Shown here in pieces: positions 1 through 64,000 of a stretch of 64,000 nucleotides of DNA (positions are counted from its first letter, which is position 1; the number at the start of each line of letters is the position of its first letter). The translations under genes and the position numbers were made by a program. A model generated the notes under the pieces. That model had not been told where the DNA came from and made no database searches. It worked only from the letters and a program-made list of their open reading frames with translations. Source of the stretch: a virus; the IMG/VR virus record IMGVR_UViG_3300013005_003552, positions 80,266 to 144,265 of that record; one strand, written 5' to 3'.

Positions 1-2
1 AC

Positions 3-2591
3 CCAGGTGCAGCAGGTGCTGCCAATCCAACTGAAACTGTGGTCAACACTGGTGACTACATTGGTTATTTTAACGGCCTAGCTTTCACAAAGAACAAAGA
101 CGATAGCAACAACAGTTATCAACAGGTAGCAGCCATTGGCATGTATGCCACTGGTAGTAATACTTCATACGGCCTAGGCGGCAACATTGTGATCAGCACC
201 AAGCGCGATGGTGGTGTAATGACTCCTGCAGTTACCATTGACAACGATCAAAATGTTATTATCACTGGCTGCTTGACTGTTAATGGTACCACAACAACTA
301 TCAATTCTACTGTGATGACAGTGGATGACAAAAACATAATTGTGGCCAGCGGTGCAGCATCAGCAACCTTGGCCAATGGCGCTGGTCTCAGCGTGGATAC
401 AGCGTTTGCAAACATTGAATATGTAAACAGTGGGTTAACTTTGGCCAGCGACGATCGTTGGAGTTTCAACAAAGCAGTGACCATTGGCATGCCTTCTACA
501 CTTTCAAACAGCACAGCAACTGGTGCTTTAGTGGTACAAGGCGGTGTAGGTGTTGGTGGTGACTTGAATGTGGGTGGTACATTTGGCCTGGCCAGCACCA
601 CAGATGCTACTAGCTCAACCACAGGTGCGTTTTCTGTGGCTGGCGGTATCAGTGCTCAAAAGAATATAATTGCCGGGACAAACTTATACTCAAACGCGAC
701 TACCACTGCAAGTAACTTGAATGCTGGAGCTTTCCAGGTACAAGGTGGTGCAGCCATCAAAGGTAATTTGTATGTTGGCGGGCAAACTGTTGACGGAGCT
801 CTCAAAGGCGGTATGTTTGTGTTGGCAGGCAGTAGAGCCACAGATGTTTCTACAGGTGCATTGGTAGTCAAAGGCGGGGTTGGTATTGCAGGTAATTTGT
901 ATGTTGGTGACGCAGGCGGTGCAAATGGCCTGGTAATTACCAGTACACTGCGTACCAATGGTACTGCAATGATTAACAGCAATGCAGATGCAAGGAGTGC
1001 TACAGCAGCATTGCGAGTGATTGGCGGCACACTGTTTGAAAGCAATGTGGTCATTGGAATTGGTTCTGGCTCACAAGGTCGTGTGTTCATTGACAATTCT
1101 GAAAATGTCACAGCTGGAGATATTTCCACAGGCGGCCTAGTACTAGGCAACGGCTCGGCTCGTGTGGGCATGAGCGTAAGCGGTGATATCAATATTGGTA
1201 CCAGTGACTCCGGTTCTATATTCATTCTCAATAGAGAAGCCGCCCGGGGCACTCCTACCACATCACCAATCAAGCCAAACGAAACTGTACTAACTGGCGG
1301 CAATCCAACTTTGGGTGCTATGACTGCGCTGGGTGGCGTAAATGTGTTTGGTAACCTACACATAGGACAACCACACGACGGCACATCGTATGATAACAAT
1401 ACCAATACATGGTCTGGCGTTTACAACGGTGCAACTACAAAACCAGTTGGTGCGTGGAGTGGCAACCTGGTACTCAACAGCGGCGCCTGGGCCACAAACT
1501 TCAACAGTGGCGCACTACAAATCAAACAAGTTATCCTTGCTGACGGCAGCACCAGTGATGGCGGGCTAGGTGTTGCAGGTAATGTGTATGCCAATGGCGC
1601 CAGCTATCTGGGTGGTTTAGGGTTCAGCAGTTCTTATGCTAACCTGGTTGCAGCAAGTTCAACCGAAAGTACCAAAGGCGGAACAGATCCAAACGGTAGT
1701 CTGACAGTGCTAGGTGGCGCTGGTATTCAAAGCAAACTCAATGTTGGCGGTGTTATTGCAGCCAATGCTGGAATCAACAGTACATCCAAGACTATCGGTT
1801 CTATTGTTATAACCGGCTCAGGCGGTCTTGGTGTGGGCGGCGGCATTACTGCTGCAAACATCAGTCTAGATGCAGCAACCAACACTCAAGAAAGTTTGCT
1901 TGTTCCGACCGGCACGCTGCTAACCACACCAAAAGTTGGCGCAGTTGAATTTGCTAGTGGAGTTTGGTATGCTACCCCAACCACCAGCAGCCGTGCTGTT
2001 ATTCAAACACCACACATGTACGTTATCAGTGGCAATGCTGCATTTAACAATGGTAGCCTTATTCCTACTGCTGGAACAAATACTGCTTATGGTATATTTG
2101 GCGGTACTTCTGGCACAGCAGGGCAATTGACCGTGGCAGCATCAACCACATATGAATTTGAGATTCAACTCAACATTACTCATGCTCTTACTCCTTCCAG
2201 TGGTACACTGTTGTTTAATTTTGGAGGTACAGCAACATATACCATGTATCATTATCAAGTGTCGGTAGTTCCACAGGTGTACACCGATGGAGTAGCCACA
2301 GCAGCAGCTCCTACAAGTCCAGTAGATACAGTATGGTCTGGCACAACAACATTGCCCAGTATATCAACTGGTCAAGCCATAATACTAACTGCAAATACAC
2401 TTGCAAATAAATCTATTAGAGCTAAAGGTATCTTGGTTATAAATGTTGGCGGAACTGTAATTCCTCAGATTGGATTTGGTGCTCCTAATGCACCTGGTGT
2501 GATCACTAGGGCTCTACAAGGATCATACTGGAAGATGTCACCTGTTGGTGGTGCATCCGACATCTCAACTGGTAATTTTGCTGCATCATAA
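3..2591 (+). CDS. Tail fibre / adhesin-like structural protein (5' truncated by window)
   Basis: Frame open from base 3; Gly/Thr/Ser-rich; repeated TGALVVxGGVGIxGNLxVG-type units typical of phage fibres. Confidence 0.75.
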   Translation, partial: PGAAGAANPTETVVNTGDYIGYFNGLAFTKNKDDSNNSYQQVAAIGMYATGSNTSYGLGGNIVISTKRDGGVMTPAVTIDNDQNVIITGCLTVNGTTTTINSTVMTVDDKNIIVASGAASATLANGAGLSVDTAFANIEYVNSGLTLASDDRWSFNKAVTIGMPSTLSNSTATGALVVQGGVGVGGDLNVGGTFGLASTTDATSSTTGAFSVAGGISAQKNIIAGTNLYSNATTTASNLNAGAFQVQGGAAIKGNLYVGGQTVDGALKGGMFVLAGSRATDVSTGALVVKGGVGIAGNLYVGDAGGANGLVITSTLRTNGTAMINSNADARSATAALRVIGGTLFESNVVIGIGSGSQGRVFIDNSENVTAGDISTGGLVLGNGSARVGMSVSGDINIGTSDSGSIFILNREAARGTPTTSPIKPNETVLTGGNPTLGAMTALGGVNVFGNLHIGQPHDGTSYDNNTNTWSGVYNGATTKPVGAWSGNLVLNSGAWATNFNSGALQIKQVILADGSTSDGGLGVAGNVYANGASYLGGLGFSSSYANLVAASSTESTKGGTDPNGSLTVLGGAGIQSKLNVGGVIAANAGINSTSKTIGSIVITGSGGLGVGGGITAANISLDAATNTQESLLVPTGTLLTTPKVGAVEFASGVWYATPTTSSRAVIQTPHMYVISGNAAFNNGSLIPTAGTNTAYGIFGGTSGTAGQLTVAASTTYEFEIQLNITHALTPSSGTLLFNFGGTATYTMYHYQVSVVPQVYTDGVATAAAPTSPVDTVWSGTTTLPSISTGQAIILTANTLANKSIRAKGILVINVGGTVIPQIGFGAPNAPGVITRALQGSYWKMSPVGGASDISTGNFAAS

Positions 2592-2594
2592 TCA

Positions 2595-2623
2595 TTGACT
2601 CTTGGTCCAGTTAGTGTTAAACT
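2595..2623 (+). promoter_or_regulatory. sigma70-type promoter
   Basis: TTGACT-17bp-TAAACT (TG extended) upstream of GGAG RBS and ATG 2643. Confidence 0.6.
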
Positions 2624-2642
2624 AACTGGACTGGAGATCAAC

Positions 2643-3077
2643 ATGAACATTGACCTAAACAAATATTCCGAATTCGTTGGTGCAGTAACCAGCGAAGCTT
2701 CTCGTGACTTAACCACATTCATGAACCGTCTAGACTACTTGGACGGAAATTTTGATTACGAAAAAGACGCTCACGGGCCAGACATCAATGTCCCGCTGCT
2801 GCTGACAGGTGCTCTGGGACTTGCCGCAGAAACCGGTGAATTTTGTGAAATTCCAAAAAAGATCTTTTTTCAAGGCAAACCACTTACCGAAGAAAATGTG
2901 TTTCACATGAAACGCGAACTAGGCGATATCATGTGGTACTGGATTAATGCATGTAGAGCTTTGAATCTAGATCCAAACGAAGTCATTGCTGAGAATGTAA
3001 ATAAATTGAAAGCTCGTTACCCAGGTGGCGAATTTGATGTACATCACAGCGAACACAGACAACAAGGCGATATATAA
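2643..3077 (+). CDS. mazG: MazG-like nucleotide pyrophosphohydrolase
   Basis: GLAAETGEF..KK and RELGDIMWY..N..KL..RYP motifs. Confidence 0.85.
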   Translation: MNIDLNKYSEFVGAVTSEASRDLTTFMNRLDYLDGNFDYEKDAHGPDINVPLLLTGALGLAAETGEFCEIPKKIFFQGKPLTEENVFHMKRELGDIMWYWINACRALNLDPNEVIAENVNKLKARYPGGEFDVHHSEHRQQGDI

Positions 3078-3322
3078 TGGGATTTCATCCATTAGTTGAC
3101 AGTGTGACTCATCTAAAAGACGAAGAACTGTACAACAAAATAACCGAACTTACAAATAAGATGAATTCTGCTTATAGACTAGGATCCGGGGATGCTTTGC
3201 GGCAAATGCAAATGATCATGCAACACTATCAAGACGAGCTAGCAAATAGAAATCGCAAGCGTCTTGAGGACATGGAAAAGAACAGTAAAAACTTTAGCAA
3301 AATCATAGATATCAAAAAATGA
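3077..3322 (+). CDS. Hypothetical protein (coiled coil)
   Basis: 81 aa ORF coupled to neighbours (TAATG / ATGA overlaps). Confidence 0.7.
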   Translation: MGFHPLVDSVTHLKDEELYNKITELTNKMNSAYRLGSGDALRQMQMIMQHYQDELANRNRKRLEDMEKNSKNFSKIIDIKK

Positions 3323-3831
3323 AATACGATCAATACGGAGTAGCGTATGCCAGCTGTGACGAGCTTTGCGACCTATTGTATCAAAAACCTGCACTTGACC
3401 TAGGCAAGGTTCATGTTATAGATCCCACTATCTACAACTATGCGGTAGCTGCTTTGTATGCAGAATTTCCATCTCTTCAGATTTATAATCCTGATGTTGT
3501 GGATATAGAATCTTTTGATCATACTAACCAACAGCAATGGCTCATGCCTGAATCTTATCAATCGTTGGATATTGCAGAGCATGTGTTGTCATTATGCACA
3601 AATGATGCAGAACTACAACGAGTTGGCACTGAGCTGCTGCTGTTTCAAGAACGCAACTTATTCAACTTGCTCAAATATCTAAAATATCTTGTGGACACCA
3701 TGCGAGCACACAACATTGTGTGGGGTGTTGGGCGAGGTAGTAGTGTGGCTAGTTATGTACTGTTTCTGCTGGGTGTGCATAAGATTAACAGTTTATATTA
3801 TGATTTAGATCCCAATGAATTCCTCAAATAA
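3319..3831 (+). CDS. Stand-alone fragment of DNA polymerase III alpha (DnaE-like)
   Basis: WGVGRGSSVASYVLFLLGVHKIN...DLDPNEFL matches DnaE GRGSAAGSLVAY.LGIT.IDP..LLFERFL; stops before PDIDxD. Confidence 0.75.
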   Translation: MKYDQYGVAYASCDELCDLLYQKPALDLGKVHVIDPTIYNYAVAALYAEFPSLQIYNPDVVDIESFDHTNQQQWLMPESYQSLDIAEHVLSLCTNDAELQRVGTELLLFQERNLFNLLKYLKYLVDTMRAHNIVWGVGRGSSVASYVLFLLGVHKINSLYYDLDPNEFLK

Positions 3832-3834
3832 ATA
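3829..3834 (+). promoter_or_regulatory. T4-like late promoter core TAAATA (representative copy)
   Basis: Recurs before genes at 3829, 8747, 11241, 14665, 15439, 21035, 24050, 24270, 25765, 27284, 31667, 33249, 36965, 45385, 49146, 53795, 56769, 62094, 63249 and on the minus strand at 14550-14555. Confidence 0.7.
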
Positions 3835-3853
3835 TCTACCTTAGGAGAATAAA

Positions 3854-4282
3854 ATGGCAAAACAAATTTATAGAACAGCACAAGGCAAACCCATTGATTT
3901 GGATGCGCTTAGAGTGCGCAACGAACAGTCAGTGGCTGTGGGCAATATGAAAACCAATGCCCGCGGCGACGAACTTGGTCCGGGCGGTATTGTGGTACGC
4001 ACACGCGAACAAGTGATGAAAGAATACTACAATACCAATGCTGTGTACACCAAAGAACGAGTAGAGCAGCAACGAGAAGATGCTCAAAATGCCAGAGCAA
4101 ATGTGCCACCTGTGAATACTGGCATTCCAGACGAAATACTAGAGCAAGATCAAACCATGGATGAAATTGAGCAACCAAAAATGCGCGGTGCACTTGCAGA
4201 CGCAGTGGCCAAGAGTACCAAGGTTGAACAAAAACTTCTTCAACCAAAAAAGAACAATGGCAACGGACCGTCGAGGATCTAA
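3854..4282 (+). CDS. Hypothetical phage protein
   Basis: AGGAG RBS, TAAATA upstream, 142 aa. Confidence 0.75.
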   Translation: MAKQIYRTAQGKPIDLDALRVRNEQSVAVGNMKTNARGDELGPGGIVVRTREQVMKEYYNTNAVYTKERVEQQREDAQNARANVPPVNTGIPDEILEQDQTMDEIEQPKMRGALADAVAKSTKVEQKLLQPKKNNGNGPSRI

Positions 4283-4702
4283 ATGAGCGAATTACCAATT
4301 GGACAAGGATTATTTCCCACACAAGGAAGTTATCGACATACTCATCACATAGAAAAACTTCGCCCATTGGGCAACAATGTCTTGATCAAGGACATGAATT
4401 TTAGTGGTAGAACTCTTTCCAGTGGTATAGTGTTGTTAGGAGACGATGCCACTACCACCGGTATTCGTCCGCGCTGGGCGCAGGTATATGAAGTTGGTCC
4501 AGAACAACAAGATGTTGTTCCAGGACAATGGATCTTGGTAGAACACGGTCGCTGGAGTCGAGGCATTGAGGTTGAAATTGATAATGAGCAATTCACCTTA
4601 AGGCGAGTTGACCCAAACTGTATCATTTTTGTAAGTGACCACGCACCAGACGCCGATGATACCATTAGCTCTGCCGTCCAGGCACATAGCAAAACAAGAT
4701 AA
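4283..4702 (+). CDS. groES: GroES/Cpn10-like co-chaperonin (gp31-like)
   Basis: LRPLGNNVLI..RTLSSGIVL..AQVYEVGP..VVPGQWILV pattern. Confidence 0.75.
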   Translation: MSELPIGQGLFPTQGSYRHTHHIEKLRPLGNNVLIKDMNFSGRTLSSGIVLLGDDATTTGIRPRWAQVYEVGPEQQDVVPGQWILVEHGRWSRGIEVEIDNEQFTLRRVDPNCIIFVSDHAPDADDTISSAVQAHSKTR

Positions 4703-4706
4703 CCAA

Positions 4707-4949
4707 ATGGGATTCCGAAAGCCCAGCCTTGAGGATGCTTACGCAGCTATCCGTACAAGTCTGTTAGAAATAAATTCTCCGTACAACGATGGTTTCACCG
4801 GAATAGCTTGCAAGCAAGAGCTATATCAGTTAAAATGCTGGTTAGAGGACAACTATGATAGTTTACCAATCTTTGATGGAGAAGACAAATGGGAACAGGA
4901 ACGGATGATTCAAATCTTAAAGAGGAAGCCAAAAAACGCAGCCACATGA
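4707..4949 (+). CDS. Hypothetical protein
   Basis: ATG right after groES stop. Confidence 0.65.
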   Translation: MGFRKPSLEDAYAAIRTSLLEINSPYNDGFTGIACKQELYQLKCWLEDNYDSLPIFDGEDKWEQERMIQILKRKPKNAAT

Positions 4950-5344
4950 CGGCTCGTCTTTATCGAGGCTTGCTTGATATTCTCAAAACCAAAAACGAAC
5001 ATCTAAGCACTGCGTTGGTTGCGCATATTCGCAGTTTTGATCGCGGCGAAGAATCAGAATTTAGCTACACCGAAATGATGGGCTTCTGGCGCATGCTCAT
5101 GGAGTTGATTTTTAATGTGTATGTTCAAACAGTACACTTTGTTGGCGTACTACTGGTTGCCACACTGGTGGTCGTTGCATGGCCGCTGCGGTGCTTGATA
5201 GAATTGTTCACAGGCAGTTGGTTTGGCAAAAATTATCAACATCAGGATGAGCCAGGGCAAGAACCTGTGTTTGACAAATCAGAAGAATCAAAAAATGTTG
5301 TGCGCCGAGTGGTGTACGAAGAAGCCAAGGTTGAGAAAAAATGA
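4946..5344 (+). CDS. Hypothetical membrane protein
   Basis: ATGA coupling; hydrophobic FVGVLLVATLVVVAW. Confidence 0.65.
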   Translation: MTARLYRGLLDILKTKNEHLSTALVAHIRSFDRGEESEFSYTEMMGFWRMLMELIFNVYVQTVHFVGVLLVATLVVVAWPLRCLIELFTGSWFGKNYQHQDEPGQEPVFDKSEESKNVVRRVVYEEAKVEKK

Positions 5345-6258
5345 AAGAACTATGGGTTGAAAAATATCGTCCTTGTACCGTAAAAGAGTATGTGTTCATT
5401 GACAACAATCAACGAGAACAAGTTGTACAATGGATCAAGGAAGGCCACATCCCACATCTCTTACTCAGTGGCGGCCCCGGTACCGGTAAAACCACACTAG
5501 CTCGTATGTTAATTCACGAACTTAAAGTGGACGAGTATGATGTGTTGCAGGTAAATGCAAGCAACGAAACCAAGGTTGAGACCATGAGAGACAAGGTGCT
5601 GGGATTTGCCAGCACCATGCCGTTTGGTGAGTTTAAGATAATTCTATTGGACGAAGCAGATTATCTTAGTCAAAACAGCCAGGCACTGTTGCGCAATGCT
5701 ATGGAAACATATCATGCCAGTGTGCGATTTATTTTTACTTGTAACGCACCGCACAAGATAATCCCAGCACTGCACAGTCGTTGCCAAGGTTTCCACATTG
5801 CCAAACAGGATCACACAGAGTTTACTGCACGAGTGGCCACTGTGTTGGTTAGTGAAGGCATAGAATTTGATCTGGATACCTTGGACAGCTATGTCAAAGC
5901 AACATATCCAGATCTGCGTAAATGTTTGAATCTTGTGCAATTAAACAGCAACGACGGACATCTGAACAAGCCTCGCGAGGGCGATAAAGCAGTTGGGGAC
6001 TGGAAACTGGATGCTGTTGAATTGTTCAAAGCTGGCAAAATTCGTGAAGCTCGTGTGTTGTTATGTTCACAAGCAGCACCAGAAGAAATGGAAGATATCT
6101 TTCGATGGATGTATGACAACATCACTTTATGGGGTACCACGCACGAGAAACAAGACGAAGCAATCAAGATCATTCGTACAGGTCTTGTGAATCATGTGAG
6201 TTGTGCCGACCCTGAGATCAATCTCAGCGCAACCATTATTGAACTGTCACAGATCTAA
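5341..6258 (+). CDS. Clamp loader AAA+ subunit (T4 gp44 / RFC-small like)
   Basis: LWVEKYRP, GGPGTGKT, NASNE, ILLDEAD, SRC motifs. Confidence 0.95.
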   Translation: MKELWVEKYRPCTVKEYVFIDNNQREQVVQWIKEGHIPHLLLSGGPGTGKTTLARMLIHELKVDEYDVLQVNASNETKVETMRDKVLGFASTMPFGEFKIILLDEADYLSQNSQALLRNAMETYHASVRFIFTCNAPHKIIPALHSRCQGFHIAKQDHTEFTARVATVLVSEGIEFDLDTLDSYVKATYPDLRKCLNLVQLNSNDGHLNKPREGDKAVGDWKLDAVELFKAGKIREARVLLCSQAAPEEMEDIFRWMYDNITLWGTTHEKQDEAIKIIRTGLVNHVSCADPEINLSATIIELSQI

Positions 6259-7346
6259 TGCCGGTTTGTTTAGAGCCTCTTGCCCAGCCGGGTCATGCTC
6301 CTAGTTTTTTATTAGACTGGGAGCTTACCATGAAGTGTAATCTAGACTGTTCGTATTGTGGCACTGGATTGTATGGCGGGCATGATAATACCACTGCGCA
6401 TCCACCCTTACAAGATTGTCTTAACACCATTGATTTCATGTATGCGTATGCTGATGCATATTTGGCATACAAGACACGAGGTTTACAAAAAGTAGTTTTG
6501 AATGTGTATGGCGGCGAAGCTCTCCATCATCCCCACATAGTAAGCATCCTTGAGGCTGCAAAACAAAAGCATCAAGATTACGCATGGCCAATTACCATTA
6601 CCACTACCACCAATGCTATTATTAGCGAAAAAAAGTTACAGTCGTTGCTGCCGTTGATTGATCAGTTTACTGTGAGCTATCATCCAGAGTCAACTGATAA
6701 ACACAAACAACAATTTAGAAACAATCTACTTGTTATAAAAAACAGCGGTCGAGCAATAAAGTGTGTGGTACTAATGCATCCTCAATATTTCGAAGACGCT
6801 CAACAGCAGGTACAGTGGTGTCAAGAACATGAAATTGCCTGTCAACCCAAGGCCATTGACCATCCCAAAGAATGGCCACAGTTTAACTATGACCCCAAAC
6901 AGGTTATTTGGCTTAATCAACTGTACAACACAGATATCTCTCCGGCTGCTAGCACAGATGTAAGTGAGCAAGGCAGGGCCTGTTGCGGAAGCAGGCAATT
7001 GTTTCATGACGAAAACTATAAACAATCTGTGTCGTTTGTTTACAATAAATTTCCAGACTGGTATTGTTCAGTCAATTGGTTCTTTGTATATGTTAAACAA
7101 GTCAACGGAGAAGTGTTTGTCAACAAAGATTGTATGATGAACTTTGACGGCTCCGTGGGACCAATTGGAAATCTAAGCGAGTCTACACAGTTACTGGATA
7201 AATTAAAAACACAGTTACAAAACAATTCGCTACCTGTTATTCAGTGCAAGAAGCATAGTTGCTGGTGTGGATTGTGTGCGCCCAAAGCACAGACCATGGA
7301 AAAATACACAAGCATCATGCAAAAATATCAGAGGAGAATATCATGA
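6258..7346 (+). CDS. Radical SAM protein with Cys-rich C-terminus
   Basis: CNLDCSYC, YGGE, TTN; C-terminal CCG..YC..DC..CKKHSCWCGLC. Confidence 0.85.
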   Translation: MPVCLEPLAQPGHAPSFLLDWELTMKCNLDCSYCGTGLYGGHDNTTAHPPLQDCLNTIDFMYAYADAYLAYKTRGLQKVVLNVYGGEALHHPHIVSILEAAKQKHQDYAWPITITTTTNAIISEKKLQSLLPLIDQFTVSYHPESTDKHKQQFRNNLLVIKNSGRAIKCVVLMHPQYFEDAQQQVQWCQEHEIACQPKAIDHPKEWPQFNYDPKQVIWLNQLYNTDISPAASTDVSEQGRACCGSRQLFHDENYKQSVSFVYNKFPDWYCSVNWFFVYVKQVNGEVFVNKDCMMNFDGSVGPIGNLSESTQLLDKLKTQLQNNSLPVIQCKKHSCWCGLCAPKAQTMEKYTSIMQKYQRRIS

Positions 7347-7747
7347 AAGAAAAAAGCATTTATCTGGTTGCAACCTATATCATGAAACCCAAGGATCATG
7401 TTAATACCAGCAAAAAAGGATGGAAGGATGATCCTGCAAACATCAGGTATGATGAAAAGATTGAGATAACTCGCGGAGTTAAAAAAAGAGACATGGATTC
7501 AGCCAATGTAATTTTAGATCTAAGCAACTTGCGTATTGATCGTAATACTTTCAAAACTGAACGAACCTTTGATGAAATTTTTAGATACTATTTTAACAAT
7601 TACAACAAATATTTGATTCCAGTAATGGGACAACTGCATCCAGACTATCTTGATCAAATGGCCAAAGAAATTGAACAAGAATTATCTGCCATACCCACAG
7701 ATGATAATATCACGGAAGCAAAATATGAAGAACTGGAAACTAAGTGA
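7343..7747 (+). CDS. Hypothetical protein
   Basis: GAGGAG RBS, ATGA overlap. Confidence 0.7.
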   Translation: MKEKSIYLVATYIMKPKDHVNTSKKGWKDDPANIRYDEKIEITRGVKKRDMDSANVILDLSNLRIDRNTFKTERTFDEIFRYYFNNYNKYLIPVMGQLHPDYLDQMAKEIEQELSAIPTDDNITEAKYEELETK

Positions 7748-8045
7748 AACTGGCGCCCGCGGCTGGTTCATAGGAGATTTCCCTGAGGCTGTATGGCGTA
7801 CTAAAGATTTTGAAGTGAACTGGCAGACCAACGAACCTGGTCATGCCACCAGCCACTATCACAAGGTGGTACATGAAATACAATTGGTCACGCGAGGACG
7901 CATATTGGTCAATGGTCAGATATATGAGGCCGGGGACATATTCATGTTTGAACCTGGTGATCTTTGCCAGGTAGAATTTCTAGAACAAACAGACACTGTG
8001 GCTGTGAAAGTTCCCAGTGTGCCCAACGACAAATATTATCTATAA
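7725..8045 (+). CDS. Cupin-domain protein
   Basis: GWFIGDF, HYHKVVHE, GDIFMFEPG cupin pattern. Confidence 0.7.
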   Translation: MKNWKLSETGARGWFIGDFPEAVWRTKDFEVNWQTNEPGHATSHYHKVVHEIQLVTRGRILVNGQIYEAGDIFMFEPGDLCQVEFLEQTDTVAVKVPSVPNDKYYL

Positions 8046-8047
8046 AC

Positions 8048-8749
8048 ATGCACAGCTCTGCTCTCACCAATGCCAAAAAGTTCTTTGACACCTATTCAAC
8101 TGCCATGCCCGATGGCGCCATTGTGGTAGATGTAGGCAGCATGGATATCAATGGCAGCATCAAAGATGTGTGTCCAACTCGATTCAATTATGTGGGCATA
8201 GATTTCGAGTCAGGTAAAAATGTAGATCTGGTCATGTTGGATCCCTATGTTGTGCCTGTGCATGACGAAAAAGTCGACATCGTCACAGCCAGCAGTGTGT
8301 TTGAGCACAGCGAAATGTTCTGGGTGCTGTTCTTGGACATCATGCGCATACTCAAACCCAATGGATTGTTTTATCTCAATGTGCCCAGCAATGGTGCTTT
8401 TCACCGCCATCCAGTGGATTGCTGGCGTTTTTATCCGGACGCAGCCGAAGCATTGGTCACTTGGGCAGCTCGCAATGGACTCAATGTGGCTTTTTTAGAA
8501 AGCTGGTTCAGCAAAAAAGGTGACGATGACAGCGCATGGAATGATTTTGTGGCAGTGTTTGTCAAGAACAAAGATTCGGCGTCAGAATATCCCAGTCGCA
8601 TGGCCTACGATTTAGTGGACGGAAAATATCGTTGGAAGGTAAAAGCCGGCGAAATTTACAACGGCAGATTTTTTGGACAAGGAAGAGAATCTATTTTGGA
8701 TTTGCAAGACTTCCCTGAAGGCGGACAGCCGCCACGCACAAGAGCATAA
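8048..8749 (+). CDS. Class I SAM-dependent methyltransferase
   Basis: VVDVGS, GID, SSVFEH, RILKPNG, HRHPVDCWRF. Confidence 0.85.
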   Translation: MHSSALTNAKKFFDTYSTAMPDGAIVVDVGSMDINGSIKDVCPTRFNYVGIDFESGKNVDLVMLDPYVVPVHDEKVDIVTASSVFEHSEMFWVLFLDIMRILKPNGLFYLNVPSNGAFHRHPVDCWRFYPDAAEALVTWAARNGLNVAFLESWFSKKGDDDSAWNDFVAVFVKNKDSASEYPSRMAYDLVDGKYRWKVKAGEIYNGRFFGQGRESILDLQDFPEGGQPPRTRA

Positions 8750-8756
8750 ATACTGT

Positions 8757-8996
8757 ATGAATCCAAAGTTTCTTAAAGCCATGAAGGCAAAGAAAAAGCG
8801 GGTGATGGATCCTAATATTCCACGCCCTAATTTGTTTTCGCATGACAAAGAAATTCGTGGAATTAAAACAACCAACGAAACAGTAGCACAACAAATCACG
8901 CATTTGCAGGATCAGGTGCGTAAGTTAGAACGCAAAGTGCAGGCACAAGCAGACTATATTGGTGCCCTGAATCAGCGGGTAGTGCTAAAAAAGTAA
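8757..8996 (+). CDS. Hypothetical basic coiled-coil protein
   Basis: ATG 4 nt after TAAATA; MNPKFLKAMK... Confidence 0.6.
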   Translation: MNPKFLKAMKAKKKRVMDPNIPRPNLFSHDKEIRGIKTTNETVAQQITHLQDQVRKLERKVQAQADYIGALNQRVVLKK

Positions 8997-9042
8997 CACT
9001 TTTTAGCTGATTTTGCTATTTTTGCAACAAAAAACCCTGTAA

Positions 9043-9055
9043 AATCAAGCACTTA
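9043..9055 (+). promoter_or_regulatory. IHF consensus binding site
   Basis: AATCAAGCACTTA = WATCAANNNNTTR with upstream A-tract, just 5' of a strong promoter. Confidence 0.5.
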
Positions 9056-9082
9056 CAGCATCTGAAATTGCTGCAAAAACGG

Positions 9083-9111
9083 TTGACCGTATTGGTCCAT
9101 TTTGCTATACT
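9083..9111 (+). promoter_or_regulatory. Strong sigma70 (early) promoter
   Basis: TTGACC-17bp-TATACT with TG extension; near-duplicate at 58756-58784. Confidence 0.8.
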
Positions 9112-9141
9112 AGTGGCATAGTGATTAATAAGGAGCCCAAA

Positions 9142-9411
9142 ATGTCCACAGCAACATACGATGCACTCACCGAGCAACAAAAGCGCGAAGTGCGCATGTA
9201 CGGATGCACTGAAGCGCAAATGCGCGAAGCAGTAGAGTCCAGCATTACATTCAAGCTCAGCGGTCCTGCTATGATAGCCGCCAGCATGATGTCGGATGCA
9301 CAAGAGATGATGGCATACGAACAGCCCGATTTCAACACCATTGAAGATCAGCGTCAACTGCTGAACCGTGCCAAATTTGTGTTGTTTACTTATGTTATGG
9401 AGAACAAATAA
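9142..9411 (+). CDS. Early hypothetical protein
   Basis: AAGGAG RBS then ATG 9142. Confidence 0.75.
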   Translation: MSTATYDALTEQQKREVRMYGCTEAQMREAVESSITFKLSGPAMIAASMMSDAQEMMAYEQPDFNTIEDQRQLLNRAKFVLFTYVMENK

Positions 9412-9674
9412 TGTACACCGTTGAAATCTACAAAGCAGACAAGCGCAAGAAGTCAGGCGAGCGTCAGGTGCTCAAGCAGGACTACGACACCAACAACCTC
9501 AGCATGCTGGAGCACACTGTCAAACACACCTGGCTCAAGCGTGATGGCTATCGTTACGAAATCCACAAAACCTTTGTGACCAAGACTAACTTAATGAGTG
9601 GGCAGGAGTTCCAAGAGCGTTATGACCGTCCCTACTACTGCTCACCTTCGAGCGAAACTTATTGGAGCATGTAA
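9411..9674 (+). CDS. Early hypothetical protein
   Basis: GGAG RBS; C-terminal PYYCSPSSETYWSM. Confidence 0.75.
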   Translation: MYTVEIYKADKRKKSGERQVLKQDYDTNNLSMLEHTVKHTWLKRDGYRYEIHKTFVTKTNLMSGQEFQERYDRPYYCSPSSETYWSM

Positions 9675-9676
9675 TC

Positions 9677-9832
9677 ATGACAAAATTTGCCAAACAGGTT
9701 TTGACCCTAGCCGAACAAATAGGTGACCCAACTGGCTTCAGCGAAGAAACCATAGACTACATTGCCTGTGAGTTACAGGTAAGCTATGATGATGTTGAAG
9801 AAGTTTTTGAAGAACTTAGTTTTACTGATTAA
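9677..9832 (+). CDS. Small acidic hypothetical protein (51 aa, not in ORF track)
   Basis: GGAG RBS; MTKFAKQVL...SFTD fills the gap. Confidence 0.6.
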   Translation: MTKFAKQVLTLAEQIGDPTGFSEETIDYIACELQVSYDDVEEVFEELSFTD

Positions 9833-9849
9833 CATTGGAGCACATGAAC

Positions 9850-10536
9850 ATGGCCAAGACCTACAAGATTGAATCTCGCGAACTGGTTGCCCTGGCCTTT
9901 GCGGCTCAGCGTGTGAACGGCGCCATGTACAAAGACACCTCGTTCTTTGACACCGAAAAGGACGCGGTTGTCGAAGTGGTGCCAAACAAGACGCTGATGT
10001 TCAACAGTTTTGCCTTTGAGCCTGGTAGCAATCCAGAACTGGTACCCACAGACGAAGACCGTGCTCAAGCAGATGCTGCCATCACTGCAATCCAGGGAGA
10101 TGTGCTGATCAAGAAGCTGGCAGACCGTCGTGTGAGCGATTTCATATTTTCACTCAGCGAAGCCATCAGCCAGCCCACTTGCACCCAACGTGACTGCGGC
10201 TTGGTTGCGTTTGTGCCCAAGACCTATGCTGGCATGCTAGAGCGCCAGGAAAAAGATGAAGCCAAAATTGGACTGGCCAGTACCAGCGAATACCTGGGCC
10301 GTGTGGGCGAAAAGATCCAATTGGACTTTGCCCTGATTGACAGCAGATACCTTCAGCAGTATAATTGTTACAGTGTAACTGGGCATGACGGCTGCGGCAA
10401 CATGGTCAGCTTCTTGACCGCGCATCAAAATTTGGCAGTCAGCGGGCGCATACAGGGCAAGGTCAAGCGCACCGAAGTCAGCCAGTATCACAATGGTGCT
10501 AAGACCACCCAACTGAATTTTGTAAAAAGGGTTTAA
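9850..10536 (+). CDS. Hypothetical protein with probable C-terminal OB-fold
   Basis: SEYLGRVGEKI...GKVK...TTQLNFVK pattern. Confidence 0.6.
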   Translation: MAKTYKIESRELVALAFAAQRVNGAMYKDTSFFDTEKDAVVEVVPNKTLMFNSFAFEPGSNPELVPTDEDRAQADAAITAIQGDVLIKKLADRRVSDFIFSLSEAISQPTCTQRDCGLVAFVPKTYAGMLERQEKDEAKIGLASTSEYLGRVGEKIQLDFALIDSRYLQQYNCYSVTGHDGCGNMVSFLTAHQNLAVSGRIQGKVKRTEVSQYHNGAKTTQLNFVKRV

Positions 10537-10541
10537 TAGTA

Positions 10542-10934
10542 ATGGAATTTGAAAAAAAAGTACATTGGCAAACTCACACTGGTGATGTAAACGGTCTGTG
10601 GAGCAATGCGGCCAAGGCTGTTACCATCCTTGAGGTATCGTTACGCAATGTCAATGACGAGGGTGATTTTGGCGAACTGTGTGCAAGATTTGACACCAAA
10701 ACCTGGAACTGCAATCAGGACGGTTTAATCTACACAGATGGTATCTGGATCAACGAGTTCCGTGCGCTCATGCGCTCGTTGGGTTTTACTCGCAACGCTG
10801 TGAACGACATCAACTACAGTGAGCAGGGCATGCAAGGCTACAACTTTGTGAGCATGGATGTGGGCCCAGAATTCCTGCGCGAAGTAGAACCCATGTATCG
10901 TTTTACCATCAACAAAGAGGCTATCAATGCTTGA
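10542..10934 (+). CDS. Hypothetical protein
   Basis: 130 aa; GLIYTD, YSEQGMQG. Confidence 0.7.
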   Translation: MEFEKKVHWQTHTGDVNGLWSNAAKAVTILEVSLRNVNDEGDFGELCARFDTKTWNCNQDGLIYTDGIWINEFRALMRSLGFTRNAVNDINYSEQGMQGYNFVSMDVGPEFLREVEPMYRFTINKEAINA

Positions 10935-11214
10935 TTTTAGTGGTTATCATGTTCCCAATCATACACAAACTGCGCTGACAGACTATATTGAGCGTGGTAT
11001 TCCTGTGGGCGGATTCTTGCATGCTGTACTCAGCAACGATCTTTTTGGTGCTGTGGGTCGTGCTGACGCACAAAATTTGCCCGCACTCAAGGACATCACC
11101 GGCTGGATTTTTATGCAGGCTCCACAGGGCAGTTGGGGTAGTGAAGCCCTGGTACTTCGTTGGATACAAGAACATCCTTCAACGAAGTCAAGAGGTCCAA
11201 AAGATATTGCTTAA
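10927..11214 (+). CDS. Hypothetical protein
   Basis: 95 aa; GGFLHAVLSNDL, overlap coupling. Confidence 0.7.
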   Translation: MLDFSGYHVPNHTQTALTDYIERGIPVGGFLHAVLSNDLFGAVGRADAQNLPALKDITGWIFMQAPQGSWGSEALVLRWIQEHPSTKSRGPKDIA

Positions 11215-11246
11215 TTTGCGGTTATCTGTTAAACTTGGTATAAATA
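11207..11246 (+). promoter_or_regulatory. Tandem sigma70-like promoter and perfect T4 late promoter for dnaK
   Basis: TTGCTT-17-TAAACT (11207-11235) then TATAAATA 11239-11246. Confidence 0.6.
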
Positions 11247-11281
11247 TTTGCATGTGGGTGCCCTCGGGGCCCACATGCAAA
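11247..11281 (+). promoter_or_regulatory. dnaK leader hairpin with bulged G
   Basis: TTTGCATGTGGG-TGCCCTCGGGG-CCCACATGCAAA, 12-bp perfect lower stem. Confidence 0.7.
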
Positions 11282-11305
11282 ACCATTTGTTTAAGGAGAT
11301 AAAAA

Positions 11306-13231
11306 ATGGCCAAAATCATAGGTATCGACCTAGGTACCACCAACTCTTGCGTCGCCGTAATGGAAGGCGACAAACCCAAAGTAATTGAAAACTCAGAAGG
11401 CGCCCGTACTACACCTAGTATCGTGGCCTATGCCAACGATGAAATACTGGTGGGTGCCAGTGCCAAGCGCCAGGCAGTGACCAATTCAAAGAACACCATC
11501 TACGCTGCCAAGCGCCTGATTGGTCGTAAATTCAAAGAAGAAGCTGTGCAAAAAGACATCAACATGATGCCTTTCAAAATTGTTGAAGCCAAGAATGGCG
11601 ATGCATGGATCAATGCAAACAACGAAGACCTAGCACCACCGCAAATCTCTGCTGAAGTCCTGCGCAAGATGAAGCAAACAGCAGAAGCCTATCTTGGCCA
11701 CGAAGTCACAGAAGCTGTGATCACGGTGCCTGCTTACTTCAATGACAGCCAGCGTCAAGCAACCAAGGATGCAGGTAAGATTGCAGGTCTAGATGTCAAG
11801 CGCATTATCAATGAGCCCACTGCGGCTGCACTGGCCTATGGTATGGACAAGGCCACAAAGAAAGACGCCAAGGTTGCTGTGTACGACCTAGGCGGTGGTA
11901 CCTTTGATATTTCAATCATTGAAATTGCCAACATTGATGGTGACAAACAGTTTGAAGTGCTTGCCACCAATGGTGATACATTCCTAGGCGGTGAAGACTT
12001 TGATCAACGCATTATGGACTTCCTGGTCGACGAATTCAAGCGTGAGTCAGGTACAGACCTTGCCAAGGATACTTTGGCACTACAACGACTCAAGGATGCA
12101 GCCGAGAAGGCAAAAATTGAACTTTCGTCAAGTGCGCAAACTGAGATTAATTTGCCATATATCACTGCTGACGCCAGTGGGCCAAAACACATGGCTATTA
12201 AACTAAGTCGTAGCAAACTTGAAAGTCTTGTGACAGATCTGGTTGAGCGCAGTATAGAGCCGTGTCGTACTGCTCTCAAGGATGCAGGGCTGGTTGCTGC
12301 CGACATCGACGACATCATACTTGTGGGTGGACAAACTCGCATGCCCATGGTGCAAGGCTATGTGGAAAGTTTCTTTGGCAAGGCTCCACGAAAGGATGTT
12401 AATCCAGACGAGGCAGTTGCCGCAGGTGCTGCCATTCAAGGTGCTGTGTTAGCAGGAGACAAGAAGGATGTGTTGCTACTAGATGTTACACCATTGTCAT
12501 TGGGTATTGAAACACAAGGTGGCATCATGGCCAAGGTAGTTACCAAGAATACAACTATTCCAACCAAACAGACACAGGTGTTTTCAACTGCGGACGACAA
12601 CCAACCAGCAGTAACCATCAAAGTATACCAGGGTGAACGCGAAATGGCACAGCATAACAAACTGCTGGGCGAGTTTAACCTAGAAGGTATTCCAGCGGCA
12701 CCACGCGGTACACCACAAATTGAAGTGGCGTTTGATATTGATGCCAATGGTATTCTCAAGGTTAGTGCCAAGGACAAAAACACAGGCAAGCAAAACAACA
12801 TCACAATCAAGGCCAACTCAGGTTTGAGTGAAGAAGAAATACAGAAAATGGTTGCGGATGCCGAAGCAAATGCAGAAACAGATGCCAAAGCCAAAGAACT
12901 TGCAGAAACCAAGAATGCTGCCGAACATCAGATCTGGGGTGTGGAAAAGAATCTCAAAGAGCACGGCGATAAACTGCAAGATGAACAACGCGAAGCAATC
13001 AAAACTGGCTTGCATGATCTCAAAGAGCTGTTGAAAACAGAAACTGATCCAGATAAAATTACCGAGGCGTTACAAGCATTTGTGCCAAAGAGTATGCCTT
13101 TGTTTGATCTAGTAGGTCAAGCTGAAGCAGAAAAACAAACAGCTGACGCCGAAGAAGTCAAAGCCAAGAAAACTGGCAATGATGAAACAGTGGTAGATGC
13201 TCAGTTCACCGAAGTCAAAGACAACAAGTAA
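11306..13231 (+). CDS. dnaK: Molecular chaperone DnaK (Hsp70)
   Basis: [32 protein letters not shown]; full length. Confidence 0.98.
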
Positions 13232-13237
13232 ACTCAC

Positions 13238-13262
13238 TAAGGGGCTTCGGCCCCTTACTTTT
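13238..13262 (+). terminator. Rho-independent terminator
   Basis: TAAGGGGC-TTCG-GCCCCTTA then CTTTT. Confidence 0.85.
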
Positions 13263-13745
13263 ATGAAAACACTATATTTAGACATGGACGGCGTGGTAGC
13301 CGATTTTGATGAATATGCTGCACGGACTCTTGGGGTACCACCTAGTGCAGGAATCTATCCTGATCAAGTATGGTACAATCTGGCCACGAATGCTAGACTC
13401 TATAGAGATCTTGTCAAGACACCCTATGCCGATGAATTAGTCAACAACTGCAAAGCCATATGTGCCGTTCAGGGCTGGGAACTGATGTTTTTAACTGCGG
13501 TACCTAAAGGCAACGATGTTCCGTGGGCATTCTACGATAAGGTTGTCTGGGCGCAGAATTACTTCCCGGATATTCCAGTTATGTTTGGTCCTTTTAGCAA
13601 GGACAAATGGACACACTGTAAGCCTGGCGATATACTGATTGATGATCGCAAGAGCAATATTGCTGAATGGCGAGCAGCAGGCGGTAACGCAATACATCAT
13701 GTGGATTACGAAACCACCTTGGCTGCGCTGAATCAATTTAGTTAA
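13263..13745 (+). CDS. HAD-family 5'(3')-deoxyribonucleotidase-like protein
   Basis: LYLDMDGVVADF, LTA, ILIDDR. Confidence 0.85.
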   Translation: MKTLYLDMDGVVADFDEYAARTLGVPPSAGIYPDQVWYNLATNARLYRDLVKTPYADELVNNCKAICAVQGWELMFLTAVPKGNDVPWAFYDKVVWAQNYFPDIPVMFGPFSKDKWTHCKPGDILIDDRKSNIAEWRAAGGNAIHHVDYETTLAALNQFS

Positions 13746-14473
13746 ATTTCTTTGTAAATTTTCAACACCTCCAAGACTGCAGGATGTCTATGAATGTCCC
13801 TGCCCGACAATTCAACACCAGCGACATACTGGCTTTGTTTGTACTGTTCAACCAAACGCCTAAAATCCAGTAGTCCGTTGTCTGGATCAGCGCGGTCGGC
13901 CTGACGAGTGTCGCCAGTAACCACAATTTTAGAACCTTCACCTAAACGAGTAAGCAGCATCTTCATTTGCCCTGGTGTGGCGTTTTGCATTTCATCTGCG
14001 ATGATCCATGCGTTCTTAAATGTTCGCCCTCGCATGTATGCCAGTGGAGAAATCTCTATCAATTGGTCTTCTAGCATACGGGTGATTTCTTGTGGTTTAT
14101 AGTACTCCTTTAGAATATCAAAAATAGGTCGAGTCCAAGGCTCCATCTTGGCATTTATATCGCCGGGTAAAAAACCATGTTTTTCGTCATCTACACCCAC
14201 AGCTGGACGAGTGATTATCAACTTGTTTACCTGCCCTGAACGCAAAGCTCTAACCGCTGCTACAACTGCCAACATGGTTTTACCTGTGCCGGCAGGGCCT
14301 GTGGCAAACACGATTTTACGCTCATCGTCTTTGAGTAGATCAATGTAGATTTCTTGATTACGACTTTTTGGAATTAATACCGGATCTTTTCTTTGATAAC
14401 TGTATTCTTTGAAACTTATTGTGTTATCTGCATGGACTGGCTGAAGGGCTAGTCTATTTTTCCTTTTACTCAA
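13742..14473 (-). CDS. phoH: PhoH-like ATPase
   Basis: GPAGTGKT, GFLPGD, YMRGRTF, DEMQN, TGDTRQAD; TTG start at 14473 after AGGAG. Confidence 0.93.
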   Translation of the reverse strand: MSKRKNRLALQPVHADNTISFKEYSYQRKDPVLIPKSRNQEIYIDLLKDDERKIVFATGPAGTGKTMLAVVAAVRALRSGQVNKLIITRPAVGVDDEKHGFLPGDINAKMEPWTRPIFDILKEYYKPQEITRMLEDQLIEISPLAYMRGRTFKNAWIIADEMQNATPGQMKMLLTRLGEGSKIVVTGDTRQADRADPDNGLLDFRRLVEQYKQSQYVAGVELSGRDIHRHPAVLEVLKIYKEI

Positions 14474-14497
14474 GGGTAACTCTCCTGTGATTGATGT

Positions 14498-14555
14498 TGT
14501 AGAGTTTGTCATATTAGCAAGTTAGACTTGCTACACAAGTCTACACAAATATTTA
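14498..14555 (-). promoter_or_regulatory. Structured phoH leader with alternative hairpins and TAAATA promoter
   Basis: IRs 14515-14522/14526-14533 and 14523-14530/14536-14543; outer pair 14498-14503/14540-14545. Confidence 0.5.
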
Positions 14556-14688
14556 CGGACATTCTCTTCACTGGATAAGTGTACTGTTTCTTTTGATAAA
14601 ATAAAGCTAAGTATTAGGCTACCACTGATTTTTTGGTAGATCCAACAACACCTGCGTTCGTTGATAAATACCCGTAGAGGGCTTTATC

Positions 14689-15441
14689 ATGACACCTAAC
14701 AGCAAGTATCATATCATAGTTTGTGCACCGCCAGGCGGACTGGCAAAACAATTAAGTCTGTTGATTGATTACGCAATAAATCGCGCATCCGAAACACCAG
14801 ACTGGGCTGTTCCGGTGTTGCCAGACTACGCAGATAAACAGGATATTTTATTTGCCCAGTCTGTACTGGATGTTAAACAATTACTTGGTTTATTGCATGC
14901 AGAATCTGACATACCAGTTAGATTTTCCAGTTTGCCAGCAGAGACCATTAGACAACAATACAGTAATTGCAAAATCATACAGGTAGTTTGCGACAGACAA
15001 GACTACTTGCAAATGGCCTGGAATCATGTGTACGAAGATCAATTCAAAAGTATGGGGCATTTGTTTGTAGATGATTATTTCATCAACTTTGTAAAAAATG
15101 CTCATAATGATCCAGATTTAGACTTCATTGAGCTACTAAAAGACCCCCAAAGTTACTCAGATCCTAGACTTACTTTATTACTGAACCTGTTGAGTAGAGG
15201 ACACAACATATGGCCCTATGCCATCAGTTATTATCATAATGAAGTGTTTGAAACAGCAAGCCAATCATTCTTACCAATCAGTTTCAAAGAGCTGTGCATT
15301 CCAGAACATGGCAACACTGATGATGCCATTGTTAAAGTTATAAATTTCCTAGGCAATGAAGTTTTACGCAACAATGAAGTTGTAACCAACAGCTGGCGCC
15401 AATTGATGAAGCGTTTGAGCAGCATCGAAAAAACAAAATAA
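14689..15441 (+). CDS. Hypothetical protein
   Basis: 250 aa ORF after TAAATA. Confidence 0.7.
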   Translation: MTPNSKYHIIVCAPPGGLAKQLSLLIDYAINRASETPDWAVPVLPDYADKQDILFAQSVLDVKQLLGLLHAESDIPVRFSSLPAETIRQQYSNCKIIQVVCDRQDYLQMAWNHVYEDQFKSMGHLFVDDYFINFVKNAHNDPDLDFIELLKDPQSYSDPRLTLLLNLLSRGHNIWPYAISYYHNEVFETASQSFLPISFKELCIPEHGNTDDAIVKVINFLGNEVLRNNEVVTNSWRQLMKRLSSIEKTK

Positions 15442-15460
15442 ATATACTACGGAGATAAAA

Positions 15461-16009
15461 ATGCCAGCTTCACTCAAGGACATCATTGAAAATACCAAGG
15501 ACATCTATATGACAGATAGTGCCCTTAATATCTTGCTGGACTTTGAGCGTGTGCTTGATGAATTAGATTTATATGCATTCCGCAACTGGAAAAAAGGCGA
15601 GTTGGTAGAAGGTCCCACTATTGAAAAATATTTTGTAACTTGCATTTTTATGTGGCCTTACAAACTCATGCCAGATCCTCGCGGTGCAGAGCGATTGACA
15701 GAATATGATATTGAAATCCGTTACAAGCGTGAGAGATTAGAATCTCCTCGCCGAGTAAAAAGCCCAGACGACTACGAACCAGGGACCAAATATCCACGCA
15801 TGGATAGCAAACCAATTTGGTTAGTTGAAATGGTCATGCCCAAGAGCCTGATTACAGAAATAAATCAAGGCAGTTTAGAACTAGAAGATGATGTGATTGA
15901 CATGCAGGACGTTGATCAGGCCTACGAAGCAGGTACCGACGATGATGTAAATCGTACAGAAGAAAATCAGAGCAGTGCAGAACAACCTGCCACTGGAGGA
16001 CAAGTATGA
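15461..16009 (+). CDS. Hypothetical phage protein
   Basis: TAAATA + GGAG; acidic tail. Confidence 0.75.
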   Translation: MPASLKDIIENTKDIYMTDSALNILLDFERVLDELDLYAFRNWKKGELVEGPTIEKYFVTCIFMWPYKLMPDPRGAERLTEYDIEIRYKRERLESPRRVKSPDDYEPGTKYPRMDSKPIWLVEMVMPKSLITEINQGSLELEDDVIDMQDVDQAYEAGTDDDVNRTEENQSSAEQPATGGQV

Positions 16010-16536
16010 GTCTTGAATACGGCGATCTAAAACGACTGGTACACGACGAGCTACACATTGACGAGTTTTCAAGCAAACTAGGCGACAACAAAGATGTGGT
16101 AGTAGTGAGCCTTAAGGTAGCAGGTAAAGAACCATGTCAAGATATCTGTGCGTTTGTAGAAAAAGGTTATGACTGGGTGCTTGACGCAGATGTAAGTCCA
16201 GGCGAGTTGGAAGACGGCGCCCATGTAGTGTTTATAGAATTGCCCAGAGACAACAACTGCGTGAAGCATATCTTAGAATTCATGACCGATCTTATGAATC
16301 TCACTGAACAAAAGTTAGAGGACTATAGAGTGAAATACCGTCATCAATCAATAGAGTATCCTCTAGAATTAGAAACACTTGAAAGAGTTATTCCATGCAG
16401 TGCTAAAGAATACAAACGCATGTATAGCAAGCAAGAAATTGACCAATTAAAAACTGCCGCTGGTATCGATGTCGACACCAAGGCACCTAAGAACGATTTT
16501 ACCGAAAGCCTGCGAGTAGCAGCAGGCATACTTTAA
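16006..16536 (+). CDS. Hypothetical phage protein
   Basis: GGAGG RBS, ATGA coupling. Confidence 0.75.
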   Translation: MSLEYGDLKRLVHDELHIDEFSSKLGDNKDVVVVSLKVAGKEPCQDICAFVEKGYDWVLDADVSPGELEDGAHVVFIELPRDNNCVKHILEFMTDLMNLTEQKLEDYRVKYRHQSIEYPLELETLERVIPCSAKEYKRMYSKQEIDQLKTAAGIDVDTKAPKNDFTESLRVAAGIL

Positions 16537-16545
16537 GGAGCAATT

Positions 16546-17175
16546 ATGAGTTTCAAATTTGAATTCACTGAAGCAAAACTTAGACAGATACTGGTTGGAG
16601 CCCCACATGTGGATCAATGGTTCTTGGCCATTCAGGCCATTCTACCTGACTATGAAATTGACACGCCCGAGCGTGTGGCATGCTGGATAGGGCAGACTGC
16701 CCACGAAAGCGGCAACTATAGATTCCTGAGAGAAAATCTAAACTATTCAGCAGAAGGCTTGAACAAAATATTTAAGAAGTATTTCCCCACAGTAGAAAGT
16801 GCCAAGCCTTATGCTCGCAATCCAGAAAAGATTGCCAATAGAGTTTATGCTAGCCGCATGGGCAACGGTGATGAGCGATCAGGCGACGGGTGGAAATACC
16901 GTGGCCGTGGATTGATTCAACTCACTGGCAAAGACAACTACGAAAACTTTGCAATGAGTATTGAAGAAACAGTTGAAGAAACTGTCAAGTTCCTGGAAAC
17001 ATATGAAGGCTCTGTGCAAAGCGCCTGCTGGTTCTGGGAAGCAAACAACCTCAACAACCAAGCTGACAAGATGGATGTGAAACTGTTGACTAGAAAAATC
17101 AACGGCGGTTTCATTGGACTTGAAGATCGTATCAAACACATCACCCATGCCATGCATGTGCTGAAAGGGCACTAA
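16546..17175 (+). CDS. GH19 family endolysin
   Basis: QTAHESG, ENLNYS, YRGRGLIQLTG..NY, TRKINGG. Confidence 0.92.
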   Translation: MSFKFEFTEAKLRQILVGAPHVDQWFLAIQAILPDYEIDTPERVACWIGQTAHESGNYRFLRENLNYSAEGLNKIFKKYFPTVESAKPYARNPEKIANRVYASRMGNGDERSGDGWKYRGRGLIQLTGKDNYENFAMSIEETVEETVKFLETYEGSVQSACWFWEANNLNNQADKMDVKLLTRKINGGFIGLEDRIKHITHAMHVLKGH

Positions 17176-17177
17176 TC

Positions 17178-17711
17178 ATGAGCTGGTCAGCCATAAGTTG
17201 GATGGTCAACTGGTTACCAGATAGTCTGCTCATGTTGGTTTTTTACGGCTGTTTCTTTCTAGGCATTGCTCTAATATTGATCAGCTGGTTTGTAAGTTTC
17301 ATTCCATTCATTAATCAATATCGCTTTCCTACTCAAGTGGTTGGTATTCTAGCCTATGGTCTAGGTGCTTTCATGATTGGTGGTCTGGGCACAGAACTAG
17401 GCTGGCGCGAGCGTGTGGCTGAACTGGAGAAAAAGGTAGCCGAAGCTGAAGTAAAATCTCAACAGGTCAACACTGTGATTCAAACCAAGATAGTGGAAAA
17501 AGTCAAGGTCGTCAAAGAAAAAGGCCAGCAACAGATAGAGTACATTGATCGTGTGGTCAAAGGCGACACAACAGAAATCATCAAAGACATGAGCGATGAA
17601 GAACGCCAAAAGTTCTTGGTCAAACAAAAGGAATTGGAAGATTCTATCAAGAATTTCTCAGTTCCGCAAATTATAGTGGAAGAACTCAATAAGGCCGCTG
17701 AATCAAAATGA
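17178..17711 (+). CDS. Membrane protein with coiled coil, i-spanin-like
   Basis: N-terminal TM helices then coiled coil; directly after endolysin. Confidence 0.55.
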   Translation: MSWSAISWMVNWLPDSLLMLVFYGCFFLGIALILISWFVSFIPFINQYRFPTQVVGILAYGLGAFMIGGLGTELGWRERVAELEKKVAEAEVKSQQVNTVIQTKIVEKVKVVKEKGQQQIEYIDRVVKGDTTEIIKDMSDEERQKFLVKQKELEDSIKNFSVPQIIVEELNKAAESK

Positions 17712-17974
17712 AAACATATTCAATCGTATTTGCCATGTTGCTCACAGGATGTTCCACCACAGTGCCTGTGGTAATGAAATTTCCTGATATTCCCCCTTCG
17801 TTAGATCAAAGCTGTGTCACCTTGGACAAAATCCAAGGTGAAAAAGTCAGCATAGTTGATTTACACAAAACTGTACTAGACAATTATACCAAATATCACG
17901 AGTGTTCAATCAAGGTCGAAGGTTGGTTAGAGTGGTATACCACCCAGAAAAAAATATATGAAAGTTTGAAATGA
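17708..17974 (+). CDS. Lipoprotein, o-spanin-like
   Basis: Lipobox LLTGC, Pro-rich segment, two further Cys. Confidence 0.6.
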   Translation: MKTYSIVFAMLLTGCSTTVPVVMKFPDIPPSLDQSCVTLDKIQGEKVSIVDLHKTVLDNYTKYHECSIKVEGWLEWYTTQKKIYESLK

Positions 17975-18375
17975 AAAAAGTTCTTGCTGTGATATTGTTG
18001 ACCAGTGCGTTATCAGGCTGTGCTGTTTGGGATGCCTATTTCATGGCCAAGTTTGATGTCAATGAATACCAATACATAACTCGGATACGCACACATGCTC
18101 AGCTGGGGATACCAAAATGTGGAACAGATGCTGTGGTTGAACATGTGAAGTACATTCATGTGGTGTCTCAAGAGTACAAGAACTATGCAGAAATGATTCC
18201 ACGCAATGAAAACAGTTTTCAATTGGCCGACACCTTGACAACAATTACTGATGAGTTTTATAAAAGATATCAAGGCGACAAACCGCCCAGTACTGTTTAC
18301 TGCAAGGCAAAATTTGCAGCCATTGAACGCAGTGCAGAAAACATACAAAAAGTAATAGGAGCCAAGCCAAGATGA
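17971..18375 (+). CDS. Lipoprotein of unknown function
   Basis: Lipobox LSGC. Confidence 0.65.
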   Translation: MKKVLAVILLTSALSGCAVWDAYFMAKFDVNEYQYITRIRTHAQLGIPKCGTDAVVEHVKYIHVVSQEYKNYAEMIPRNENSFQLADTLTTITDEFYKRYQGDKPPSTVYCKAKFAAIERSAENIQKVIGAKPR

Positions 18376-18635
18376 AAGCACAAGACATACTAGACAGTGT
18401 GCATGGTACTGAAACACAGGATCCTCGTATGGCGCAGGCTGCTGCCATGCTATCCGAGTATACCATGGAGTTTCAAGCAGGTAGAATGAGCAGCGACGAG
18501 TATCAAGAATTGGTCGCTGACCTGCAGGTAGAAAACTTGATCAATGCACAATGCGACGATCTGGCTGCCAAAGAAAGATTAAATAGTATTTGTTCAGCTG
18601 TGCTAAATGCAGCCAGCTTACTATCCAGCGTATAA
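18372..18635 (+). CDS. Hypothetical protein
   Basis: ATGA coupling, 87 aa. Confidence 0.7.
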   Translation: MKAQDILDSVHGTETQDPRMAQAAAMLSEYTMEFQAGRMSSDEYQELVADLQVENLINAQCDDLAAKERLNSICSAVLNAASLLSSV

Positions 18636-18647
18636 GGTAAAATAATT

Positions 18648-18902
18648 ATGATTACATCATCTCACAAAGACAACCTAGACATGTACCACAACATGGGCGG
18701 GTGGTTAGGCGACATTGGATTCAAGGCAAAGAATCTTGTACGCCTGTTTGAAAGCAAAGAAATGCCAGAACCGGCACTTACTCACATGTTCACAGAAATG
18801 ATGAAAATGACCAGCGTGAATGCCACACCAGACGAAATTCTAAAGAAGGATGATCTCAATGGTGTGTTGTCTGCTATTATTGCAGAAGCACAAACAGTTT
18901 AA
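18648..18902 (+). CDS. Hypothetical protein
   Basis: 84 aa with AAGGT RBS. Confidence 0.65.
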   Translation: MITSSHKDNLDMYHNMGGWLGDIGFKAKNLVRLFESKEMPEPALTHMFTEMMKMTSVNATPDEILKKDDLNGVLSAIIAEAQTV

Positions 18903-18913
18903 GGAGTTTAACA

Positions 18914-19477
18914 ATGGCAATACAAGATTCTATTCTCAAATTAATTAACAAAGAACCCAAAGACGACAATGCCCCAAAGCCAGCTCCGGGCAGTCGCAGC
19001 GAGCGCGAGGCAAAAATCAAAGACAAAGCAGGTATGGTTATTTCTGTATTTGCTTTATTTCTGGCAGTGAATTCCTGGTATGGTGGTAAGTTAAGTTCAA
19101 CAGTGCTTAACAATACCCTGGGAGCCAACAACACCTGGGCCCAGTATCAAGCCAAAGCAAGTCGCGGTGTCAGCTACGAAATCGCTGCCAAAACAACTAG
19201 TGATCCAAAAATCAAAGCACAGTTCATGGCAGAGAAAGAGCGCATGGATGCTGACAAGAAAGAAATTGCTGTCAAAGCAAGAGAAATGGAAGCGGCTCGT
19301 GAAGAAGCCAAGAAGTCTAGTCCATGGATAGGATACGCATCAACTGCATACCAGCTGGCTATTGTGGTGTTGTCTGCTAGCATTTTGGCTGTGAGCACGC
19401 CCATGTTCTGGGGCAGTTTTGTAGTGGCCGCAGCTGGGTTGGCTCTAAGTGCCCAGGGTGTATTTTTATTTCTATAA
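18914..19477 (+). CDS. DUF4337-like membrane protein
   Basis: TM - NNTWAQYQAK - coiled coil - QLAIVVLSAS - TM. Confidence 0.7.
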   Translation: MAIQDSILKLINKEPKDDNAPKPAPGSRSEREAKIKDKAGMVISVFALFLAVNSWYGGKLSSTVLNNTLGANNTWAQYQAKASRGVSYEIAAKTTSDPKIKAQFMAEKERMDADKKEIAVKAREMEAAREEAKKSSPWIGYASTAYQLAIVVLSASILAVSTPMFWGSFVVAAAGLALSAQGVFLFL

Positions 19478-19489
19478 CGGAGGAGTATC

Positions 19490-19606
19490 ATGCTTGAAAC
19501 ATTATTTTGGTTAGCTATTGGTGCATTCATTGGGTGGAATTTTCCTCAGCCCGAATTTGCCAAAACCATACAGACAAAAATTTTAGCAGCATTCAAGAAA
19601 ACATAA
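19490..19606 (+). CDS. Small membrane protein (38 aa, not in ORF track)
   Basis: GGAGGAG RBS; MLETLFWLAIGAFIGWNFPQP. Confidence 0.7.
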   Translation: MLETLFWLAIGAFIGWNFPQPEFAKTIQTKILAAFKKT

Positions 19607-19619
19607 AGGAGCAATCAAA

Positions 19620-20108
19620 ATGGCAGCATTTGGAAAAACGCCAATTGGCGATCTAGGCGACACAGGCGATGCAGACGGAAGAATTCCTGCAGGCTTACCT
19701 AGCAACAGTTTTGGTGCAGTAACTCCGGGCTTTGGTGCATCACCAAGTCCAACACCAGCATCAGTACCACAAGCAGCACCACAGGGTCATGCACCAGACC
19801 GCACAGCCAGTGCAGCCGCGGCAGTGGCCGGCGGCGCAGAAAGCACCGTGGCCAACACCAACACAGATTGGATCAATAACAAGTGGCGTCCAGCAATGGG
19901 TTGGTTGTACATGCTTACCTGTTTCTTTGACTTTGTTATCTTTCCAATTCTTTGGAGTATTTTGCAAACACTACAAGGCGGGCAGGTTACAAGTCAATGG
20001 CAACCACTGACACTACAAGGCGCAGGCCTGTATCATATTGCCATGGGTGCTGTGCTTGGTATTGCCGCATACGGTCGTACCAAAGAAAAACTCGGCGACA
20101 AGCAGTAG
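19620..20108 (+). CDS. Holin-like protein (3TM/GTA-holin family)
   Basis: KWRPAMGWLY..FDFVIFP..GAVLGIAAYGRTKEK. Confidence 0.7.
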   Translation: MAAFGKTPIGDLGDTGDADGRIPAGLPSNSFGAVTPGFGASPSPTPASVPQAAPQGHAPDRTASAAAAVAGGAESTVANTNTDWINNKWRPAMGWLYMLTCFFDFVIFPILWSILQTLQGGQVTSQWQPLTLQGAGLYHIAMGAVLGIAAYGRTKEKLGDKQ

Positions 20109-20132
20109 TCAAATAAGTAATTGCATAAACAA

Positions 20133-20170
20133 GTCAGCGGAAATTGCCTAACAAGGGATTTCCGCTTGAC
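20133..20170 (+). promoter_or_regulatory. dnaJ upstream hairpin with bulged G
   Basis: GTCAGCGGAAAT-TGCCTAACAAGGG-ATTTCCGCTTGAC. Confidence 0.6.
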
Positions 20171-20194
20171 ACATGGTTAATTAACGTGTAAACT
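20166..20194 (+). promoter_or_regulatory. sigma70 promoter (probably giving leaderless dnaJ mRNA)
   Basis: TTGACA-17bp-TAAACT; ATG 20201 is 6 nt downstream, no SD. Confidence 0.65.
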
Positions 20195-20200
20195 ATGCGC

Positions 20201-21037
20201 ATGGACTACTATTCAATACTGGGTGTTCCCCGAGGGGCATCTGACGAAGATATCAAAAAGGCTTATCGCAAACTAGCGATGAAGCACCATCCGGATCGCG
20301 GCGGCGATCAAAATCAATTTCAAAAAATTCAAGAAGCGTATGCTACTCTAGGCGACTCACAGAAACGCCAGGAATATGATAACCCGCAACCGCAGCATCA
20401 AGGATTTCATTTCCATTTTGGTCAAGGAAACCCCCTTGATGAAATTTTTGCTTCGTTTGGGTTTGGTGGCGCCGGCGGCCCAGATCCATTTGCTCATATG
20501 CGGCAACAGCATCGAAAAAATAAAGATTTAAGAATTCAAATTGAACTAGAGCTAGAAAGCACACTAAGCGAACAAACCAAAACTATCAGTGTACAAACTA
20601 CCACCGGCGAAAGACAAACTGTTGAAGTAAAAATACCGCGTGGCATAGCAACAGGACATCAAATGCGTTATGCCGGCTTAGGCGATAACATGTTTGCTAC
20701 TATCCCAAGAGGCGACTTGTATATAAATTTTTTGGTCAGAGAGGATGTTAGATTTCAACTTGAAGGCATTGATCTTGTGTACAAGGTCAATGTAAACTGT
20801 TTAGATGCAATGACTGGTACAGATATAGATGTTCCTAACATTGAAAACAAAGTGTTTAGACTTTCTATACCAGCCGGTGCTAAACATGGTGCAAGACTAA
20901 GACTGCCAAATCAAGGCTTGTATGACATCAACACCATGCGTCGTGGTAATCTGATTGTAGAAATCGCTCTGACTGTGCCGGTGATTACAAATCCACAAGC
21001 AGTTGACCTGATTGAACAATTAAAGCAAGTTTTATAA
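20201..21037 (+). CDS. dnaJ: DnaJ/CbpA-type co-chaperone (no Zn finger)
   Basis: [24 protein letters not shown]-domain, G/F region, DnaJ C-terminal domain. Confidence 0.93.
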
Positions 21038-21060
21038 ATATCTTTATCTAAAGGCAAAGC

Positions 21061-23361
21061 ATGATACAGGCTAATCCTGAAATTGAACTCATTATTTCTG
21101 CTGCTGGCGATAATGCTAAAAGGCACAAACACGAATATGTAACCTTGGAGCATCTATTGTATGCCATACTTAATTACCGTCCATTTGGTGATCTTCTCAA
21201 GAACTTTGGCACAGATGTTGACGCGATATTAAACGATATTGACAGTTACAACAATAGATTTGACAATGGCAATCAAGCCAACGACGAAGATCTGCAACCA
21301 AAAAAAACTCATGCGTTAGAGCGTGTGTTTAATCGTAGTCTAACACAAGTTCTGTTCAGTGGTCGCAATCACATGCAGGTCATGGATTTATTTTTGAGCA
21401 TCACCGGCGAACAAAACAGTCATGCTGCTTATTTTATTATTAAACACGGCATTGACAGAGCCAAGATAATTGAATTCTACAATGAAAACTACAAAGAAGG
21501 CAACAGTAGGAAAAATGCCTCTAAGCAACGAGCAATCGAAGTACTAAAAGAATACTGCGATGATCTTAACGAATTAGCCACTGAAGGCAAAATTGATCCT
21601 GTAATTGGTCGCGAGCACGAGCTCGACGAAATAGCGCATGTGCTTGCCAAACGAAACAAAAGCAACATTCTCATGGTAGGCGACGCAGGGGTTGGTAAAA
21701 CAGCTATTGCCGAAGGACTGGCTCGACGCATTGTTGAAGGAGATGTTCCTGACTATTTGAGAGACTATACTGTTTACAATCTTGACATTGGCAGTTTGCT
21801 AGCAGGTAGTAAGTACCGCGGAGAGTTTGAAGAAAAACTCAAAGATGTAATCAAGGCGCTGAACATTCGTGGCAAAACAATTTTGTTCATTGACGAAGCA
21901 CATCAAATGCGTGGTGCAGGCTCAGGGTCGGGTAGCAATGTTGACTTTGCAAACATGATCAAACCTGCATTGACCAAGGGTCGTATCAAAGTGATTGCGT
22001 CTACTACTTGGGAAGAATACACTCAAACTTTTGAAAAAGATCGTGCGCTCATGCGCAGGTTCTATAGACTCACAGTAGACGAACCCACACCGGCTGTGGC
22101 CAAAGATATTCTATTTGGCCTCCGTGTTCACTTTGAAGAATTTCATGGCGGTAATATTTCAGACGATGCAATTGAAAGCGCCGTGGACCTCAGTGTGCGC
22201 TATCAAAGTGACAAAAAATTGCCAGACAAAGCAATTGATTTGATTGATACTGCTTGTGCCAAAGCCAAGATCTATCAAACAAATTGGACAGTAAATCGTA
22301 AAAACATCATTGAATGTTTGAGTAAGTTTACAAAAATTCCAGTTGAGCAACTCACCGGCGATGTTGAAGGCGATGGCAGCAACATTCAGAATCTTGAACC
22401 AAAAGTAAAGAGCAGACTTTACGGACAAGACAGTGCAGTTGAAATGGTGCTTGAAAAGATTTATGTAAGTCGTGCAGGACTAAAACCATTGAACAAACCA
22501 GTTGGCACATTTTTGTTTACTGGTCCCACAGGCACTGGTAAAACTGAGCTTGCCAAGTTGTTGGCTGAGTTTTTAGGCATGAAATTGTTACGCTACGACA
22601 TGAGCGAGTATCAGGAAAAACACAGTGTGGCCAAACTAATTGGCGCACCACCTGGCTATGTTGGATATGATGACAGTAATCTAGGCGGGGGCTTGTTGAT
22701 CAGTGACATTGAAAAGAATCCCAATGCTATTATTCTTTTTGACGAAATTGAAAAAGCTCACCCTGATGTCAGCAACATCATGCTCACTGTTATGGATGAA
22801 GGCACTGTTACCAGCAGCAATGGCAAAAAAGCAGATTGCCGTAATTGCATTGTGATAATGACCAGTAACCTAGGTGCAGCAGACAACGAAAGAAACAATA
22901 TTGGCTTTGGACGCGACTTGCAAAAGTCAGGTGAAGACGATAAAGCAGTGAAAAATTACTTTAGGCCAGAGTTTAGAAATAGACTAGATGCAATATGCAA
23001 GTTTAACAAGCTAGAAAAGAACAGCATGCGCCTTATTGTGAACAAGTTCATCAATGAAATGAATGACTTGTTGATTGACAAAGGCATCAAGGTAAAATTA
23101 TCTGACTCAGCGATTGAACACATTATTGACCAAGGCTTTGATCCCAAGATGGGTGCCCGCCCGTTGGGTCGTAAGATTAATGATCTGATAAAGGTTCCGT
23201 TAAGTCGTAAAATTCTTTTTGATCGCCTAGGGGCAAATAACACGGTGTCAGTAGACTATCGTAACGACAAGCTAGAATTTGATATCACCACAACCAATTT
23301 GGCAGTAATTCCTTCTATAGACAGCAATGGATACATCGTTCTGGACGGCATTAAATCCTAA
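21061..23361 (+). CDS. clpA: Clp ATPase, ClpA-like
   Basis: Clp N-domain, GDAGVGKT and [20 protein letters not shown] loop, no ClpB middle domain. Confidence 0.92.
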
Positions 23362-24052
23362 TATCCAAATCTTGGATGCTAAGAAACTGCTCCACGGTCA
23401 GTACATGTACCGTTTGAGCATGTTGAGCTTTGGCAGTAGATTACTGCGTGATCTTTCGAGACTAGATTATGAGATTACACATTACAATCAACGAGCCTAC
23501 AGCTATGGAGGCAGTTGGCGTCAAACTAGACAGTTAACCGATGAAGATGTTCAACTGTTAAAACTTATTAAGAACATAGTTTATGCAGATGATCTCAGTC
23601 ACCCTGGCAACTTAAAAGTTAGAATCGAAGACCCGCATATTCAATTCTACAGCGTTGACGCTGCTGTGCTAAAAGATCTTGCATTGAAGTTAAGACACAC
23701 AGACAACAGTCATTTTGTAAGTTTCATGTGTCCAGAATCTGAACAAAATGCAGATCTTCTGAAGCAAGGCTTTGTACTCAAAAAGAAAAAGATTGATTGG
23801 CCCTATAGAATTGTTATTCGTGACGGACGGTACAATACAGAGTCAAAAACAAACTTAAAAAATTATCTTTTACAACTAGGCGACGAAGTTAAGGCTCCCC
23901 GGAATCTTTGGGAACAATTGGAAAAAGGAGGCTGGATTTGGGGAGGATACATTTATGTCAAAGACAAACAAATGGCTACCATGTTCAGCATGATAGATGC
24001 CAACATGATTGGTCGACTAGAAGAATTTAGAATAAGCTCTAACACAAAATAA
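23327..24052 (+). CDS. Hypothetical protein
   Basis: 241 aa overlapping clpA end. Confidence 0.7.
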   Translation: MDTSFWTALNPNIQILDAKKLLHGQYMYRLSMLSFGSRLLRDLSRLDYEITHYNQRAYSYGGSWRQTRQLTDEDVQLLKLIKNIVYADDLSHPGNLKVRIEDPHIQFYSVDAAVLKDLALKLRHTDNSHFVSFMCPESEQNADLLKQGFVLKKKKIDWPYRIVIRDGRYNTESKTNLKNYLLQLGDEVKAPRNLWEQLEKGGWIWGGYIYVKDKQMATMFSMIDANMIGRLEEFRISSNTK

Positions 24053-24079
24053 ATACATATATTATGTTAGGAGCCCAAA

Positions 24080-24247
24080 ATGGCCACAATCCATGAAGAA
24101 ATATTAATTATCAAAGTAAGTAAATTGGTTAAGGACAACAGCAATACGCCCCAACTGATCACTACTGATACAGCTATCGCATTAGAACAAGTAGCACAAG
24201 AACTAGTAGGTGACGGTGTAATTGTTGAAGTTGAAGAAGCAAAATAA
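24080..24247 (+). CDS. Small hypothetical protein (55 aa, not in ORF track)
   Basis: TAAATA + AGGAGCCCAAAATG; MATIHEEILIIKVSKLVK. Confidence 0.7.
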   Translation: MATIHEEILIIKVSKLVKDNSNTPQLITTDTAIALEQVAQELVGDGVIVEVEEAK

Positions 24248-24302
24248 AACGGCATCTGCAATGCCAAAGTAAATACAAAACTGTTTTTCAAAGAGGACCT
24301 AA

Positions 24303-25241
24303 ATGTCAGATCAAAACCCACCCCACAAGGGCAAAAAAATTGTTATCCCTGGGCCTACAACGGCCCAACCTGCTGCGCCCAACGGCGGCACCCCACCTGG
24401 TCAACCAATGACTGGTGTGCCAGGTGCTGCTGAACAACGCCGTGTGCTGGACGAAATTGCCAAAGTTCAACAACAACAAACTACTACACAACAACAAGGC
24501 ACACCTTTTGATTTTTCAAAATGCCATTTACACATTGGTATTCCTTGCTACGGTGGTATGGTCAGTGAGCCTACAATGACCAGTTTCCTACGCTTTGTGC
24601 TGTTAGCACAACAAGTTGGATTAAACTGGAGTTTGGACACAATGGTCAACGAAAGTTTGATTCCTCGTGGACGCAACAACTTAATGGCCAAGATGATGAC
24701 CAATCAAAGTGCCACGCATTTTATGTTCATTGACGCAGACATTCGCTTTCAGCCTGAAAGCATTTTGCAAATGATAGCCTATGACAAAGAAGTTATTGGC
24801 GGCTTGTATCCTAAGAAAAGCCTGCCTATCAACTATGTTATTAATTTGAAACCACAGGTTACTGTGCAAGGTGACATCTACACTGTAGATACCATGGGCA
24901 CTGGATTCTTGTTGTTCAAACGACAGGTATACGAGAAATTGATCAAGGCTCACCCAGAAACCAAATATGTAGACGACATCGGACTAGGCAAACAGTACGA
25001 ACCCATGATGTACGCTATTTTTGATACTGAAATTGATCATCGTGGTCACTATTTGAGCGAAGACTGGACTTTCTGCCGTCGCTGGCAAGCACTAGGTGGC
25101 GACATCTGGGCACACAGCAAAACATTGTTGAATCATATTGGTCATTATGAATTCCAGGGCGACATTGCAAAACTGGATATTAATACTATGGCTCAACAGG
25201 CCCACGCTCAGACCAATCCTACACCAAGTGAGCAACGATAG
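24303..25241 (+). CDS. GT-A fold glycosyltransferase-like protein
   Basis: IGIPCYGG, ESLIPRGRN, FMFIDAD (DxD), GTGFLL, YLSEDWTFC; Pro/Gln-rich N-terminus. Confidence 0.75.
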   Translation: MSDQNPPHKGKKIVIPGPTTAQPAAPNGGTPPGQPMTGVPGAAEQRRVLDEIAKVQQQQTTTQQQGTPFDFSKCHLHIGIPCYGGMVSEPTMTSFLRFVLLAQQVGLNWSLDTMVNESLIPRGRNNLMAKMMTNQSATHFMFIDADIRFQPESILQMIAYDKEVIGGLYPKKSLPINYVINLKPQVTVQGDIYTVDTMGTGFLLFKRQVYEKLIKAHPETKYVDDIGLGKQYEPMMYAIFDTEIDHRGHYLSEDWTFCRRWQALGGDIWAHSKTLLNHIGHYEFQGDIAKLDINTMAQQAHAQTNPTPSEQR

Positions 25242-25752
25242 TATTCAAAAGCTAGATTTTGAGATTACCCTAAGTGGCACCTACTGGGGTAATCGTAATC
25301 CAGCATTTGAAATATTAATAAATGATCAGATTGTGATCGACAGTGTTATTGCAGCACCTCCAAGCAAAAAAGGAATCCCAGAACAGGATTTTATGACTGC
25401 TGCCCAGGTGCTGCAAACTCTACATACTGAAAAATTTAGTGTGGATCTGGCCCCAGGATCACATGTGCTGGGCATACGACTCAAGAACAAACTCCCAACT
25501 GACACCTGCGGGTTCAATGACGACGGTACTTACACAAGAGATGTGTTACTAAACATTGAAAAAGTCAAAATTGACAGCATGGATCTTGGTAATTTGATCT
25601 ACGAAGAGTCAATCTATGAGCTTGATTCTCCTACACAAATCAACGGAACAGAACTAGAGATATTGGAACGCTGTATAAATCTTGGGTTCAATGGTGTGTA
25701 CAAGCTGCGTTTTAGCATACCCTTTTACATTTGGTTACTGGAACGCCTGTAG
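25228..25752 (+). CDS. Hypothetical protein
   Basis: GTG start overlapping the upstream gene; C-terminal PFYIWLLERL. Confidence 0.65.
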   Translation: MSNDSIQKLDFEITLSGTYWGNRNPAFEILINDQIVIDSVIAAPPSKKGIPEQDFMTAAQVLQTLHTEKFSVDLAPGSHVLGIRLKNKLPTDTCGFNDDGTYTRDVLLNIEKVKIDSMDLGNLIYEESIYELDSPTQINGTELEILERCINLGFNGVYKLRFSIPFYIWLLERL

Positions 25753-25793
25753 TCTAAATCAGCATAAATAAGTGATCTAGAGTAAAGATTACT

Positions 25794-26963
25794 ATGTTTA
25801 TTGCGCAACTGTTTGAAAATAAAGCCAAAAGGATTGTTGTAACATATCCTGGGCGTTTTCAGCCTTTTCATAAAGGGCACCGTGAAGTTTTTGCCAGTCT
25901 GCAACGCAAATTTGGCAGCGACAATGTTTTTATTATCACCAGTAATAACACTGACGGTGTAAAAAGTCCATTCAACTTCAGTGATAAAATACGCTTCATG
26001 CATGCCATGGGTGTTCCTGACAACCAGGTGATTGAAAGCAGCAATGTGTATAATTTGCCTGCTCAATTTGAACCAATCAAAGATCAAGTAGTTTTTATTA
26101 CCGCAGTAGGTCAACCAGACGAAAAAAGACTTCAACCAGGGCGTGTAAAAAAAGATGGTAGCCCAGGTTTTTTTCAACCAGTACCCAATGACAGCAAAGA
26201 TTTCAAAACAGCCGACGAGCACGGATATGTAATCATTGCACCCGAATATCCGCAAAGCATTAGCATAGGCGGTAAGAATTACGACGCCAGTCACGGCACT
26301 CAAACTCGAGAACTGTGGAATCAGGTGCGTGACAACCCAGAACAACGCAAAGAATTTTTACAACAACTGTACGGGCGCACTGATCCAGAACTAGGACACA
26401 TACTTGACAAAATTCCACATGGCGCCCTAGAACCTGTAGAGCCTCCCGCGGCTAAAATGAAAAATGCAAAAAAAGATCTTGTGCAAGTGCCTGCTGTCAA
26501 GCCCAAAAAACTCAAAAAGGATACTGTGTCTGCTGATGATGCTCCATTGGCCGAAGACGAGTTTGATGAAGGCAGTTATAAAAATCTGCATCTTAACTAC
26601 AAGAAAAATAGATTCCGCTCATTGAAAAAACTTGACCCGTTTGCTGAAAGTGATGTAGAGGAAAGCATGTATCAATATGATAAGGATGACCCTTACAACA
26701 GCGAATTTGCTCCTGATGTGGGCATGGGCAGAATGACTCTACGAAGTTGGAAGTTGAGCATGATTCGTCGAGTAAAAGAATTTGCAGCAGAGCTAGAACG
26801 CAATGGTCAAGATCTTGACAGAGCAGCGTTATGGGATCATATTCACAAAAAACTCAAAAGCATGAATCTTGATCCAATAGCGCAAGAAATTGAATTGGCA
26901 CATCAAGAGCTTGAAAACATCAGGCGTCGTGGTGGTGTAAGATCAAGGGCGTTCAAGAAATGA
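25794..26963 (+). CDS. HxGH nucleotidyltransferase-like protein with charged tail
   Basis: YPGRFQPFHKGH, SPF, SHGTQTR; N-terminus MFIAQLFE. Confidence 0.75.
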   Translation: MFIAQLFENKAKRIVVTYPGRFQPFHKGHREVFASLQRKFGSDNVFIITSNNTDGVKSPFNFSDKIRFMHAMGVPDNQVIESSNVYNLPAQFEPIKDQVVFITAVGQPDEKRLQPGRVKKDGSPGFFQPVPNDSKDFKTADEHGYVIIAPEYPQSISIGGKNYDASHGTQTRELWNQVRDNPEQRKEFLQQLYGRTDPELGHILDKIPHGALEPVEPPAAKMKNAKKDLVQVPAVKPKKLKKDTVSADDAPLAEDEFDEGSYKNLHLNYKKNRFRSLKKLDPFAESDVEESMYQYDKDDPYNSEFAPDVGMGRMTLRSWKLSMIRRVKEFAAELERNGQDLDRAALWDHIHKKLKSMNLDPIAQEIELAHQELENIRRRGGVRSRAFKK

Positions 26964-27286
26964 AACAGCCAATAAAATTAGAATACGAAGTGCATTGGAC
27001 TTTGAATACAGAAAAAATGCTCAAGGATCCAATGGGTAGAGGACTGAGAGCCCTTGGTAAACAGGTACCTTATCGAATCTATCTGGAGCCTAGCAATGAA
27101 CTGCTGAGTGATAGAATGTTTGATATTTTTAATCCATTCTTTATATATGAAACGCACCATCTGAGTCTTGACCACGGCAGTTATAAATTAACAGTTCAGG
27201 ACCCAAGTGGCTGGCTGGATATATCATTAAAAAATATTAAACTTAACACTGTGGGCATATCCCAGGCACAATTTTCACTTGAGTAA
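26960..27286 (+). CDS. Hypothetical protein
   Basis: ATGA coupling, 108 aa. Confidence 0.65.
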   Translation: MKQPIKLEYEVHWTLNTEKMLKDPMGRGLRALGKQVPYRIYLEPSNELLSDRMFDIFNPFFIYETHHLSLDHGSYKLTVQDPSGWLDISLKNIKLNTVGISQAQFSLE

Positions 27287-27294
27287 ATATTATA

Positions 27295-27474
27295 ATGAAA
27301 ATAAAAGAAATAGTTTCTAGACCGTTGCAAGAATTTGCTACCAGTGGCAGTTCCAGTGCCGGCGGCATGGCCAGTTTTATTAAGCCAGGTGCCGGCACTT
27401 TGTTTGGCGGAGAATATCAACAAAGAGATAATCCTTTTCGACAGCCGGCAAAAAAAACAAGGAAGAAAAAATGA
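27295..27474 (+). CDS. Small basic protein, putative internal head protein (59 aa, not in ORF track)
   Basis: ATG 5 nt after TAAATA; MKIKEIVSRPLQE..KKTRKKK. Confidence 0.65.
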   Translation: MKIKEIVSRPLQEFATSGSSSAGGMASFIKPGAGTLFGGEYQQRDNPFRQPAKKTRKKK

Positions 27475-28139
27475 GTAATATGCGCAAGCTGTTAGAAAGT
27501 ATTGATAAATTTTCTGGCGAACCAAAACAAAAGCCTGGGGATCAGGTACGCGGCCATGAAAAGGCCAAAAGCAGCAACAGTAAAAAACATCCTTTTGCAG
27601 GACGCCTGGTTGGCGCCAATGAAAGCAAAGAAGACCACGATGATGACCTGGTCCAAAGTCTTATGTTAGAATATAAAATGTTTGAAGTTGGTAATCTTGC
27701 ACAGAACCAAACCAACTCAGATCAACCTAATAGTCCTGTAGCACAGATCAATCCACCAGGAATGGGTACTGCTAATACCAATCCTGCTTTACAAGCACAG
27801 GATGATCAAAAATCTAGTTTGGCCAGCAAAGCCAATGATCAACCTGGTCAACCACAACAAAACCAGCAACAACCAGCAACAAGTCAACAAGCTGCGCAAA
27901 AAATGAAACAGTCAGCTGACTTAACAAAAAATATAACAGGCTTAAAAAGTTTAGATCCAACACTGAACATTCAAAAAACGGTAGATGCGATTGAAAAAGA
28001 TCCACAACATGTTACTGCCGCAGACGCCGAAGCTCTTGCTCATGTGGTAAATGCTATTGAACCAATGTTAAAAAATAATCAGGCAGCAGCAGGACTAACC
28101 AGCAATCTCAAACGCATGATGACAAAAGGACCACAATAA
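27471..28139 (+). CDS. Gln-rich hypothetical protein, putative internal head protein
   Basis: MSNMRKLLESID; low complexity. Confidence 0.65.
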   Translation: MSNMRKLLESIDKFSGEPKQKPGDQVRGHEKAKSSNSKKHPFAGRLVGANESKEDHDDDLVQSLMLEYKMFEVGNLAQNQTNSDQPNSPVAQINPPGMGTANTNPALQAQDDQKSSLASKANDQPGQPQQNQQQPATSQQAAQKMKQSADLTKNITGLKSLDPTLNIQKTVDAIEKDPQHVTAADAEALAHVVNAIEPMLKNNQAAAGLTSNLKRMMTKGPQ

Positions 28140-28498
28140 TGTTTATATACGAATTGTTTGAAGGCAAGGAGTATAAATGTACTTGTTTGCCAAACGACAA
28201 GGATCCAGATTGTCCCAAGCACGGGTTAGAGCCAATGGATGTTGGTGATGCATTGGATGTAAAAAATGAAGCCAAACAGCGTCTTGACCCCAAGTGCTGG
28301 ACTGGTTACAAAAAACAAGGTACTAAAATGAAGGGCGATGTTCGCGTGAACAACTGCGTGCCTATAGAAGAAGAAAACAAAGGACTGTACTACAATGTGA
28401 ACAAGCGCAAAAAGGCCGGCACAAGTAGAGACAAAGATCATCCCAAAGCACCCACAGCACAGGCCTGGAAGGACGCTGCTAAAACTGCGAAAAAATAA
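28139..28498 (+). CDS. Modular basic protein, putative internal head protein
   Basis: MFIYELFE then three small Cys/Lys-rich modules. Confidence 0.65.
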   Translation: MFIYELFEGKEYKCTCLPNDKDPDCPKHGLEPMDVGDALDVKNEAKQRLDPKCWTGYKKQGTKMKGDVRVNNCVPIEEENKGLYYNVNKRKKAGTSRDKDHPKAPTAQAWKDAAKTAKK

Positions 28499-28500
28499 TC

Positions 28501-29547
28501 ATGCCTTTGTACAATTTCACATTTGCTTCTCGCGCACAACGAATAACAATACCCAGTGGGTTCCAGCCACAGGCTACCATTTATCTATGGGGCGCAGGTG
28601 GTGGTGCAGGCGGTGACGATAGTCCTGGGGCAGGTGGTGCAGGAGCCTGCGGTAATGCAATTAAAATTGTTCTTAATCTTTCTGCAGGAGATGTACTAGA
28701 ATTTGGTATTGGTAATAAAGGCACAGCAGGCACCGGTGGTAAACGCACCGCAGGAGGCGCAGCAGGTGAATCTTACATTGATACCAGTAACAATCGTTAC
28801 GGTGGTGGCACAGGCGGGCCTTGCGGAGCTAGAGGCAGTTCCGGCAGTGGCGGTGGCGGTGGCGGCGCAACAGTGCTGTTGCTCAATGATACCATAGTTG
28901 CTATTGCAGCCGGTGGCGCTGGTGGCGGTGGCGGTGGCAATGTTGGCACTACACCAGGCGAAAATGCAAGTGCAACGCCTTCCACTGGTGCAAATAGCAG
29001 TAGCACTGGGCAAAACGGTCAAGGAAAAGACGGAGACGGTGGTGGCGGTGGTGGCGGCGGTGGCGGAAAGTTTGGCGGAGTGTTTGGCGGACTACGCAGC
29101 GGTGACCAAGGTGCTTTAGCTGGTGGAACTGGTGCAAGTTTTGTAGCCTCTGTTGGTGGAGCAGTTGTAAGCGCAACCACATATACAGGCAGTGGCAGAA
29201 CTCCTCCTGCGATTGATGGATACACAGTAACACCCACTTTTGCCACTGGCGGAGTATCAGGAAGAGTTGCAGCAAGTGGCACAAGTGGCACTCCTGGGCA
29301 TATGATTGTATCACTGGAGCCAGTTGCCATGCCTTATGTAAAAGTAGATGGTGTATGGAAGCCAGTTACCAACGCCTATATCAAAACAGATGAATCTACT
29401 TGGGTTGAACTTGACGAAACTTACATTAAAGTAGCAAGTACATGGCGTCGACTTAGTCAAGATCAATCATTGTCGTCAACTGAGTTGGCGGAAAATCTCA
29501 GATATGGCAGTGGCGGCACTAGAGCTGCACCTGCAGACGACTCTTAA
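28501..29547 (+). CDS. Glycine-rich structural protein
   Basis: WGAGGGAGG and poly-Gly tracts; C-terminal YxKxxxxW repeats. Confidence 0.7.
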   Translation: MPLYNFTFASRAQRITIPSGFQPQATIYLWGAGGGAGGDDSPGAGGAGACGNAIKIVLNLSAGDVLEFGIGNKGTAGTGGKRTAGGAAGESYIDTSNNRYGGGTGGPCGARGSSGSGGGGGGATVLLLNDTIVAIAAGGAGGGGGGNVGTTPGENASATPSTGANSSSTGQNGQGKDGDGGGGGGGGGGKFGGVFGGLRSGDQGALAGGTGASFVASVGGAVVSATTYTGSGRTPPAIDGYTVTPTFATGGVSGRVAASGTSGTPGHMIVSLEPVAMPYVKVDGVWKPVTNAYIKTDESTWVELDETYIKVASTWRRLSQDQSLSSTELAENLRYGSGGTRAAPADDS

Positions 29548-29563
29548 GTATTAGGATATTACA

Positions 29564-30001
29564 ATGGAACAACTACACAAAGCATTAAAAATAGCTTTTG
29601 CAAGCGAGTTTAGCTTTTACCTAAAAGCTCACAACTATCACTGGAATGTGACAGGCCCGTTCTTTAGCCAACTGCATGACTTGTTTGGAAAAATTTACGA
29701 AGAAGTGTATGGCAGCATTGATCATTTTGCAGAAGAAATTCGCAGTGCTGGGGCTTTTGTTCCTGCCAGCTACACTAGATTCAGTATGTTGAGTCAGATT
29801 GAAGATGAGACCAGTATCCCTGACGACGGCGACATGGTTGCAGAATTATTAGCCGATAGTGATAAAATGGTGAAAATTTTGAAATATGTGTTTGATATTG
29901 CAACAGAACTAGGCGAAGAAGGTCTGGCAGATTTTGTTGCACAGCGCATGGATGCACATCGCAAACACTCCTGGATGTTGAGAGCAACAATCTCACAATG
30001 A
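29564..30001 (+). CDS. dps: Dps-family ferritin-like DNA protection protein
   Basis: KAHNYHWNVTG..LHDLF..YEE..D.FAEEIR..H.KHSWML. Confidence 0.92.
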   Translation: MEQLHKALKIAFASEFSFYLKAHNYHWNVTGPFFSQLHDLFGKIYEEVYGSIDHFAEEIRSAGAFVPASYTRFSMLSQIEDETSIPDDGDMVAELLADSDKMVKILKYVFDIATELGEEGLADFVAQRMDAHRKHSWMLRATISQ

Positions 30002-30318
30002 AAAAAACTTGTCCTAAACAAACCAGAACTCAGTGTGTCTGGTGGGAAGTTGCAGGCATAAGTTTGCTGGTGTTTCTTGCGGTGTATTCTATTGTGACAC
30101 ATGTGCCAGGATACACACTGAGCAAAGAATTGGTAATTGCAGCTGGGGCCAGTTTTTCTGTGCTTTGGTGTCTTTGGATAGTGCGCACATTTAGAAATAT
30201 AATGACCTGGTGGGTGGATCTTCAGCTAAGTATTGATCATGCTACCAAACTATTAGAAGAAACCAAACAAGACCTTAAAGAAATAAAATCGATCAAACAT
30301 GAGTTTTCTAGTCGCTAA
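29998..30318 (+). CDS. Membrane protein (2 TM + coiled coil)
   Basis: Two hydrophobic helices. Confidence 0.65.
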   Translation: MKKTCPKQTRTQCVWWEVAGISLLVFLAVYSIVTHVPGYTLSKELVIAAGASFSVLWCLWIVRTFRNIMTWWVDLQLSIDHATKLLEETKQDLKEIKSIKHEFSSR

Positions 30319-30934
30319 CATCCCCCCTGTACACTGTTATATTTGCAAAGAATTTTTGTATGACTTTGAAAAAGGCCACGGCGAATATGAACCATGTATA
30401 TGGGTATCAATTAAAAGTATTCGTGGACAAGCATTTAGAATAGAGGCATACTTACCCAACTATGGCGCACTTTATGACAAACTACCTCTCCATGCGTTTG
30501 TATCACGCACAGAGAATCTTGACCCTAAACTGTTTTTACCTTTAGACACACTGCAAATTTGGGACTGCTTTGATTACAACATAGCAGTCATTCAAAAAGC
30601 ATTTTTACGAAATCTCAGCTGTCAATTCTATGCCAAAGACAAAAACATGTATTCTGGCAACTACATGTTTACAGTAGACAATGCACATCCAGATCACAAC
30701 TTGATAGATACGGGATACAGTGAATGGCCCGAAGATCACAAAAGTTTTAACTTTATAGAATTGGATAATGGTCAATACGCTGCGCAGCCTAATAATCGTT
30801 GTTTGTTCTTTGATGCAGCAAGTAATCCTCGAGAAATGAAGTTTCCAGACTTCAAGGTTTGCACCAAAAAATATGTAGTAGAACAAAATCCCAAATGGCG
30901 ACTAGGTGATTCTGATTTAGTCACTTACGAGTAA
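30299..30934 (+). CDS. Hypothetical phage protein
   Basis: 211 aa; YDKLPL, LQIWDCF, NGQYAAQPNNR. Confidence 0.75.
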   Translation: MSFLVANIPPVHCYICKEFLYDFEKGHGEYEPCIWVSIKSIRGQAFRIEAYLPNYGALYDKLPLHAFVSRTENLDPKLFLPLDTLQIWDCFDYNIAVIQKAFLRNLSCQFYAKDKNMYSGNYMFTVDNAHPDHNLIDTGYSEWPEDHKSFNFIELDNGQYAAQPNNRCLFFDAASNPREMKFPDFKVCTKKYVVEQNPKWRLGDSDLVTYE

Positions 30935-30960
30935 ACAAACACCTAGAGAGAACAATTCCA

Positions 30961-31665
30961 TTGATTGAAATACTATACACTCTGATTGCAACACACATTA
31001 CTATAGCCTGTGTGACACTGTATCTACATCGTAGTCAGGCACATCGTGGAGTGACATTTCATCCGGTGGTAGCACATGCCATGCGTTTTTGGTTATGGCT
31101 TACCACAGGTATGGTTACCAAGCAGTGGGTGGCTATACATCGCAAACATCACCAACATTCTGATCATGCCGGTGATCCACATTCACCGCATGTGTTTGGT
31201 ATTTTCAAAGTAGTAACACAAGGAGCATTGTTATATCATGCAGCGTCAAAAGATAAAGTCATGGTTAATTCATACGGTGCTGGTACTCCTGATGATTGGA
31301 TTGAGCACAACTTATACAGTGCTCACTCCAGACTTGGCATTGGCATTCTCTTTTTGTTCAACATCATCGTCTTTGGTTGGGTTGGCGCCATAATATGGGG
31401 CATACAAATGTTGTGGATCCCATTCTGGGCCGCAGGTGTGATCAACGGCATCGGACATTGGTGGGGGTATCGTAATGGCACAACACGAGATCAATCTAGA
31501 AATATTGCTCCATGGGGTATTGTTATTGGCGGCGAAGAGCTGCACAATAATCACCATTTGGACCCTGCTAACCCAAAGCTATCGTTAAAGCCCTGGGAAT
31601 TTGACATTGGTTGGTTTTATATACGCATATTACAACACATGCGACTTGCACACTTACGATCCTAA
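30961..31665 (+). CDS. Membrane fatty-acid (delta-9 type) desaturase
   Basis: His boxes HRSQAH, HRKHH, HNNHH; DPHSP; TTG start. Confidence 0.9.
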   Translation: MIEILYTLIATHITIACVTLYLHRSQAHRGVTFHPVVAHAMRFWLWLTTGMVTKQWVAIHRKHHQHSDHAGDPHSPHVFGIFKVVTQGALLYHAASKDKVMVNSYGAGTPDDWIEHNLYSAHSRLGIGILFLFNIIVFGWVGAIIWGIQMLWIPFWAAGVINGIGHWWGYRNGTTRDQSRNIAPWGIVIGGEELHNNHHLDPANPKLSLKPWEFDIGWFYIRILQHMRLAHLRS

Positions 31666-31742
31666 ATAAATACTCTAGAGCTCAATTAAGTTACAAACTC
31701 TGATTCCGTCAATTAAAATGAAAAACCGGGAATCAAAGAGGA

Positions 31743-32516
31743 ATGGATCCGTTAACGCTGTTTGCACTGGCCAATGGTGCGGTCAAGTTAGTCAAAGAAG
31801 GGTGCAAACTTTATAAAGATATAAAAGGCGCCGCTGGGGATGTCAAGGACATCCTCAAGGATCTTGATGACCAATTTCACAACAGATTCCGAGACCGTGC
31901 TCCTACAGTAGCAGAAAAAAATCAGTACATTAGCGAAAAAAATCGCATCATTGACCTAAACAAGCGCGATGGCGAAACCACCAACATCTACACAGAGATT
32001 GGCAATCATTTGGGCACATACTTTGACAACTACCACAAGTGCTTTGCTATTTTCGAAGAAGAAGAGCGCCGCAGCAAAACTGAAGTTTACACCGGAGAAG
32101 CCAGTCTAGGCAAGCGAGCACTGCAACGAGTGCTGATGAAAAAGCAGCTGGAGCACATGGGCGCCGAACTGCGCGAAATCATGGTGTACCAAAGCCCACC
32201 GGAACTAGGCGCCTTGTGGACGGATGTCAACGATATGATGCAGGTCATGGGCAAAGAGCAAAAGGTTGCCATTGCCAATCAAATGCGTCGTGCCACAGAA
32301 GCTGCTAAAGTTGCCCGTAGAAAGCGCAAGAAGTTAATGTACAAAATCACCTGCTGGAGTTTGGTTTCCATGTTCGTCGCAGGAATAGTTTTAATCTTTG
32401 GCATAGTAGTTCAAAATAGAATTGAACGCTTTCCGGAACTGGGCAACTGCATTCCGCCCAAGGGATCATGGCTGTACAAAAAGTGGACAAACTTGATATG
32501 GGCCACTTGCGAATAA
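31743..32516 (+). CDS. Hypothetical protein with C-terminal TM helix
   Basis: MDPLTLFALAN.. coiled coil, TM. Confidence 0.7.
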   Translation: MDPLTLFALANGAVKLVKEGCKLYKDIKGAAGDVKDILKDLDDQFHNRFRDRAPTVAEKNQYISEKNRIIDLNKRDGETTNIYTEIGNHLGTYFDNYHKCFAIFEEEERRSKTEVYTGEASLGKRALQRVLMKKQLEHMGAELREIMVYQSPPELGALWTDVNDMMQVMGKEQKVAIANQMRRATEAAKVARRKRKKLMYKITCWSLVSMFVAGIVLIFGIVVQNRIERFPELGNCIPPKGSWLYKKWTNLIWATCE

Positions 32517-32529
32517 TCGCTCATAGGTG

Positions 32530-32558
32530 TTGCGGTATGCGTAAGTAAAGTGTATAAT
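32530..32558 (+). promoter_or_regulatory. sigma70 promoter
   Basis: TTGCGG-17bp-TATAAT; TAAGTA in spacer. Confidence 0.6.
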
Positions 32559-32581
32559 GTGTTTTTCAATCAGGAGATATC

Positions 32582-32842
32582 ATGTCAACTAGAATGTTTG
32601 GTTCCGCCGAAAAGGCCAAGCTCACTCAATTAATCAACGAAGGCATGCAGGTCATGCAAGAAGTTGAAACACTACAAGAAGGTCTCAAAGACACAGTAAA
32701 GGCCATTGCTGAAGAATTAGAAATCAAGCCTGCTGTGTTGAGCAAGGCCATTCGCATTGCTCACAAATCCAAGTTGGGAGAAACCAACAAAGAAAACGAA
32801 GAATTAAATACCATTCTTGAAACTGTAGGAAAAACCCTGTGA
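32582..32842 (+). CDS. dsDNA-binding protein (T4 DsbA/GapR-like)
   Basis: 86 aa helical; LKDTVKAIAEELEIKPAVLSKAIRIAHK. Confidence 0.6.
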   Translation: MSTRMFGSAEKAKLTQLINEGMQVMQEVETLQEGLKDTVKAIAEELEIKPAVLSKAIRIAHKSKLGETNKENEELNTILETVGKTL

Positions 32843-33126
32843 ACAATGTAGTATCCGGCACAGTAGAGTGGATCAAAAGTGATTACAAAAGTCATAGAAT
32901 TCGTTTTTGTTTTGAGGTCCTTGCTTGGGCTATATCTATTGGCTGTTCTATCACTATGGCCCTCACCGTGCCTACTCCACCCCTTATTATCTTGTACCCA
33001 ATCTGGATTGTTGGTTGTGCTATGTACGCTGGGTGTGCTTACAGTCGTGGTTCCTTTGGTATGTTGGCTAATTACCTACTGCTTACCACAATCGACACCA
33101 TTGGGTTAGTGCGGATGCTCACATGA
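32839..33126 (+). CDS. Small membrane protein
   Basis: Three hydrophobic segments. Confidence 0.7.
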   Translation: MNNVVSGTVEWIKSDYKSHRIRFCFEVLAWAISIGCSITMALTVPTPPLIILYPIWIVGCAMYAGCAYSRGSFGMLANYLLLTTIDTIGLVRMLT

Positions 33127-33251
33127 CTCTTGTGGCTCTAGAAATCTTTGGCTACTGGATTGGCATGGGAGTGGCCATGTGGGTCATAATGTACACAGCA
33201 CTAACATTTGCTAGATTATGTGAATACATTACTGCTCATTTGTTTCGTTAA
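33123..33251 (+). CDS. Small membrane peptide (42 aa, not in ORF track)
   Basis: ATGA coupling; hydrophobic. Confidence 0.5.
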   Translation: MTLVALEIFGYWIGMGVAMWVIMYTALTFARLCEYITAHLFR

Positions 33252-33254
33252 ATA

Positions 33255-33318
33255 TTTTTGTCTCGCCGGACACAAAACGGCATGAAGAGTAGGCACCAGC
33301 TAGAAGTGGTGCATGGAG
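33255..33318 (+). promoter_or_regulatory. DNA polymerase leader: putative translational operator
   Basis: GCCG/CGGC stem then GCACCA-GCTAGAAG-TGGTGC hairpin (33293-33312) abutting GGAG. Confidence 0.55.
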
Positions 33319-33325
33319 AATATAA

Positions 33326-35983
33326 ATGAGTTATGTAGACGCTCTGTTTGACAGAGACAAAGACCGTATTCATGTTGTTGAGCGCAATGCCAGCGGCAGA
33401 GAGTACAGAGAATTTCCTGCAGAATATATTTTTTACTACGACGATCCCCGTGGTAAATTTCGAACCATATACGATACTCCAGTAAGCAGATTTGCTACTC
33501 GTAACAGCAAAGAATTTCATAAAGAAATTAGAATCAACTCTGGCAAACGCATATGGGAAAGCGATATTAATCCCATTTTCCGATGTTTAGAACACAACTA
33601 TTTGGGTGCCAAGTCACCCAAATTACAAACTGCGTTTTTTGACATTGAGGTAGACTTTGATCCTGTACGAGGGTTCTCCAGACCAGAGGACCCCTTTAAT
33701 GCGGTGACTGCTATCAGCATTTATCTAGACTGGTTAAACAAACTGGTAACCTTGGTTGTTCCGCCCAAGAACATGAGCTGGGAGACCGCACAAGAAATTG
33801 CAACCAAATACGATAACTGTTTCTTGTTTGAACAAGAGGCAGAGTTATTAAACACTTTTCTTGACATCATCGAGGACGCTGATGTACTAAGTGGATGGAA
33901 CTCCGAGGGTTTTGATATTCCGTATCTGGTCATGCGTACCACTCGTGTGCTGAGCAAAGATGATTGCCGGCGATTTTGCTTGTGGGGTCAACTGCCAAAA
34001 GAAAGACACTTTGAACGCTTTGGGGCTGAAAATTTAACTTTTGATTTAATTGGCCGTGTGCATCTTGACTATATGCAACTGTACCGCAAGTACACATATG
34101 AAGAACGCCATAGTTACAGTTTGGATGCAATTGGCGAGTATGAACTAGATGAGCGTAAGGTTGCATATGAAGGTACCTTGGATCAGCTGTACAACAAAGA
34201 CTTTGAAAATTTCATCGACTACAATAGACAAGATGCCATGCTGGTGGCTAAACTAGATAAAAAATTGCGTTTCCTAGATCTAGCCAATGAACTGGCACAT
34301 GACAACACTGTGCTGCTGCAAACCACCATGGGTGCAGTAGCAGTCACCGAGCAGGCTATTATCAACGAAGCACATCAACTGGGATTAATTGTGCCTAATA
34401 GGAGAAGAGATGATCAAGGAGATACGCAAGCAGCAGGTGCCTATGTTGCTTTCCCCAAAAGGGGCATGCACGACTGGGTTGGCGCCATCGACATCAACAG
34501 TCTCTACCCGTCAGCGATCCGTGCTCTTAACATGGGACCGGAAACAATTGTTGCTCAACTTAGACCGATAATGACAGATCGGCTCATTGCCGAACGCATA
34601 GCGACAGGAACTACCTTTACAGATGCATGGGAAGGTTTGTTTGGTACACTAGAGTACACGGCTGTGATGGAAAATCAACCAGGCACAGAAATTACCATTG
34701 ATTGGGAGGATGGTAATACTACCTTGCACTCCGCAGCAGAAGTCTGGCGGTTGATCTTTGACTCAAATCAGCCGTGGACACTGAGCGCCAATGGTACTAT
34801 CTTCACTTACGAAAAGAAGGGCATTATTCCTGGATTGCTAGAACGCTGGTATGCAGAACGGAAAGAAATGCAGGCCAAAAAGAAAGAAGCAGACACCGAC
34901 GAAGACAAAGCCTTTTGGGACAAACGACAGTTGGTTAAAAAGATTAACTTGAACAGTCTATACGGAGCTATCCTCAACCCAGGTTGTCGTTTCTTCGACA
35001 AGAGAATTGGTCAGAGCACTACTCTGACAGGAAGAATTATTGCTAGGCACATGGATGCATATATCAATGAGTGCATCATGGGCACATACGACCATGTGGG
35101 TGATGCCATTATCTATGGAGACACTGATAGCTGTTATTTCACAGCCTGGCCTGCTATTAAAGACGAAGTTGCCGCAGGACACATGGAATGGAGCAAGGAA
35201 ACTTGTGTTCAGTTGTACGACACTATTGCAGAACAGGTTAATGCCAGCTTCCCAGGATTTATGGAACGGGCATGTCACTGTCCACGCAGCATGGGCAGTT
35301 TAATCAAAGGCGGACGAGAACTTGTAGCAGAAAAAGGTCTTTATCTTAAGAAAAAGCGTTATGCTGTGCTAATTTTTGACATGGAGGGCAACAGGTTAGA
35401 CACTCATGGCAAACCAGGCAAGGTCAAAGCCACTGGTCTAGATCTCAAACGCAGCGATACCCCCAAAATAGTTCAAGATTTTCTTAGCAGTCTGCTGTTG
35501 GATGTGCTGACAGGTTGTAACAAAGAACATGTGTATGACAAAGTGCGGGAATTCAAATACTCCTTTCAAGATCGTCCTGCCTGGGAAAAAGGTACCCCCA
35601 AGCGTGTTAACAATTTAACAAAATACACAAGAGACGAAGAAAGGTTAGGCAAGGCTAACATGCCAGGACATGTTCGAGCTGCCATGAACTGGAATAATCT
35701 GCGACGCATGCATAGCGACAATTACAGTATGTCAATCGTGGATGGTATGAAAACCATTGTGTGCAAGCTCAAAGACAATCCTTTAGGATTTACCAGTGTT
35801 GGTTATCCAACTGATGAATTACATATCCCAGCATGGTTCAAAGAACTTCCATTTGATGATGCATTAATGGAAACTACCATTGTGGATCAAAAAGTAGAAA
35901 ACTTACTGGGTGTGTTGAACTGGAAGATTCCTGAAAACACAGAAATCAGCACCACATTTGAAGCATTGTTTACATTCGAATAA
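33326..35983 (+). CDS. Family B DNA polymerase (gp43-like)
   Basis: Exo FDIE, GWNSEGFD, YNRQD; pol DINSLYPS, KKINLNSLYG, YGDTDS, KKRY. Confidence 0.97.
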   Translation: MSYVDALFDRDKDRIHVVERNASGREYREFPAEYIFYYDDPRGKFRTIYDTPVSRFATRNSKEFHKEIRINSGKRIWESDINPIFRCLEHNYLGAKSPKLQTAFFDIEVDFDPVRGFSRPEDPFNAVTAISIYLDWLNKLVTLVVPPKNMSWETAQEIATKYDNCFLFEQEAELLNTFLDIIEDADVLSGWNSEGFDIPYLVMRTTRVLSKDDCRRFCLWGQLPKERHFERFGAENLTFDLIGRVHLDYMQLYRKYTYEERHSYSLDAIGEYELDERKVAYEGTLDQLYNKDFENFIDYNRQDAMLVAKLDKKLRFLDLANELAHDNTVLLQTTMGAVAVTEQAIINEAHQLGLIVPNRRRDDQGDTQAAGAYVAFPKRGMHDWVGAIDINSLYPSAIRALNMGPETIVAQLRPIMTDRLIAERIATGTTFTDAWEGLFGTLEYTAVMENQPGTEITIDWEDGNTTLHSAAEVWRLIFDSNQPWTLSANGTIFTYEKKGIIPGLLERWYAERKEMQAKKKEADTDEDKAFWDKRQLVKKINLNSLYGAILNPGCRFFDKRIGQSTTLTGRIIARHMDAYINECIMGTYDHVGDAIIYGDTDSCYFTAWPAIKDEVAAGHMEWSKETCVQLYDTIAEQVNASFPGFMERACHCPRSMGSLIKGGRELVAEKGLYLKKKRYAVLIFDMEGNRLDTHGKPGKVKATGLDLKRSDTPKIVQDFLSSLLLDVLTGCNKEHVYDKVREFKYSFQDRPAWEKGTPKRVNNLTKYTRDEERLGKANMPGHVRAAMNWNNLRRMHSDNYSMSIVDGMKTIVCKLKDNPLGFTSVGYPTDELHIPAWFKELPFDDALMETTIVDQKVENLLGVLNWKIPENTEISTTFEALFTFE

Positions 35984-35984
35984 C

Positions 35985-36950
35985 ATGACACATGATCAAC
36001 TGAGTAGATTTCCAAGGTTGGCAGAACTACGCAATCTACTGAAAAACTTTGGCAACGCAACTGATATTACGCCACAAATACAAAAAACTCAAGAGCTCAT
36101 GGCACTGTTGCCTGATGTGGACCAATTGGTTGAAAAAGAGTTAGATAGTCTAGCACAGTGCAAAGATCTGCTGTTTGCTGGCCACACACGATTGATGGAT
36201 CTTAAACAGCAGGTAGAAAATGAATACCAACAGATCTTGGACCATGTGAGTGATTGTGTATGGTTCAAACAACATCTTGAGATTGCAGATCATCAACGAG
36301 ATAAATGGCTGTGCAATCCTAATCAAGTTCAAGATTTGTTGTTGGTATGGAGTCGCACCAACGACGCATGGAAATACCCTGTGACCATGATAAATGCTCA
36401 ACACGACGAAGTAATAAAAATATTAATCAGTTACTATCTGTTGTACATGGTTGACACAGATAGAGATCTATTAATTAAAAAATACAACAGCATCGAGAAC
36501 AGTGTGCAACCTAGAGTAAAATTTCACACAGTACCAAGTTGGAATGATTTAGATTGGGCTACTAAACTTGGTTACAACGAACATCAAATGCACTGGGGCG
36601 TGCCTATGGGACAAATGGGTCTTGTGGTGGTGTGGAATCTATTTGAAAGATTCAATTTGTATGCAGCTGAAAATTTCTTAACTCAGGTAAAACCACTGTT
36701 ACGACCTGGAGGACAAGTTTTTTTCAACATGTTTGATGCTGACAGTAGTAACGCTGCTGCCTTCATCAGTGATGGCAAAATTGGAGGCATGAACAGAGCA
36801 CAAATAGATGCTCTGGCTCTCAAACTAGGAATGGAAATATCTATGTGGGTCAATCGCGGATCTGACTTGATTTCAGTGTCACTGAGTGTGCCCGGTGTTT
36901 TACAATCTGACAAAACTAAATGGCCAATGGGCATAGTAAAAAAGTCCTAG
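35985..36950 (+). CDS. Hypothetical protein with methyltransferase-like C-terminus
   Basis: WNLFE..FLTQVKPLLRPGGQVFF. Confidence 0.55.
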   Translation: MTHDQLSRFPRLAELRNLLKNFGNATDITPQIQKTQELMALLPDVDQLVEKELDSLAQCKDLLFAGHTRLMDLKQQVENEYQQILDHVSDCVWFKQHLEIADHQRDKWLCNPNQVQDLLLVWSRTNDAWKYPVTMINAQHDEVIKILISYYLLYMVDTDRDLLIKKYNSIENSVQPRVKFHTVPSWNDLDWATKLGYNEHQMHWGVPMGQMGLVVVWNLFERFNLYAAENFLTQVKPLLRPGGQVFFNMFDADSSNAAAFISDGKIGGMNRAQIDALALKLGMEISMWVNRGSDLISVSLSVPGVLQSDKTKWPMGIVKKS

Positions 36951-36955
36951 TACTG

Positions 36956-36984
36956 TTGACGATCTAAATAGATCATGTTACAAT
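36956..36984 (+). promoter_or_regulatory. sigma70 promoter with nested TAAATA
   Basis: TTGACG-ATCTAAATAGATCATGT-TACAAT. Confidence 0.7.
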
Positions 36985-37006
36985 CAATTAACTCAAAGGA
37001 GAATCT

Positions 37007-37735
37007 ATGAAAGACTACTTACACGACATCGTGCAACACACGCACAGCCTTGGTATTATTGACCTAGTGAAGATTACTGGCAATGACCAAGAAACCTGTA
37101 TTGACAGTATCGCCGAAGATCGCAGTGTGATCGTACAAGCCAAATTCAAGAACCCAGTTCCTGAATTTGTTGGAGTATTTGGCATGCCCAATCTTGGCAA
37201 ACTAAACACTATCCTTAACATTCCTGAATACAAAGAAGATGCAAAACTGACCATACTAAGCCAAGATCGTAACGGCAATCAGGTACCAGTTGGTATCCAC
37301 TTTGAAAACAAAAATGGCGACTTCAAAAACGAGTATCGTTTTATGGCCAGCGAAATCATTAGCGACAAATTAAAAAGCGTGAAGATGAAACAGGTCAAAT
37401 GGAATGTGGAATTCAATCCCACTGTGTCTAATATTCAAAGACTCAAGTTCCAGGCCAGTGCCAACAGTGAAGAGCCCACATTCATTGCTAAAACCGACAA
37501 TGGAAAACTAAAGTTTTTCTTTGGGGATCACAGCAGTCATGCAGGAGATTTTGTTTTTCAAGATGGTGTAGGTACACTGAGCAAGCCTTGGAACTGGCCA
37601 GTGAATGCAGTGATTGGCATCCTGGGCTTGGCGGGTGACAAGAGTATGAAGATCAGTGATGAAGGTGTTATGCAGATCACTGTTGATTCAGGTATTGCAG
37701 AATACAACTATCTCTTACCAGCACAACAAAAATGA
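37007..37735 (+). CDS. Sliding clamp (gp45-like)
   Basis: 242 aa beta-rich near polymerase; PCNA-like end ITVDSGIAEYNYLLPA. Confidence 0.65.
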   Translation: MKDYLHDIVQHTHSLGIIDLVKITGNDQETCIDSIAEDRSVIVQAKFKNPVPEFVGVFGMPNLGKLNTILNIPEYKEDAKLTILSQDRNGNQVPVGIHFENKNGDFKNEYRFMASEIISDKLKSVKMKQVKWNVEFNPTVSNIQRLKFQASANSEEPTFIAKTDNGKLKFFFGDHSSHAGDFVFQDGVGTLSKPWNWPVNAVIGILGLAGDKSMKISDEGVMQITVDSGIAEYNYLLPAQQK

Positions 37736-38088
37736 TAACCAGTCTTACAGGCACCGCTGGAGTGACAATATACGGAGGATTAAGTCCTCCGTATATTAAC
37801 ATGACACAGCCCAGCGCAGGTATGGTGCGCTACAATGGTTCCAGTCAGCTCATGGAGGTGTACGATGGTACTGTTTGGTTACAGATGGGAAGTCATCCTA
37901 CCATACAACTGGATGCCCGTGTGCAAGAAATATTGTACTGGGCAGAAAAGAAAATGCGTGAGGATCAAGAACTAGAAAAGCGCATGGAGCAGCATCCGGG
38001 TCTTAGAGATGCCTATGAAAAATTCAAGGTAATGGATGTTCTCACACAAGAGAATGATAATAAAAAAGGAATCTATACCCGTGCTTGA
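37732..38088 (+). CDS. Hypothetical protein
   Basis: GMVRYN..MEVYDG.VW; ATGA coupling. Confidence 0.7.
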   Translation: MITSLTGTAGVTIYGGLSPPYINMTQPSAGMVRYNGSSQLMEVYDGTVWLQMGSHPTIQLDARVQEILYWAEKKMREDQELEKRMEQHPGLRDAYEKFKVMDVLTQENDNKKGIYTRA

Positions 38089-39673
38089 ACAAGACAATCT
38101 AACTGCCAAGCAAAGCGACTATGCTGTGTTCTTGCCGGCTATTTCAGGATTCTATGCAACCTTTATAGGAAAACAGCGTGTTAACAATGACTATGTTGAT
38201 CCTGCTCGTATGCCTGCGGGCATGCAGGACATGGAACAGATGAACTGGTTGAACAGCCAAAAAAGTTTGTTTCCTTATCGGTGGAGTCTTTATTCAGGCG
38301 GTCACGCTAATCTCAATCTTGACAAGGATGATGCCAGCGAAGACATGGTTCGCAAGCGTGAGCCAGGTACATTCATGCTTGGTGACTCTGGTGGATTCCA
38401 GATTGCCAAAGGCCTATGGGAAGGTGACTGGAAGGCCAATTCGGGTTGTGCCAAAGCACAAAAGAAGCGAGACGCAATTCTCAAATGGCTCGACGGTATC
38501 GCTGACTATGGCATGATCCTAGATATTCCAACCTGGGTCATTCACGACAAGAAGGCCAGTGCAGCCTGTCAGATTACCACGCTGGAAGAAGCAGTAGACG
38601 CTACCAAGTTCAATAATGATTATTTCATGCAGCACAGAAAAGGCAAACGCAATGGTGGTGCCAAGTTCTTGAATGTGCTACAAGGTGACAATCATGCCAG
38701 TGCCGAAGAATGGTACCAGATCATGAAACACTACTGTGATCCTGTTCAGTATCCCGACACGCATTTTGACGGGTGGGCCATGGGCGGACAGAACATGTGT
38801 GATGTGCATCTTGTGCTCAGACGCTTGGTGGCTTTGCGACATGACAATTTACTACAAGAAGGTGTGCATGACTGGATGCATTTCTTGGGTACCAGTAAAC
38901 TTGAATGGGCACTGTTACTCACTGACATACAAAGAGCAATTAGAAAATATGTTAACCCTGCTTTTACCATTAGTTTTGATTGTGCAAGCCCGTTTCTTGC
39001 CACTGCCAACGGGCAGATGTATCATCAGATAGATTTGCCGCATAATGACAAATGGTGTTATCGCATGGGGCCCAGCGCAGACGATAAAAAGTATGCTCTG
39101 GACACCAGACCGTTCAAGGATGTGGTTCTAGCAGACAAGGTGTTCAATCACTTTGACGAAAGTCCTATCAGTCAACATCTTCAGATCAAGGATGTGTGCA
39201 TATACAAACCCGGCGATTTGAACAAAATTGGCAAGGAAGGCAAGACCTCATGGGACAGTTTCAGCTATGCACTCATGATGGGTCATAATGTTTGGATGCA
39301 CATTGAAGCTGTGCAGAGAGCCAATCGTGAATATGATTCAGGCACTTGGCCCAACATGCTGTGGAATCAAGGCACCAAAGGTCGTACTGGCGATCATGCA
39401 AAATTTAGAGACATTGTTGATGCTATATTTGCTACCAGTGACAAACAAGAAAGTTTAGACATTATCGAGCACTACAGTAGATATTGGATGGATATCATTG
39501 GCACTCGCGGTTTCAAAGGCGACAAAACCATGAATGCTCATAGTCAATTTAATTCACTGTTTGAATTTGTAGAACCAGAGGCTGAGGAGACCGAACGCGA
39601 TGAGAAAATGGCAGAAGATGCAGCAGAAGATCGACTTGAACAACTTGCAAGAATCGAACGAGGAGGAGACTGA
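38081..39673 (+). CDS. dpdA: TGT-fold 7-deazaguanine DNA transglycosylase (DpdA-like)
   Basis: GDSGGFQI, LDIP, VLQG, GWAMGG, HFLG, SFDCASP in TGT order; clustered with folE/queD/queE. Confidence 0.8.
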   Translation: MLEQDNLTAKQSDYAVFLPAISGFYATFIGKQRVNNDYVDPARMPAGMQDMEQMNWLNSQKSLFPYRWSLYSGGHANLNLDKDDASEDMVRKREPGTFMLGDSGGFQIAKGLWEGDWKANSGCAKAQKKRDAILKWLDGIADYGMILDIPTWVIHDKKASAACQITTLEEAVDATKFNNDYFMQHRKGKRNGGAKFLNVLQGDNHASAEEWYQIMKHYCDPVQYPDTHFDGWAMGGQNMCDVHLVLRRLVALRHDNLLQEGVHDWMHFLGTSKLEWALLLTDIQRAIRKYVNPAFTISFDCASPFLATANGQMYHQIDLPHNDKWCYRMGPSADDKKYALDTRPFKDVVLADKVFNHFDESPISQHLQIKDVCIYKPGDLNKIGKEGKTSWDSFSYALMMGHNVWMHIEAVQRANREYDSGTWPNMLWNQGTKGRTGDHAKFRDIVDAIFATSDKQESLDIIEHYSRYWMDIIGTRGFKGDKTMNAHSQFNSLFEFVEPEAEETERDEKMAEDAAEDRLEQLARIERGGD

Positions 39674-39674
39674 T

Positions 39675-39848
39675 ATGGAAAGCACCAGCAATCGAGTCCG
39701 TCATTTGGAAGAAATGCATAGAGTTTTGGACTTAAAAATAACAGAAATGCAACAGCATCCACATGTGGACGAACAAAAGGTTGCAGAATATAAGAAACAG
39801 AAGTTACAATACAAGGACGAAATTTCTAGACTTAGGTGTCAAGAATAG
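39675..39848 (+). CDS. DUF465/YdcH-like small coiled-coil protein
   Basis: H..LD.KI..KKQKLQYKDEI; GGAGGAG RBS. Confidence 0.7.
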   Translation: MESTSNRVRHLEEMHRVLDLKITEMQQHPHVDEQKVAEYKKQKLQYKDEISRLRCQE

Positions 39849-39882
39849 AAACAACAACACAAACAATTGTCCGAGGACTACA

Positions 39883-40206
39883 ATGATCACTAAAGGTTTT
39901 TACAAGTGGCTGGCCCAAAAAATTTCTTCTGCACAAGAGGACAACCAAGACGAGCTGCGGCATAATCTATCAAAGTTTGGACAAGGCATTCCGGCAGGGC
40001 ATACCAGAGTGTATGATGAGGTGGATGCCACTTTGGATTTGCACTTCCGCATGAGCAAAGCCGAAAACGGTTATGTAATGTCAGTTAGACACACTGATCG
40101 TAAAACTGAAAGATCAAATAATACACTGTATTTGATAGCAGATCATGAAGATCTTGGTCAAAGTATTTCTCATATAATCACTGTTGAAAGTTTGAAAATC
40201 AAATGA
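39883..40206 (+). CDS. Hypothetical protein
   Basis: GAGGA RBS; MITKGFYKWL. Confidence 0.7.
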   Translation: MITKGFYKWLAQKISSAQEDNQDELRHNLSKFGQGIPAGHTRVYDEVDATLDLHFRMSKAENGYVMSVRHTDRKTERSNNTLYLIADHEDLGQSISHIITVESLKIK

Positions 40207-40718
40207 ATCGTCAAGGACATGAAACTGTGAAATTCTTTGTTGGCCAAGAAGTTGAGCACTCGCCTGCTTACGGCATGCGCACACTGTTTGTGATTGGTTT
40301 GCAAAACCCAACTGATATAATTGGATGGGCTCAGCAGTGTGAATGTCAGCACATCTATTTTGGTGCCAATCAAACTTTTCCCAATCCTGGCATCAATGAC
40401 AGTGACACATGGCGACCTTGGGAAAACATGATCAAGGCTGCACTGGACTCTGGTGCATGGTGTACGCTGGATCTTGATGTGAGTGCAGTCGAAGCCTTGC
40501 ACGAAAGTGGCTTGTGCGAATATGCTAGATTCATTCCCATGATCAGTGTTAAACTGCCCTACATTAGTTTGCTCAATTACAATACCACAATTAAACTAGA
40601 TGACCGAGACTTTGAATCAACCAACCCTGGCGTGTGGTGCCATAGTCTACATGATTTGAAAAATCGTGCAGTGTTCACTGACTGGTCTAAATATTCTCAA
40701 GATGAGGTGATAACATGA
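40203..40718 (+). CDS. Hypothetical protein in dpd cluster
   Basis: FFVGQEVEHSPAYG, HIYFGANQTF, TNPGVWCH. Confidence 0.75.
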   Translation: MNRQGHETVKFFVGQEVEHSPAYGMRTLFVIGLQNPTDIIGWAQQCECQHIYFGANQTFPNPGINDSDTWRPWENMIKAALDSGAWCTLDLDVSAVEALHESGLCEYARFIPMISVKLPYISLLNYNTTIKLDDRDFESTNPGVWCHSLHDLKNRAVFTDWSKYSQDEVIT

Positions 40719-40918
40719 AAGAGTTTTTAATAAGAGACGAACCTGCATTTAGATTAAAAGGGCGAATGAGCCAGTGTCTGAGCCCAGAGAATCTTTGGTG
40801 CGTGGAATTCACTGGGCAAAGTCTAAATGACAAAGGTGAAGTGGTTAATAATAGTACCTATCAGTTTTTCCTTGAGGACGCACATATACAAAACATGGTA
40901 AAAGGATTACTGTCATGA
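40715..40918 (+). CDS. Hypothetical protein
   Basis: GAGG RBS, ATGA coupling. Confidence 0.65.
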   Translation: MKEFLIRDEPAFRLKGRMSQCLSPENLWCVEFTGQSLNDKGEVVNNSTYQFFLEDAHIQNMVKGLLS

Positions 40919-41067
40919 CCTGCGAAACCTGTGGCAAAGACTACTCCCCAGCCTGTGACTTTCAGCAAGGTCGCTGTCCGTTGCATCCACCCATGTGGAA
41001 CTTGACACCATATCATTTTCGCTATCTCACACTTGTCAACACTATCAAAGGTTGGTTTCGCTCATGA
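40915..41067 (+). CDS. Small Cys-rich (Zn-binding?) protein (50 aa, not in ORF track)
   Basis: CETC..C..CPLH; ATGA overlaps on both sides. Confidence 0.6.
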   Translation: MTCETCGKDYSPACDFQQGRCPLHPPMWNLTPYHFRYLTLVNTIKGWFRS

Positions 41068-41504
41068 ATACACAAATGGACAGATCACAAACAGACATAA
41101 ACAGTGAAGTTGCAGATCGCATGATATGGGTGCGTTTTGAAAAAGAGGGTATTCATAAATATCCAGCAGCACTGGAGGATCCTAAACTTGCGGATGTATC
41201 TTTTCTTGGCTTTCCTCATCGCCATATTTTTCACTTCCGGGTGTCAATCAGTGTGTTCCATAATGACAGGGACATCGAATTCATCCAGTTCAAACGATGG
41301 CTGGAGAGTCTGTATAGCGATTCCACTCTAGAACTCAATTATAAATCCTGCGAGATGATTGCAGACGACTTATATATCCAAATTAACTTGCGTTACCCCG
41401 GCAGGCATGTTATTATCTCAGTTAGCGAAGACGACGAAAACGGTTGCGAAATTGTTTATCGAGATCCCCGCACCCCAGAAAAAACTTTTTACCATCCAGT
41501 ATAA
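41064..41504 (+). CDS. dpdL: QueD-paralogous T-fold protein, DpdL-like (putative CDG decarboxylase)
   Basis: LGFPHRHIF (LxxxHRHxF in place of QueD CxxxHGH), SCEMIA, VSEDDENG. Confidence 0.7.
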   Translation: MNTQMDRSQTDINSEVADRMIWVRFEKEGIHKYPAALEDPKLADVSFLGFPHRHIFHFRVSISVFHNDRDIEFIQFKRWLESLYSDSTLELNYKSCEMIADDLYIQINLRYPGRHVIISVSEDDENGCEIVYRDPRTPEKTFYHPV

Positions 41505-41518
41505 TAGGAGAAATCAAG

Positions 41519-41827
41519 ATGGCGCACCCAAAGTGGCTTACCAAATACTTTGTTATGAAGTCCGAAGTTAATCAAATCTATGATGACTTAGAAAAATATC
41601 GTGAGTTCTGTGTTTCACACGGTCGTGTGTTCAATGAAGCGGCACTGTACAATGAACGCGACAGAGATTTTTCTGATTTCATGCGTTTCAAAGAACGAGG
41701 ATATAGCAAGAATCATTGGAACTGGGCCAACAAAGATCCTAACGAACAGCGTAAACCCTTCAACAAAGACAACCGAGGCCCTCGTGGTTTTAACAACTAT
41801 CGCTCAGGATACAATCGCAATGCGTAA
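41519..41827 (+). CDS. Hypothetical protein
   Basis: AGGAG RBS; MAHPKWL; Arg/Asn-rich tail. Confidence 0.7.
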   Translation: MAHPKWLTKYFVMKSEVNQIYDDLEKYREFCVSHGRVFNEAALYNERDRDFSDFMRFKERGYSKNHWNWANKDPNEQRKPFNKDNRGPRGFNNYRSGYNRNA

Positions 41828-43010
41828 GTTATACTACATGGGTCTTGAAAGTTACAAAGCTCGGTACACACTACAGCTAACAGAATGGAATCGTCGTGTG
41901 TTCGAACGACGCGGACTTGATGTTAGTTATGTACCAGGACTTACTCTGGACAATGGAGAAAAGATTGTGGTTGGTCAGGTGCTGGATGCACATGGTCGCA
42001 CATACTTTGGCATGAGCCAGCTGATGAATCTAGTTAGACTAATGCAGCAAGGAGAAGTAACCAGTGAAGATGTTATCTACTTTGAAGACATGTTTCAGCC
42101 CGGTATTGAGAGCTTACCTTATATTCTCAATCAAGTGCCTGCTAATCTGCGTCCTCGCATTTTTGTCCGTTGTCTTGCTCAAGCCATTGATCCTGATGAC
42201 TTCGTACATGTATGGGGCATGTCTAAGTGGATGGGCTTGTATGAAAAAATGGTATGCGAACTTGTCCGGGACTCAGGAGGCGCAGTACTAGCCACCAATG
42301 AAGAAATGGTCATGCACATGAAGATTGCAGGATGGGATTGTCCTATCTACAACATTTCAGGCCTGGCCTTTGGCAAGGATGAAGTGCGTGAGCGTGTACC
42401 TGGCGAACTCAAACCATTCCTTGAACGCAGTATGCGTGTGGGCTTTGCAGCTCGCTGGGATCAAGAGAAACAGCCCAACTTTTACATGGACTTGATTGAA
42501 CTCTACCATGAGCGCAATCCCGGCAACACAGTAGAGTTTGCTGTGTTCTCTGGTGCGCCATTGCGTACCAACAATGACAGCTACATGGCTCGTACACGAC
42601 AAATGCAAGCCGAAGGCAAACTGACAATCTATGAAGATCTAGAAAAGAACGACTACTATGCTCTTCTTGCTGACACTCGGGTGTTGTTCAATTGTGCTTT
42701 ACAAGACTGGGTTTCTAACACAGTGAGCGAAGCAGATACTCTTGGTTGCAATGTACTTTATCCTGCTTACCGTAGTTTCCCCGAGTCCTTTGGCAATGAT
42801 CACACTAGATTGTATGTGCCTTGGTCATTGAAAGACGCTTGTAAGAAACTGGAGAAACTTTTGTACCTGGAAAGTTCTCGTATGGGCAAGATCAGTGACT
42901 GGACCAATGGCACTGTAGATCGTATTGTCGACATCATCGAAGGCCAAGGCGAGCAATGGTTGCGCATGAGTACAGACTATCGTAAACACACTCACGAAAG
43001 TAAATTCTAA
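41820..43010 (+). CDS. GT-B fold glycosyltransferase (GT4-like)
   Basis: GFAARWDQEKQP, FNCALQDWVSNTVSEA..GC.VLYP.YRSFPE. Confidence 0.75.
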   Translation: MRKLYYMGLESYKARYTLQLTEWNRRVFERRGLDVSYVPGLTLDNGEKIVVGQVLDAHGRTYFGMSQLMNLVRLMQQGEVTSEDVIYFEDMFQPGIESLPYILNQVPANLRPRIFVRCLAQAIDPDDFVHVWGMSKWMGLYEKMVCELVRDSGGAVLATNEEMVMHMKIAGWDCPIYNISGLAFGKDEVRERVPGELKPFLERSMRVGFAARWDQEKQPNFYMDLIELYHERNPGNTVEFAVFSGAPLRTNNDSYMARTRQMQAEGKLTIYEDLEKNDYYALLADTRVLFNCALQDWVSNTVSEADTLGCNVLYPAYRSFPESFGNDHTRLYVPWSLKDACKKLEKLLYLESSRMGKISDWTNGTVDRIVDIIEGQGEQWLRMSTDYRKHTHESKF

Positions 43011-43012
43011 TT

Positions 43013-43117
43013 ATGATTTATGTCATTGGAATCCTTTTGGTGGTCGCCATGTACTTTTTCATCTGCATGGTAGACAGCGAAACCAAACATCACGACCAGG
43101 ATTCCAATGGACTTTGA
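43013..43117 (+). CDS. Small membrane peptide (34 aa, not in ORF track)
   Basis: MIYVIGILLVVAMYFFICMV; fills the gap. Confidence 0.45.
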   Translation: MIYVIGILLVVAMYFFICMVDSETKHHDQDSNGL

Positions 43118-43346
43118 GCTGTGGCATCAATTGTTAACTGAAACTGTGTATTGGCAAGACATCAACCCTCACAGGTCTCTTGATATTTTGCAACGCACTG
43201 CTGTGGCCTGGGCACATGATCAGAAGTATTTTATGCAATCTGGTCCTGACCGGGTGGATTTGACAAAACTCTACGAACAATATAAACTACTAGAAACTCT
43301 CAAAGGAACTTATCATGGCGAAGAAATCGGATCAGAACACTGCTGA
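43107..43346 (+). CDS. Hypothetical protein
   Basis: 79 aa. Confidence 0.6.
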   Translation: MDFELWHQLLTETVYWQDINPHRSLDILQRTAVAWAHDQKYFMQSGPDRVDLTKLYEQYKLLETLKGTYHGEEIGSEHC

Positions 43347-44391
43347 ACCAGTGAACCCAGAACATGAACATCTAATCGAGGTACTAAAGTTCACTCCGCG
43401 TACTTACAAAATCCAGCTATGGGGTTACGGCGGTGAGTACGCCATGGGCACTGTGGACCGAAACATATATGATTACTTTCGTAGGCGTAGATTGAGCGTG
43501 GCTGATTTTGCCTGGGACAGTGACTATGCTGAAACTCATAACATACCAGAATCCATGTGGCCATTTGTTCCAGGATCTTGGTATGAATGCGAAAACATGG
43601 GACATGTGTACGGAGTAGACCGAGCATCTGGCACCATGCAGATTTTGGATGAAAATGGCGAAGTGGTGTATGAACGCAGCTTGGAAGAACTTGATGGTTG
43701 TGATGTAGAGCTTAACACTCGCGACGAAATTTGGATTGATAGTCAACCCAAAGATACTGTTGTATTTTTTGGTTACACCGCTGACAAAGGAACCTTCTTT
43801 GAAGCTGACATAGAGCTTGGTGCTCCTTTTGATCCAGAAAAACTATGCTTGGTTATTGATGATTTTGATTCAAATGAGATCATCACAGGTGCAGAGTACG
43901 ATGGCGAAGAACTGTGCAACGACGGCGGAGATACCAATGGCAAAGGATCTGATTTTGCATTCTACATTGCAGGCAGTAACAAAGGCCAGGGCTATGAGAG
44001 ATATCGCGACATGGACGATATCAAATACAATCTTACCAATTGGTTTCCTAGCAAAATCAAGCCTGTAGTTGCAGGTATATATGAAGTGGAAGCCAAACAA
44101 GGACATATCTATCATGCTGTGTGGTCTGGCGAGTTCTGGCACAATGAATGGAGTGATACAAAAGAACCATTGAAAATCAAGCAATGGCGAGGCATCGCCT
44201 ATGATCCAGACGAGCAATTTCTTCGTGATGAGTTAGATCAAATATACTTGTCGCTTGTTGTTGAAGACCAAGATGCTGAAGTACTAAATTGCGAACATTG
44301 CGGCTGGAGCGGCAGTGCCAACAACACCAATGACTGGGATGGCCAAATGTGTTGCCCTGACTGTGGCGAACCTGTACAATCTATCAATTGA
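43315..44391 (+). CDS. Acidic hypothetical protein with C-terminal Zn ribbon
   Basis: Asp/Glu-rich; CEHC..CPDC. Confidence 0.7.
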   Translation: MAKKSDQNTAEPVNPEHEHLIEVLKFTPRTYKIQLWGYGGEYAMGTVDRNIYDYFRRRRLSVADFAWDSDYAETHNIPESMWPFVPGSWYECENMGHVYGVDRASGTMQILDENGEVVYERSLEELDGCDVELNTRDEIWIDSQPKDTVVFFGYTADKGTFFEADIELGAPFDPEKLCLVIDDFDSNEIITGAEYDGEELCNDGGDTNGKGSDFAFYIAGSNKGQGYERYRDMDDIKYNLTNWFPSKIKPVVAGIYEVEAKQGHIYHAVWSGEFWHNEWSDTKEPLKIKQWRGIAYDPDEQFLRDELDQIYLSLVVEDQDAEVLNCEHCGWSGSANNTNDWDGQMCCPDCGEPVQSIN

Positions 44392-44401
44392 GAAAAATAA
44401 A

Positions 44402-45382
44402 ATGATCAAAGTATTTGTTACAGGAGCAACTGGCTATATTGGTAGCCATGTATGCAAGAAATTAAAAGAAGATGGCTATGAAGTAATTGGTCTTGACCGT
44501 GTGCGCAGAGAACACACCCTGCAATACATGGATCAATTTATAGAAGCAGACTATCATAGTCAAACCTGCATTGATGCACTGGTGCAGCATGCACCCCAAG
44601 CAGTTATTCATCTAGCAGGTACTAGTCTAGTAGGACCCAGTGTGAGTGATCCTGGCGAATACTATACAAACAATGTGGCCAAGACTGCTGCATTGCTAAA
44701 TGCCATACGGTTTCTAGAACACATGCCAGTGGTAGTTTTTTCTAGCAGTGCCGCGGTGTATGGTGCACCAGAAAAAGACCTGATACACGAAAACGATCCT
44801 TATAGCCCACTGAGTCCATATGGACAAAGCAAGGCCATGATTGAAATCATGCTAACGGATTTTTTCAAGGCCTACGGCATGTGCAGTGCCAGTCTGCGTT
44901 ACTTCAATGCCTGTGGTGCTGACGAGTCTGGAACTCTTGGTCAAGCACCTGGTGCAACACACATTGTGGCTAGATTATTAGAAAGTGCTAGAGATAAAAC
45001 AAAATTTACTCTTTACGGTAATGATTATAATACCGCAGATGGTACTTGTGTGAGAGATTATGTGCATGTGAGTGATCTAGCCTCGGCTCATAGCCTAGCA
45101 GTGTCGTACCTAATGAGCGATATGGATCCTTGCTTTGCTCTAAATCTTGGCACAGGCCAAGGATACAGCAATCAAGAAGTCATTGACACAGTTATCCAAA
45201 CTGTTGGGTCTGTTGACATTTCTGTTGGCCCACGACGAGCCGGAGATCCTGATCAACTGGTAGCAGGAAATGTGTTAGCCAAAGCAAAACTAGGTTGGCA
45301 TCCAGAAAACTCTAATTTGTCCAATATTGTAACTTCTGCATGGAAGTGGTATAATAACCCATCAAATCAAGTTGACAACTGA
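44402..45382 (+). CDS. galE: UDP-glucose 4-epimerase
   Basis: TGATGYIGSH, FSSSAAVYG, YGQSK, LRYFNACG, DGTCVRDYVHV. Confidence 0.92.
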   Translation: MIKVFVTGATGYIGSHVCKKLKEDGYEVIGLDRVRREHTLQYMDQFIEADYHSQTCIDALVQHAPQAVIHLAGTSLVGPSVSDPGEYYTNNVAKTAALLNAIRFLEHMPVVVFSSSAAVYGAPEKDLIHENDPYSPLSPYGQSKAMIEIMLTDFFKAYGMCSASLRYFNACGADESGTLGQAPGATHIVARLLESARDKTKFTLYGNDYNTADGTCVRDYVHVSDLASAHSLAVSYLMSDMDPCFALNLGTGQGYSNQEVIDTVIQTVGSVDISVGPRRAGDPDQLVAGNVLAKAKLGWHPENSNLSNIVTSAWKWYNNPSNQVDN

Positions 45383-45400
45383 TCTAAATAAGTTTACAAT
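45372..45400 (+). promoter_or_regulatory. sigma70 promoter with nested TAAATA
   Basis: TTGACA-ACTGATCTAAATAAGTT-TACAAT. Confidence 0.75.
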
Positions 45401-45407
45401 ACACAAC

Positions 45408-45434
45408 TAGCCATCCTCGGCTATAACTCGGAGA
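45408..45434 (+). promoter_or_regulatory. folE leader hairpin / mini-pseudoknot over the RBS
   Basis: TAGCC-ATCCTC-GGCTA-TAACTC-GGAGA; loop TCC complementary to SD GGA. Confidence 0.45.
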
Positions 45435-45438
45435 GCAA

Positions 45439-46206
45439 ATGGTTTACAACAAAGCATACATTAGCAATGACGAAGAAACCGCACTAGACGCCATGGCAGG
45501 CGATGGCGGTTATGCCCTGGGGCAAGCACACAAACAGATTGCAGCAAAAATGCGCCGTGAAGGCAAGCGATTCTGGGCAGGCGATAACATCAGCGACTAT
45601 GTTGACGATAAGGCCAAAGAACAACTGATTGACGAAGCGCGAGCTGCATTTGAACTTGTGCTAGACACACTGCTAATTGATCGACACAATGATCCTAACA
45701 GCCACGGCACAGCACAACGCTTGGCCAAGATGTATTACAACGAAATAATGGCAGGACGATATGAATCAGCACCAGACGCAACAGCATTCCCAAACAACAC
45801 CACAGACCGATACGAAGGTATGCTGGTTGTGCGTTCTGAGTTACGCAGTATGTGTAGTCATCACCATCAGCCTGTCAGTGGCGTTGCTTATATTGGAATT
45901 ATCGCTGCCGAAAAACTAATTGGTCTGTCTAAGTATACTCGTATTGCTCAGTGGTGTGCTCGTCGTGGCACTCTCCAGGAGGAACTGGCCAATGACATTG
46001 CTAGGGAGATCAGCCGAGCCACCGGAAGCAAAAATGTAGGTGTTTACATACAGGCCACGCATGATTGCTGTGAGAATCGCGGCATCATGGCACACAGTTC
46101 ATTGACCCAGACCACTGTGCTGACAGGTGCATTCAAAGACGATCACAGTGTGAAGAAAGAGTTCATGGACAATATTAAACTACAGCAAGAATTTGCTCCG
46201 AGGTAA
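45439..46206 (+). CDS. folE: GTP cyclohydrolase I
   Basis: SMCSHHHQP, IGLSK..R, R..LQE, HDCCENRG. Confidence 0.95.
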   Translation: MVYNKAYISNDEETALDAMAGDGGYALGQAHKQIAAKMRREGKRFWAGDNISDYVDDKAKEQLIDEARAAFELVLDTLLIDRHNDPNSHGTAQRLAKMYYNEIMAGRYESAPDATAFPNNTTDRYEGMLVVRSELRSMCSHHHQPVSGVAYIGIIAAEKLIGLSKYTRIAQWCARRGTLQEELANDIAREISRATGSKNVGVYIQATHDCCENRGIMAHSSLTQTTVLTGAFKDDHSVKKEFMDNIKLQQEFAPR

Positions 46207-46209
46207 AAA

Positions 46210-46377
46210 ATGGAGATACAACCCAAAGATCCCAGTCGCGGACATTTTTATGTGAGCCTTGCAAAAAGTGCGATTAGAATATTTGCTGGTGGTGTATTGA
46301 TGGCCGGAAATATTTGGCTAGCCGGTGTATGCATTGTACTGGCTGAAGGATTGGGTATTATTGAGGAACTGGTATGA
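46210..46377 (+). CDS. Small membrane protein (55 aa, not in ORF track)
   Basis: GAGG RBS; HFYVSLAKS..AEGLGIIEELV. Confidence 0.7.
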   Translation: MEIQPKDPSRGHFYVSLAKSAIRIFAGGVLMAGNIWLAGVCIVLAEGLGIIEELV

Positions 46378-46613
46378 CCACTGCCAAAGAACTCAGTGAT
46401 AATCTCATAGCTAGAGCCAAGGCCATGCAGTCTTTTCGCATTGTCAAACAATTGGACGATGCTGACATTATTTTCAGCGCAGGCGTAGTACCATTTGATC
46501 TTAAAATAAACAAAGACGGGCGCATGACAGTCACAGTGTATGCCCTGACACTGGAAGAAGCCAACGACCAAGTTGATGCTTGGATAAAACACTTAGAAGA
46601 GGGAGATGATTAA
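46374..46613 (+). CDS. Hypothetical protein
   Basis: ATGA coupling. Confidence 0.7.
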   Translation: MTTAKELSDNLIARAKAMQSFRIVKQLDDADIIFSAGVVPFDLKINKDGRMTVTVYALTLEEANDQVDAWIKHLEEGDD

Positions 46614-46816
46614 TGAAAAAAGATATTATCAAGGCAACACAGGCATACCTAGAAGCAGGCATTGAAAAGCATAAGGCCAACATCAATATCATGTTGAACA
46701 ATCCCATGGGCATCCATGATCATACAGATTTCATGGGCGCACTTGACGCCGAACTTGGTAAAATGAGCGAATACAGAGACAAACTGGAAACACTCAATTC
46801 GTATTGGAAAGGCTAA
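46613..46816 (+). CDS. Hypothetical protein
   Basis: NPMGIHDH; TAATG coupling. Confidence 0.7.
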   Translation: MKKDIIKATQAYLEAGIEKHKANINIMLNNPMGIHDHTDFMGALDAELGKMSEYRDKLETLNSYWKG

Positions 46817-46818
46817 TC

Positions 46819-47358
46819 ATGAGTGCAGTACGAGAAAAAGATTCTGCAGATTTTGATCTAGAAGCGTTTGTTGACTTGTTTGACGAAGCACTGACCAGTG
46901 ATGATCCCAGTGTTCAAAAAACTCTACAGCATCTCATGGTTATCTGTGCGCTAGCTCGTAATCATGCTAGACACGATTCTCGTAACGGCCCATTGCGAAG
47001 ACTGTTTGAAGATATAAAACATCTTAATTCAAGATTAAACAATCTAGAGAGTCAACGTGGCATGCATCATCCTGGCTACGGTCCTGTTCCGCCAACTAAC
47101 CCAACTATCTGGCCACCTGTTGTTACTCAGCCAGGAACAGCTAGCCCAAATTGGCCAGGCCCAAATCAAATCTGGTGCGGCACTGACACCACCGCTGTCT
47201 GGTGCGGCACTGACACCACCGCTGTCAGCGTGAGTTTGCCTGAGAACAGTGCAGTTGCTCAAAGTGTAAGTGCAACTATTGCAGAGCGAGTGGATGATCT
47301 GTTAAAATCAAACTACAAAGGCTCCAGTGTTGGGACTGTAAATGTTAAAATTGCTTGA
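46819..47358 (+). CDS. Hypothetical protein with low-complexity tail
   Basis: MSAVREK..; contains a 27-bp duplication. Confidence 0.7.
   Translation: MSAVREKDSADFDLEAFVDLFDEALTSDDPSVQKTLQHLMVICALARNHARHDSRNGPLRRLFEDIKHLNSRLNNLESQRGMHHPGYGPVPPTNPTIWPPVVTQPGTASPNWPGPNQIWCGTDTTAVWCGTDTTAVSVSLPENSAVAQSVSATIAERVDDLLKSNYKGSSVGTVNVKIA
47171..47226 (+). repeat. Perfect 27-bp in-frame tandem duplication
   Basis: TCTGGTGCGGCACTGACACCACCGCTG x2 (WCGTDTTAV x2). Confidence 0.95.
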
Positions 47359-47812
47359 ACGACTAGGTAGAAAACGCATTATCAACGATAGGCTCAACGA
47401 TGAGCCATATCTTGAACGCTATTATCTTTTTCTTAAAGAAAGAAAGAAATTTCCGTTCAATGTATTTTTACACAAGTTCTTAAAAGGAGACCCAGACGAT
47501 GTACATGATCACCCATGGCCGTATTGCACTTTCATACTTGCGGGAGGTTACTACGAGTGGATTCCGGAGTTTAATGACTCAGGTACCAAGGTCAGTGAAA
47601 CACGGCATTGGCGTGGGCCTGGCCATTTCCGCTTTTGCAGGGCTGGTAGCTTTCATCGTATTGAACTTAAAGATGGTGTAACTGCATGGACTTTATTCAT
47701 GCCAGGACCTCATCAACGAGAATGGGGATTTTTAATAGGACAAGATCCAAACAAAGATTGGGAACACAATGAAAGTTATCTCACCCGGCGTGGTGGCACT
47801 AAAGCCGTTTAA
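47342..47812 (+). CDS. Cupin-like hypothetical protein
   Basis: LH..D..HDHPW..GGYYE..FHRI..WTLF..REWGF. Confidence 0.75.
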   Translation: MLKLLERLGRKRIINDRLNDEPYLERYYLFLKERKKFPFNVFLHKFLKGDPDDVHDHPWPYCTFILAGGYYEWIPEFNDSGTKVSETRHWRGPGHFRFCRAGSFHRIELKDGVTAWTLFMPGPHQREWGFLIGQDPNKDWEHNESYLTRRGGTKAV

Positions 47813-48104
47813 GATTCATACCACTGCTCTCACACAAGAAATGGTAGACTGGTGGGTCATGGTCGGCGCGGAAGCTCAAGAAATCACTGACGACCATTGG
47901 GCCAAAGCTGGCCGTATGATAGCTAAACACTATCGCATACGCATGGGCCAGGGCGACTGGAGTCACAAGTTCAACGATGGCAGTAACAACTATCTTATTC
48001 ATTTGCGTGAAGAGTTTGCCCCCGAAGCCAGCTTGTTCATGTTAAAATTTCACGAGACAATTATCAATCACGACTGTAAGGTACCAGACTATGACTTCTC
48101 CTAA
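47769..48104 (+). CDS. Hypothetical protein (start uncertain)
   Basis: Fills the gap before the PRTase. Confidence 0.6.
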   Translation: MKVISPGVVALKPFKIHTTALTQEMVDWWVMVGAEAQEITDDHWAKAGRMIAKHYRIRMGQGDWSHKFNDGSNNYLIHLREEFAPEASLFMLKFHETIINHDCKVPDYDFS

Positions 48105-48660
48105 CAAAATTGTAACTATTGATCAAACACAGTTGAACGGATACATTCACAGTATCATGCGTCAAATGGCTGCTGACAATTGGCGTCCAGACTATATTGT
48201 GGGTATCACTCGAGGAGGTCTTGTGCCTGCTGTGATGATCAGCCAATATCTAGACATTCCCATGCACACCTTAAACATCAGCTTTCGCGATGCAGAGCTA
48301 GGGCCTGAAAGCAATCTCTGGATGGCAGAGGATGCATTTGGGTATGTGCCCACAGATGTTGCGCCTAGACCAGCAAACATGACTGTGTCTGATCCTGCAC
48401 TGCGCAAGAAGATTCTTATTGTAGACGATATCAATGACACTGGTCGCACACTACGCTGGATCAAAGAAGACTGGGAATCAGGTTGTTTGCCTAGAGATGA
48501 AACCTGGAACGATATCTGGCATCACAATGTACAATTTGCCACTGTGGTGGACAACGACTCAAGTGAATTTAAGGGTGTTGACTACGCTGGACTAATTATT
48601 AACAAACATGAAGACCCTTGCTGGATTGAATTCCCTTGGGAGAATTGGTGGGCAAAATGA
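48091..48660 (+). CDS. Type I purine phosphoribosyltransferase (Gpt-like)
   Basis: VGITRGGLVPA, ILIVDDINDTGRT, WIEFPWE. Confidence 0.88.
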   Translation: MTSPNKIVTIDQTQLNGYIHSIMRQMAADNWRPDYIVGITRGGLVPAVMISQYLDIPMHTLNISFRDAELGPESNLWMAEDAFGYVPTDVAPRPANMTVSDPALRKKILIVDDINDTGRTLRWIKEDWESGCLPRDETWNDIWHHNVQFATVVDNDSSEFKGVDYAGLIINKHEDPCWIEFPWENWWAK

Positions 48661-49148
48661 TTAATGGCAAAAAAGTAGGATTTACCGCAAGCACATTTGA
48701 TTTACTACATGCAGGGCATGTGGCCATGTTGCGCGAAGCAAAAGAACACTGTGAATATCTTATCTGTGCTTTACAAAATGATCCTACACTGGATCGTCCT
48801 AGTAAAAATAAACCTGTTCAAAGCATAGTTGAAAGACAGCTACAATTGGCAGCATGCAAGTATGTTGATGAAGTTTGGGTATATAACACAGAAAAAGACC
48901 TAGAAGATCTTTTACTAATTCTTCCCATAAATGTGAGAATCTTGGGAGTCGAGTACGAAGGCAAAGAATTCACCGGCAGAGAAATTTGCCACAAGCGCGG
49001 AATTGAATTGTTCTTTAACGGCCGTGATCACAGTTTTAGTTCTAGCGAACTGCGTCAACGAGTGGCTAATGCAGAAGAATTTAAGAAAAAGTTGCAAGCA
49101 TTTGAACCAGTAGGATCAGATGACACTGGAGGCCCTAGTGAGAAATAA
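48657..49148 (+). CDS. Cytidylyltransferase (TagD/RfaE-like)
   Basis: TFDLLHAGH, KP..ER..ACKYVD, SSSELR. Confidence 0.88.
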   Translation: MINGKKVGFTASTFDLLHAGHVAMLREAKEHCEYLICALQNDPTLDRPSKNKPVQSIVERQLQLAACKYVDEVWVYNTEKDLEDLLLILPINVRILGVEYEGKEFTGREICHKRGIELFFNGRDHSFSSSELRQRVANAEEFKKKLQAFEPVGSDDTGGPSEK

Positions 49149-49156
49149 ATACAAGC

Positions 49157-49333
49157 ATGTGGACTCTAGTGATAATGCTACACGCTGTTTCGCCCAATGT
49201 GCCCCCGTCCAAAGGGTCAATAACCTTTATGACTCAAAATTTTGAAGAATGTCAAAAAGTAAGAGACACACTAACAAGATCATGGGCGTCAGACCGTTAT
49301 CGCGTTACTGCAAACTGCATTTTTATCAAATAA
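49157..49333 (+). CDS. Small hypothetical protein (58 aa, not in ORF track)
   Basis: ATG 5 nt after TAAATA; MWTLVIML, two Cys. Confidence 0.55.
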   Translation: MWTLVIMLHAVSPNVPPSKGSITFMTQNFEECQKVRDTLTRSWASDRYRVTANCIFIK

Positions 49334-49341
49334 ATCAACCC

Positions 49342-49406
49342 AGCGGTCTTTGGCATCACTCCCGCTATACAAACTCTGCTGCCTATGCTATAATCTAACA
49401 TAGGAG
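49342..49406 (+). ncRNA. Candidate preQ1-I-like riboswitch / structured leader of queD
   Basis: P1 AGCGG/CCGCT, loop with GGCA, tail ATACAAAC, TGCC partner, SD-occluding CCTATG/CATAGG. Confidence 0.4.
49366..49394 (+). promoter_or_regulatory. Extended -10 sigma70 promoter for queD
   Basis: TATACA-17bp-TATAAT with TGn extension. Confidence 0.55.
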
Positions 49407-49413
49407 AAAACAC

Positions 49414-49959
49414 ATGGCAAGAAATTTTTCAACAAAAACTTACGGTAACGATCGCGGCTATTCCTGCTGCTTCAGACAGTGGAAGGCCACTCATAGTCAT
49501 TGCAGTTTGATGCATGGCTATAGTTTAGGTTTCCGTTTTGTGTTTGAAGCCGAGCAACTAGACGAACGCAATTGGGTGCAAGACTTTGGTGGCTTAAAAG
49601 AAATCAAGGCCTGGTTGGACACACAGTTTGATCATACCACGGTGATCGCAGAAGATGATCCTCTACTGGATCGTTTCAAACAAATGGCAGGTTGGAGTCG
49701 CATGGCCGAAGTTGACGGCAAACCAGATGAAGTTCAGAAAAGTCCATACCATAATCAAGGTGTAATTGATTTGCGTATTGTGCCTGCTGTGGGATGCGAA
49801 GCATTTGCAGAATTTGTTTACAAACATGTTGCACAATGGCTAGCCGCTGACCCAACCAACAAGTATCAAAATTTGCTAGGCGACGAACATCAGCGAGTAA
49901 AATTGGTGAGTGCTGAAGTGTTTGAACATTCAGGTAACAGTGCTATCTACGAAGGATAA
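49414..49959 (+). CDS. queD: 6-carboxy-5,6,7,8-tetrahydropterin synthase
   Basis: HCSLMHGY, WVQDFGGLK, FDH, GCE.FAE, VFEH. Confidence 0.88.
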   Translation: MARNFSTKTYGNDRGYSCCFRQWKATHSHCSLMHGYSLGFRFVFEAEQLDERNWVQDFGGLKEIKAWLDTQFDHTTVIAEDDPLLDRFKQMAGWSRMAEVDGKPDEVQKSPYHNQGVIDLRIVPAVGCEAFAEFVYKHVAQWLAADPTNKYQNLLGDEHQRVKLVSAEVFEHSGNSAIYEG

Positions 49960-49961
49960 CT

Positions 49962-50414
49962 ATGACAATTCACGACGAACGCATCTTTACAAATATCGCT
50001 TATGAACGCAGTGAAGCTGGTCCAGCTGCGCCCTGGGATGATACAGTAAGACAAGACTTTCATGTAGCAGTGTTTAACGATCGTTATCCATGCACACCAG
50101 GTCATTTGTTATTTGTACCACAACAGAATAGCAAGCATGTGTTACGAGATGCGTTTGTTGATGCATTTGATCATGGAAAACAAAAAGTAGATACAGGAGA
50201 ATGGGATGGTTTCAACATCGGACTTAATTATGGCGAAGCTGCGGGACAAACTGTGCCATGGCCTCATATCCATCTTATACCCCGTAGAAAAGGCGATGTA
50301 CCGGACCCGGTGGGCGGCGTACGAAATACGATTCCGGGCAAGGGCAACTATCGAAAGACACCAGCGCCAATCCGCACCCTAACCGGCGACAGTGAAGGCG
50401 GAGACATAGATTAA
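49962..50414 (+). CDS. HIT-family nucleotide hydrolase
   Basis: YPCTPGHLLFVP, GFNIG.N.GEAAGQTV, HIHLIPR. Confidence 0.9.
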   Translation: MTIHDERIFTNIAYERSEAGPAAPWDDTVRQDFHVAVFNDRYPCTPGHLLFVPQQNSKHVLRDAFVDAFDHGKQKVDTGEWDGFNIGLNYGEAAGQTVPWPHIHLIPRRKGDVPDPVGGVRNTIPGKGNYRKTPAPIRTLTGDSEGGDID

Positions 50415-51283
50415 TGATAATTGTAACAGGTGATCGCGGATTTATAGGCAGCGAACTAAAGAAACAACTTGTGAATAATGGTCACAATGTTCATAGTCTT
50501 GACTGGGCTGATCGTGGCAAAACTTGGGATACTGGTGGCGATTCAATTGAATGGATCTTTCACATGGGCGCTATTAGTGAAACCAATGTGTTTGATTGGA
50601 ATGCCTTGGTTAGAAAAAACATAGAAGACACACAGGCATGGATTCGTTTTGCCAACGAACACGGCTGCGGCATTACCTATGCCTCAAGTGCTAGTGTGTA
50701 CGGCCCGTGGAGCAACAGCCCCGAATGGGGGCCTTTTCAGCCTCAGCACCACTACGGCGTGAGCAAGATAACCATTGACATGTGGTGCGCTGAGCAACAG
50801 TTCAAGGTGCCGGTACAAGGCATGAGATTTTTTAATGTGTACGGTCGCAACGAAGGTCACAAAAACCAACCTAGTCCTATTCGTAGATACATTGAGAGTG
50901 CTATAACCAGTCGTAAACTAACTGTCTGGCATCATGAAGGACGATTAGGATCTAGAGATTTTATCAGTGTGGATGACTGTATCAATGGTATGCTAGCCTT
51001 AAAAAACACAGGTACTAGTGGAGTGTATAATATTGGCACCGGCAAGCAGTTGACCTTTGAAGACATTGCCAGACTAATACAAAAACATGTGGGCATGGAC
51101 AATGCGCAGATCCATATCACACCCATGCCAGACGAGATGGTGCCAAAATATCAGTGGGAAAGTTGCGCTAACCTAAATAAACTATTGACAGTGATCCCAG
51201 ACTGGAATCCAGATACGGTTGAGCAATGGCTCGACAAAAACTTTGAAACTCTATACAATAAAATTCGTGAGGAAATTCTATGA
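50414..51283 (+). CDS. NAD-dependent sugar epimerase (HldD/RfaD-like)
   Basis: IIVTGDRGFIGS, FHMGAIS, YASSASVYG, YGVSK, RFFNVYG.NEGHK. Confidence 0.85.
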   Translation: MIIVTGDRGFIGSELKKQLVNNGHNVHSLDWADRGKTWDTGGDSIEWIFHMGAISETNVFDWNALVRKNIEDTQAWIRFANEHGCGITYASSASVYGPWSNSPEWGPFQPQHHYGVSKITIDMWCAEQQFKVPVQGMRFFNVYGRNEGHKNQPSPIRRYIESAITSRKLTVWHHEGRLGSRDFISVDDCINGMLALKNTGTSGVYNIGTGKQLTFEDIARLIQKHVGMDNAQIHITPMPDEMVPKYQWESCANLNKLLTVIPDWNPDTVEQWLDKNFETLYNKIREEIL

Positions 51284-52173
51284 AACTAAAAGTTAGTGAA
51301 ATCTTTTATAGCACACAAGGCGAGGGTAGATATGTTGGTGTACCCAGCGTGTTTCTGCGTACATTTGGATGTAATTTTACCTGTGGCGGATTTGGAATGC
51401 CCAGAGGTGAAGTGAGTGTAGAACGAGATTCTGTAGACTCAGACAAATACAAGTCATTTGCAGATTTGCCACTGGTACACACCGGCTGCGACAGCTATGC
51501 CAGCTGGGATCCGCGTTTCAAAGATTTTAGTCCCACCAAGGATATTGATACACTGGTGAATGAACTACTGGTTCTTACTCCAAACGGTCGTTGGCAACAG
51601 TACACCGGTAATCCTGTGCATCTTGTGATCACGGGCGGCGAGCCATTGCTGGGCTGGCAACGAGTGTATCCAGAACTACTGGAACATTCGCGCATGCTGG
51701 ATCTTGATTACATAACTTTTGAAACCAATGGTACTCAGCCGTTGAGTCCTGATTTTCAAAATTATATTGAAAAGTGGCACACCACCTGGCGTGGTACTAA
51801 CGAGTCAGATCACGATCAGTTTGTTGGTCGCTGGCGTGAAATGCAATTCAGTGTAAGCCCAAAACTCAGTGCCAGTGGCGAAAAATGGGAAGACGCTATC
51901 AGGCCAGAAGTAGTGCTGGAATATCAACAGTTTGGTTACACATATCTAAAATTTGTAGTTGCAAGCAAGGAAGACTTTGACGAAGTACAAAAAGCAGTTG
52001 GCGAATATCGTCGGGCAGGATTCATGGGGCAAGTTTATGTTATGCCTGTTGGAGGAACAACTGAGTTGTACGAGAAAAACAAATTATTTGTTGCCGAAGA
52101 AGCACTGAAACTAGGGTATATTTACAGTCCAAGACTTCATGTGGATCTTTGGGGCAACGGTTGGGGCAAATAA
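51280..52173 (+). CDS. queE: 7-carboxy-7-deazaguanine synthase (radical SAM)
   Basis: EIFYSTQGEG..FLR.FGC, TGGEPL, ETNG, SPKL, PRLH. Confidence 0.92.
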   Translation: MKLKVSEIFYSTQGEGRYVGVPSVFLRTFGCNFTCGGFGMPRGEVSVERDSVDSDKYKSFADLPLVHTGCDSYASWDPRFKDFSPTKDIDTLVNELLVLTPNGRWQQYTGNPVHLVITGGEPLLGWQRVYPELLEHSRMLDLDYITFETNGTQPLSPDFQNYIEKWHTTWRGTNESDHDQFVGRWREMQFSVSPKLSASGEKWEDAIRPEVVLEYQQFGYTYLKFVVASKEDFDEVQKAVGEYRRAGFMGQVYVMPVGGTTELYEKNKLFVAEEALKLGYIYSPRLHVDLWGNGWGK

Positions 52174-52598
52174 TGGTCACAAAAAAAACGCCTGTAAAAA
52201 CACCAGCAACTGCAAAAAAGAAACCAGCTCGAGTAAAAAAACCTGCAGGTGGTGCTGCTGCAACGGCAAAGCCAAAACTTCGTGTTAGCGCCAATGCAAA
52301 AGAGGCAGCTACCAGACGAGGCGAACCTTATGTTAGTGTTGTCAGTGTTGAACTAGATCAAGACAATGTTGGTAATGGTGCTTTTGAACTAGACTGGAAT
52401 GACATATTTGTTGCCAAGTTGATTCGTGCTGGCTACGAAGGCAAAGATGATGCCCAAATTGTTGATCGTTGGTTTCAAACCATTTGCCGTAACGTGATCA
52501 TGGAAAACTATGAGCAATGGGAAGTAAATCAACCAAAAGAAGATAGACTGACTCTGCAACGACGAGATCTAGGCAACGGCAGAACTGAAGTTAGCTAG
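52173..52598 (+). CDS. Hypothetical protein with Lys/Ala-rich N-terminus
   Basis: FELDWND; TAATG coupling. Confidence 0.75.
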   Translation: MVTKKTPVKTPATAKKKPARVKKPAGGAAATAKPKLRVSANAKEAATRRGEPYVSVVSVELDQDNVGNGAFELDWNDIFVAKLIRAGYEGKDDAQIVDRWFQTICRNVIMENYEQWEVNQPKEDRLTLQRRDLGNGRTEVS

Positions 52599-52606
52599 GC
52601 TATTTT

Positions 52607-53776
52607 ATGACCCATATATGTAGCGCAAAAATTTTTAACATTTCCAAAAAAGTAAAAGATTCCTACTTTGTTTTTCTCACAAGAGATCTCGAGTGGGTTG
52701 AGAGAAACACACCAGATCAAAAAACGCCTTTTGTGCCCACTGGCGCATGGGGAGAGCCATGGCTAGAATATGATCCTGTGTTCATGCAACGATTGGCACG
52801 GTTTATTAAATCCTATCCCAACGATTATGTTAACTCTCAAGGAACCATGTGGTATGAAATCAGCAATGCCCATGAATTTTTCTTAGAGTGGCTGCGTTCA
52901 GGCCAACTTGAAAAGGCGCATGAGCATCTCAATCTCATGCATCAAAGTCCGTTGTTGATTGGCATCAGCCAAGGCGATGTTGAAACTTACTATCTTCAAA
53001 CCTACCCAGACGCAAGTTATATAAGGTTACTGCGACACTATGATGTGTTGCTGGGAGTTATGGAATACTTAGGTATCATTGGTCCGCAAAATCACGAACA
53101 AGGAACTTCATTTGTAGCAGTATCTGCTGATACTCTGCTAGATAACTCTCCCAAGGTTATTGTTGCACCCAAATGGCAGGGTGGATTATGGGGCATTCAA
53201 ACTTCCCGTGGTCTGTTCAGTGATCGAGATCTCATGGCCTTGTATATCGCCTTAAAAGTAAAAAGCAAATATCCCATAGAATCTCGCATCGTGGAAATAG
53301 GCGGAGGAGCTGGTCAGGTGGCCTACTGGTTGTATCAGCTGGGGTATAGAAATATTTTCATGGTGGATTTGCCAGGCGTGGCTGCATGTCAAGCCTATCA
53401 GTTGGCAGCCAACATCGGCGCAGAGAATGTGAGTTTTGCATACGAAAACCTTGACACCGCTGTTAAATTCCTAACACCATCTCAACTCAAGCATCGTGTG
53501 GATAGATTCAATTTGGTAATCAATTCAGACAGCATGCCCGAAATGGACAAAGAATCCTTAAATGGCTATTTGGAATTTATTGCCAACAATTCGGATTCTT
53601 TTTTCAGCATCAATCAAGAAGCCAGATCCACATCTTTTAACATGAATCCGCAACATGTTGTACACCGTGTAATCAAAAAAGAATTTGCAGATAAATTTAC
53701 CCGAATTGATCGCAGTAAATTTTGGTTACGGGACGGGTACACTGAAGAATGGTATTTCACCAATAAAACGGGCTAG
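52607..53776 (+). CDS. Putative sugar O-methyltransferase
   Basis: IVEIGGGAG, VDLP, INSDSMPEM, FFSINQE. Confidence 0.7.
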   Translation: MTHICSAKIFNISKKVKDSYFVFLTRDLEWVERNTPDQKTPFVPTGAWGEPWLEYDPVFMQRLARFIKSYPNDYVNSQGTMWYEISNAHEFFLEWLRSGQLEKAHEHLNLMHQSPLLIGISQGDVETYYLQTYPDASYIRLLRHYDVLLGVMEYLGIIGPQNHEQGTSFVAVSADTLLDNSPKVIVAPKWQGGLWGIQTSRGLFSDRDLMALYIALKVKSKYPIESRIVEIGGGAGQVAYWLYQLGYRNIFMVDLPGVAACQAYQLAANIGAENVSFAYENLDTAVKFLTPSQLKHRVDRFNLVINSDSMPEMDKESLNGYLEFIANNSDSFFSINQEARSTSFNMNPQHVVHRVIKKEFADKFTRIDRSKFWLRDGYTEEWYFTNKTG

Positions 53777-53782
53777 CCCAGG

Positions 53783-53812
53783 TTGACATGGAGGTAAATA
53801 ATATGCTATTAT
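53783..53812 (+). promoter_or_regulatory. sigma70 promoter with nested TAAATA
   Basis: TTGACA-18bp (TAAATA inside)-TATTAT; ATG 6 nt later. Confidence 0.6.
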
Positions 53813-53818
53813 ATCTCT

Positions 53819-54814
53819 ATGAACTATTTAATCGTAGACACTGCTAATACATTCTTTCGGGCTCGTCATGCAGCCCATAGAGCCAGCACCTTGGAAGAAA
53901 AAGTGGGCTTTGCTATTCATGTGACTTTATCCAGTATCTACAAGGCCTGGCGTGATCAAAAGGCCAATCATGTGGTTATCTGTTTAGAAGGTCGCAGCTG
54001 GCGCAAAGACTATTATCAACCATACAAGAAGAATCGTGCTGTGGCTCGTGCTGCACTCACTGATGCTGAACTGGAAGAGGATCGTGCATTTTGGGATGCC
54101 TTTGACGATCTCAAAACATTCTTCTACGAAAAATCCAACTGCACAGTCTTGCGTCACGAGAACCTTGAAGCAGATGATCTTGTGGCAGGCTGGATACAAA
54201 GTCATCCTGCAGACAGTCATGTGATTGTGAGCAGTGACACAGACTACTACCAACTGTTGGCAGACAATGTCACACAGTACAATGGAGTGTCAGACGAACT
54301 TCACACATTGGAAGGCATCTTTGATTACAAAGGCCGGCGTGTGGTAGACAAAAAGACCAAAGAACCCAAAGTGATTCCTGATCCAAATTGGCTGCTGTTT
54401 GAAAAATGCATGCGTGGTGATGTGAGCGACAATGTGTTTTCGGCTTATCCAGGCGTGCGGATAAAAGGCAGCAAGAACAAAGTAGGCTTGCTGGAAGCGT
54501 TTGCCGACATGGACAAAAAAGGTTTCAATTGGAACAATCTCATGCTCCAACGCTGGGTTGACCATAATGGCGAAGAGCATCGTGTGTTAGACGACTACGA
54601 GCGTAACTGCACCTTGATTGATCTTTCTGCACAACCTGACCATGTGAAAGCGTGGATTGCAGAAACCATTGCTGCCAATGCAGTGGTCAAAAACATTCCA
54701 CAAATTGGTGTCAAGTTTATGAAATTTTGTGGCAAGCATCAATTGGTTAAAATTGGTGACCAAGCACAGCAGTATGCAGACTTTTTAAGTGCTGGCTATC
54801 CGGAGAAAACATGA
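53819..54814 (+). CDS. rnh: 5'-3' exonuclease / T4-type RNase H
   Basis: IVD.AN.FFR, SWRK..YK.NR, EADD, SSDTD, GD.SDNV. Confidence 0.9.
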   Translation: MNYLIVDTANTFFRARHAAHRASTLEEKVGFAIHVTLSSIYKAWRDQKANHVVICLEGRSWRKDYYQPYKKNRAVARAALTDAELEEDRAFWDAFDDLKTFFYEKSNCTVLRHENLEADDLVAGWIQSHPADSHVIVSSDTDYYQLLADNVTQYNGVSDELHTLEGIFDYKGRRVVDKKTKEPKVIPDPNWLLFEKCMRGDVSDNVFSAYPGVRIKGSKNKVGLLEAFADMDKKGFNWNNLMLQRWVDHNGEEHRVLDDYERNCTLIDLSAQPDHVKAWIAETIAANAVVKNIPQIGVKFMKFCGKHQLVKIGDQAQQYADFLSAGYPEKT

Positions 54815-55032
54815 ACAAAGAGTTGTTAAGAAAATTACAGTTACAAGCAGGTGGGTCTCATTATCCCGATATCAATCCACAGATACAGGCAAAGTTCGCC
54901 GAGTTGATTATAGCAGAATGTGCTCAGGCCTGTATTAATATGGGCAATGAATATGAAATAAAATCTGCTGGTCAATATCAAGCAGAACTGTTTGCTTTTG
55001 CGATTAAACAACATTTTGGAGTAGAAGAATGA
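54811..55032 (+). CDS. Hypothetical protein
   Basis: KFAELII.EC..IKQHFGVEE. Confidence 0.7.
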   Translation: MNKELLRKLQLQAGGSHYPDINPQIQAKFAELIIAECAQACINMGNEYEIKSAGQYQAELFAFAIKQHFGVEE

Positions 55033-55268
55033 CTAAAAAATTAAAAATTGTATTTGACCCTGCTGTGTTTGAACAATTTGACGGATCTCAGGAAGAGCTC
55101 AACGCCTTAGTGGATGAGATTACCAGCATGTTCGAAGGCAAAACTCCTGAAGAAATCAAGGCCATGAGTAAACCAGTGGATTGGGACGAACTAGACCAAG
55201 ATGAAGCCAAGCATTTGGGACAAGTGCTGTATAATGCACAGAATGATATCAAGCCAACACTGCAATGA
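55029..55268 (+). CDS. Hypothetical protein
   Basis: ATGA coupling. Confidence 0.7.
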   Translation: MTKKLKIVFDPAVFEQFDGSQEELNALVDEITSMFEGKTPEEIKAMSKPVDWDELDQDEAKHLGQVLYNAQNDIKPTLQ

Positions 55269-55338
55269 CCTACACTGTACACAAGAGTCTGGTACGCACT
55301 ATACAAGCAGGCGAGCCTGATTTCAAAAAGGATTACGC

Positions 55339-55875
55339 ATGACCAAGATCAGCGCCAGCCCCGACCGCCACTTCTTCCAAAAGGAAGGTTACATAAAACG
55401 CATGGAAGAAAAAGACGAATCTCCCAACGAAGATTATCTTGACTGGTTTCAAACCGTACTAGAAGAACATCGGAACAAGTTTGATGATCCAGCCAGCCAA
55501 GAAAACAATCTGGAATACGATCTCTTGACCACTGAATGGATCTTGAACAAAGTTCGTGCCAGCGATGCCTATGCTCAAAATTTGTACGCAGCCATGTGCA
55601 ACATGCAGTGGCAAAAACGCGAAGTCATGCCCATACTCAAAGATCAGTACTGGGGTTGTAGCTGGAGATATGCTGGAGGTATCATTGCCGACATGCAACA
55701 AAAAGGTGACTACATCGATTGGTACTGTTCAGGTATGGGCGACGGTCTGGGCAACGGAGATGTAGATGGAGTCAAAGGTTATGTGCCAGAAGGTACTGTG
55801 ACTGAAGAAATTGCAGACGACCTATACAAGCTAGGCTGGGTATGCAAAGAAGACAACGGAGATCAACATGGCTGA
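55339..55875 (+). CDS. Hypothetical protein
   Basis: YAQNLYAAMCN, SWRYAGGI, YIDWYCSG. Confidence 0.75.
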   Translation: MTKISASPDRHFFQKEGYIKRMEEKDESPNEDYLDWFQTVLEEHRNKFDDPASQENNLEYDLLTTEWILNKVRASDAYAQNLYAAMCNMQWQKREVMPILKDQYWGCSWRYAGGIIADMQQKGDYIDWYCSGMGDGLGNGDVDGVKGYVPEGTVTEEIADDLYKLGWVCKEDNGDQHG

Positions 55876-56047
55876 ATTCAAGATAGACAGGTTTGGTGCT
55901 AACCCAGTGATAGTACACCTTACCAGAAAACAAATTATGCAAATGCACGAGATGATGGAACATTTCAAAGATCAAGAAACATTTGCACTGAAATACGAGG
56001 ATGGCAAGTTGACTTTCAACTTTACCATTGATTTTGATAAAGATTAA
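55868..56047 (+). CDS. Small hypothetical protein (59 aa, not in ORF track)
   Basis: GGAG RBS; MAEFKID. Confidence 0.6.
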   Translation: MAEFKIDRFGANPVIVHLTRKQIMQMHEMMEHFKDQETFALKYEDGKLTFNFTIDFDKD

Positions 56048-56072
56048 TAACAAAAAAGCTAGGAAAAAACAA

Positions 56073-56540
56073 ATGACTGAACTCAAGGCAACACCTGTTG
56101 TTAAAAATAAATTTTGGATTGTGGAAAAAGATGGCGAAAAGATTGCCACTATCCAAAACACCGATGATGGTATTGTGTGGGTGGATGCCACTCATAGAGA
56201 AAAATACACAACCATTAAGATGTTACAAAATCGACACAACATAGAATTTGTAAAACCAAACAAAATTAGAACATCAACCGGCAACGAAGTCAATGGGTTC
56301 CCTACTGTTGGTAACCCACACAATGCCTTGTATGATGTGAGCAAGCGATTACCAATTTATACCAAAAACACTAAAAGCAAAAGTTATTACTGTGCTGGTT
56401 ACTATCTTGTGAAGTTGAATCATAACTGGACCAAAACTTACAATCCAAAATTAATAACTTTGCAAAGATATGATTTTCAAGGTCCGTGGCGCACTGCCGA
56501 CGAACAAGAACAAGCTGCAAGGAAATGCTATGGACTATAA
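56073..56540 (+). CDS. Hypothetical protein
   Basis: AGGA RBS; KSKSYYCAGYY. Confidence 0.75.
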   Translation: MTELKATPVVKNKFWIVEKDGEKIATIQNTDDGIVWVDATHREKYTTIKMLQNRHNIEFVKPNKIRTSTGNEVNGFPTVGNPHNALYDVSKRLPIYTKNTKSKSYYCAGYYLVKLNHNWTKTYNPKLITLQRYDFQGPWRTADEQEQAARKCYGL

Positions 56541-56748
56541 ACCTACCATGCACATTGTGAATTTTTCTGACAAAATTCGTGCATTGAATCAATTGCGTAC
56601 CACCGAACTACGACTGACCGCAGTGGAGGCAAATAATCTACATGCTGACATAACCACCATGCTGGCCGAAATAGCCAGGCTTAATCTTCACTTACAAAAT
56701 AATTCTAGTCAAACCATTGAAGTACAACTAGATGGGGGCAAGTTCTAA
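56530..56748 (+). CDS. Hypothetical protein
   Basis: Ends in LDGGKF. Confidence 0.65.
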   Translation: MDYKPTMHIVNFSDKIRALNQLRTTELRLTAVEANNLHADITTMLAEIARLNLHLQNNSSQTIEVQLDGGKF

Positions 56749-56796
56749 TATATGCCCAGATTTTAGCATAAATAAAAGTATAGGAAATATCAAAAA

Positions 56797-57084
56797 ATGA
56801 GTAGACCTAAACCAGTAGTTCTGCTTGAACATGTGAACAAGACCACATTCAAGAGCGACCAAGTGCTAAACAGCGAAGGCATTTGGGCAGTATTCTACGA
56901 CACCAAACCAATCAATCTTAAGAATCATAATATTCTTATAGCCTACCCAGGGCCAAAGTACAAAAAAGTCAGTTTCAGTAATCCCGGACATGCCATCAAT
57001 CTTGCAAAAAAACTAAACAGCCTTTTCAAGACTGATAAGTTTTCGGTGGTACTGCTCAAGCAAGGTGATCAAATCTATCCATAA
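56797..57084 (+). CDS. Hypothetical phage protein
   Basis: TAAATA; MSRPKP..KYKKVSFSNPGHA. Confidence 0.75.
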   Translation: MSRPKPVVLLEHVNKTTFKSDQVLNSEGIWAVFYDTKPINLKNHNILIAYPGPKYKKVSFSNPGHAINLAKKLNSLFKTDKFSVVLLKQGDQIYP

Positions 57085-57415
57085 ACCAGGAAGGCAAAGA
57101 CAATGGGAACAACAATTGTTTGCCAATGGCAAAATACCTTTGGACCAAATTTGGCGTAATATTCTCAACCCAAATAGTCTTCGACTTACCCCGGCAGCGC
57201 ATCGACTGCTGCTGCAAAATCAAATAAAATTTTATAAATTCCAATTGGACAGTATTACCAATCTTCAATTGCTTCAATTGGACAGATTGTTAGCAAGTCC
57301 ATATTTTGTTCGTGATAGAAAACACATTGAACTAATGGGCGAACAAGATGCCATTATGCTGGAGTTGCATGCTAGTAATCTTAAACAATATTTAGATAAC
57401 CTCGGCGATGAATAA
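57065..57415 (+). CDS. Hypothetical protein
   Basis: 116 aa. Confidence 0.65.
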   Translation: MIKSIHKPGRQRQWEQQLFANGKIPLDQIWRNILNPNSLRLTPAAHRLLLQNQIKFYKFQLDSITNLQLLQLDRLLASPYFVRDRKHIELMGEQDAIMLELHASNLKQYLDNLGDE

Positions 57416-57686
57416 ATTTGTTGAAAACAACAGAGTGGCTGTGTTGACCAATCCAGAGTTTGGATGGTACACAGTGCATCTGGATCAAACCAAATTGTTT
57501 GATCCAGATCTGGTGCAAAAAGTGTTGAATCATGATCCCACTGCTCCGCCCGGACTAACAGTGGAATGGTTGGTACCAGGTGATCATTTCGTAGTAGAAT
57601 GGTTTCAAGGACTTGAGATAATAAGAGTATTTGTACCAGACATCTTTTTACCATTTTCTCGTAACGATGTCTGGCTTGTGGCCTAG
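57408..57686 (+). CDS. Hypothetical protein
   Basis: 92 aa. Confidence 0.65.
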   Translation: MNKFVENNRVAVLTNPEFGWYTVHLDQTKLFDPDLVQKVLNHDPTAPPGLTVEWLVPGDHFVVEWFQGLEIIRVFVPDIFLPFSRNDVWLVA

Positions 57687-57687
57687 G

Positions 57688-57716
57688 TTGACAATAAACT
57701 ACTACTGTTTTATACT
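57688..57716 (+). promoter_or_regulatory. sigma70 promoter
   Basis: TTGACA-17bp-TATACT. Confidence 0.8.
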
Positions 57717-57739
57717 AGAGACAAATTCTAGGAGATGTT

Positions 57740-58237
57740 ATGAAAATTGGTTTTAGTTTTGGTCGTTGTGTTCGAGATATTGTGAACCATGTTGTCAAGA
57801 TTGAAGATGTACTGTGCATTATTGCTAGAACTCACATGCGCACAGAAGACCATGTGAAAACTGTGGTGGAGCAGTACATGTACCAACCTGGCTATCTTGA
57901 GGGCCTGGACCCTGCTGAGTGTGAGCGTGTGGGTCTAGAACTGTTTCACAGTGGTCGAATTCTTGAACCAAGAGCCAATGGTGTTCATGTGATGCAGGTA
58001 CCTCGCGAATACATTTGGATGGATTTGTTTCCCACTGTGGCCAAAGTGCAAAATGACGGCGTCAAAGCTGCCTGGGAAAGCTATCGTATGCTGATTGGGC
58101 TAACTGAGCAGTTGCCAGAACACGGCGAAGATCATGTGTATCAGCACAGTGAAAAAATGATTCCCAAAGAACTTACTCCCGAAGAAGAGAAACAGCAAAA
58201 AAACGCTCTGGATCTATTGATAAGGGCCATGGTATGA
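57740..58237 (+). CDS. Hypothetical protein
   Basis: AGGAG RBS; MKIGFSFGRCVRDI. Confidence 0.75.
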   Translation: MKIGFSFGRCVRDIVNHVVKIEDVLCIIARTHMRTEDHVKTVVEQYMYQPGYLEGLDPAECERVGLELFHSGRILEPRANGVHVMQVPREYIWMDLFPTVAKVQNDGVKAAWESYRMLIGLTEQLPEHGEDHVYQHSEKMIPKELTPEEEKQQKNALDLLIRAMV

Positions 58238-58410
58238 CAACCCAATCAAATGATCGCTTTCGTAACTGGCTGCGTAACATTTGGTTAGAAAACTGCCGGG
58301 AACACGAAGAATTCCAACAACTGCCGTACTCTCTAAGAGAATACTGGAACCGATACAAATACTGGCTCAAACGCGAATATAGGCATCAGCAGAGAAATGG
58401 CCAAGCATAA
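58234..58410 (+). CDS. Small hypothetical protein (58 aa, not in ORF track)
   Basis: ATGA coupling; Trp/Arg-rich. Confidence 0.65.
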   Translation: MTTQSNDRFRNWLRNIWLENCREHEEFQQLPYSLREYWNRYKYWLKREYRHQQRNGQA

Positions 58411-58759
58411 AAAACAACCGCGACTGTTTTTGCTCAGCTGGGACATGTACGGCCTTGAATCTTTGGTAGACTTGACCACACTTGAACATTTGCGTGACCA
58501 AGAAGAGAAAATCCGCCTGCTCAAGATCCTTAGTGATCCTAAGGCCAAAGACCCAGGTGATCAAACAGGTACTGCCTTGAACAGAGCTGTACAAGGCATT
58601 CTAATGCGAGCCAGAATAAACAGTCAAAGGCATTATGAAGTTTATACCATCCAGGTAGACCCAAACATCCAAGAAAAGGATCTTTGGGATATGTTCAATA
58701 GCAGTCCACACACAGCCGCAGAATTGATACGCGAGCACGGTAACCGTTTGCACGGTTGA
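58397..58759 (+). CDS. Hypothetical protein
   Basis: WDMYGLES, RARINSQRHYEVY. Confidence 0.7.
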   Translation: MAKHKKQPRLFLLSWDMYGLESLVDLTTLEHLRDQEEKIRLLKILSDPKAKDPGDQTGTALNRAVQGILMRARINSQRHYEVYTIQVDPNIQEKDLWDMFNSSPHTAAELIREHGNRLHG

Positions 58760-58784
58760 CCAAAAAGGCCCATTTTGCTATACT
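58756..58784 (+). promoter_or_regulatory. Strong sigma70 (early) promoter
   Basis: TTGACC-17bp-TATACT, same cassette as 9083. Confidence 0.8.
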
Positions 58785-58810
58785 TGTGTTATAGTAAAAA
58801 AGGAGCCAAA

Positions 58811-59077
58811 ATGCAGCCAGCAAACACACTTTATGCAAAAGTGTTGCTAAAAAAGCAACCATACAGCCAAAATGTTATTAGTATTGTAATATGTGCTAGT
58901 ACTGCGCCAAACTTTACCAAAGCCAACGCACCCTATTACACCGAACTGCCCTTGCAAGTAACCACGCTAGATCAAATTCATGCCAAAGTACACAATTTCC
59001 AAACATGGTCCAACACTGCCAGTGTAAGTCTATCAATCCATGCTAAAGTTTTTGAACATTTATTTGATGTTGCTTAA
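58811..59077 (+). CDS. Early hypothetical protein
   Basis: AAGGAGCCAAAATG; MQPANTLY. Confidence 0.6.
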   Translation: MQPANTLYAKVLLKKQPYSQNVISIVICASTAPNFTKANAPYYTELPLQVTTLDQIHAKVHNFQTWSNTASVSLSIHAKVFEHLFDVA

Positions 59078-59099
59078 AAACTACACCAGCAAAACTTTG

Positions 59100-59128
59100 T
59101 TGACACAAATTCACATCTGCAATATACT
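59100..59128 (+). promoter_or_regulatory. sigma70 promoter
   Basis: TTGACA-17bp-TATACT. Confidence 0.8.
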
Positions 59129-59160
59129 AGTTCTGCAAATCACATTTTTAGGAGTTTAAG

Positions 59161-60282
59161 ATGGCGGCACAAACAAGCGAAAATCGTACTATCACAGCAA
59201 TTGAGGCTCGCAAGACTATCATGCGATGCTTTAAGAAACAGCGCCCTGTGTTTCTCTGGGGCCCCCCGGGCATTGGCAAGAGTGAGCTGGTAGAAGGCAT
59301 CACCAATGAACTTGACGGTTTCATGATTGACTTACGACTAGGTCAAATGGAGCCCACTGACATCCGAGGCATTCCTTTTTACAACAAGGACTTGGGTAAA
59401 ATGGATTGGGCACCGCCTGTTGACTTGCCCGACCAAGAACTGGCCAGCCAGTATCCTATTATCGTTCTATTTTTGGACGAACTTAATTCAGCGGCGCCGG
59501 CTGTGCAAAGTGCGGCGTACCAGCTGATTCTAAATCGGCGTGTGGGAAAATATGTACTACCCAACAATGTGGTTATGGTTGCCGCCGGTAACCGCGAAAG
59601 CGACAAGGGTGTTACATTCCGCATGCCGACCCCTCTTGCCAATCGCTTTGTTCACCAGGAATTGCGTGTGGACCACGGCGCCTGGGAACAGTGGGCAGTG
59701 AACAATAAAATCCACAAAGATGTGGTTGGTTATGTTGGCTTTGCCAAACAAGACTTGTTTGACTTCGATTCTCGCAGTCCCAGCCGTGCGTTTGCCACAC
59801 CACGCACCTGGAGCTTTGTGAGTCAATTCTGTGAAGACGAAGACACAACTGATGCAGAATTGACTAACCTGATTGCAGGTACAGTTGGCGAAGGCATTGC
59901 CATCAAGTTCATGGCTCACCGCAAGGTTGCAGGCAAGATGCCCAAGCCCGACGATGTGCTCAGCGGTAAAGTAACTACTCTTGACACCAAAGAAATTAGT
60001 GCTCAGTACTCGCTGGCAGTGAGCTTGTGCTACAGCCTGCAAGAGAAGTTTCAAGCAGTGCAAGGCGACAAGACCAAGATGGATGCATGGCACCCGCTGG
60101 CTGACAACTTCCTCAAGTACATGATGGACAATTTCAACACTGAGTTGGTGGTCATGGGTTCGCGTATTGCACTCACTACCTACAACCTGCCGCTGATCCC
60201 CAACAAGCTCAAGAACTTTGACGAGTTCCACAAGCGTTTTGGCAAGTACATCCTGGCTGCAAGTGCTCGCGAGAAAGCCTAA
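59161..60282 (+). CDS. MoxR/dynein-related AAA+ ATPase
   Basis: GPPGIGKS, LFLDELN, AAGNR, LANRF, TPRTW. Confidence 0.9.
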   Translation: MAAQTSENRTITAIEARKTIMRCFKKQRPVFLWGPPGIGKSELVEGITNELDGFMIDLRLGQMEPTDIRGIPFYNKDLGKMDWAPPVDLPDQELASQYPIIVLFLDELNSAAPAVQSAAYQLILNRRVGKYVLPNNVVMVAAGNRESDKGVTFRMPTPLANRFVHQELRVDHGAWEQWAVNNKIHKDVVGYVGFAKQDLFDFDSRSPSRAFATPRTWSFVSQFCEDEDTTDAELTNLIAGTVGEGIAIKFMAHRKVAGKMPKPDDVLSGKVTTLDTKEISAQYSLAVSLCYSLQEKFQAVQGDKTKMDAWHPLADNFLKYMMDNFNTELVVMGSRIALTTYNLPLIPNKLKNFDEFHKRFGKYILAASAREKA

Positions 60283-60286
60283 AACG

Positions 60287-60322
60287 AACAGAGTGGGTTT
60301 GACCATAAATCCACTCTGTTTT
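60287..60322 (+). terminator. Hairpin terminator overlapping the next promoter
   Basis: AACAGAGTGGGTTT-GACCAT-AAATCCACTCTGTT, ending in a T run. Confidence 0.65.
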
Positions 60323-60327
60323 ATAAT
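60299..60327 (+). promoter_or_regulatory. sigma70 promoter
   Basis: TTGACC-17bp-TATAAT. Confidence 0.75.
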
Positions 60328-60350
60328 ACATACTCATATAAGGAGCCTGC

Positions 60351-61628
60351 ATGTCAACTGCATCCACTACTCTTAACGAAAAGATTAAGAAAAAAGATTT
60401 ACCCAAGATTGAGTTTGATCAAAAGCGCGACAATGCTGTTCGCGAAAAACTGATCACAGCTCGTATTGCACTGTTACTCAAAGCACCGTTTTTTGGCAAC
60501 CTTGCAACTCGCATGAAACTGATCAATGGTGACGAATGGTGTCCTACTGCGGCAACCGACGGACGCAATTTCTACTACAATACTCTTTTTATCGAAAAAC
60601 TACCTCCTAAACAACTAGAGTTTTTAGTTGGACATGAGGTTTTACATGCGGTATATGATCACATGGGTCGCCGAGGTGATCGTGATCCTATGATTTTTAA
60701 TGTGGCCAATGACTTTGCTGTAAACAGTGATTTGGTTGATCAAAAGGTTGGCGAACGCATTAGTGTTGTGCCCATGTTGTACGATTCAAAATATCGCGGC
60801 ATGAGTTCAGAAGAGATCTACGACGATCTCATGAAGAATGTCAAGAAGATCAATTTAGATCAGCTGGTCGAACAACTGCTAGACGAGCATTTGGATGGTA
60901 ACGATGGTGAGGATGACGGCGACGGCGACAAGGACGGCAAAGGTCGCCCGCGTTTGAGCGAAGAAGAAAAACAGCAGATTCGCGACGAGATTCGCGAAGC
61001 GGTATTGAATGCTGCTCAGCAGTCAGGTGCAGGCAACTTGCCCGCAGGTGTCAAGCGTCTAATCAAGGACTTGACTGAAAGTGTTATTGATTGGCGCTCA
61101 TTGTTGGAACAGCAAATTCAAAGCACAATCAAGAGTGACTTTACTTGGATGAAGCCTAGCCGTAAAGGATGGCACATGGATGCTATCATGCCTGGTATGT
61201 TGCCTGGTACACAAATTGATATTTGTGTAGCAATTGACACTTCGGGCTCAATCAGTGAGCGTGACATCAAAGACTTCATGGCCGAGATCAAGGGCATCAT
61301 GGAAGCCTACGACGAGTACAAGATTCATGTATGGTGCTTTGATACAGAAATCTATAATCCGCAAATCTTTACTAGTGAAAATCTAGAAGACATTGCCAAC
61401 TACCAACCAGCCGGGGGTGGCGGCACAGACTTTATGGCAAACTACGAGTGGATGAAGGCCAACGATATTCAGCCCAAGAAGTTTGTTATGTTTACTGACG
61501 GCATGCCGTTTGGTGAGTGGGGTGATGAGCAGTATTGCGATGTATGTTGGATCATCAAAGGCAACCCTGGCTGTGAACCACCATTTGGTGTGTGGGCTCA
61601 TTACGAGGAGGCAGCAAAAAGCAAATGA
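60351..61628 (+). CDS. Metallopeptidase-VWA protein (DUF2201-like)
   Basis: TAATDG, HEVLH, MIDAS DTSGS, GGGGTDF, FTDG. Confidence 0.9.
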   Translation: MSTASTTLNEKIKKKDLPKIEFDQKRDNAVREKLITARIALLLKAPFFGNLATRMKLINGDEWCPTAATDGRNFYYNTLFIEKLPPKQLEFLVGHEVLHAVYDHMGRRGDRDPMIFNVANDFAVNSDLVDQKVGERISVVPMLYDSKYRGMSSEEIYDDLMKNVKKINLDQLVEQLLDEHLDGNDGEDDGDGDKDGKGRPRLSEEEKQQIRDEIREAVLNAAQQSGAGNLPAGVKRLIKDLTESVIDWRSLLEQQIQSTIKSDFTWMKPSRKGWHMDAIMPGMLPGTQIDICVAIDTSGSISERDIKDFMAEIKGIMEAYDEYKIHVWCFDTEIYNPQIFTSENLEDIANYQPAGGGGTDFMANYEWMKANDIQPKKFVMFTDGMPFGEWGDEQYCDVCWIIKGNPGCEPPFGVWAHYEEAAKSK

Positions 61629-61885
61629 AAAAAATCTACCATTTTCTTTGCTGGCAGTGGCAACAGTTTGAAACATGGCAGCGGTTTTGGCTGCTGGCCA
61701 TGTTTCTCTTTGGGTGTACTTTTACCGCGCCAGACCATTGGCGTCCATATTTTGTATGGCCGGCCTGTGTTATTGTGATTGGTTATATACTAAAATGGAT
61801 ACTGTATGATGGTATTAGAAATGCTTGGAATAAGTACAATGAAGAGCAAGAAAAAATTGTTCAGATAATAAAAGATTCCAGGTAG
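61625..61885 (+). CDS. Membrane protein
   Basis: Two TM segments. Confidence 0.65.
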   Translation: MKKIYHFLCWQWQQFETWQRFWLLAMFLFGCTFTAPDHWRPYFVWPACVIVIGYILKWILYDGIRNAWNKYNEEQEKIVQIIKDSR

Positions 61886-61887
61886 AA

Positions 61888-62091
61888 ATGCTGCATCAAG
61901 AATTGATTAGAGCGACTACTTTGCTAGTCGCTATTTTTTTTCTATTCTATTATTTTACCAAGACAGACCGTGAGGCCTCTGCTCTGCGCAGAGATTGCGG
62001 TATCGTGGTTGAGCGCGATAAAATCACTAATCAACAGCGATCTGACTGTGCTCGTTATCTAAAAGAAATGCAAAAATACAAGTCCAAGTAA
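61888..62091 (+). CDS. Small membrane-anchored protein
   Basis: N-terminal TM, two Cys. Confidence 0.6.
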   Translation: MLHQELIRATTLLVAIFFLFYYFTKTDREASALRRDCGIVVERDKITNQQRSDCARYLKEMQKYKSK

Positions 62092-62104
62092 AATAAATAT
62101 TTGC

Positions 62105-62743
62105 ATGTTACCATTGCAAATACACCCGCAGAAACTCAATAGCCACACACTTGACAAACTTGAACAATTGATTCTTTCAAAGAGTCAATTGGTTCCATAC
62201 GAAGATCCCAAAGGCGTCTGGGTTGATCAAGGGCTCGTAGCCAATCATCACATTTGGGAATGGGAGCATCCGGATACTGCGGACATCAAAGCCTCCTTGG
62301 ACGAAATTTTGCATCCTTTACTAGGCAACTATGTGAGCATGGCCAGCTACATTCTTGAAAGCCAACTGCCATGGGATGTTCACAACGACTACATCATTGA
62401 ATGCAAACACACTGACATAGAACCTTATTATGCTGTGATGATCCCATTGGAAACTGTGTCTACACGCACAGTATTTTTTGATCAGTGGGCTGCATACAAA
62501 GACTTTGGTCGCTATAAACAAGAACACGGACCTATTCCTGATCATGTGCCTCACACCGAATGGAGTGACATGCTTGGACATTGTAGAGCCATGGATAGAT
62601 TCTTTCTCAGCATACACAAAGTATACGAGTGGCAACGCGGCGATCTGGTGTTGTTTGATAGAAAACAATGGCATGCTAGTGATGATTATCGCAGTCGCTT
62701 GAAAAACAAACGAGCCATAATTTTGTTTACAAACAAACTGTAA
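62105..62743 (+). CDS. 2OG-Fe(II) oxygenase-like protein
   Basis: HND, VMIPL, GDLVLFDR..WHAS, KRAI. Confidence 0.6.
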   Translation: MLPLQIHPQKLNSHTLDKLEQLILSKSQLVPYEDPKGVWVDQGLVANHHIWEWEHPDTADIKASLDEILHPLLGNYVSMASYILESQLPWDVHNDYIIECKHTDIEPYYAVMIPLETVSTRTVFFDQWAAYKDFGRYKQEHGPIPDHVPHTEWSDMLGHCRAMDRFFLSIHKVYEWQRGDLVLFDRKQWHASDDYRSRLKNKRAIILFTNKL

Positions 62744-62754
62744 TTTGCTATACT
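62726..62754 (+). promoter_or_regulatory. sigma70 promoter (leaderless downstream gene)
   Basis: TTTACA-17bp-TATACT; ATG 62760. Confidence 0.65.
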
Positions 62755-62759
62755 ACAGC

Positions 62760-62954
62760 ATGGCAGATGAAAAACACTCCTATCAATATACCATGCTTCC
62801 GATGGTATTGGCTAGTCACGAAACCACAACCAATCCAACAGACTATCTGGAACTGTTAAACGCTTTGGGCCAAAGCGGATATGAATTAGTAGCCATACAC
62901 AACGAGGTGTTCATCTTAAAAAAACATGTTATTTCCAGAAATCAATCCACTTAA
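62760..62954 (+). CDS. DUF4177-like small protein
   Basis: YQY..LNALGQSGYELVA..ILKK. Confidence 0.55.
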   Translation: MADEKHSYQYTMLPMVLASHETTTNPTDYLELLNALGQSGYELVAIHNEVFILKKHVISRNQST

Positions 62955-63219
62955 TGTACACGGGCTCAGACGCACAGACCATTGTCCTCCACACTTTGCT
63001 CGTGTACCGTTTGACTTGTATGTTAATGAACAAGACATCTTAGACTGGGTCTATACAAATCTTCATGGGCGTTTTTATTTTGGAGACTACATTAGCACAG
63101 AAAGCAATGGTAAAAGAATCATGTGCAAACTTTTAGCTTTTGAAAATCATAGCGAAAGCACTTACCTGGGACTGTTCCTTGATCAAATCAATGATCGAAA
63201 CAATCATAACATTTGGTAA
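62926..63219 (+). CDS. Hypothetical protein
   Basis: INPLNV..PPHF..NLHGRFY..FE. Confidence 0.7.
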   Translation: MLFPEINPLNVHGLRRTDHCPPHFARVPFDLYVNEQDILDWVYTNLHGRFYFGDYISTESNGKRIMCKLLAFENHSESTYLGLFLDQINDRNNHNIW

Positions 63220-63282
63220 AGAAAAAAAATCAATTGGCTGTGTTGCCGTAAATAAAATAGCAGTTATTCAAATGGAGAATTT

Positions 63283-63555
63283 ATGAGTACAGTGGAATCA
63301 CCCGAACCGCGTCCTACGCTTGGCGTAACCGATTTAGTGAATATTGCCCAGATTATACAGTTGGCTACTAGTAGAGGCAGTTGGAAGACTGAAGAACTCA
63401 GCACAGTTGGCAATACCTATGACAAATTGATCGCGTTTCTAGAAGCAGCTGGTGCTGTTACTAGAAGTGCGGCTGACGACACCGCGCCGTCAACAGAAAC
63501 AGTAGCGGAACCTAAGGAGAAAAAAAATGCTAAAGCACGTGGTAAAACACAATAA
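63283..63555 (+). CDS. Hypothetical protein
   Basis: TAAATA + GGAG; ATSRGSWK.EEL. Confidence 0.7.
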   Translation: MSTVESPEPRPTLGVTDLVNIAQIIQLATSRGSWKTEELSTVGNTYDKLIAFLEAAGAVTRSAADDTAPSTETVAEPKEKKNAKARGKTQ

Positions 63556-64000
63556 TCGTCGGGCAGCTCTGTTGTATCGCAGAGTCCCCGGCGAAGATCA
63601 TATGTGTCTTTTGGTTTACAGCGATCTGCTGCCCAGAATGATTCATGATGAAATTATGAAGGTACTAGAAAGTGCCCCTGGTCAACAGGCCAACGACTTA
63701 GCCGATGCTCTGTTCCGCAATATAATGCCCGATGGTCGTAACACACTTCAGGTGCTACACGCCGAAGGCATGATTCAAAAAGTTCCTTGCAATCAAGTTA
63801 TTGTTCAGGCCAATGCCAAAAGTACTGTACGACTAGATGAACTCAATGACATTTTGGACGAAATGGCCAAGGGCCAGGAAGCTGTGCAACGCCTGGCAGA
63901 ACTTGATCACAAAGTAACCGGTTGGAAACCAGGCATGCAAGAACGCGAAGCTGCCAAACCAAAAGCCAAAGTAGTAGAAGGTCGTGAAGTTGGTGCACCA
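63527..64000 (+). CDS. Hypothetical phage protein (3' truncated, not in ORF track)
   Basis: AAGGAG RBS; MLKHVVKHNNRR.. open to the window end. Confidence 0.7.
   Translation, partial: MLKHVVKHNNRRAALLYRRVPGEDHMCLLVYSDLLPRMIHDEIMKVLESAPGQQANDLADALFRNIMPDGRNTLQVLHAEGMIQKVPCNQVIVQANAKSTVRLDELNDILDEMAKGQEAVQRLAELDHKVTGWKPGMQEREAAKPKAKVVEGREVGAP

Follow-up and report, generated by a model that had tools for sequence, protein, structure and literature searches.

The presence of 7-deazaguanine genes interleaved with sugar genes in one phage raises the question of whether its DNA carries a deazaguanine that bears a sugar. The window analyzed, 64,000 nucleotides of the viral record IMGVR_UViG_3300013005_003552, belongs to a contig of a PA5oct-like jumbo phage, a 144-kb fragment that is approximately 39% complete. 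ORF coordinates place a single co-directional block at 38036-53776, and all twelve genes named in the original prediction were real ORFs in that direction, with starts as proposed or within a few codons. The ORF at 37007-37735 had also been called a clamp, a label that did not hold; it had no family match, and its homologues in PA5oct and Phosso are annotated as virion structural proteins. The genes of the block are as follows.

38036..39673, + strand: DpdA-like DNA-guanine transglycosylase, large and divergent with a TGT fold (AF2 fold, invariant Asp)
40203..40718, + strand: conserved 171-aa protein between dpdA and dpdL (no family match)
41064..41504, + strand: DpdL, QueD-like T-fold protein (LGFPHRHIF motif, phrog_17812)
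41820..43010, + strand: GT-B (GT4-like) glycosyltransferase, GT (AF2 fold, PF00534 in relatives, context)
43315..44391, + strand: acidic 358-aa protein, pI 4.3, C-terminal CxxC...CxxC (weak phrog_26541 match)
44402..45382, + strand: GalE, UDP-hexose 4-epimerase (TIGR01179, 326 bits)
45439..46206, + strand: FolE, GTP cyclohydrolase I (PF01227, E 1.3e-39)
47342..47812, + strand: cupin-like protein (phrog_4786 "cysteine dioxygenase", E 3.5e-34)
48091..48660, + strand: type I purine-type phosphoribosyltransferase, PRTase (PF00156, E 4e-13)
48657..49148, + strand: nucleotidyltransferase, HldE-domain-II/TagD-like (PF01467, HAGH motif)
49414..49959, + strand: QueD, 6-carboxytetrahydropterin synthase (PF01242, E 6e-15)
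49962..50414, + strand: HIT-superfamily protein (PF01230, E 1e-8)
50414..51283, + strand: SDR sugar-nucleotide epimerase/dehydratase, HldD-like (PF01370, YGVSK catalytic motif)
51280..52173, + strand: QueE-like radical SAM enzyme, CDG synthase (N-terminal QueE signature)
52607..53776, + strand: probable SAM-dependent (sugar O-) methyltransferase (TIGR04371, VEIGGGAG motif)

We read this block as a QueC-less 7-deazaguanine DNA-modification module of the DpdL type that lies among the phage's replication genes. The predicted pathway is well supported by FolE, QueD, QueE, the DpdL signature, and a TGT-fold DpdA-like protein, and deazaguanine modification of the DNA of this phage is likely. A sugar on that deazaguanine is plausible, and our confidence in the reading that includes it is moderate.

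The route from GTP to 7-carboxy-7-deazaguanine (CDG) through FolE, QueD, and QueE is established for these families, and the three enzymes would catalyze it here. The Pfam matches of FolE and QueD agreed with their earlier assignments, as did the CSLMHGY motif of QueD, which fits CxxxHG. A sigma-70-like match (11/12) lies immediately upstream of folE at 45372-45400. The QueE-like protein has atypical cysteine spacing (C31-x3-C35...C70) and an N-terminal signature matched by five QueE models over the first 35 residues only; these matches and its grouping with QueE of phiST, ACP17, and PA5oct (gp162) uphold its assignment. The original prediction had noted no QueC in the window, and none was found in the whole 144-kb contig or in two near-complete relatives (100% and 92% complete). 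The LGFPHRHIF of DpdL fits LxxxHRHxF, the signature of a proposed CDG decarboxylase (PMC10516641), and the protein was 34% identical to DpdL of phiST, 57% to that of ACP17, 60% to PA5oct gp166, and 61.5% to that of RHph_I1_18. It would remove the carboxyl of CDG to yield 7-deazaguanine (DG), as the literature proposes.

Judging from its fold, catalytic residues, and context, the DpdA-like protein would be the enzyme that replaces guanine with the deazaguanine in the DNA of the phage. This 545-aa protein, with a true start probably near 38081, had no match by sequence in Pfam (including TGT), PHROG, NCBIfam, or PDB. However, its earlier label of DpdA-like TGT agreed with the tRNA-guanine transglycosylase fold of its AF2 model (pLDDT 80), for which the best 50 Foldseek matches in PDB were all Z. 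mobilis TGT (E ~1e-6, prob 1.0), and the catalytic Asp is invariant (D117 (GDSGGFQ), D163, and D315 (FDC) were invariant across 33 homologues). It was 34.5% identical to PA5oct gp168. The 171-aa protein that follows was found in 27/27 long DpdA-anchored loci, and its only outside homologue was ACP17 gp122 (E 1e-20).

Among the closest known systems, Cellulophaga phage phiST carries plain dDG in its DNA (Cui, Hutinet et al., NAR 2023, PMC10516641). Like the window, it has FolE, QueD, QueE, an LxxxHRHxF DpdL, and a TGT-superfamily base-exchange enzyme, has no QueC, and places these genes next to replication genes. However, its DpdA3 is 259 aa and has no detectable sequence similarity to the DpdA-like protein of the window, a GT-family gene is nowhere in its genome, and GalE, PRTase, nucleotidyltransferase, HIT, SDR, and methyltransferase genes are likewise additions of the window. 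PA5oct, a Pseudomonas jumbo phage (Wroclawvirus), is syntenic with the window over gp162-gp168, in the order DNA polymerase, gp170, gp168 (DpdA-like), gp167 (a member of the GT family, E 5e-29), gp166 (DpdL), gp163 (PRTase), gp162 (QueE), and exonuclease. In PA5oct, unlike the window, the only epimerase is a truncated one (gp164), the cluster contains no HIT or O-methyltransferase gene, and the PTPS (QueD-like) gene, gp230, reportedly lies outside the cluster. The DNA of PA5oct is G-modified and resistant at G-containing restriction sites (PMC12191111); the chemistry of this modified G was not found in the searchable literature.

The GT of the window was below Pfam thresholds, with no match, although 42/60 relatives match Glycos_transf_1 (PF00534). 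Its AF2 model (pLDDT 95) showed the GT-B/GT4 fold, in agreement with the original prediction. The best Foldseek matches were MshA, BshA, PimA, LmbT, and BH4 glucosyltransferase, with MshA and BshA the best in PDB (E 4e-12 to 1e-10); the nearest structural neighbors all use small-molecule acceptors and none uses DNA. The family profile barely detected solved GTs by sequence (best E 4e-4), and the family is acidic (median pI 5.7), with R212, K217, and D296-x7-E304 conserved. The window GT shares the GT-B fold and the conserved (D/E)x7E and R/K columns with the retaining GT4 enzymes MshA and BshA, but is only 10-12% identical to them, and its acceptor is presumably a deazapurine or DNA. It belongs to a distinct GT4-like family.

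Every member of this family that we examined sits in a DpdL-type deazaguanine cluster. In IMG/VR, GT and DpdL occurred together in 36/36 DpdA-anchored and 67/67 GT-anchored loci of the clade. The family was present in DpdL clusters of six unrelated cultured phage lineages, namely PA5oct, Phosso, ACP17, Xanthomonas X1, Burkholderia BCSR5, and Synechococcus BUCT-ZZ01. All five distant metagenomic members sampled lay beside PTPS/QueD genes with a DpdL-like gene adjacent, and radical-SAM and GTP cyclohydrolase genes were also nearby in the 4 whose contigs were long enough. A search of approximately 185,000 prokaryote genomes gave 7 matches, each on a contig from a MAG or bin. The 6 full-length matches, on phage contigs, all had DpdL and FolE alongside, and 4 of these had the whole pol-DpdA-DpdL-GT module; the seventh was a partial GT match with nothing else detectable. 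Co-occurrence across phage genomes, the check offered with the original prediction, was seen in every examined member. Because the family was found only beside DpdL, FolE, QueD, and QueE in many unrelated phages, its membership in the deazaguanine pathway, as opposed to chance proximity, is well supported.

Acidovorax phage ACP17 shows the same association outside jumbo phages. Its gp119-gp126 comprise QueD, FolE, gp122, DpdA3 (gp123), GT (gp124; TM 0.74-0.85 to the window model), DpdL (gp125), and QueE. It differs from the window in its T4-like backbone, its DpdA subfamily, and its cluster, which has no GalE or PRTase. It was described as a DpdA-plus-DpdL phage and its GT was not discussed (PMC10516641). 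Four DpdL phages have no GT of this family, including phiST with its plain dDG, which suggests that GT is an optional tailoring enzyme; it looks like a downstream add-on to the DpdL pathway.

The recurrent yet variable sugar genes beside GT argue for real glycosylation. GalE, whose TIGR01179 score exceeds the cut-off of 262 bits and confirms its assignment, followed GT in 36/36 and 34/34 clade loci. In X1 and BCSR5, a PIG-L-like (MshB/BshB-type) deacetylase adjoins the MshA/BshA-like GT in place of GalE, as MshB is paired with MshA, and the BUCT-ZZ01 cluster has a second GT paralogue. Other genes were less constant. The 358-aa acidic protein, which had no family match other than the weak phrog_26541, was present in a minority of relatives only, and the cupin-like gene (motif HDHPW...FHRIE), possibly an oxygenase, in part of the clade only. 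A small sub-clade carries the O-methyltransferase, HIT, and HldD-like genes as accessories outside the core set. Pfam matches bore out the HIT protein (motif PHIHLIP, two His only) and the cytidylyltransferase-like nature of the nucleotidyltransferase, for which TIGR02199 (HldE domain II) scored 72 bits, under its cut-off of 181. The best model for the SDR protein was HldD, as proposed, also under its cut-off (TIGR02197, 178 bits vs 275). The 389-aa methyltransferase, present in 1/34 relatives, stood as an ORF, but its assignment as a sugar O-methyltransferase was borderline (TIGR04371, 43.5 bits vs a cut-off of 44); its atlas feature matches scored 0.98 to clusters named "sugar O-methyltransferase". 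The HldD-like, nucleotidyltransferase, and O-methyltransferase assignments are all at or under curated cut-offs. GmhA was absent.

In the pathway that we propose, the dedicated, retaining-type GT, paired with DpdL, would transfer a hexose onto the deazaguanine, either while the base is still free or once it has been inserted into DNA. GalE would supply the donor, and the hexose would most likely be Gal or Glc, plain or N-acetylated. In the sub-clade, the nucleotidyltransferase, HIT, HldD-like, and O-methyltransferase-like proteins probably make or tailor a rarer NDP-sugar. Several points weigh against this proposal. Retaining GT4 enzymes are not known to form C-glycosides, and DG offers them no obvious acceptor; the GT family is acidic, its nearest structural neighbors act on small molecules, and the window GT scores below Pfam thresholds; the assignments of the accessory sugar genes do not exceed curated cut-offs, and GmhA is missing; and dpdL with dpdA yielded no dDG in E. 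coli (PMC10516641).

These results also fit other scenarios. The DNA could contain plain dDG or dCDG if GT glycosylates a transient intermediate and the sugar is later removed, for example on a pterin, CDG, or DG carrier, or if GT aids DpdL or DpdA. This scenario is unlikely overall but has several points in its favor. phiST makes dDG from the same core genes (PMC10516641), and the closest structures to GT are small-molecule enzymes that include a pterin glucosyltransferase (5ze7). Expression of dpdL and dpdA from phiST or ACP17 in E. coli gave no dDG; additional enzymes may be required, as the authors proposed (PMC10516641). GT and DpdL are tightly adjacent in both gene orders. DG has neither a hydroxyl nor a side-chain amine and therefore offers no obvious acceptor for a sugar. 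However, DpdL phages without GT exist, and phiST replaces G fully, so the core reaction can proceed without GT. No sugar-removing glycosidase was recognized in the cluster, and the variable GalE, deacetylase, second GT, and O-methyltransferase are more in keeping with a last, decorating step subject to diversifying selection than with a sugar that serves as a temporary handle.

Two further scenarios concern the PRTase, a gene that the PF00156 match confirmed and whose best NCBIfam match was xanthine PRT (xanthine/guanine PRT). In the first, PRTase would convert DG or CDG to a ribonucleotide, which after reduction and phosphorylation would be built into DNA by the phage polymerase; any sugar would be attached to the DNA at a later stage, leaving the TGT-like enzyme a secondary or repair role. 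The same PRTase family is present in the clusters of the window clade, PA5oct (gp163), and BUCT-ZZ01, phosphoribosylation of CDG precedes decarboxylation in the tubercidin pathway (bioRxiv 10.64898/2026.04.15.718813), and phiST-type systems reach 100% replacement (PMC10516641). We nevertheless consider this route improbable. The PRTase was found in only approximately 14/34 clade loci and was absent from ACP17, X1, BCSR5, and phiST, no dGTP-clearing enzyme was seen in the block, and every one of these clusters has DpdA. Simple salvage of guanine would account for the PRTase just as well; in its simplest role, it would return guanine released by DpdA to GMP/GTP for FolE.

In the second, PRTase and GT would act on the free base, and the product of the cluster would be a free metabolite aimed at the host or competitors and not a DNA decoration, either a 7-deazapurine bearing a sugar or an analogue of a nucleoside or nucleotide, like huimycin, dapiramicin, or tubercidin. 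HuiG glycosylates preQ0-derived bases at N2, and a tubercidin PRTase accepts CDG (bioRxiv 10.64898/2026.04.15.718813). By description, huimycin and dapiramicin offer a precedent for a sugar at N2 of a 7-deazaguanine-type base, with an O-methyltransferase also involved. The recurrence of a purine-type PRTase in three phage lineages and the small-molecule acceptors of the PDB neighbors of GT are consistent with such a product. However, those compounds are actinomycete secondary metabolites made from preQ0, in clusters without nucleic-acid insertion enzymes (bioRxiv 10.64898/2026.04.15.718813), whereas here the loci always encode a TGT-fold base-exchange enzyme as well, the module lies among replication genes, and the DNA of PA5oct is itself G-modified. 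A free metabolite is, by a little, the more improbable of the two.

Finally, the sugar genes could be unrelated to guanine and syntenic only, acting on hydroxymethyl-pyrimidine, protein, or LPS. T-even and other phages do glycosylate hmC with GT-B enzymes, and the T4 alpha- and beta-glucosyltransferases likewise place a sugar on a modified base against restriction; but these belong to unrelated families, use the pyrimidine 5-hmC, and require dCMP hydroxymethylase, for which a ThyA-family search gave no evidence in the contig or complete relatives. A cyanophage "DNA alpha-GT" did appear among generic structural matches, at rank 29, but it matched no better than other GT4 (TM ~0.5). We regard this scenario as very improbable, since complete relatives have a single ThyA-family gene, which scores above the equivalog cut-off for thymidylate synthase (353 bits vs 327), the 144-kb contig yielded no ThyA-family gene, and GT follows DpdL across jumbo, T4-like, and PolA-UDG backbones in both gene orders.

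Our preferred reading is still a sugar-bearing deazaguanine in DNA, for which we found no description in the literature. The restriction of this GT family to deazaguanine gene sets suggests that the DNA of this phage may carry a sugar-bearing purine. If so, this bulky base would block restriction enzymes and possibly modification-dependent nucleases.

The 144-kb IMG/VR contig is approximately 39% complete, a fragment of a jumbo phage, and the window is its final 64 kb. All substantial ORFs from 38036 to 53776 lie on the + strand. The original prediction had described this block as a 7-deazaguanine pathway interleaved with sugar genes, and as an observation this was confirmed by curated models, predicted folds, and motifs.

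Deazaguanine and sugar genes of the block and the models they match or resemble
44402-45382, + strand: GalE (TIGR01179, 326.4 bits, above the equivalog cut-off of 262.3)
45439-46206, + strand: FolE (curated model match)
48091-48660, + strand: type I phosphoribosyltransferase, PRTase (closest model xanthine/guanine PRT)
48657-49148, + strand: cytidylyltransferase-like protein, NT (nearest to HldE domain II, below cut-off; HAGH motif)
49414-49959, + strand: QueD (curated model match)
49962-50414, + strand: HIT protein (curated model match)
50414-51283, + strand: SDR epimerase (nearest to HldD, below cut-off; YxxxK present)
51280-52173, + strand: QueE-like protein (model match confined to the N-terminal signature)

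The product of 52607-53776 (389 aa) possesses a VEIGGGAG SAM motif. For TIGR04371 ("putative sugar O-methyltransferase", NanM-type) its score was 43.5 bits, right at the cut-off of 44, and it had an atlas feature score of 0.98 to clusters automatically named sugar O-methyltransferase. The window copies of the DpdA-like protein, DpdL, and the glycosyltransferase (GT) had no family match of their own and were identified by motifs, homologues, and predicted folds. QueC, noted earlier as missing from the window, is lacking in the whole contig as well, and also in two relatives of 100% and 92% estimated completeness. FolE, QueD, QueE, and DpdA co-occur with DpdL, without QueC. The spacing of cysteines in the QueE-like protein (51280-52173) is odd, being C31-x3-C35 with the next cysteine at position 70 rather than the compact CX3CX2C radical-SAM motif. 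Atlas and NCBIfam searches returned nothing usable for the conserved 171-aa ORF or for the 358-, 184-, and 111-aa ORFs. The 358-aa protein (43315-44391), which lies between GT and GalE, has a pI of 4.3 and a zinc-ribbon-like C-terminal CxxC...CxxC; it is without a family match and was found in few relatives only.

Two features of the original prediction were not confirmed. The gene at 37007-37735, read as a sliding clamp, had no family match, and its homologues in Pseudomonas jumbo phage PA5oct (gp170, which was detected by mass spectrometry) and Sinorhizobium phage Phosso bear the annotation of structural proteins of the virion. No Rfam family was matched from 37000 to 55000 at E≤1, so that the riboswitch-like leaders described ahead of queD and folE are not recognizable as preQ1 riboswitches. 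Promoters and terminators scanned for in the block did not exceed shuffled controls in number. The best two sigma-70-like matches (11 of 12 positions) are intergenic, at 45372-45400 upstream of folE and at 53783-53812 upstream of the 5'-3' exonuclease gene; a 10-of-12 match with an extended TG is located at 49366-49394, upstream of queD. A 330-aa ORF (35958-36950) that separates the DNA polymerase from the 242-aa protein read as a clamp had a weak match to a class I methyltransferase model (Methyltransf_23, E 5e-5, below cut-off), and the proteins of relatives at this position are just 20-27% identical.

The dpdA-like gene is located among replication genes and encodes a protein of 545 aa. No match to this protein was found in Pfam (including PF01702, TGT), NCBIfam, or PHROG, and searches of PDB sequences by phmmer and with a family profile returned nothing relevant and no TGT; a fold prediction was therefore needed. 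The AF2 model, built from 33 homologues, had a pLDDT of 80, and its top 50 Foldseek matches in the PDB were all tRNA-guanine transglycosylases (E approximately 1e-6, probability 1.0, TMt approximately 0.5). By this model, the protein is an enzyme of the TGT TIM-barrel fold. GDSGGFQ (D117) and SFDCASP (D315) are invariant across the 33 homologues, which are 49-93% identical, and from these motifs we take D117 and D315 to be the equivalents of TGT Asp102 and Asp280. The relation to DpdA3 of Acidovorax phage ACP17 is remote (BLAST E 0.004), and a large protein search returned close relatives only (73-100% identity), in approximately 8,000 clusters at 90% identity. Judging from sequence, the protein looks like a member of a separate subfamily common to PA5oct gp168, Phosso, and one Vibrio phage, and outside the named DpdA1-4. 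From the predicted fold and from PA5oct, we infer that this enzyme exchanges bases into DNA.

The block is syntenic with that of PA5oct. By megablast, the 16-kb block had no match among phage records. The order in PA5oct is polymerase, gp170, gp168 (DpdA-like), gp167 (GT), gp166 (DpdL, 60% identical to window DpdL), gp164 (a short epimerase), gp163 (PRTase), gp162 (QueE), and exonuclease. The authors who studied PA5oct DNA concluded that its G is modified, in a form whose structure is unknown (PMC12191111).

Window DpdL, a QueD-like T-fold protein, carries LGFPHRHIF where QueD has CxxxHGH, in agreement with the LxxxHRHxF signature given for DpdL by Cui et al. (PMC10516641). H52, R53, H54, and F56 were invariant in 30 homologues, and distant members had weak PTPS matches. 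Window DpdL shares 34% identity with CGPG_00067, the reference protein from phiST, and among its closest relatives (61.5% identity) is DpdL of RHph_I1_18, a phage without GT. The GT-less lineages did not form one clade in the DpdL tree, which was poorly resolved; use of this tree to date gains and losses of GT was rejected because of that resolution. In the GT-less Vibrio phage Bakedbeans, a 383-aa ORF (9212-10363) has DpdL as its C-terminal domain, and its approximately 250 N-terminal residues are without a Pfam match.

The GT (41820-43010) was modeled by AF2 with a pLDDT of 95 and a pTM of 0.92. There were at least 500 PDB matches at E≤0.001, and those listed were GT-B glycosyltransferases only; according to the model, the protein has the two-Rossmann GT-B fold. 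The closest solved structures were the retaining GT4 enzymes MshA, BshA, PimA, and LmbT, and tetrahydrobiopterin glucosyltransferase. The window copy had no Pfam match, whereas 42 of 60 diverse relatives matched PF00534 (Glycos_transf_1; best E 4.5e-10). Conservation is complete at R212, E216, and K217 and at least 90% at D296 and E304, which have x7 spacing. Mapped by position only, R212/K217 and D296-x7-E304 are compatible with the elements that in GT4 enzymes bind the diphosphate and form the EX7E motif. The acidic pI of the family was set aside as uninformative on whether the acceptor is DNA or a small molecule, the DpdA-like enzyme being acidic as well. Prediction of a complex between GT and DpdL scored 0.00, which counts neither for nor against binding.

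Co-occurrence of GT with dpdA and dpdL had been put forward as a check, and the linkage held within the clade of PA5oct-like jumbo phages that share the block, in cultured phages, and among distant metagenomic members. More than 596 IMG/VR contigs of the clade were matched per query. All 36 DpdA-anchored loci that extended at least 5 kb downstream carried DpdL, GT, and GalE, and both DpdA and DpdL were found in all 67 loci anchored on GT. By a profile of the GT family, cultured phages of six unrelated lineages have a member, in every case adjoining DpdL or DpdA: Xanthomonas phage X1 (E 2e-55), Burkholderia phage BCSR5 (3e-53), Phosso (6e-32), ACP17 (gp124, 2e-29), PA5oct (gp167, 5e-29), and the T4-like Synechococcus phage BUCT-ZZ01 (1e-144, with a second paralogue). 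Of the distant metagenomic members, five (29-33% identity) were picked regardless of context; situated in quite different phage backbones, they were all adjoined by PTPS/QueD genes and a DpdL-like gene, and the four on longer contigs were also adjoined by radical-SAM and GTP cyclohydrolase genes. A scan of prokaryotes (one genome per species, approximately 185,000) yielded seven GT matches only, all on MAG or bin contigs. Six were full-length, all with DpdL and FolE beside GT and 4 with the whole pol-DpdA-DpdL-GT module; the seventh was partial, with nothing else detectable. In collections of bacterial genomes, the module copies nearest to that of the window (69-72% identity in GT) were on phage contigs binned in Haliscomenobacter and Chitinophagales MAGs, which weakly hints at a host among Bacteroidota unless the binning is an artefact.

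GT was absent genome-wide in four phages with DpdL, namely phiST, RHph_I1_18, Ahp1, and Bakedbeans, and a Pfam search of the DpdL neighbours in GT-less phages found no alternative tailoring enzyme. The DNA of phiST contains plain dDG, the DNA nucleoside of 7-deazaguanine (PMC10516641). The presence of GT beside DpdL in unrelated lineages, together with the existence of GT-less DpdL phages, indicates that this GT family is a specific, optional add-on to DpdL-type deazaguanine systems.

Genes that could supply or tailor a sugar recur but vary with lineage, which argues for genuine glycosyl transfer and lineage-specific sugars. GalE always followed GT in the clade loci. PRTase, NT, HIT, the HldD-like SDR, and a cupin were variable accessories, as was, most of all, the O-methyltransferase (1 of 34). 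An ADP-heptose pathway (HldE domain II plus HldD) was not supported: NT and the SDR fell short of the equivalog cut-offs (71.7 of 181.5 bits and 178.3 of 274.6 bits), and no SIS/GmhA was found in the contig or the complete relatives. HldE and HldD are just the models that these two sequences resemble best. The clusters of X1 and BCSR5 encode a PIG-L-like protein and a PAPS-reductase/CysD-like ATP-pyrophosphatase, and the PIG-L-like protein (MshB/BshB deacetylase family) adjoins an MshA/BshA-like GT. These neighbours hint that the sugar is a de-N-acetylated hexosamine and perhaps that the carboxyl of 7-carboxy-7-deazaguanine (CDG) is adenylated. Three genes precede GT in these phages (X1, 5843-7455; BCSR5, 11090-13105), for the ATP-pyrophosphatase, the PIG-L-like protein (a weak match, E 4.7e-5), and a small unknown protein. 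In BUCT-ZZ01, isolated on S. elongatus PCC 7942, two GT paralogues (11010-12353 and 14001-15167), one of them 61% identical to window GT, flank DpdA3 and DpdL, and the cluster has an annotated xanthine-guanine PRTase; its DNA possibly carries two sugars.

FolE, QueD, and QueE convert GTP to CDG, as is established for their families. DpdL would then convert CDG to 7-deazaguanine (DG), and GT, as its gene association suggests, would decorate the deazaguanine either as the free base or on DNA. DG itself has no hydroxyl to act as acceptor. As a whole, the interpretation first proposed is partly supported. We tentatively suggest, with slightly more doubt than confidence, that GT-bearing phages carry a sugar on 7-deazaguanine of genomic DNA, the DpdL-GT pair perhaps creating an unusual linkage and the sugar being lineage-specific. 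Such a linkage may be, for example, at pyrrole C7 or C8 or via the CDG carboxyl. In the window phage the sugar would be Gal or Glc, perhaps with tailoring and O-methylation; X1 and BCSR5 would have a de-N-acetylated hexosamine, and BUCT-ZZ01 two sugars. The PRTase could alternatively open a nucleotide-level route, like that of tubercidin biosynthesis; however, because its distribution is patchy, we favour a role in salvage, recycling guanine released by DpdA. That GT acts instead on hmC-type bases in the manner of T-even phages is a weak alternative, since a search for a dCMP or dUMP hydroxymethylase that would supply the acceptor base found no ThyA-family match in the contig, and the sole ThyA-family gene in the complete relatives is a thymidylate synthase equivalog (353.3 bits versus 327).

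Modification of DNA with 7-deazaguanines and decoration of pyrimidines with sugars are both known anti-restriction devices. To our knowledge, the phage deazaguanines published so far, eight in number, all lack a sugar. A literature search turned up no account of glycosylated deazaguanine in DNA, or of a sugar on a purine, and the 2023 paper on DpdL makes no mention of glycosylation (PMC10516641). The block adds a dedicated glycosyltransferase to a deazaguanine DNA-modification scheme that is otherwise known. Decarboxylation of CDG by DpdL is itself a proposal from the literature, and dpdL plus dpdA did not reconstitute dDG in E. coli (PMC10516641). A sugar-decorated deazaguanine could explain that failure, as well as the G modification of PA5oct DNA and its sensing by END-type nucleases. 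The gene family that predicts such a sugar is very widespread, with at least 763 GT clusters at 50% identity in a search of 1.8 billion representative proteins, and it also occurs in cultured phages on tractable hosts. Since GT is present in cultures of PA5oct, ACP17, X1, BCSR5, BUCT-ZZ01, and Phosso, the prediction is directly testable by mass spectrometry. If true, these phages would hold the first glycosylated purine reported from DNA of any source and would provide new enzymes for purine-directed DNA glycosylation.

Follow-up and report, generated by a model that had tools for sequence, protein, structure and literature searches.

A pseudoknot in the leader of phage queD-like genes as a candidate ON riboswitch with a preQ1-I-like layout

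Introduction

The locus considered here raises the question of whether a phage gene of the 7-deazaguanine pathway is governed by a structured RNA in its own leader and, if so, whether that RNA is a riboswitch, how it relates to known families and what it might sense. The locus lies in a stretch of 64,000 nt (the window), positions 80,266 to 144,265 of IMG/VR virus record IMGVR_UViG_3300013005_003552. A first-pass annotation of this DNA had proposed that a variant of the preQ1-I riboswitch stands upstream of queD, on the basis of a 5-bp stem AGCGG/CCGCU (P1), a loop running from U to C and an A-rich tail, all of which are indeed present where they had been placed.

Results

Architecture of the leader

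The leader and the gene that follows it are made up of the following parts (SD, Shine-Dalgarno sequence).

49342-49346, + strand: 5′ strand of P1, AGCGG, partner 49362-49366
49347-49351, + strand: L1, UCUUU (from alignment A4 and the instance list)
49352-49355, + strand: 5′ strand of P2, GGCA, partner 49380-49383
49356-49361, + strand: L2, UCACUC, conserved form UCA(N1-3)C
49362-49366, + strand: 3′ strand of P1 (P1′), CCGCU, pairs with AGCGG
49367-49379, + strand: L3, AUACAAACUCUGC, an A-rich stretch, then UCUG (49375-49378), then a 1-nt spacer
49380-49383, + strand: 3′ strand of P2 (P2′), UGCC, doubling as the start of the anti-SD strand
49382-49404, + strand: SD-sequestering hairpin, CCUAUG (49382-49387), loop CUAUAAUCUAA, CAUAGG (49399-49404)
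49402-49406, + strand: SD, AGGAG, 7 nt ahead of the start codon at 49414
49366-49394, + strand: sigma-70-like promoter, -35 TATACA (49366-49371), 17-nt spacer, TGc, -10 TATAAT (49389-49394)
49414-49959, + strand: QueD-like PTPS-family protein, 181 aa, with CxxxHGY (Pfam PF01242, 5.7e-15; PHROG 2389 QueD-like, 2e-38)

The strands of P1 are separated by a 15-nt loop, UCUUUGGCAUCACUC (49347-49361), whose first base is U and whose last base is C, and the tail AUACAAAC starts at 49367. The complementarity that had been claimed between GGCA of the loop and UGCC of the tail is confirmed in the sequence, and the pairing in P1 and P2 supports the preQ1-I-like layout of an H-type pseudoknot. The hairpin said to bury the SD is likewise there, with its 3′ arm at 49399-49404; CCUAUG shares two bases with UGCC, and AGG of the SD lies within CAUAGG. 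The window has one match to the motif pattern, where 100 shuffles gave an expectation of 0.00, and no second copy is present in the 144-kb virus record, whose completeness is estimated at 39%. A covariance model scores 43.6 bits at this site (E ~1e-9), the window itself being among the seed sequences of the model. Since the folding energy of the leader alone is unremarkable (z = -0.88), the case for a leader RNA rests on comparative data.

Distribution of the motif

Relatives were collected in two ways, via the QueD-like protein alone and via DNA motif patterns. The closest clades found through the protein alone have the same element directly upstream of the gene, and the element is absent from the upstream regions of more distant PTPS genes. 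Two tight DNA patterns gave at least 120 matches each in viral contigs, against 6 for a control pattern with other P1′ sequences, five of them by chance and the sixth a degenerate copy. At least 302 motif instances were gathered from viral and metagenome loci, with at least 173 distinct cores and at least 154 instances that include an SD and a start codon. The motif is about 45 nt long and sits directly ahead of a PTPS/QueD-like gene, the complete downstream ORFs being Pfam PTPS in 140 of 140 cases among the matches listed; genes for FolE, QueE-like, nucleotidyltransferase and HIT proteins recur nearby in the relatives.

The motif is essentially absent from prokaryotes: across one genome for each of 185,579 species, a pattern covering most of the phage instances found 44 sites, about the number expected by chance, and P1 is present at only one of these. 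That site (L542), with the full motif, is on an 8,050-bp contig (CAZXGO010000106.1) of a Chitinophagales metagenome-assembled genome (MAG); the contig probably stems from a phage and was binned with the MAG, and it could be a hint to the host. Nothing among 50,697 phage records matched the leader region in a blastn search, and no description of the motif was found in open-access papers and bioRxiv preprints on phage, queD, 6-pyruvoyl or 7-deazaguanine riboswitches.

Several loci (L003:2325-3543, L004/L005 and L225-L227) have tandem PTPS paralogues. The first of the pair has the motif ahead of it and is about 38% identical to the QueD-like protein of the window, and the second, with a promoter-like site of its own, is 69-73% identical to it.

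Covariation and conserved loops

Covariation across phage queD leaders, which had been set beforehand as a test, was found in both helices. In the relatives found via the protein alone, P1 shows 100% pairing, two of its pairs covary (G-C/C-G and A-U/C-G), and it occurs as AGCGG/CCGCU, ACCGG/CCGGU or AGAGG/CCUCU, a variety limited to three forms that we count against a riboswitch of the ON type. In the larger set P1 was fixed by the search patterns, leaving P2 as the only informative helix there. In a fixed register (100 sequences of alignment A4, columns 19-22 with 53-56, among the matches listed), P2 is 80.5% paired, all four of its pairs covary with both sides changing, and pair 22-53 alone is AU in 30, UA in 21, GC in 15 and CG in 13 sequences. 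Sliding the partner lowers pairing to 29-57%, and none of 500 shuffles reaches the observed score; where cells are unpaired, the cause is mostly a bulged A or a shift of the register by one base. In contrast to this fixed-register count, a search left free to choose the best helix between loop and tail failed to discriminate when partners were shuffled among the instances, since GGC/GCC is common to most of them.

The unpaired parts are conserved as well, with about 12 such positions kept within the 45-nt RNA. L1 varies from 4 to 9 nt, and its first base may be U, C or A and its second is almost always C. Among the protein-found relatives, UCA..C of L2 does not vary, nor do A31, A35 and T37-G40 of L3 (numbering of the first sequence). 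L3 is 12-13 nt long and consists of an A-rich part, an invariant YUCUG and a spacer. One role that UCUG might have is to lengthen P2 by a pair between C49357 and G49378. The C at the end of L2 (49361), adjoining P1′, is invariant in alignments A1 and A4; since the searches demanded UCUG and this C, their invariance is partly a matter of ascertainment and holds within the searchable set.

P2 and the expression platform have a strand in common

The competition that had been proposed between P2 and the SD hairpin is supported by the window and by its relatives. In the window P1 has an energy of -5.6 kcal/mol and the SD hairpin one of -5.7 kcal/mol, and the energy of the hairpin becomes +0.5 kcal/mol once P2 has claimed its two C's. 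Among the matches listed, the minimum-energy platform fold has at least one base of P2′ paired to the SD/AUG region in 152/154 instances, and three or all four of its bases pair with the SD/start-codon region in 119. P2′ sits 15-40 nt upstream of the SD. The platforms themselves are of at least four unrelated designs: CCUAUG/CAUAGG as in the window, GUGUCUU/AGGAGACA, UGCCAUUG/CAAUGGCA and UGUCAUC/GAUGGCA. At the two positions of the SD-hairpin arms that the searches left free, all 12 changes seen among 123 relatives (of the matches listed) give U·G or G·U and never a mismatch, and are thus wobble-compatible on the sense strand. In some members of the clade with AGAGG in P1, the anti-SD pairing is weak. 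Because P2′ is also the anti-SD strand, closing the knot would remove that strand, and the wiring is predicted to be that of an ON switch.

A putative promoter embedded in the platform

The extended -10 promoter that had been noticed in the loop of the SD hairpin is present (TGcTATAAT) and conserved. Among the matches listed, 110/122 relatives with the platform of the window have at least five of six matches to TATAAT after TGc, these same relatives carry TATACA or TTTACA 17-18 nt upstream of the -10, and the conserved portion of the hairpin loop is exactly the -10 hexamer. We infer that the embedded promoter is real and would give transcripts that begin at about 49400-49402 and escape the switch. 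With a near-consensus promoter inside the platform, much of the queD mRNA may therefore lack the element. A scan of the instances found few strong promoters directly upstream of the motif, and most instances are therefore intercistronic. In contigs from four lake metatranscriptome runs, 48932-49064 and 49427-49789 are covered at 100% identity; these RNA-library contigs span the upstream gene and the queD coding region, with the leader outside them, and carry-over of DNA is possible.

Between the upstream gene and the motif of the window lies a 190-nt stretch (49149-49341) that holds a 58-aa ORF (49157-49333), for which no homologue was found in 153 related loci. In the closest relative (L001), 4 nt separate the upstream stop codon from the motif.

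Such a promoter also allows the conservation to be read at the level of DNA alone, the TATACA-17-TGcTATAAT promoter and interleaved inverted repeats then serving as operator sites for a regulator. The extended -10 and its -35-like hexamer, conserved in most relatives with this platform, would fit this reading, as would P1, which is an inverted repeat abutting the -35 hexamer, and the mismatches in P2, where G·U (20) does not exceed A·C (24), so that the RNA strand is not favored. Nevertheless, the AGAGG clade, in which UAAAGA replaces UACAAA in L3, keeps P1, P2, L2, L3 and UCUG yet has no -10 site downstream. It is also difficult to see operator sites in a P2 position that takes four types of pair, in a P2′ strand complementary to the SD or the AUG in four different designs, in hairpin arms whose free positions change by wobble on the sense strand, and in an element that is always on the strand of the gene and whose spacing from the start codon is fixed. 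We therefore regard a purely DNA-level explanation as very improbable.

Relation to preQ1-I and other known RNAs

In preQ1-I riboswitches, the cytosine that pairs with the ligand stands at the 3′ end of L2 (C17 in Bacillus subtilis, C15 in Thermoanaerobacter tengcongensis), the first base of L1 is a conserved U (U6), and L3, in the solved structures, is A-rich, about 6-9 nt long and runs straight into P2′. The phage element resembles the preQ1-I RNAs of B. subtilis queC and of T. tengcongensis in being a small H-type pseudoknot whose P1 has 5 bp and closing G-C pairs, in having a conserved C (here C49361) as the last base of L2, beside P1′, an L3 that opens with an A-rich run and a short P2 joining the loop to the 3′ tail, and in its position ahead of a gene of the 7-deazaguanine pathway. 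Membership in the Rfam PreQ1 family (RF00522) was nevertheless not borne out. Neither the window nor any of 18 related loci reached the threshold of an Rfam 15 family, and RF00522 had no match at E<=10 over 49100-49500 and none in a relative (L009). The best score is a local one of 12.4 bits on another relative (L028), against a gathering threshold of 39; this alignment spans P1, L1, the end of L2 and the start of L3, and it places the C of L2 on the conserved UCCC of the PreQ1 consensus.

It could be that the element is a divergent but true preQ1-I member which binds host-made preQ1 or preQ0 and differs in its expression platform alone. A P1 that ends in GG/CC, the C before P1′, an L3 starting with WUA.AAA, the short P2, the nature of the downstream gene and the local RF00522 match all speak for this. 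However, the score is far under the threshold, the 12-13 nt of L3 contain an invariant UCUG insert, and L1 is longer than in preQ1-I, with a first base that is not conserved. In addition, the motif is restricted to phages without a true QueC. The preQ1-I examples are repressed by their ligand, by direct occlusion of the ribosome-binding site in T. tengcongensis and by a terminator in B. subtilis (PMC10907184), whereas in the phage element P2′ is the anti-SD strand and ON regulation is predicted. A true preQ1-I member thus seems an improbable, though not the least probable, explanation and, as judged from the sequences, the element falls outside preQ1-I on its score, on the length and insert of L3, on the first base of L1 and on its presumed regulatory logic.

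The SAM-II and SAM-V riboswitches are likewise compact pseudoknot aptamers with translational control (PMC10907184), a mode of control that is also predicted for the phage element. They differ from it in being repressed by the ligand and in having the ribosome-binding site within P2; there is no sequence relationship, and the Rfam searches of the window and the 18 loci gave no match to them.

The pathway around queD

Four further genes of the window bear on the role of the QueD-like protein.

38036-39673, + strand: divergent TGT-fold protein, 545 aa (AlphaFold/Foldseek)
40995-41504, + strand: DpdL-like ORF, 169 aa, with LGFPHRH (PHROG 17812, function unknown)
45439-46206, strand not given: FolE, neighboring gene
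51280-52173, strand not given: QueE-like radical SAM gene, neighboring gene

Other neighbors encode purine phosphoribosyltransferase-like, heptose-1-phosphate adenylyltransferase-like, HIT and ADP-heptose-epimerase-like proteins. A gene search of the window did not find QueC, in keeping with the earlier observation, and Pfam gave for QueC in the motif-bearing phages just weak partial PP-loop matches (PF06508). With true QueC absent, preQ0 and preQ1 would not be products of the phage pathway, and no route to them is visible in the phage gene set.

The 545-aa protein has no match in Pfam, PHROG, NCBIfam or PDB sequences. Its AlphaFold model (19 homologues; pLDDT 84, pTM 0.83) matches tRNA-guanine transglycosylase (Foldseek E = 4.5e-8), its family has an invariant LGDSGGFQ, and homologues are present in 25/28 motif-bearing phage records, with an insertion or in-frame stop interrupting some of them. 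The protein is probably a DNA transglycosylase of a divergent DpdA-like type, and the Pfam TGT search (PF01702), which returned nothing in the 28 motif-bearing phage records, is by the model a false negative. LGFPHRH of the 169-aa ORF fits LxxxHRH, the signature proposed for the CDG decarboxylase DpdL (PMC10516641). By analogy, the pathway is similar to those of the QueC-less DpdA/FolE/QueD/QueE/DpdL type, by which 7-deazaguanine is put into DNA. It shares with the type of Cellulophaga phage phiST (PMC10516641) the genes for FolE, QueD-like, QueE-like, LxxxHRH DpdL-like and TGT-fold proteins and the lack of QueC, and differs from it in the CxxxHGY motif of QueD, in a TGT-fold protein that escapes Pfam and in the presence of sugar-nucleotide genes among the others. 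That paper makes no mention of a riboswitch.

The motif CxxxHGY, in place of CxxxHGH of QueD, is invariant in the 140 PTPS sequences behind the motif (alignment A3, among the matches listed), and the score for the NCBIfam QueD equivalog is 32 bits, where the cut-off is 89; going by sequence, the PTPS enzyme behind the motif may not be a canonical CPH4 synthase. The sugar-nucleotide genes interleaved with those for 7-deazaguanine lie at 44315-45382, 48636-49148, 50414-51283 and 52607-53776, and the products listed are GalE-like epimerase, heptose-1-P adenylyltransferase-like, ADP-heptose epimerase-like and sugar O-methyltransferase-like; a cysteine-dioxygenase-like ORF is at 47342-47812. For folE there is a separate promoter-like site, TTGACA-17-TACAAT (45372-45400), followed ahead of the SD by a small AGCC/GGCU hairpin (45409-45422), and the model of the queD leader gave no match in the folE leader (45372-45438).

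Discussion

We have little doubt that the RNA pseudoknot at 49342-49383 is real, and it is likely that queD translation is controlled in cis through the strand that the knot shares with the platform. The leader combines features by which riboswitches are generally recognized, namely a structured leader RNA, an association with one gene class, covariation, and an expression platform sharing a strand with the putative aptamer. Our preferred explanation, to which we give a probability of about 0.6, is that of an ON riboswitch, in which a ligand would stabilize the knot and switch queD translation ON. The proposed mechanism starts from an H-type pseudoknot with a 5-bp P1, a 4-bp P2 and conserved unpaired bases in the queD-like leader. 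Since the strand pairing with the SD begins, at its 5′ end, with the 3′ strand of P2, UGCC could be held either in P2 or in the SD pairing, and the two states of the RNA would be mutually exclusive. With the knot open, the SD hairpin CCUAUG/CAUAGG would be closed and translation off; with the knot closed, UGCC would be held in P2, and the hairpin would lose two G-C pairs and fall apart, leaving the SD free. The switch would be carried only by transcripts that start upstream, the embedded promoter giving short, unregulated ones.

The partner of the knot is probably a small molecule, which would present a guanine-like face to the invariant C; it might be guanine, 7-deazaguanine, CDG, preQ0/preQ1 or else a pterin, for example H2NTP or CPH4. 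One point that speaks against an ON riboswitch is that a biosynthetic gene under ON regulation would offer no obvious ligand. The same point could be taken to favor a real pseudoknot that regulates queD translation with a protein as its partner, or with none: a phage or host RNA-binding protein might bind it, an enzyme of the pathway might regulate its own synthesis, or a kinetic or thermal switch might separate read-through from promoter-proximal transcripts. The structure and the anti-SD wiring need no small molecule by themselves, and the embedded promoter would suit a device that silences translation on long transcripts only. Still, the dozen or so conserved unpaired positions in 45 nt are the usual mark of a metabolite pocket, the invariant C stands at the place where preQ1-I reads its ligand and falls within the local Rfam PreQ1 match, and the link with a single enzyme family, seen throughout the matches listed, is typical of riboswitches. 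A pseudoknot that works with a protein or without any partner is, in our judgment, unlikely, if somewhat less so than a true preQ1-I member.

For the ON riboswitch, a more specific version can be put forward, tentatively and at somewhat less than even odds: the element may represent a phage-only ON class, preQ1-I-derived or convergent, that controls DNA hypermodification rather than tRNA queuosine. In one form of it, the RNA would sense free guanine, 7-deazaguanine or CDG. The DpdA-like transglycosylase would free guanine from DNA, the neighboring phosphoribosyltransferase would salvage it, and rising guanine would signal a demand for more QueD, with the internal promoter providing a second, unregulated class of transcripts.

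The motif belongs to uncultured freshwater jumbo phages only, where it has well over 100 distinct representatives. If a ligand is confirmed, the element would constitute either a novel riboswitch class or a strongly altered form of preQ1-I and, unlike the ligand-repressed examples (PMC10907184), a relative of the preQ1-I fold that is activated by its ligand. A 45-nt aptamer of the ON type would then also be a compact tool for synthetic biology. For the phages themselves, it would be a metabolite sensor tied to DNA hypermodification, and the identity of its ligand would show which intermediate is the control point of the QueC-less pathways.
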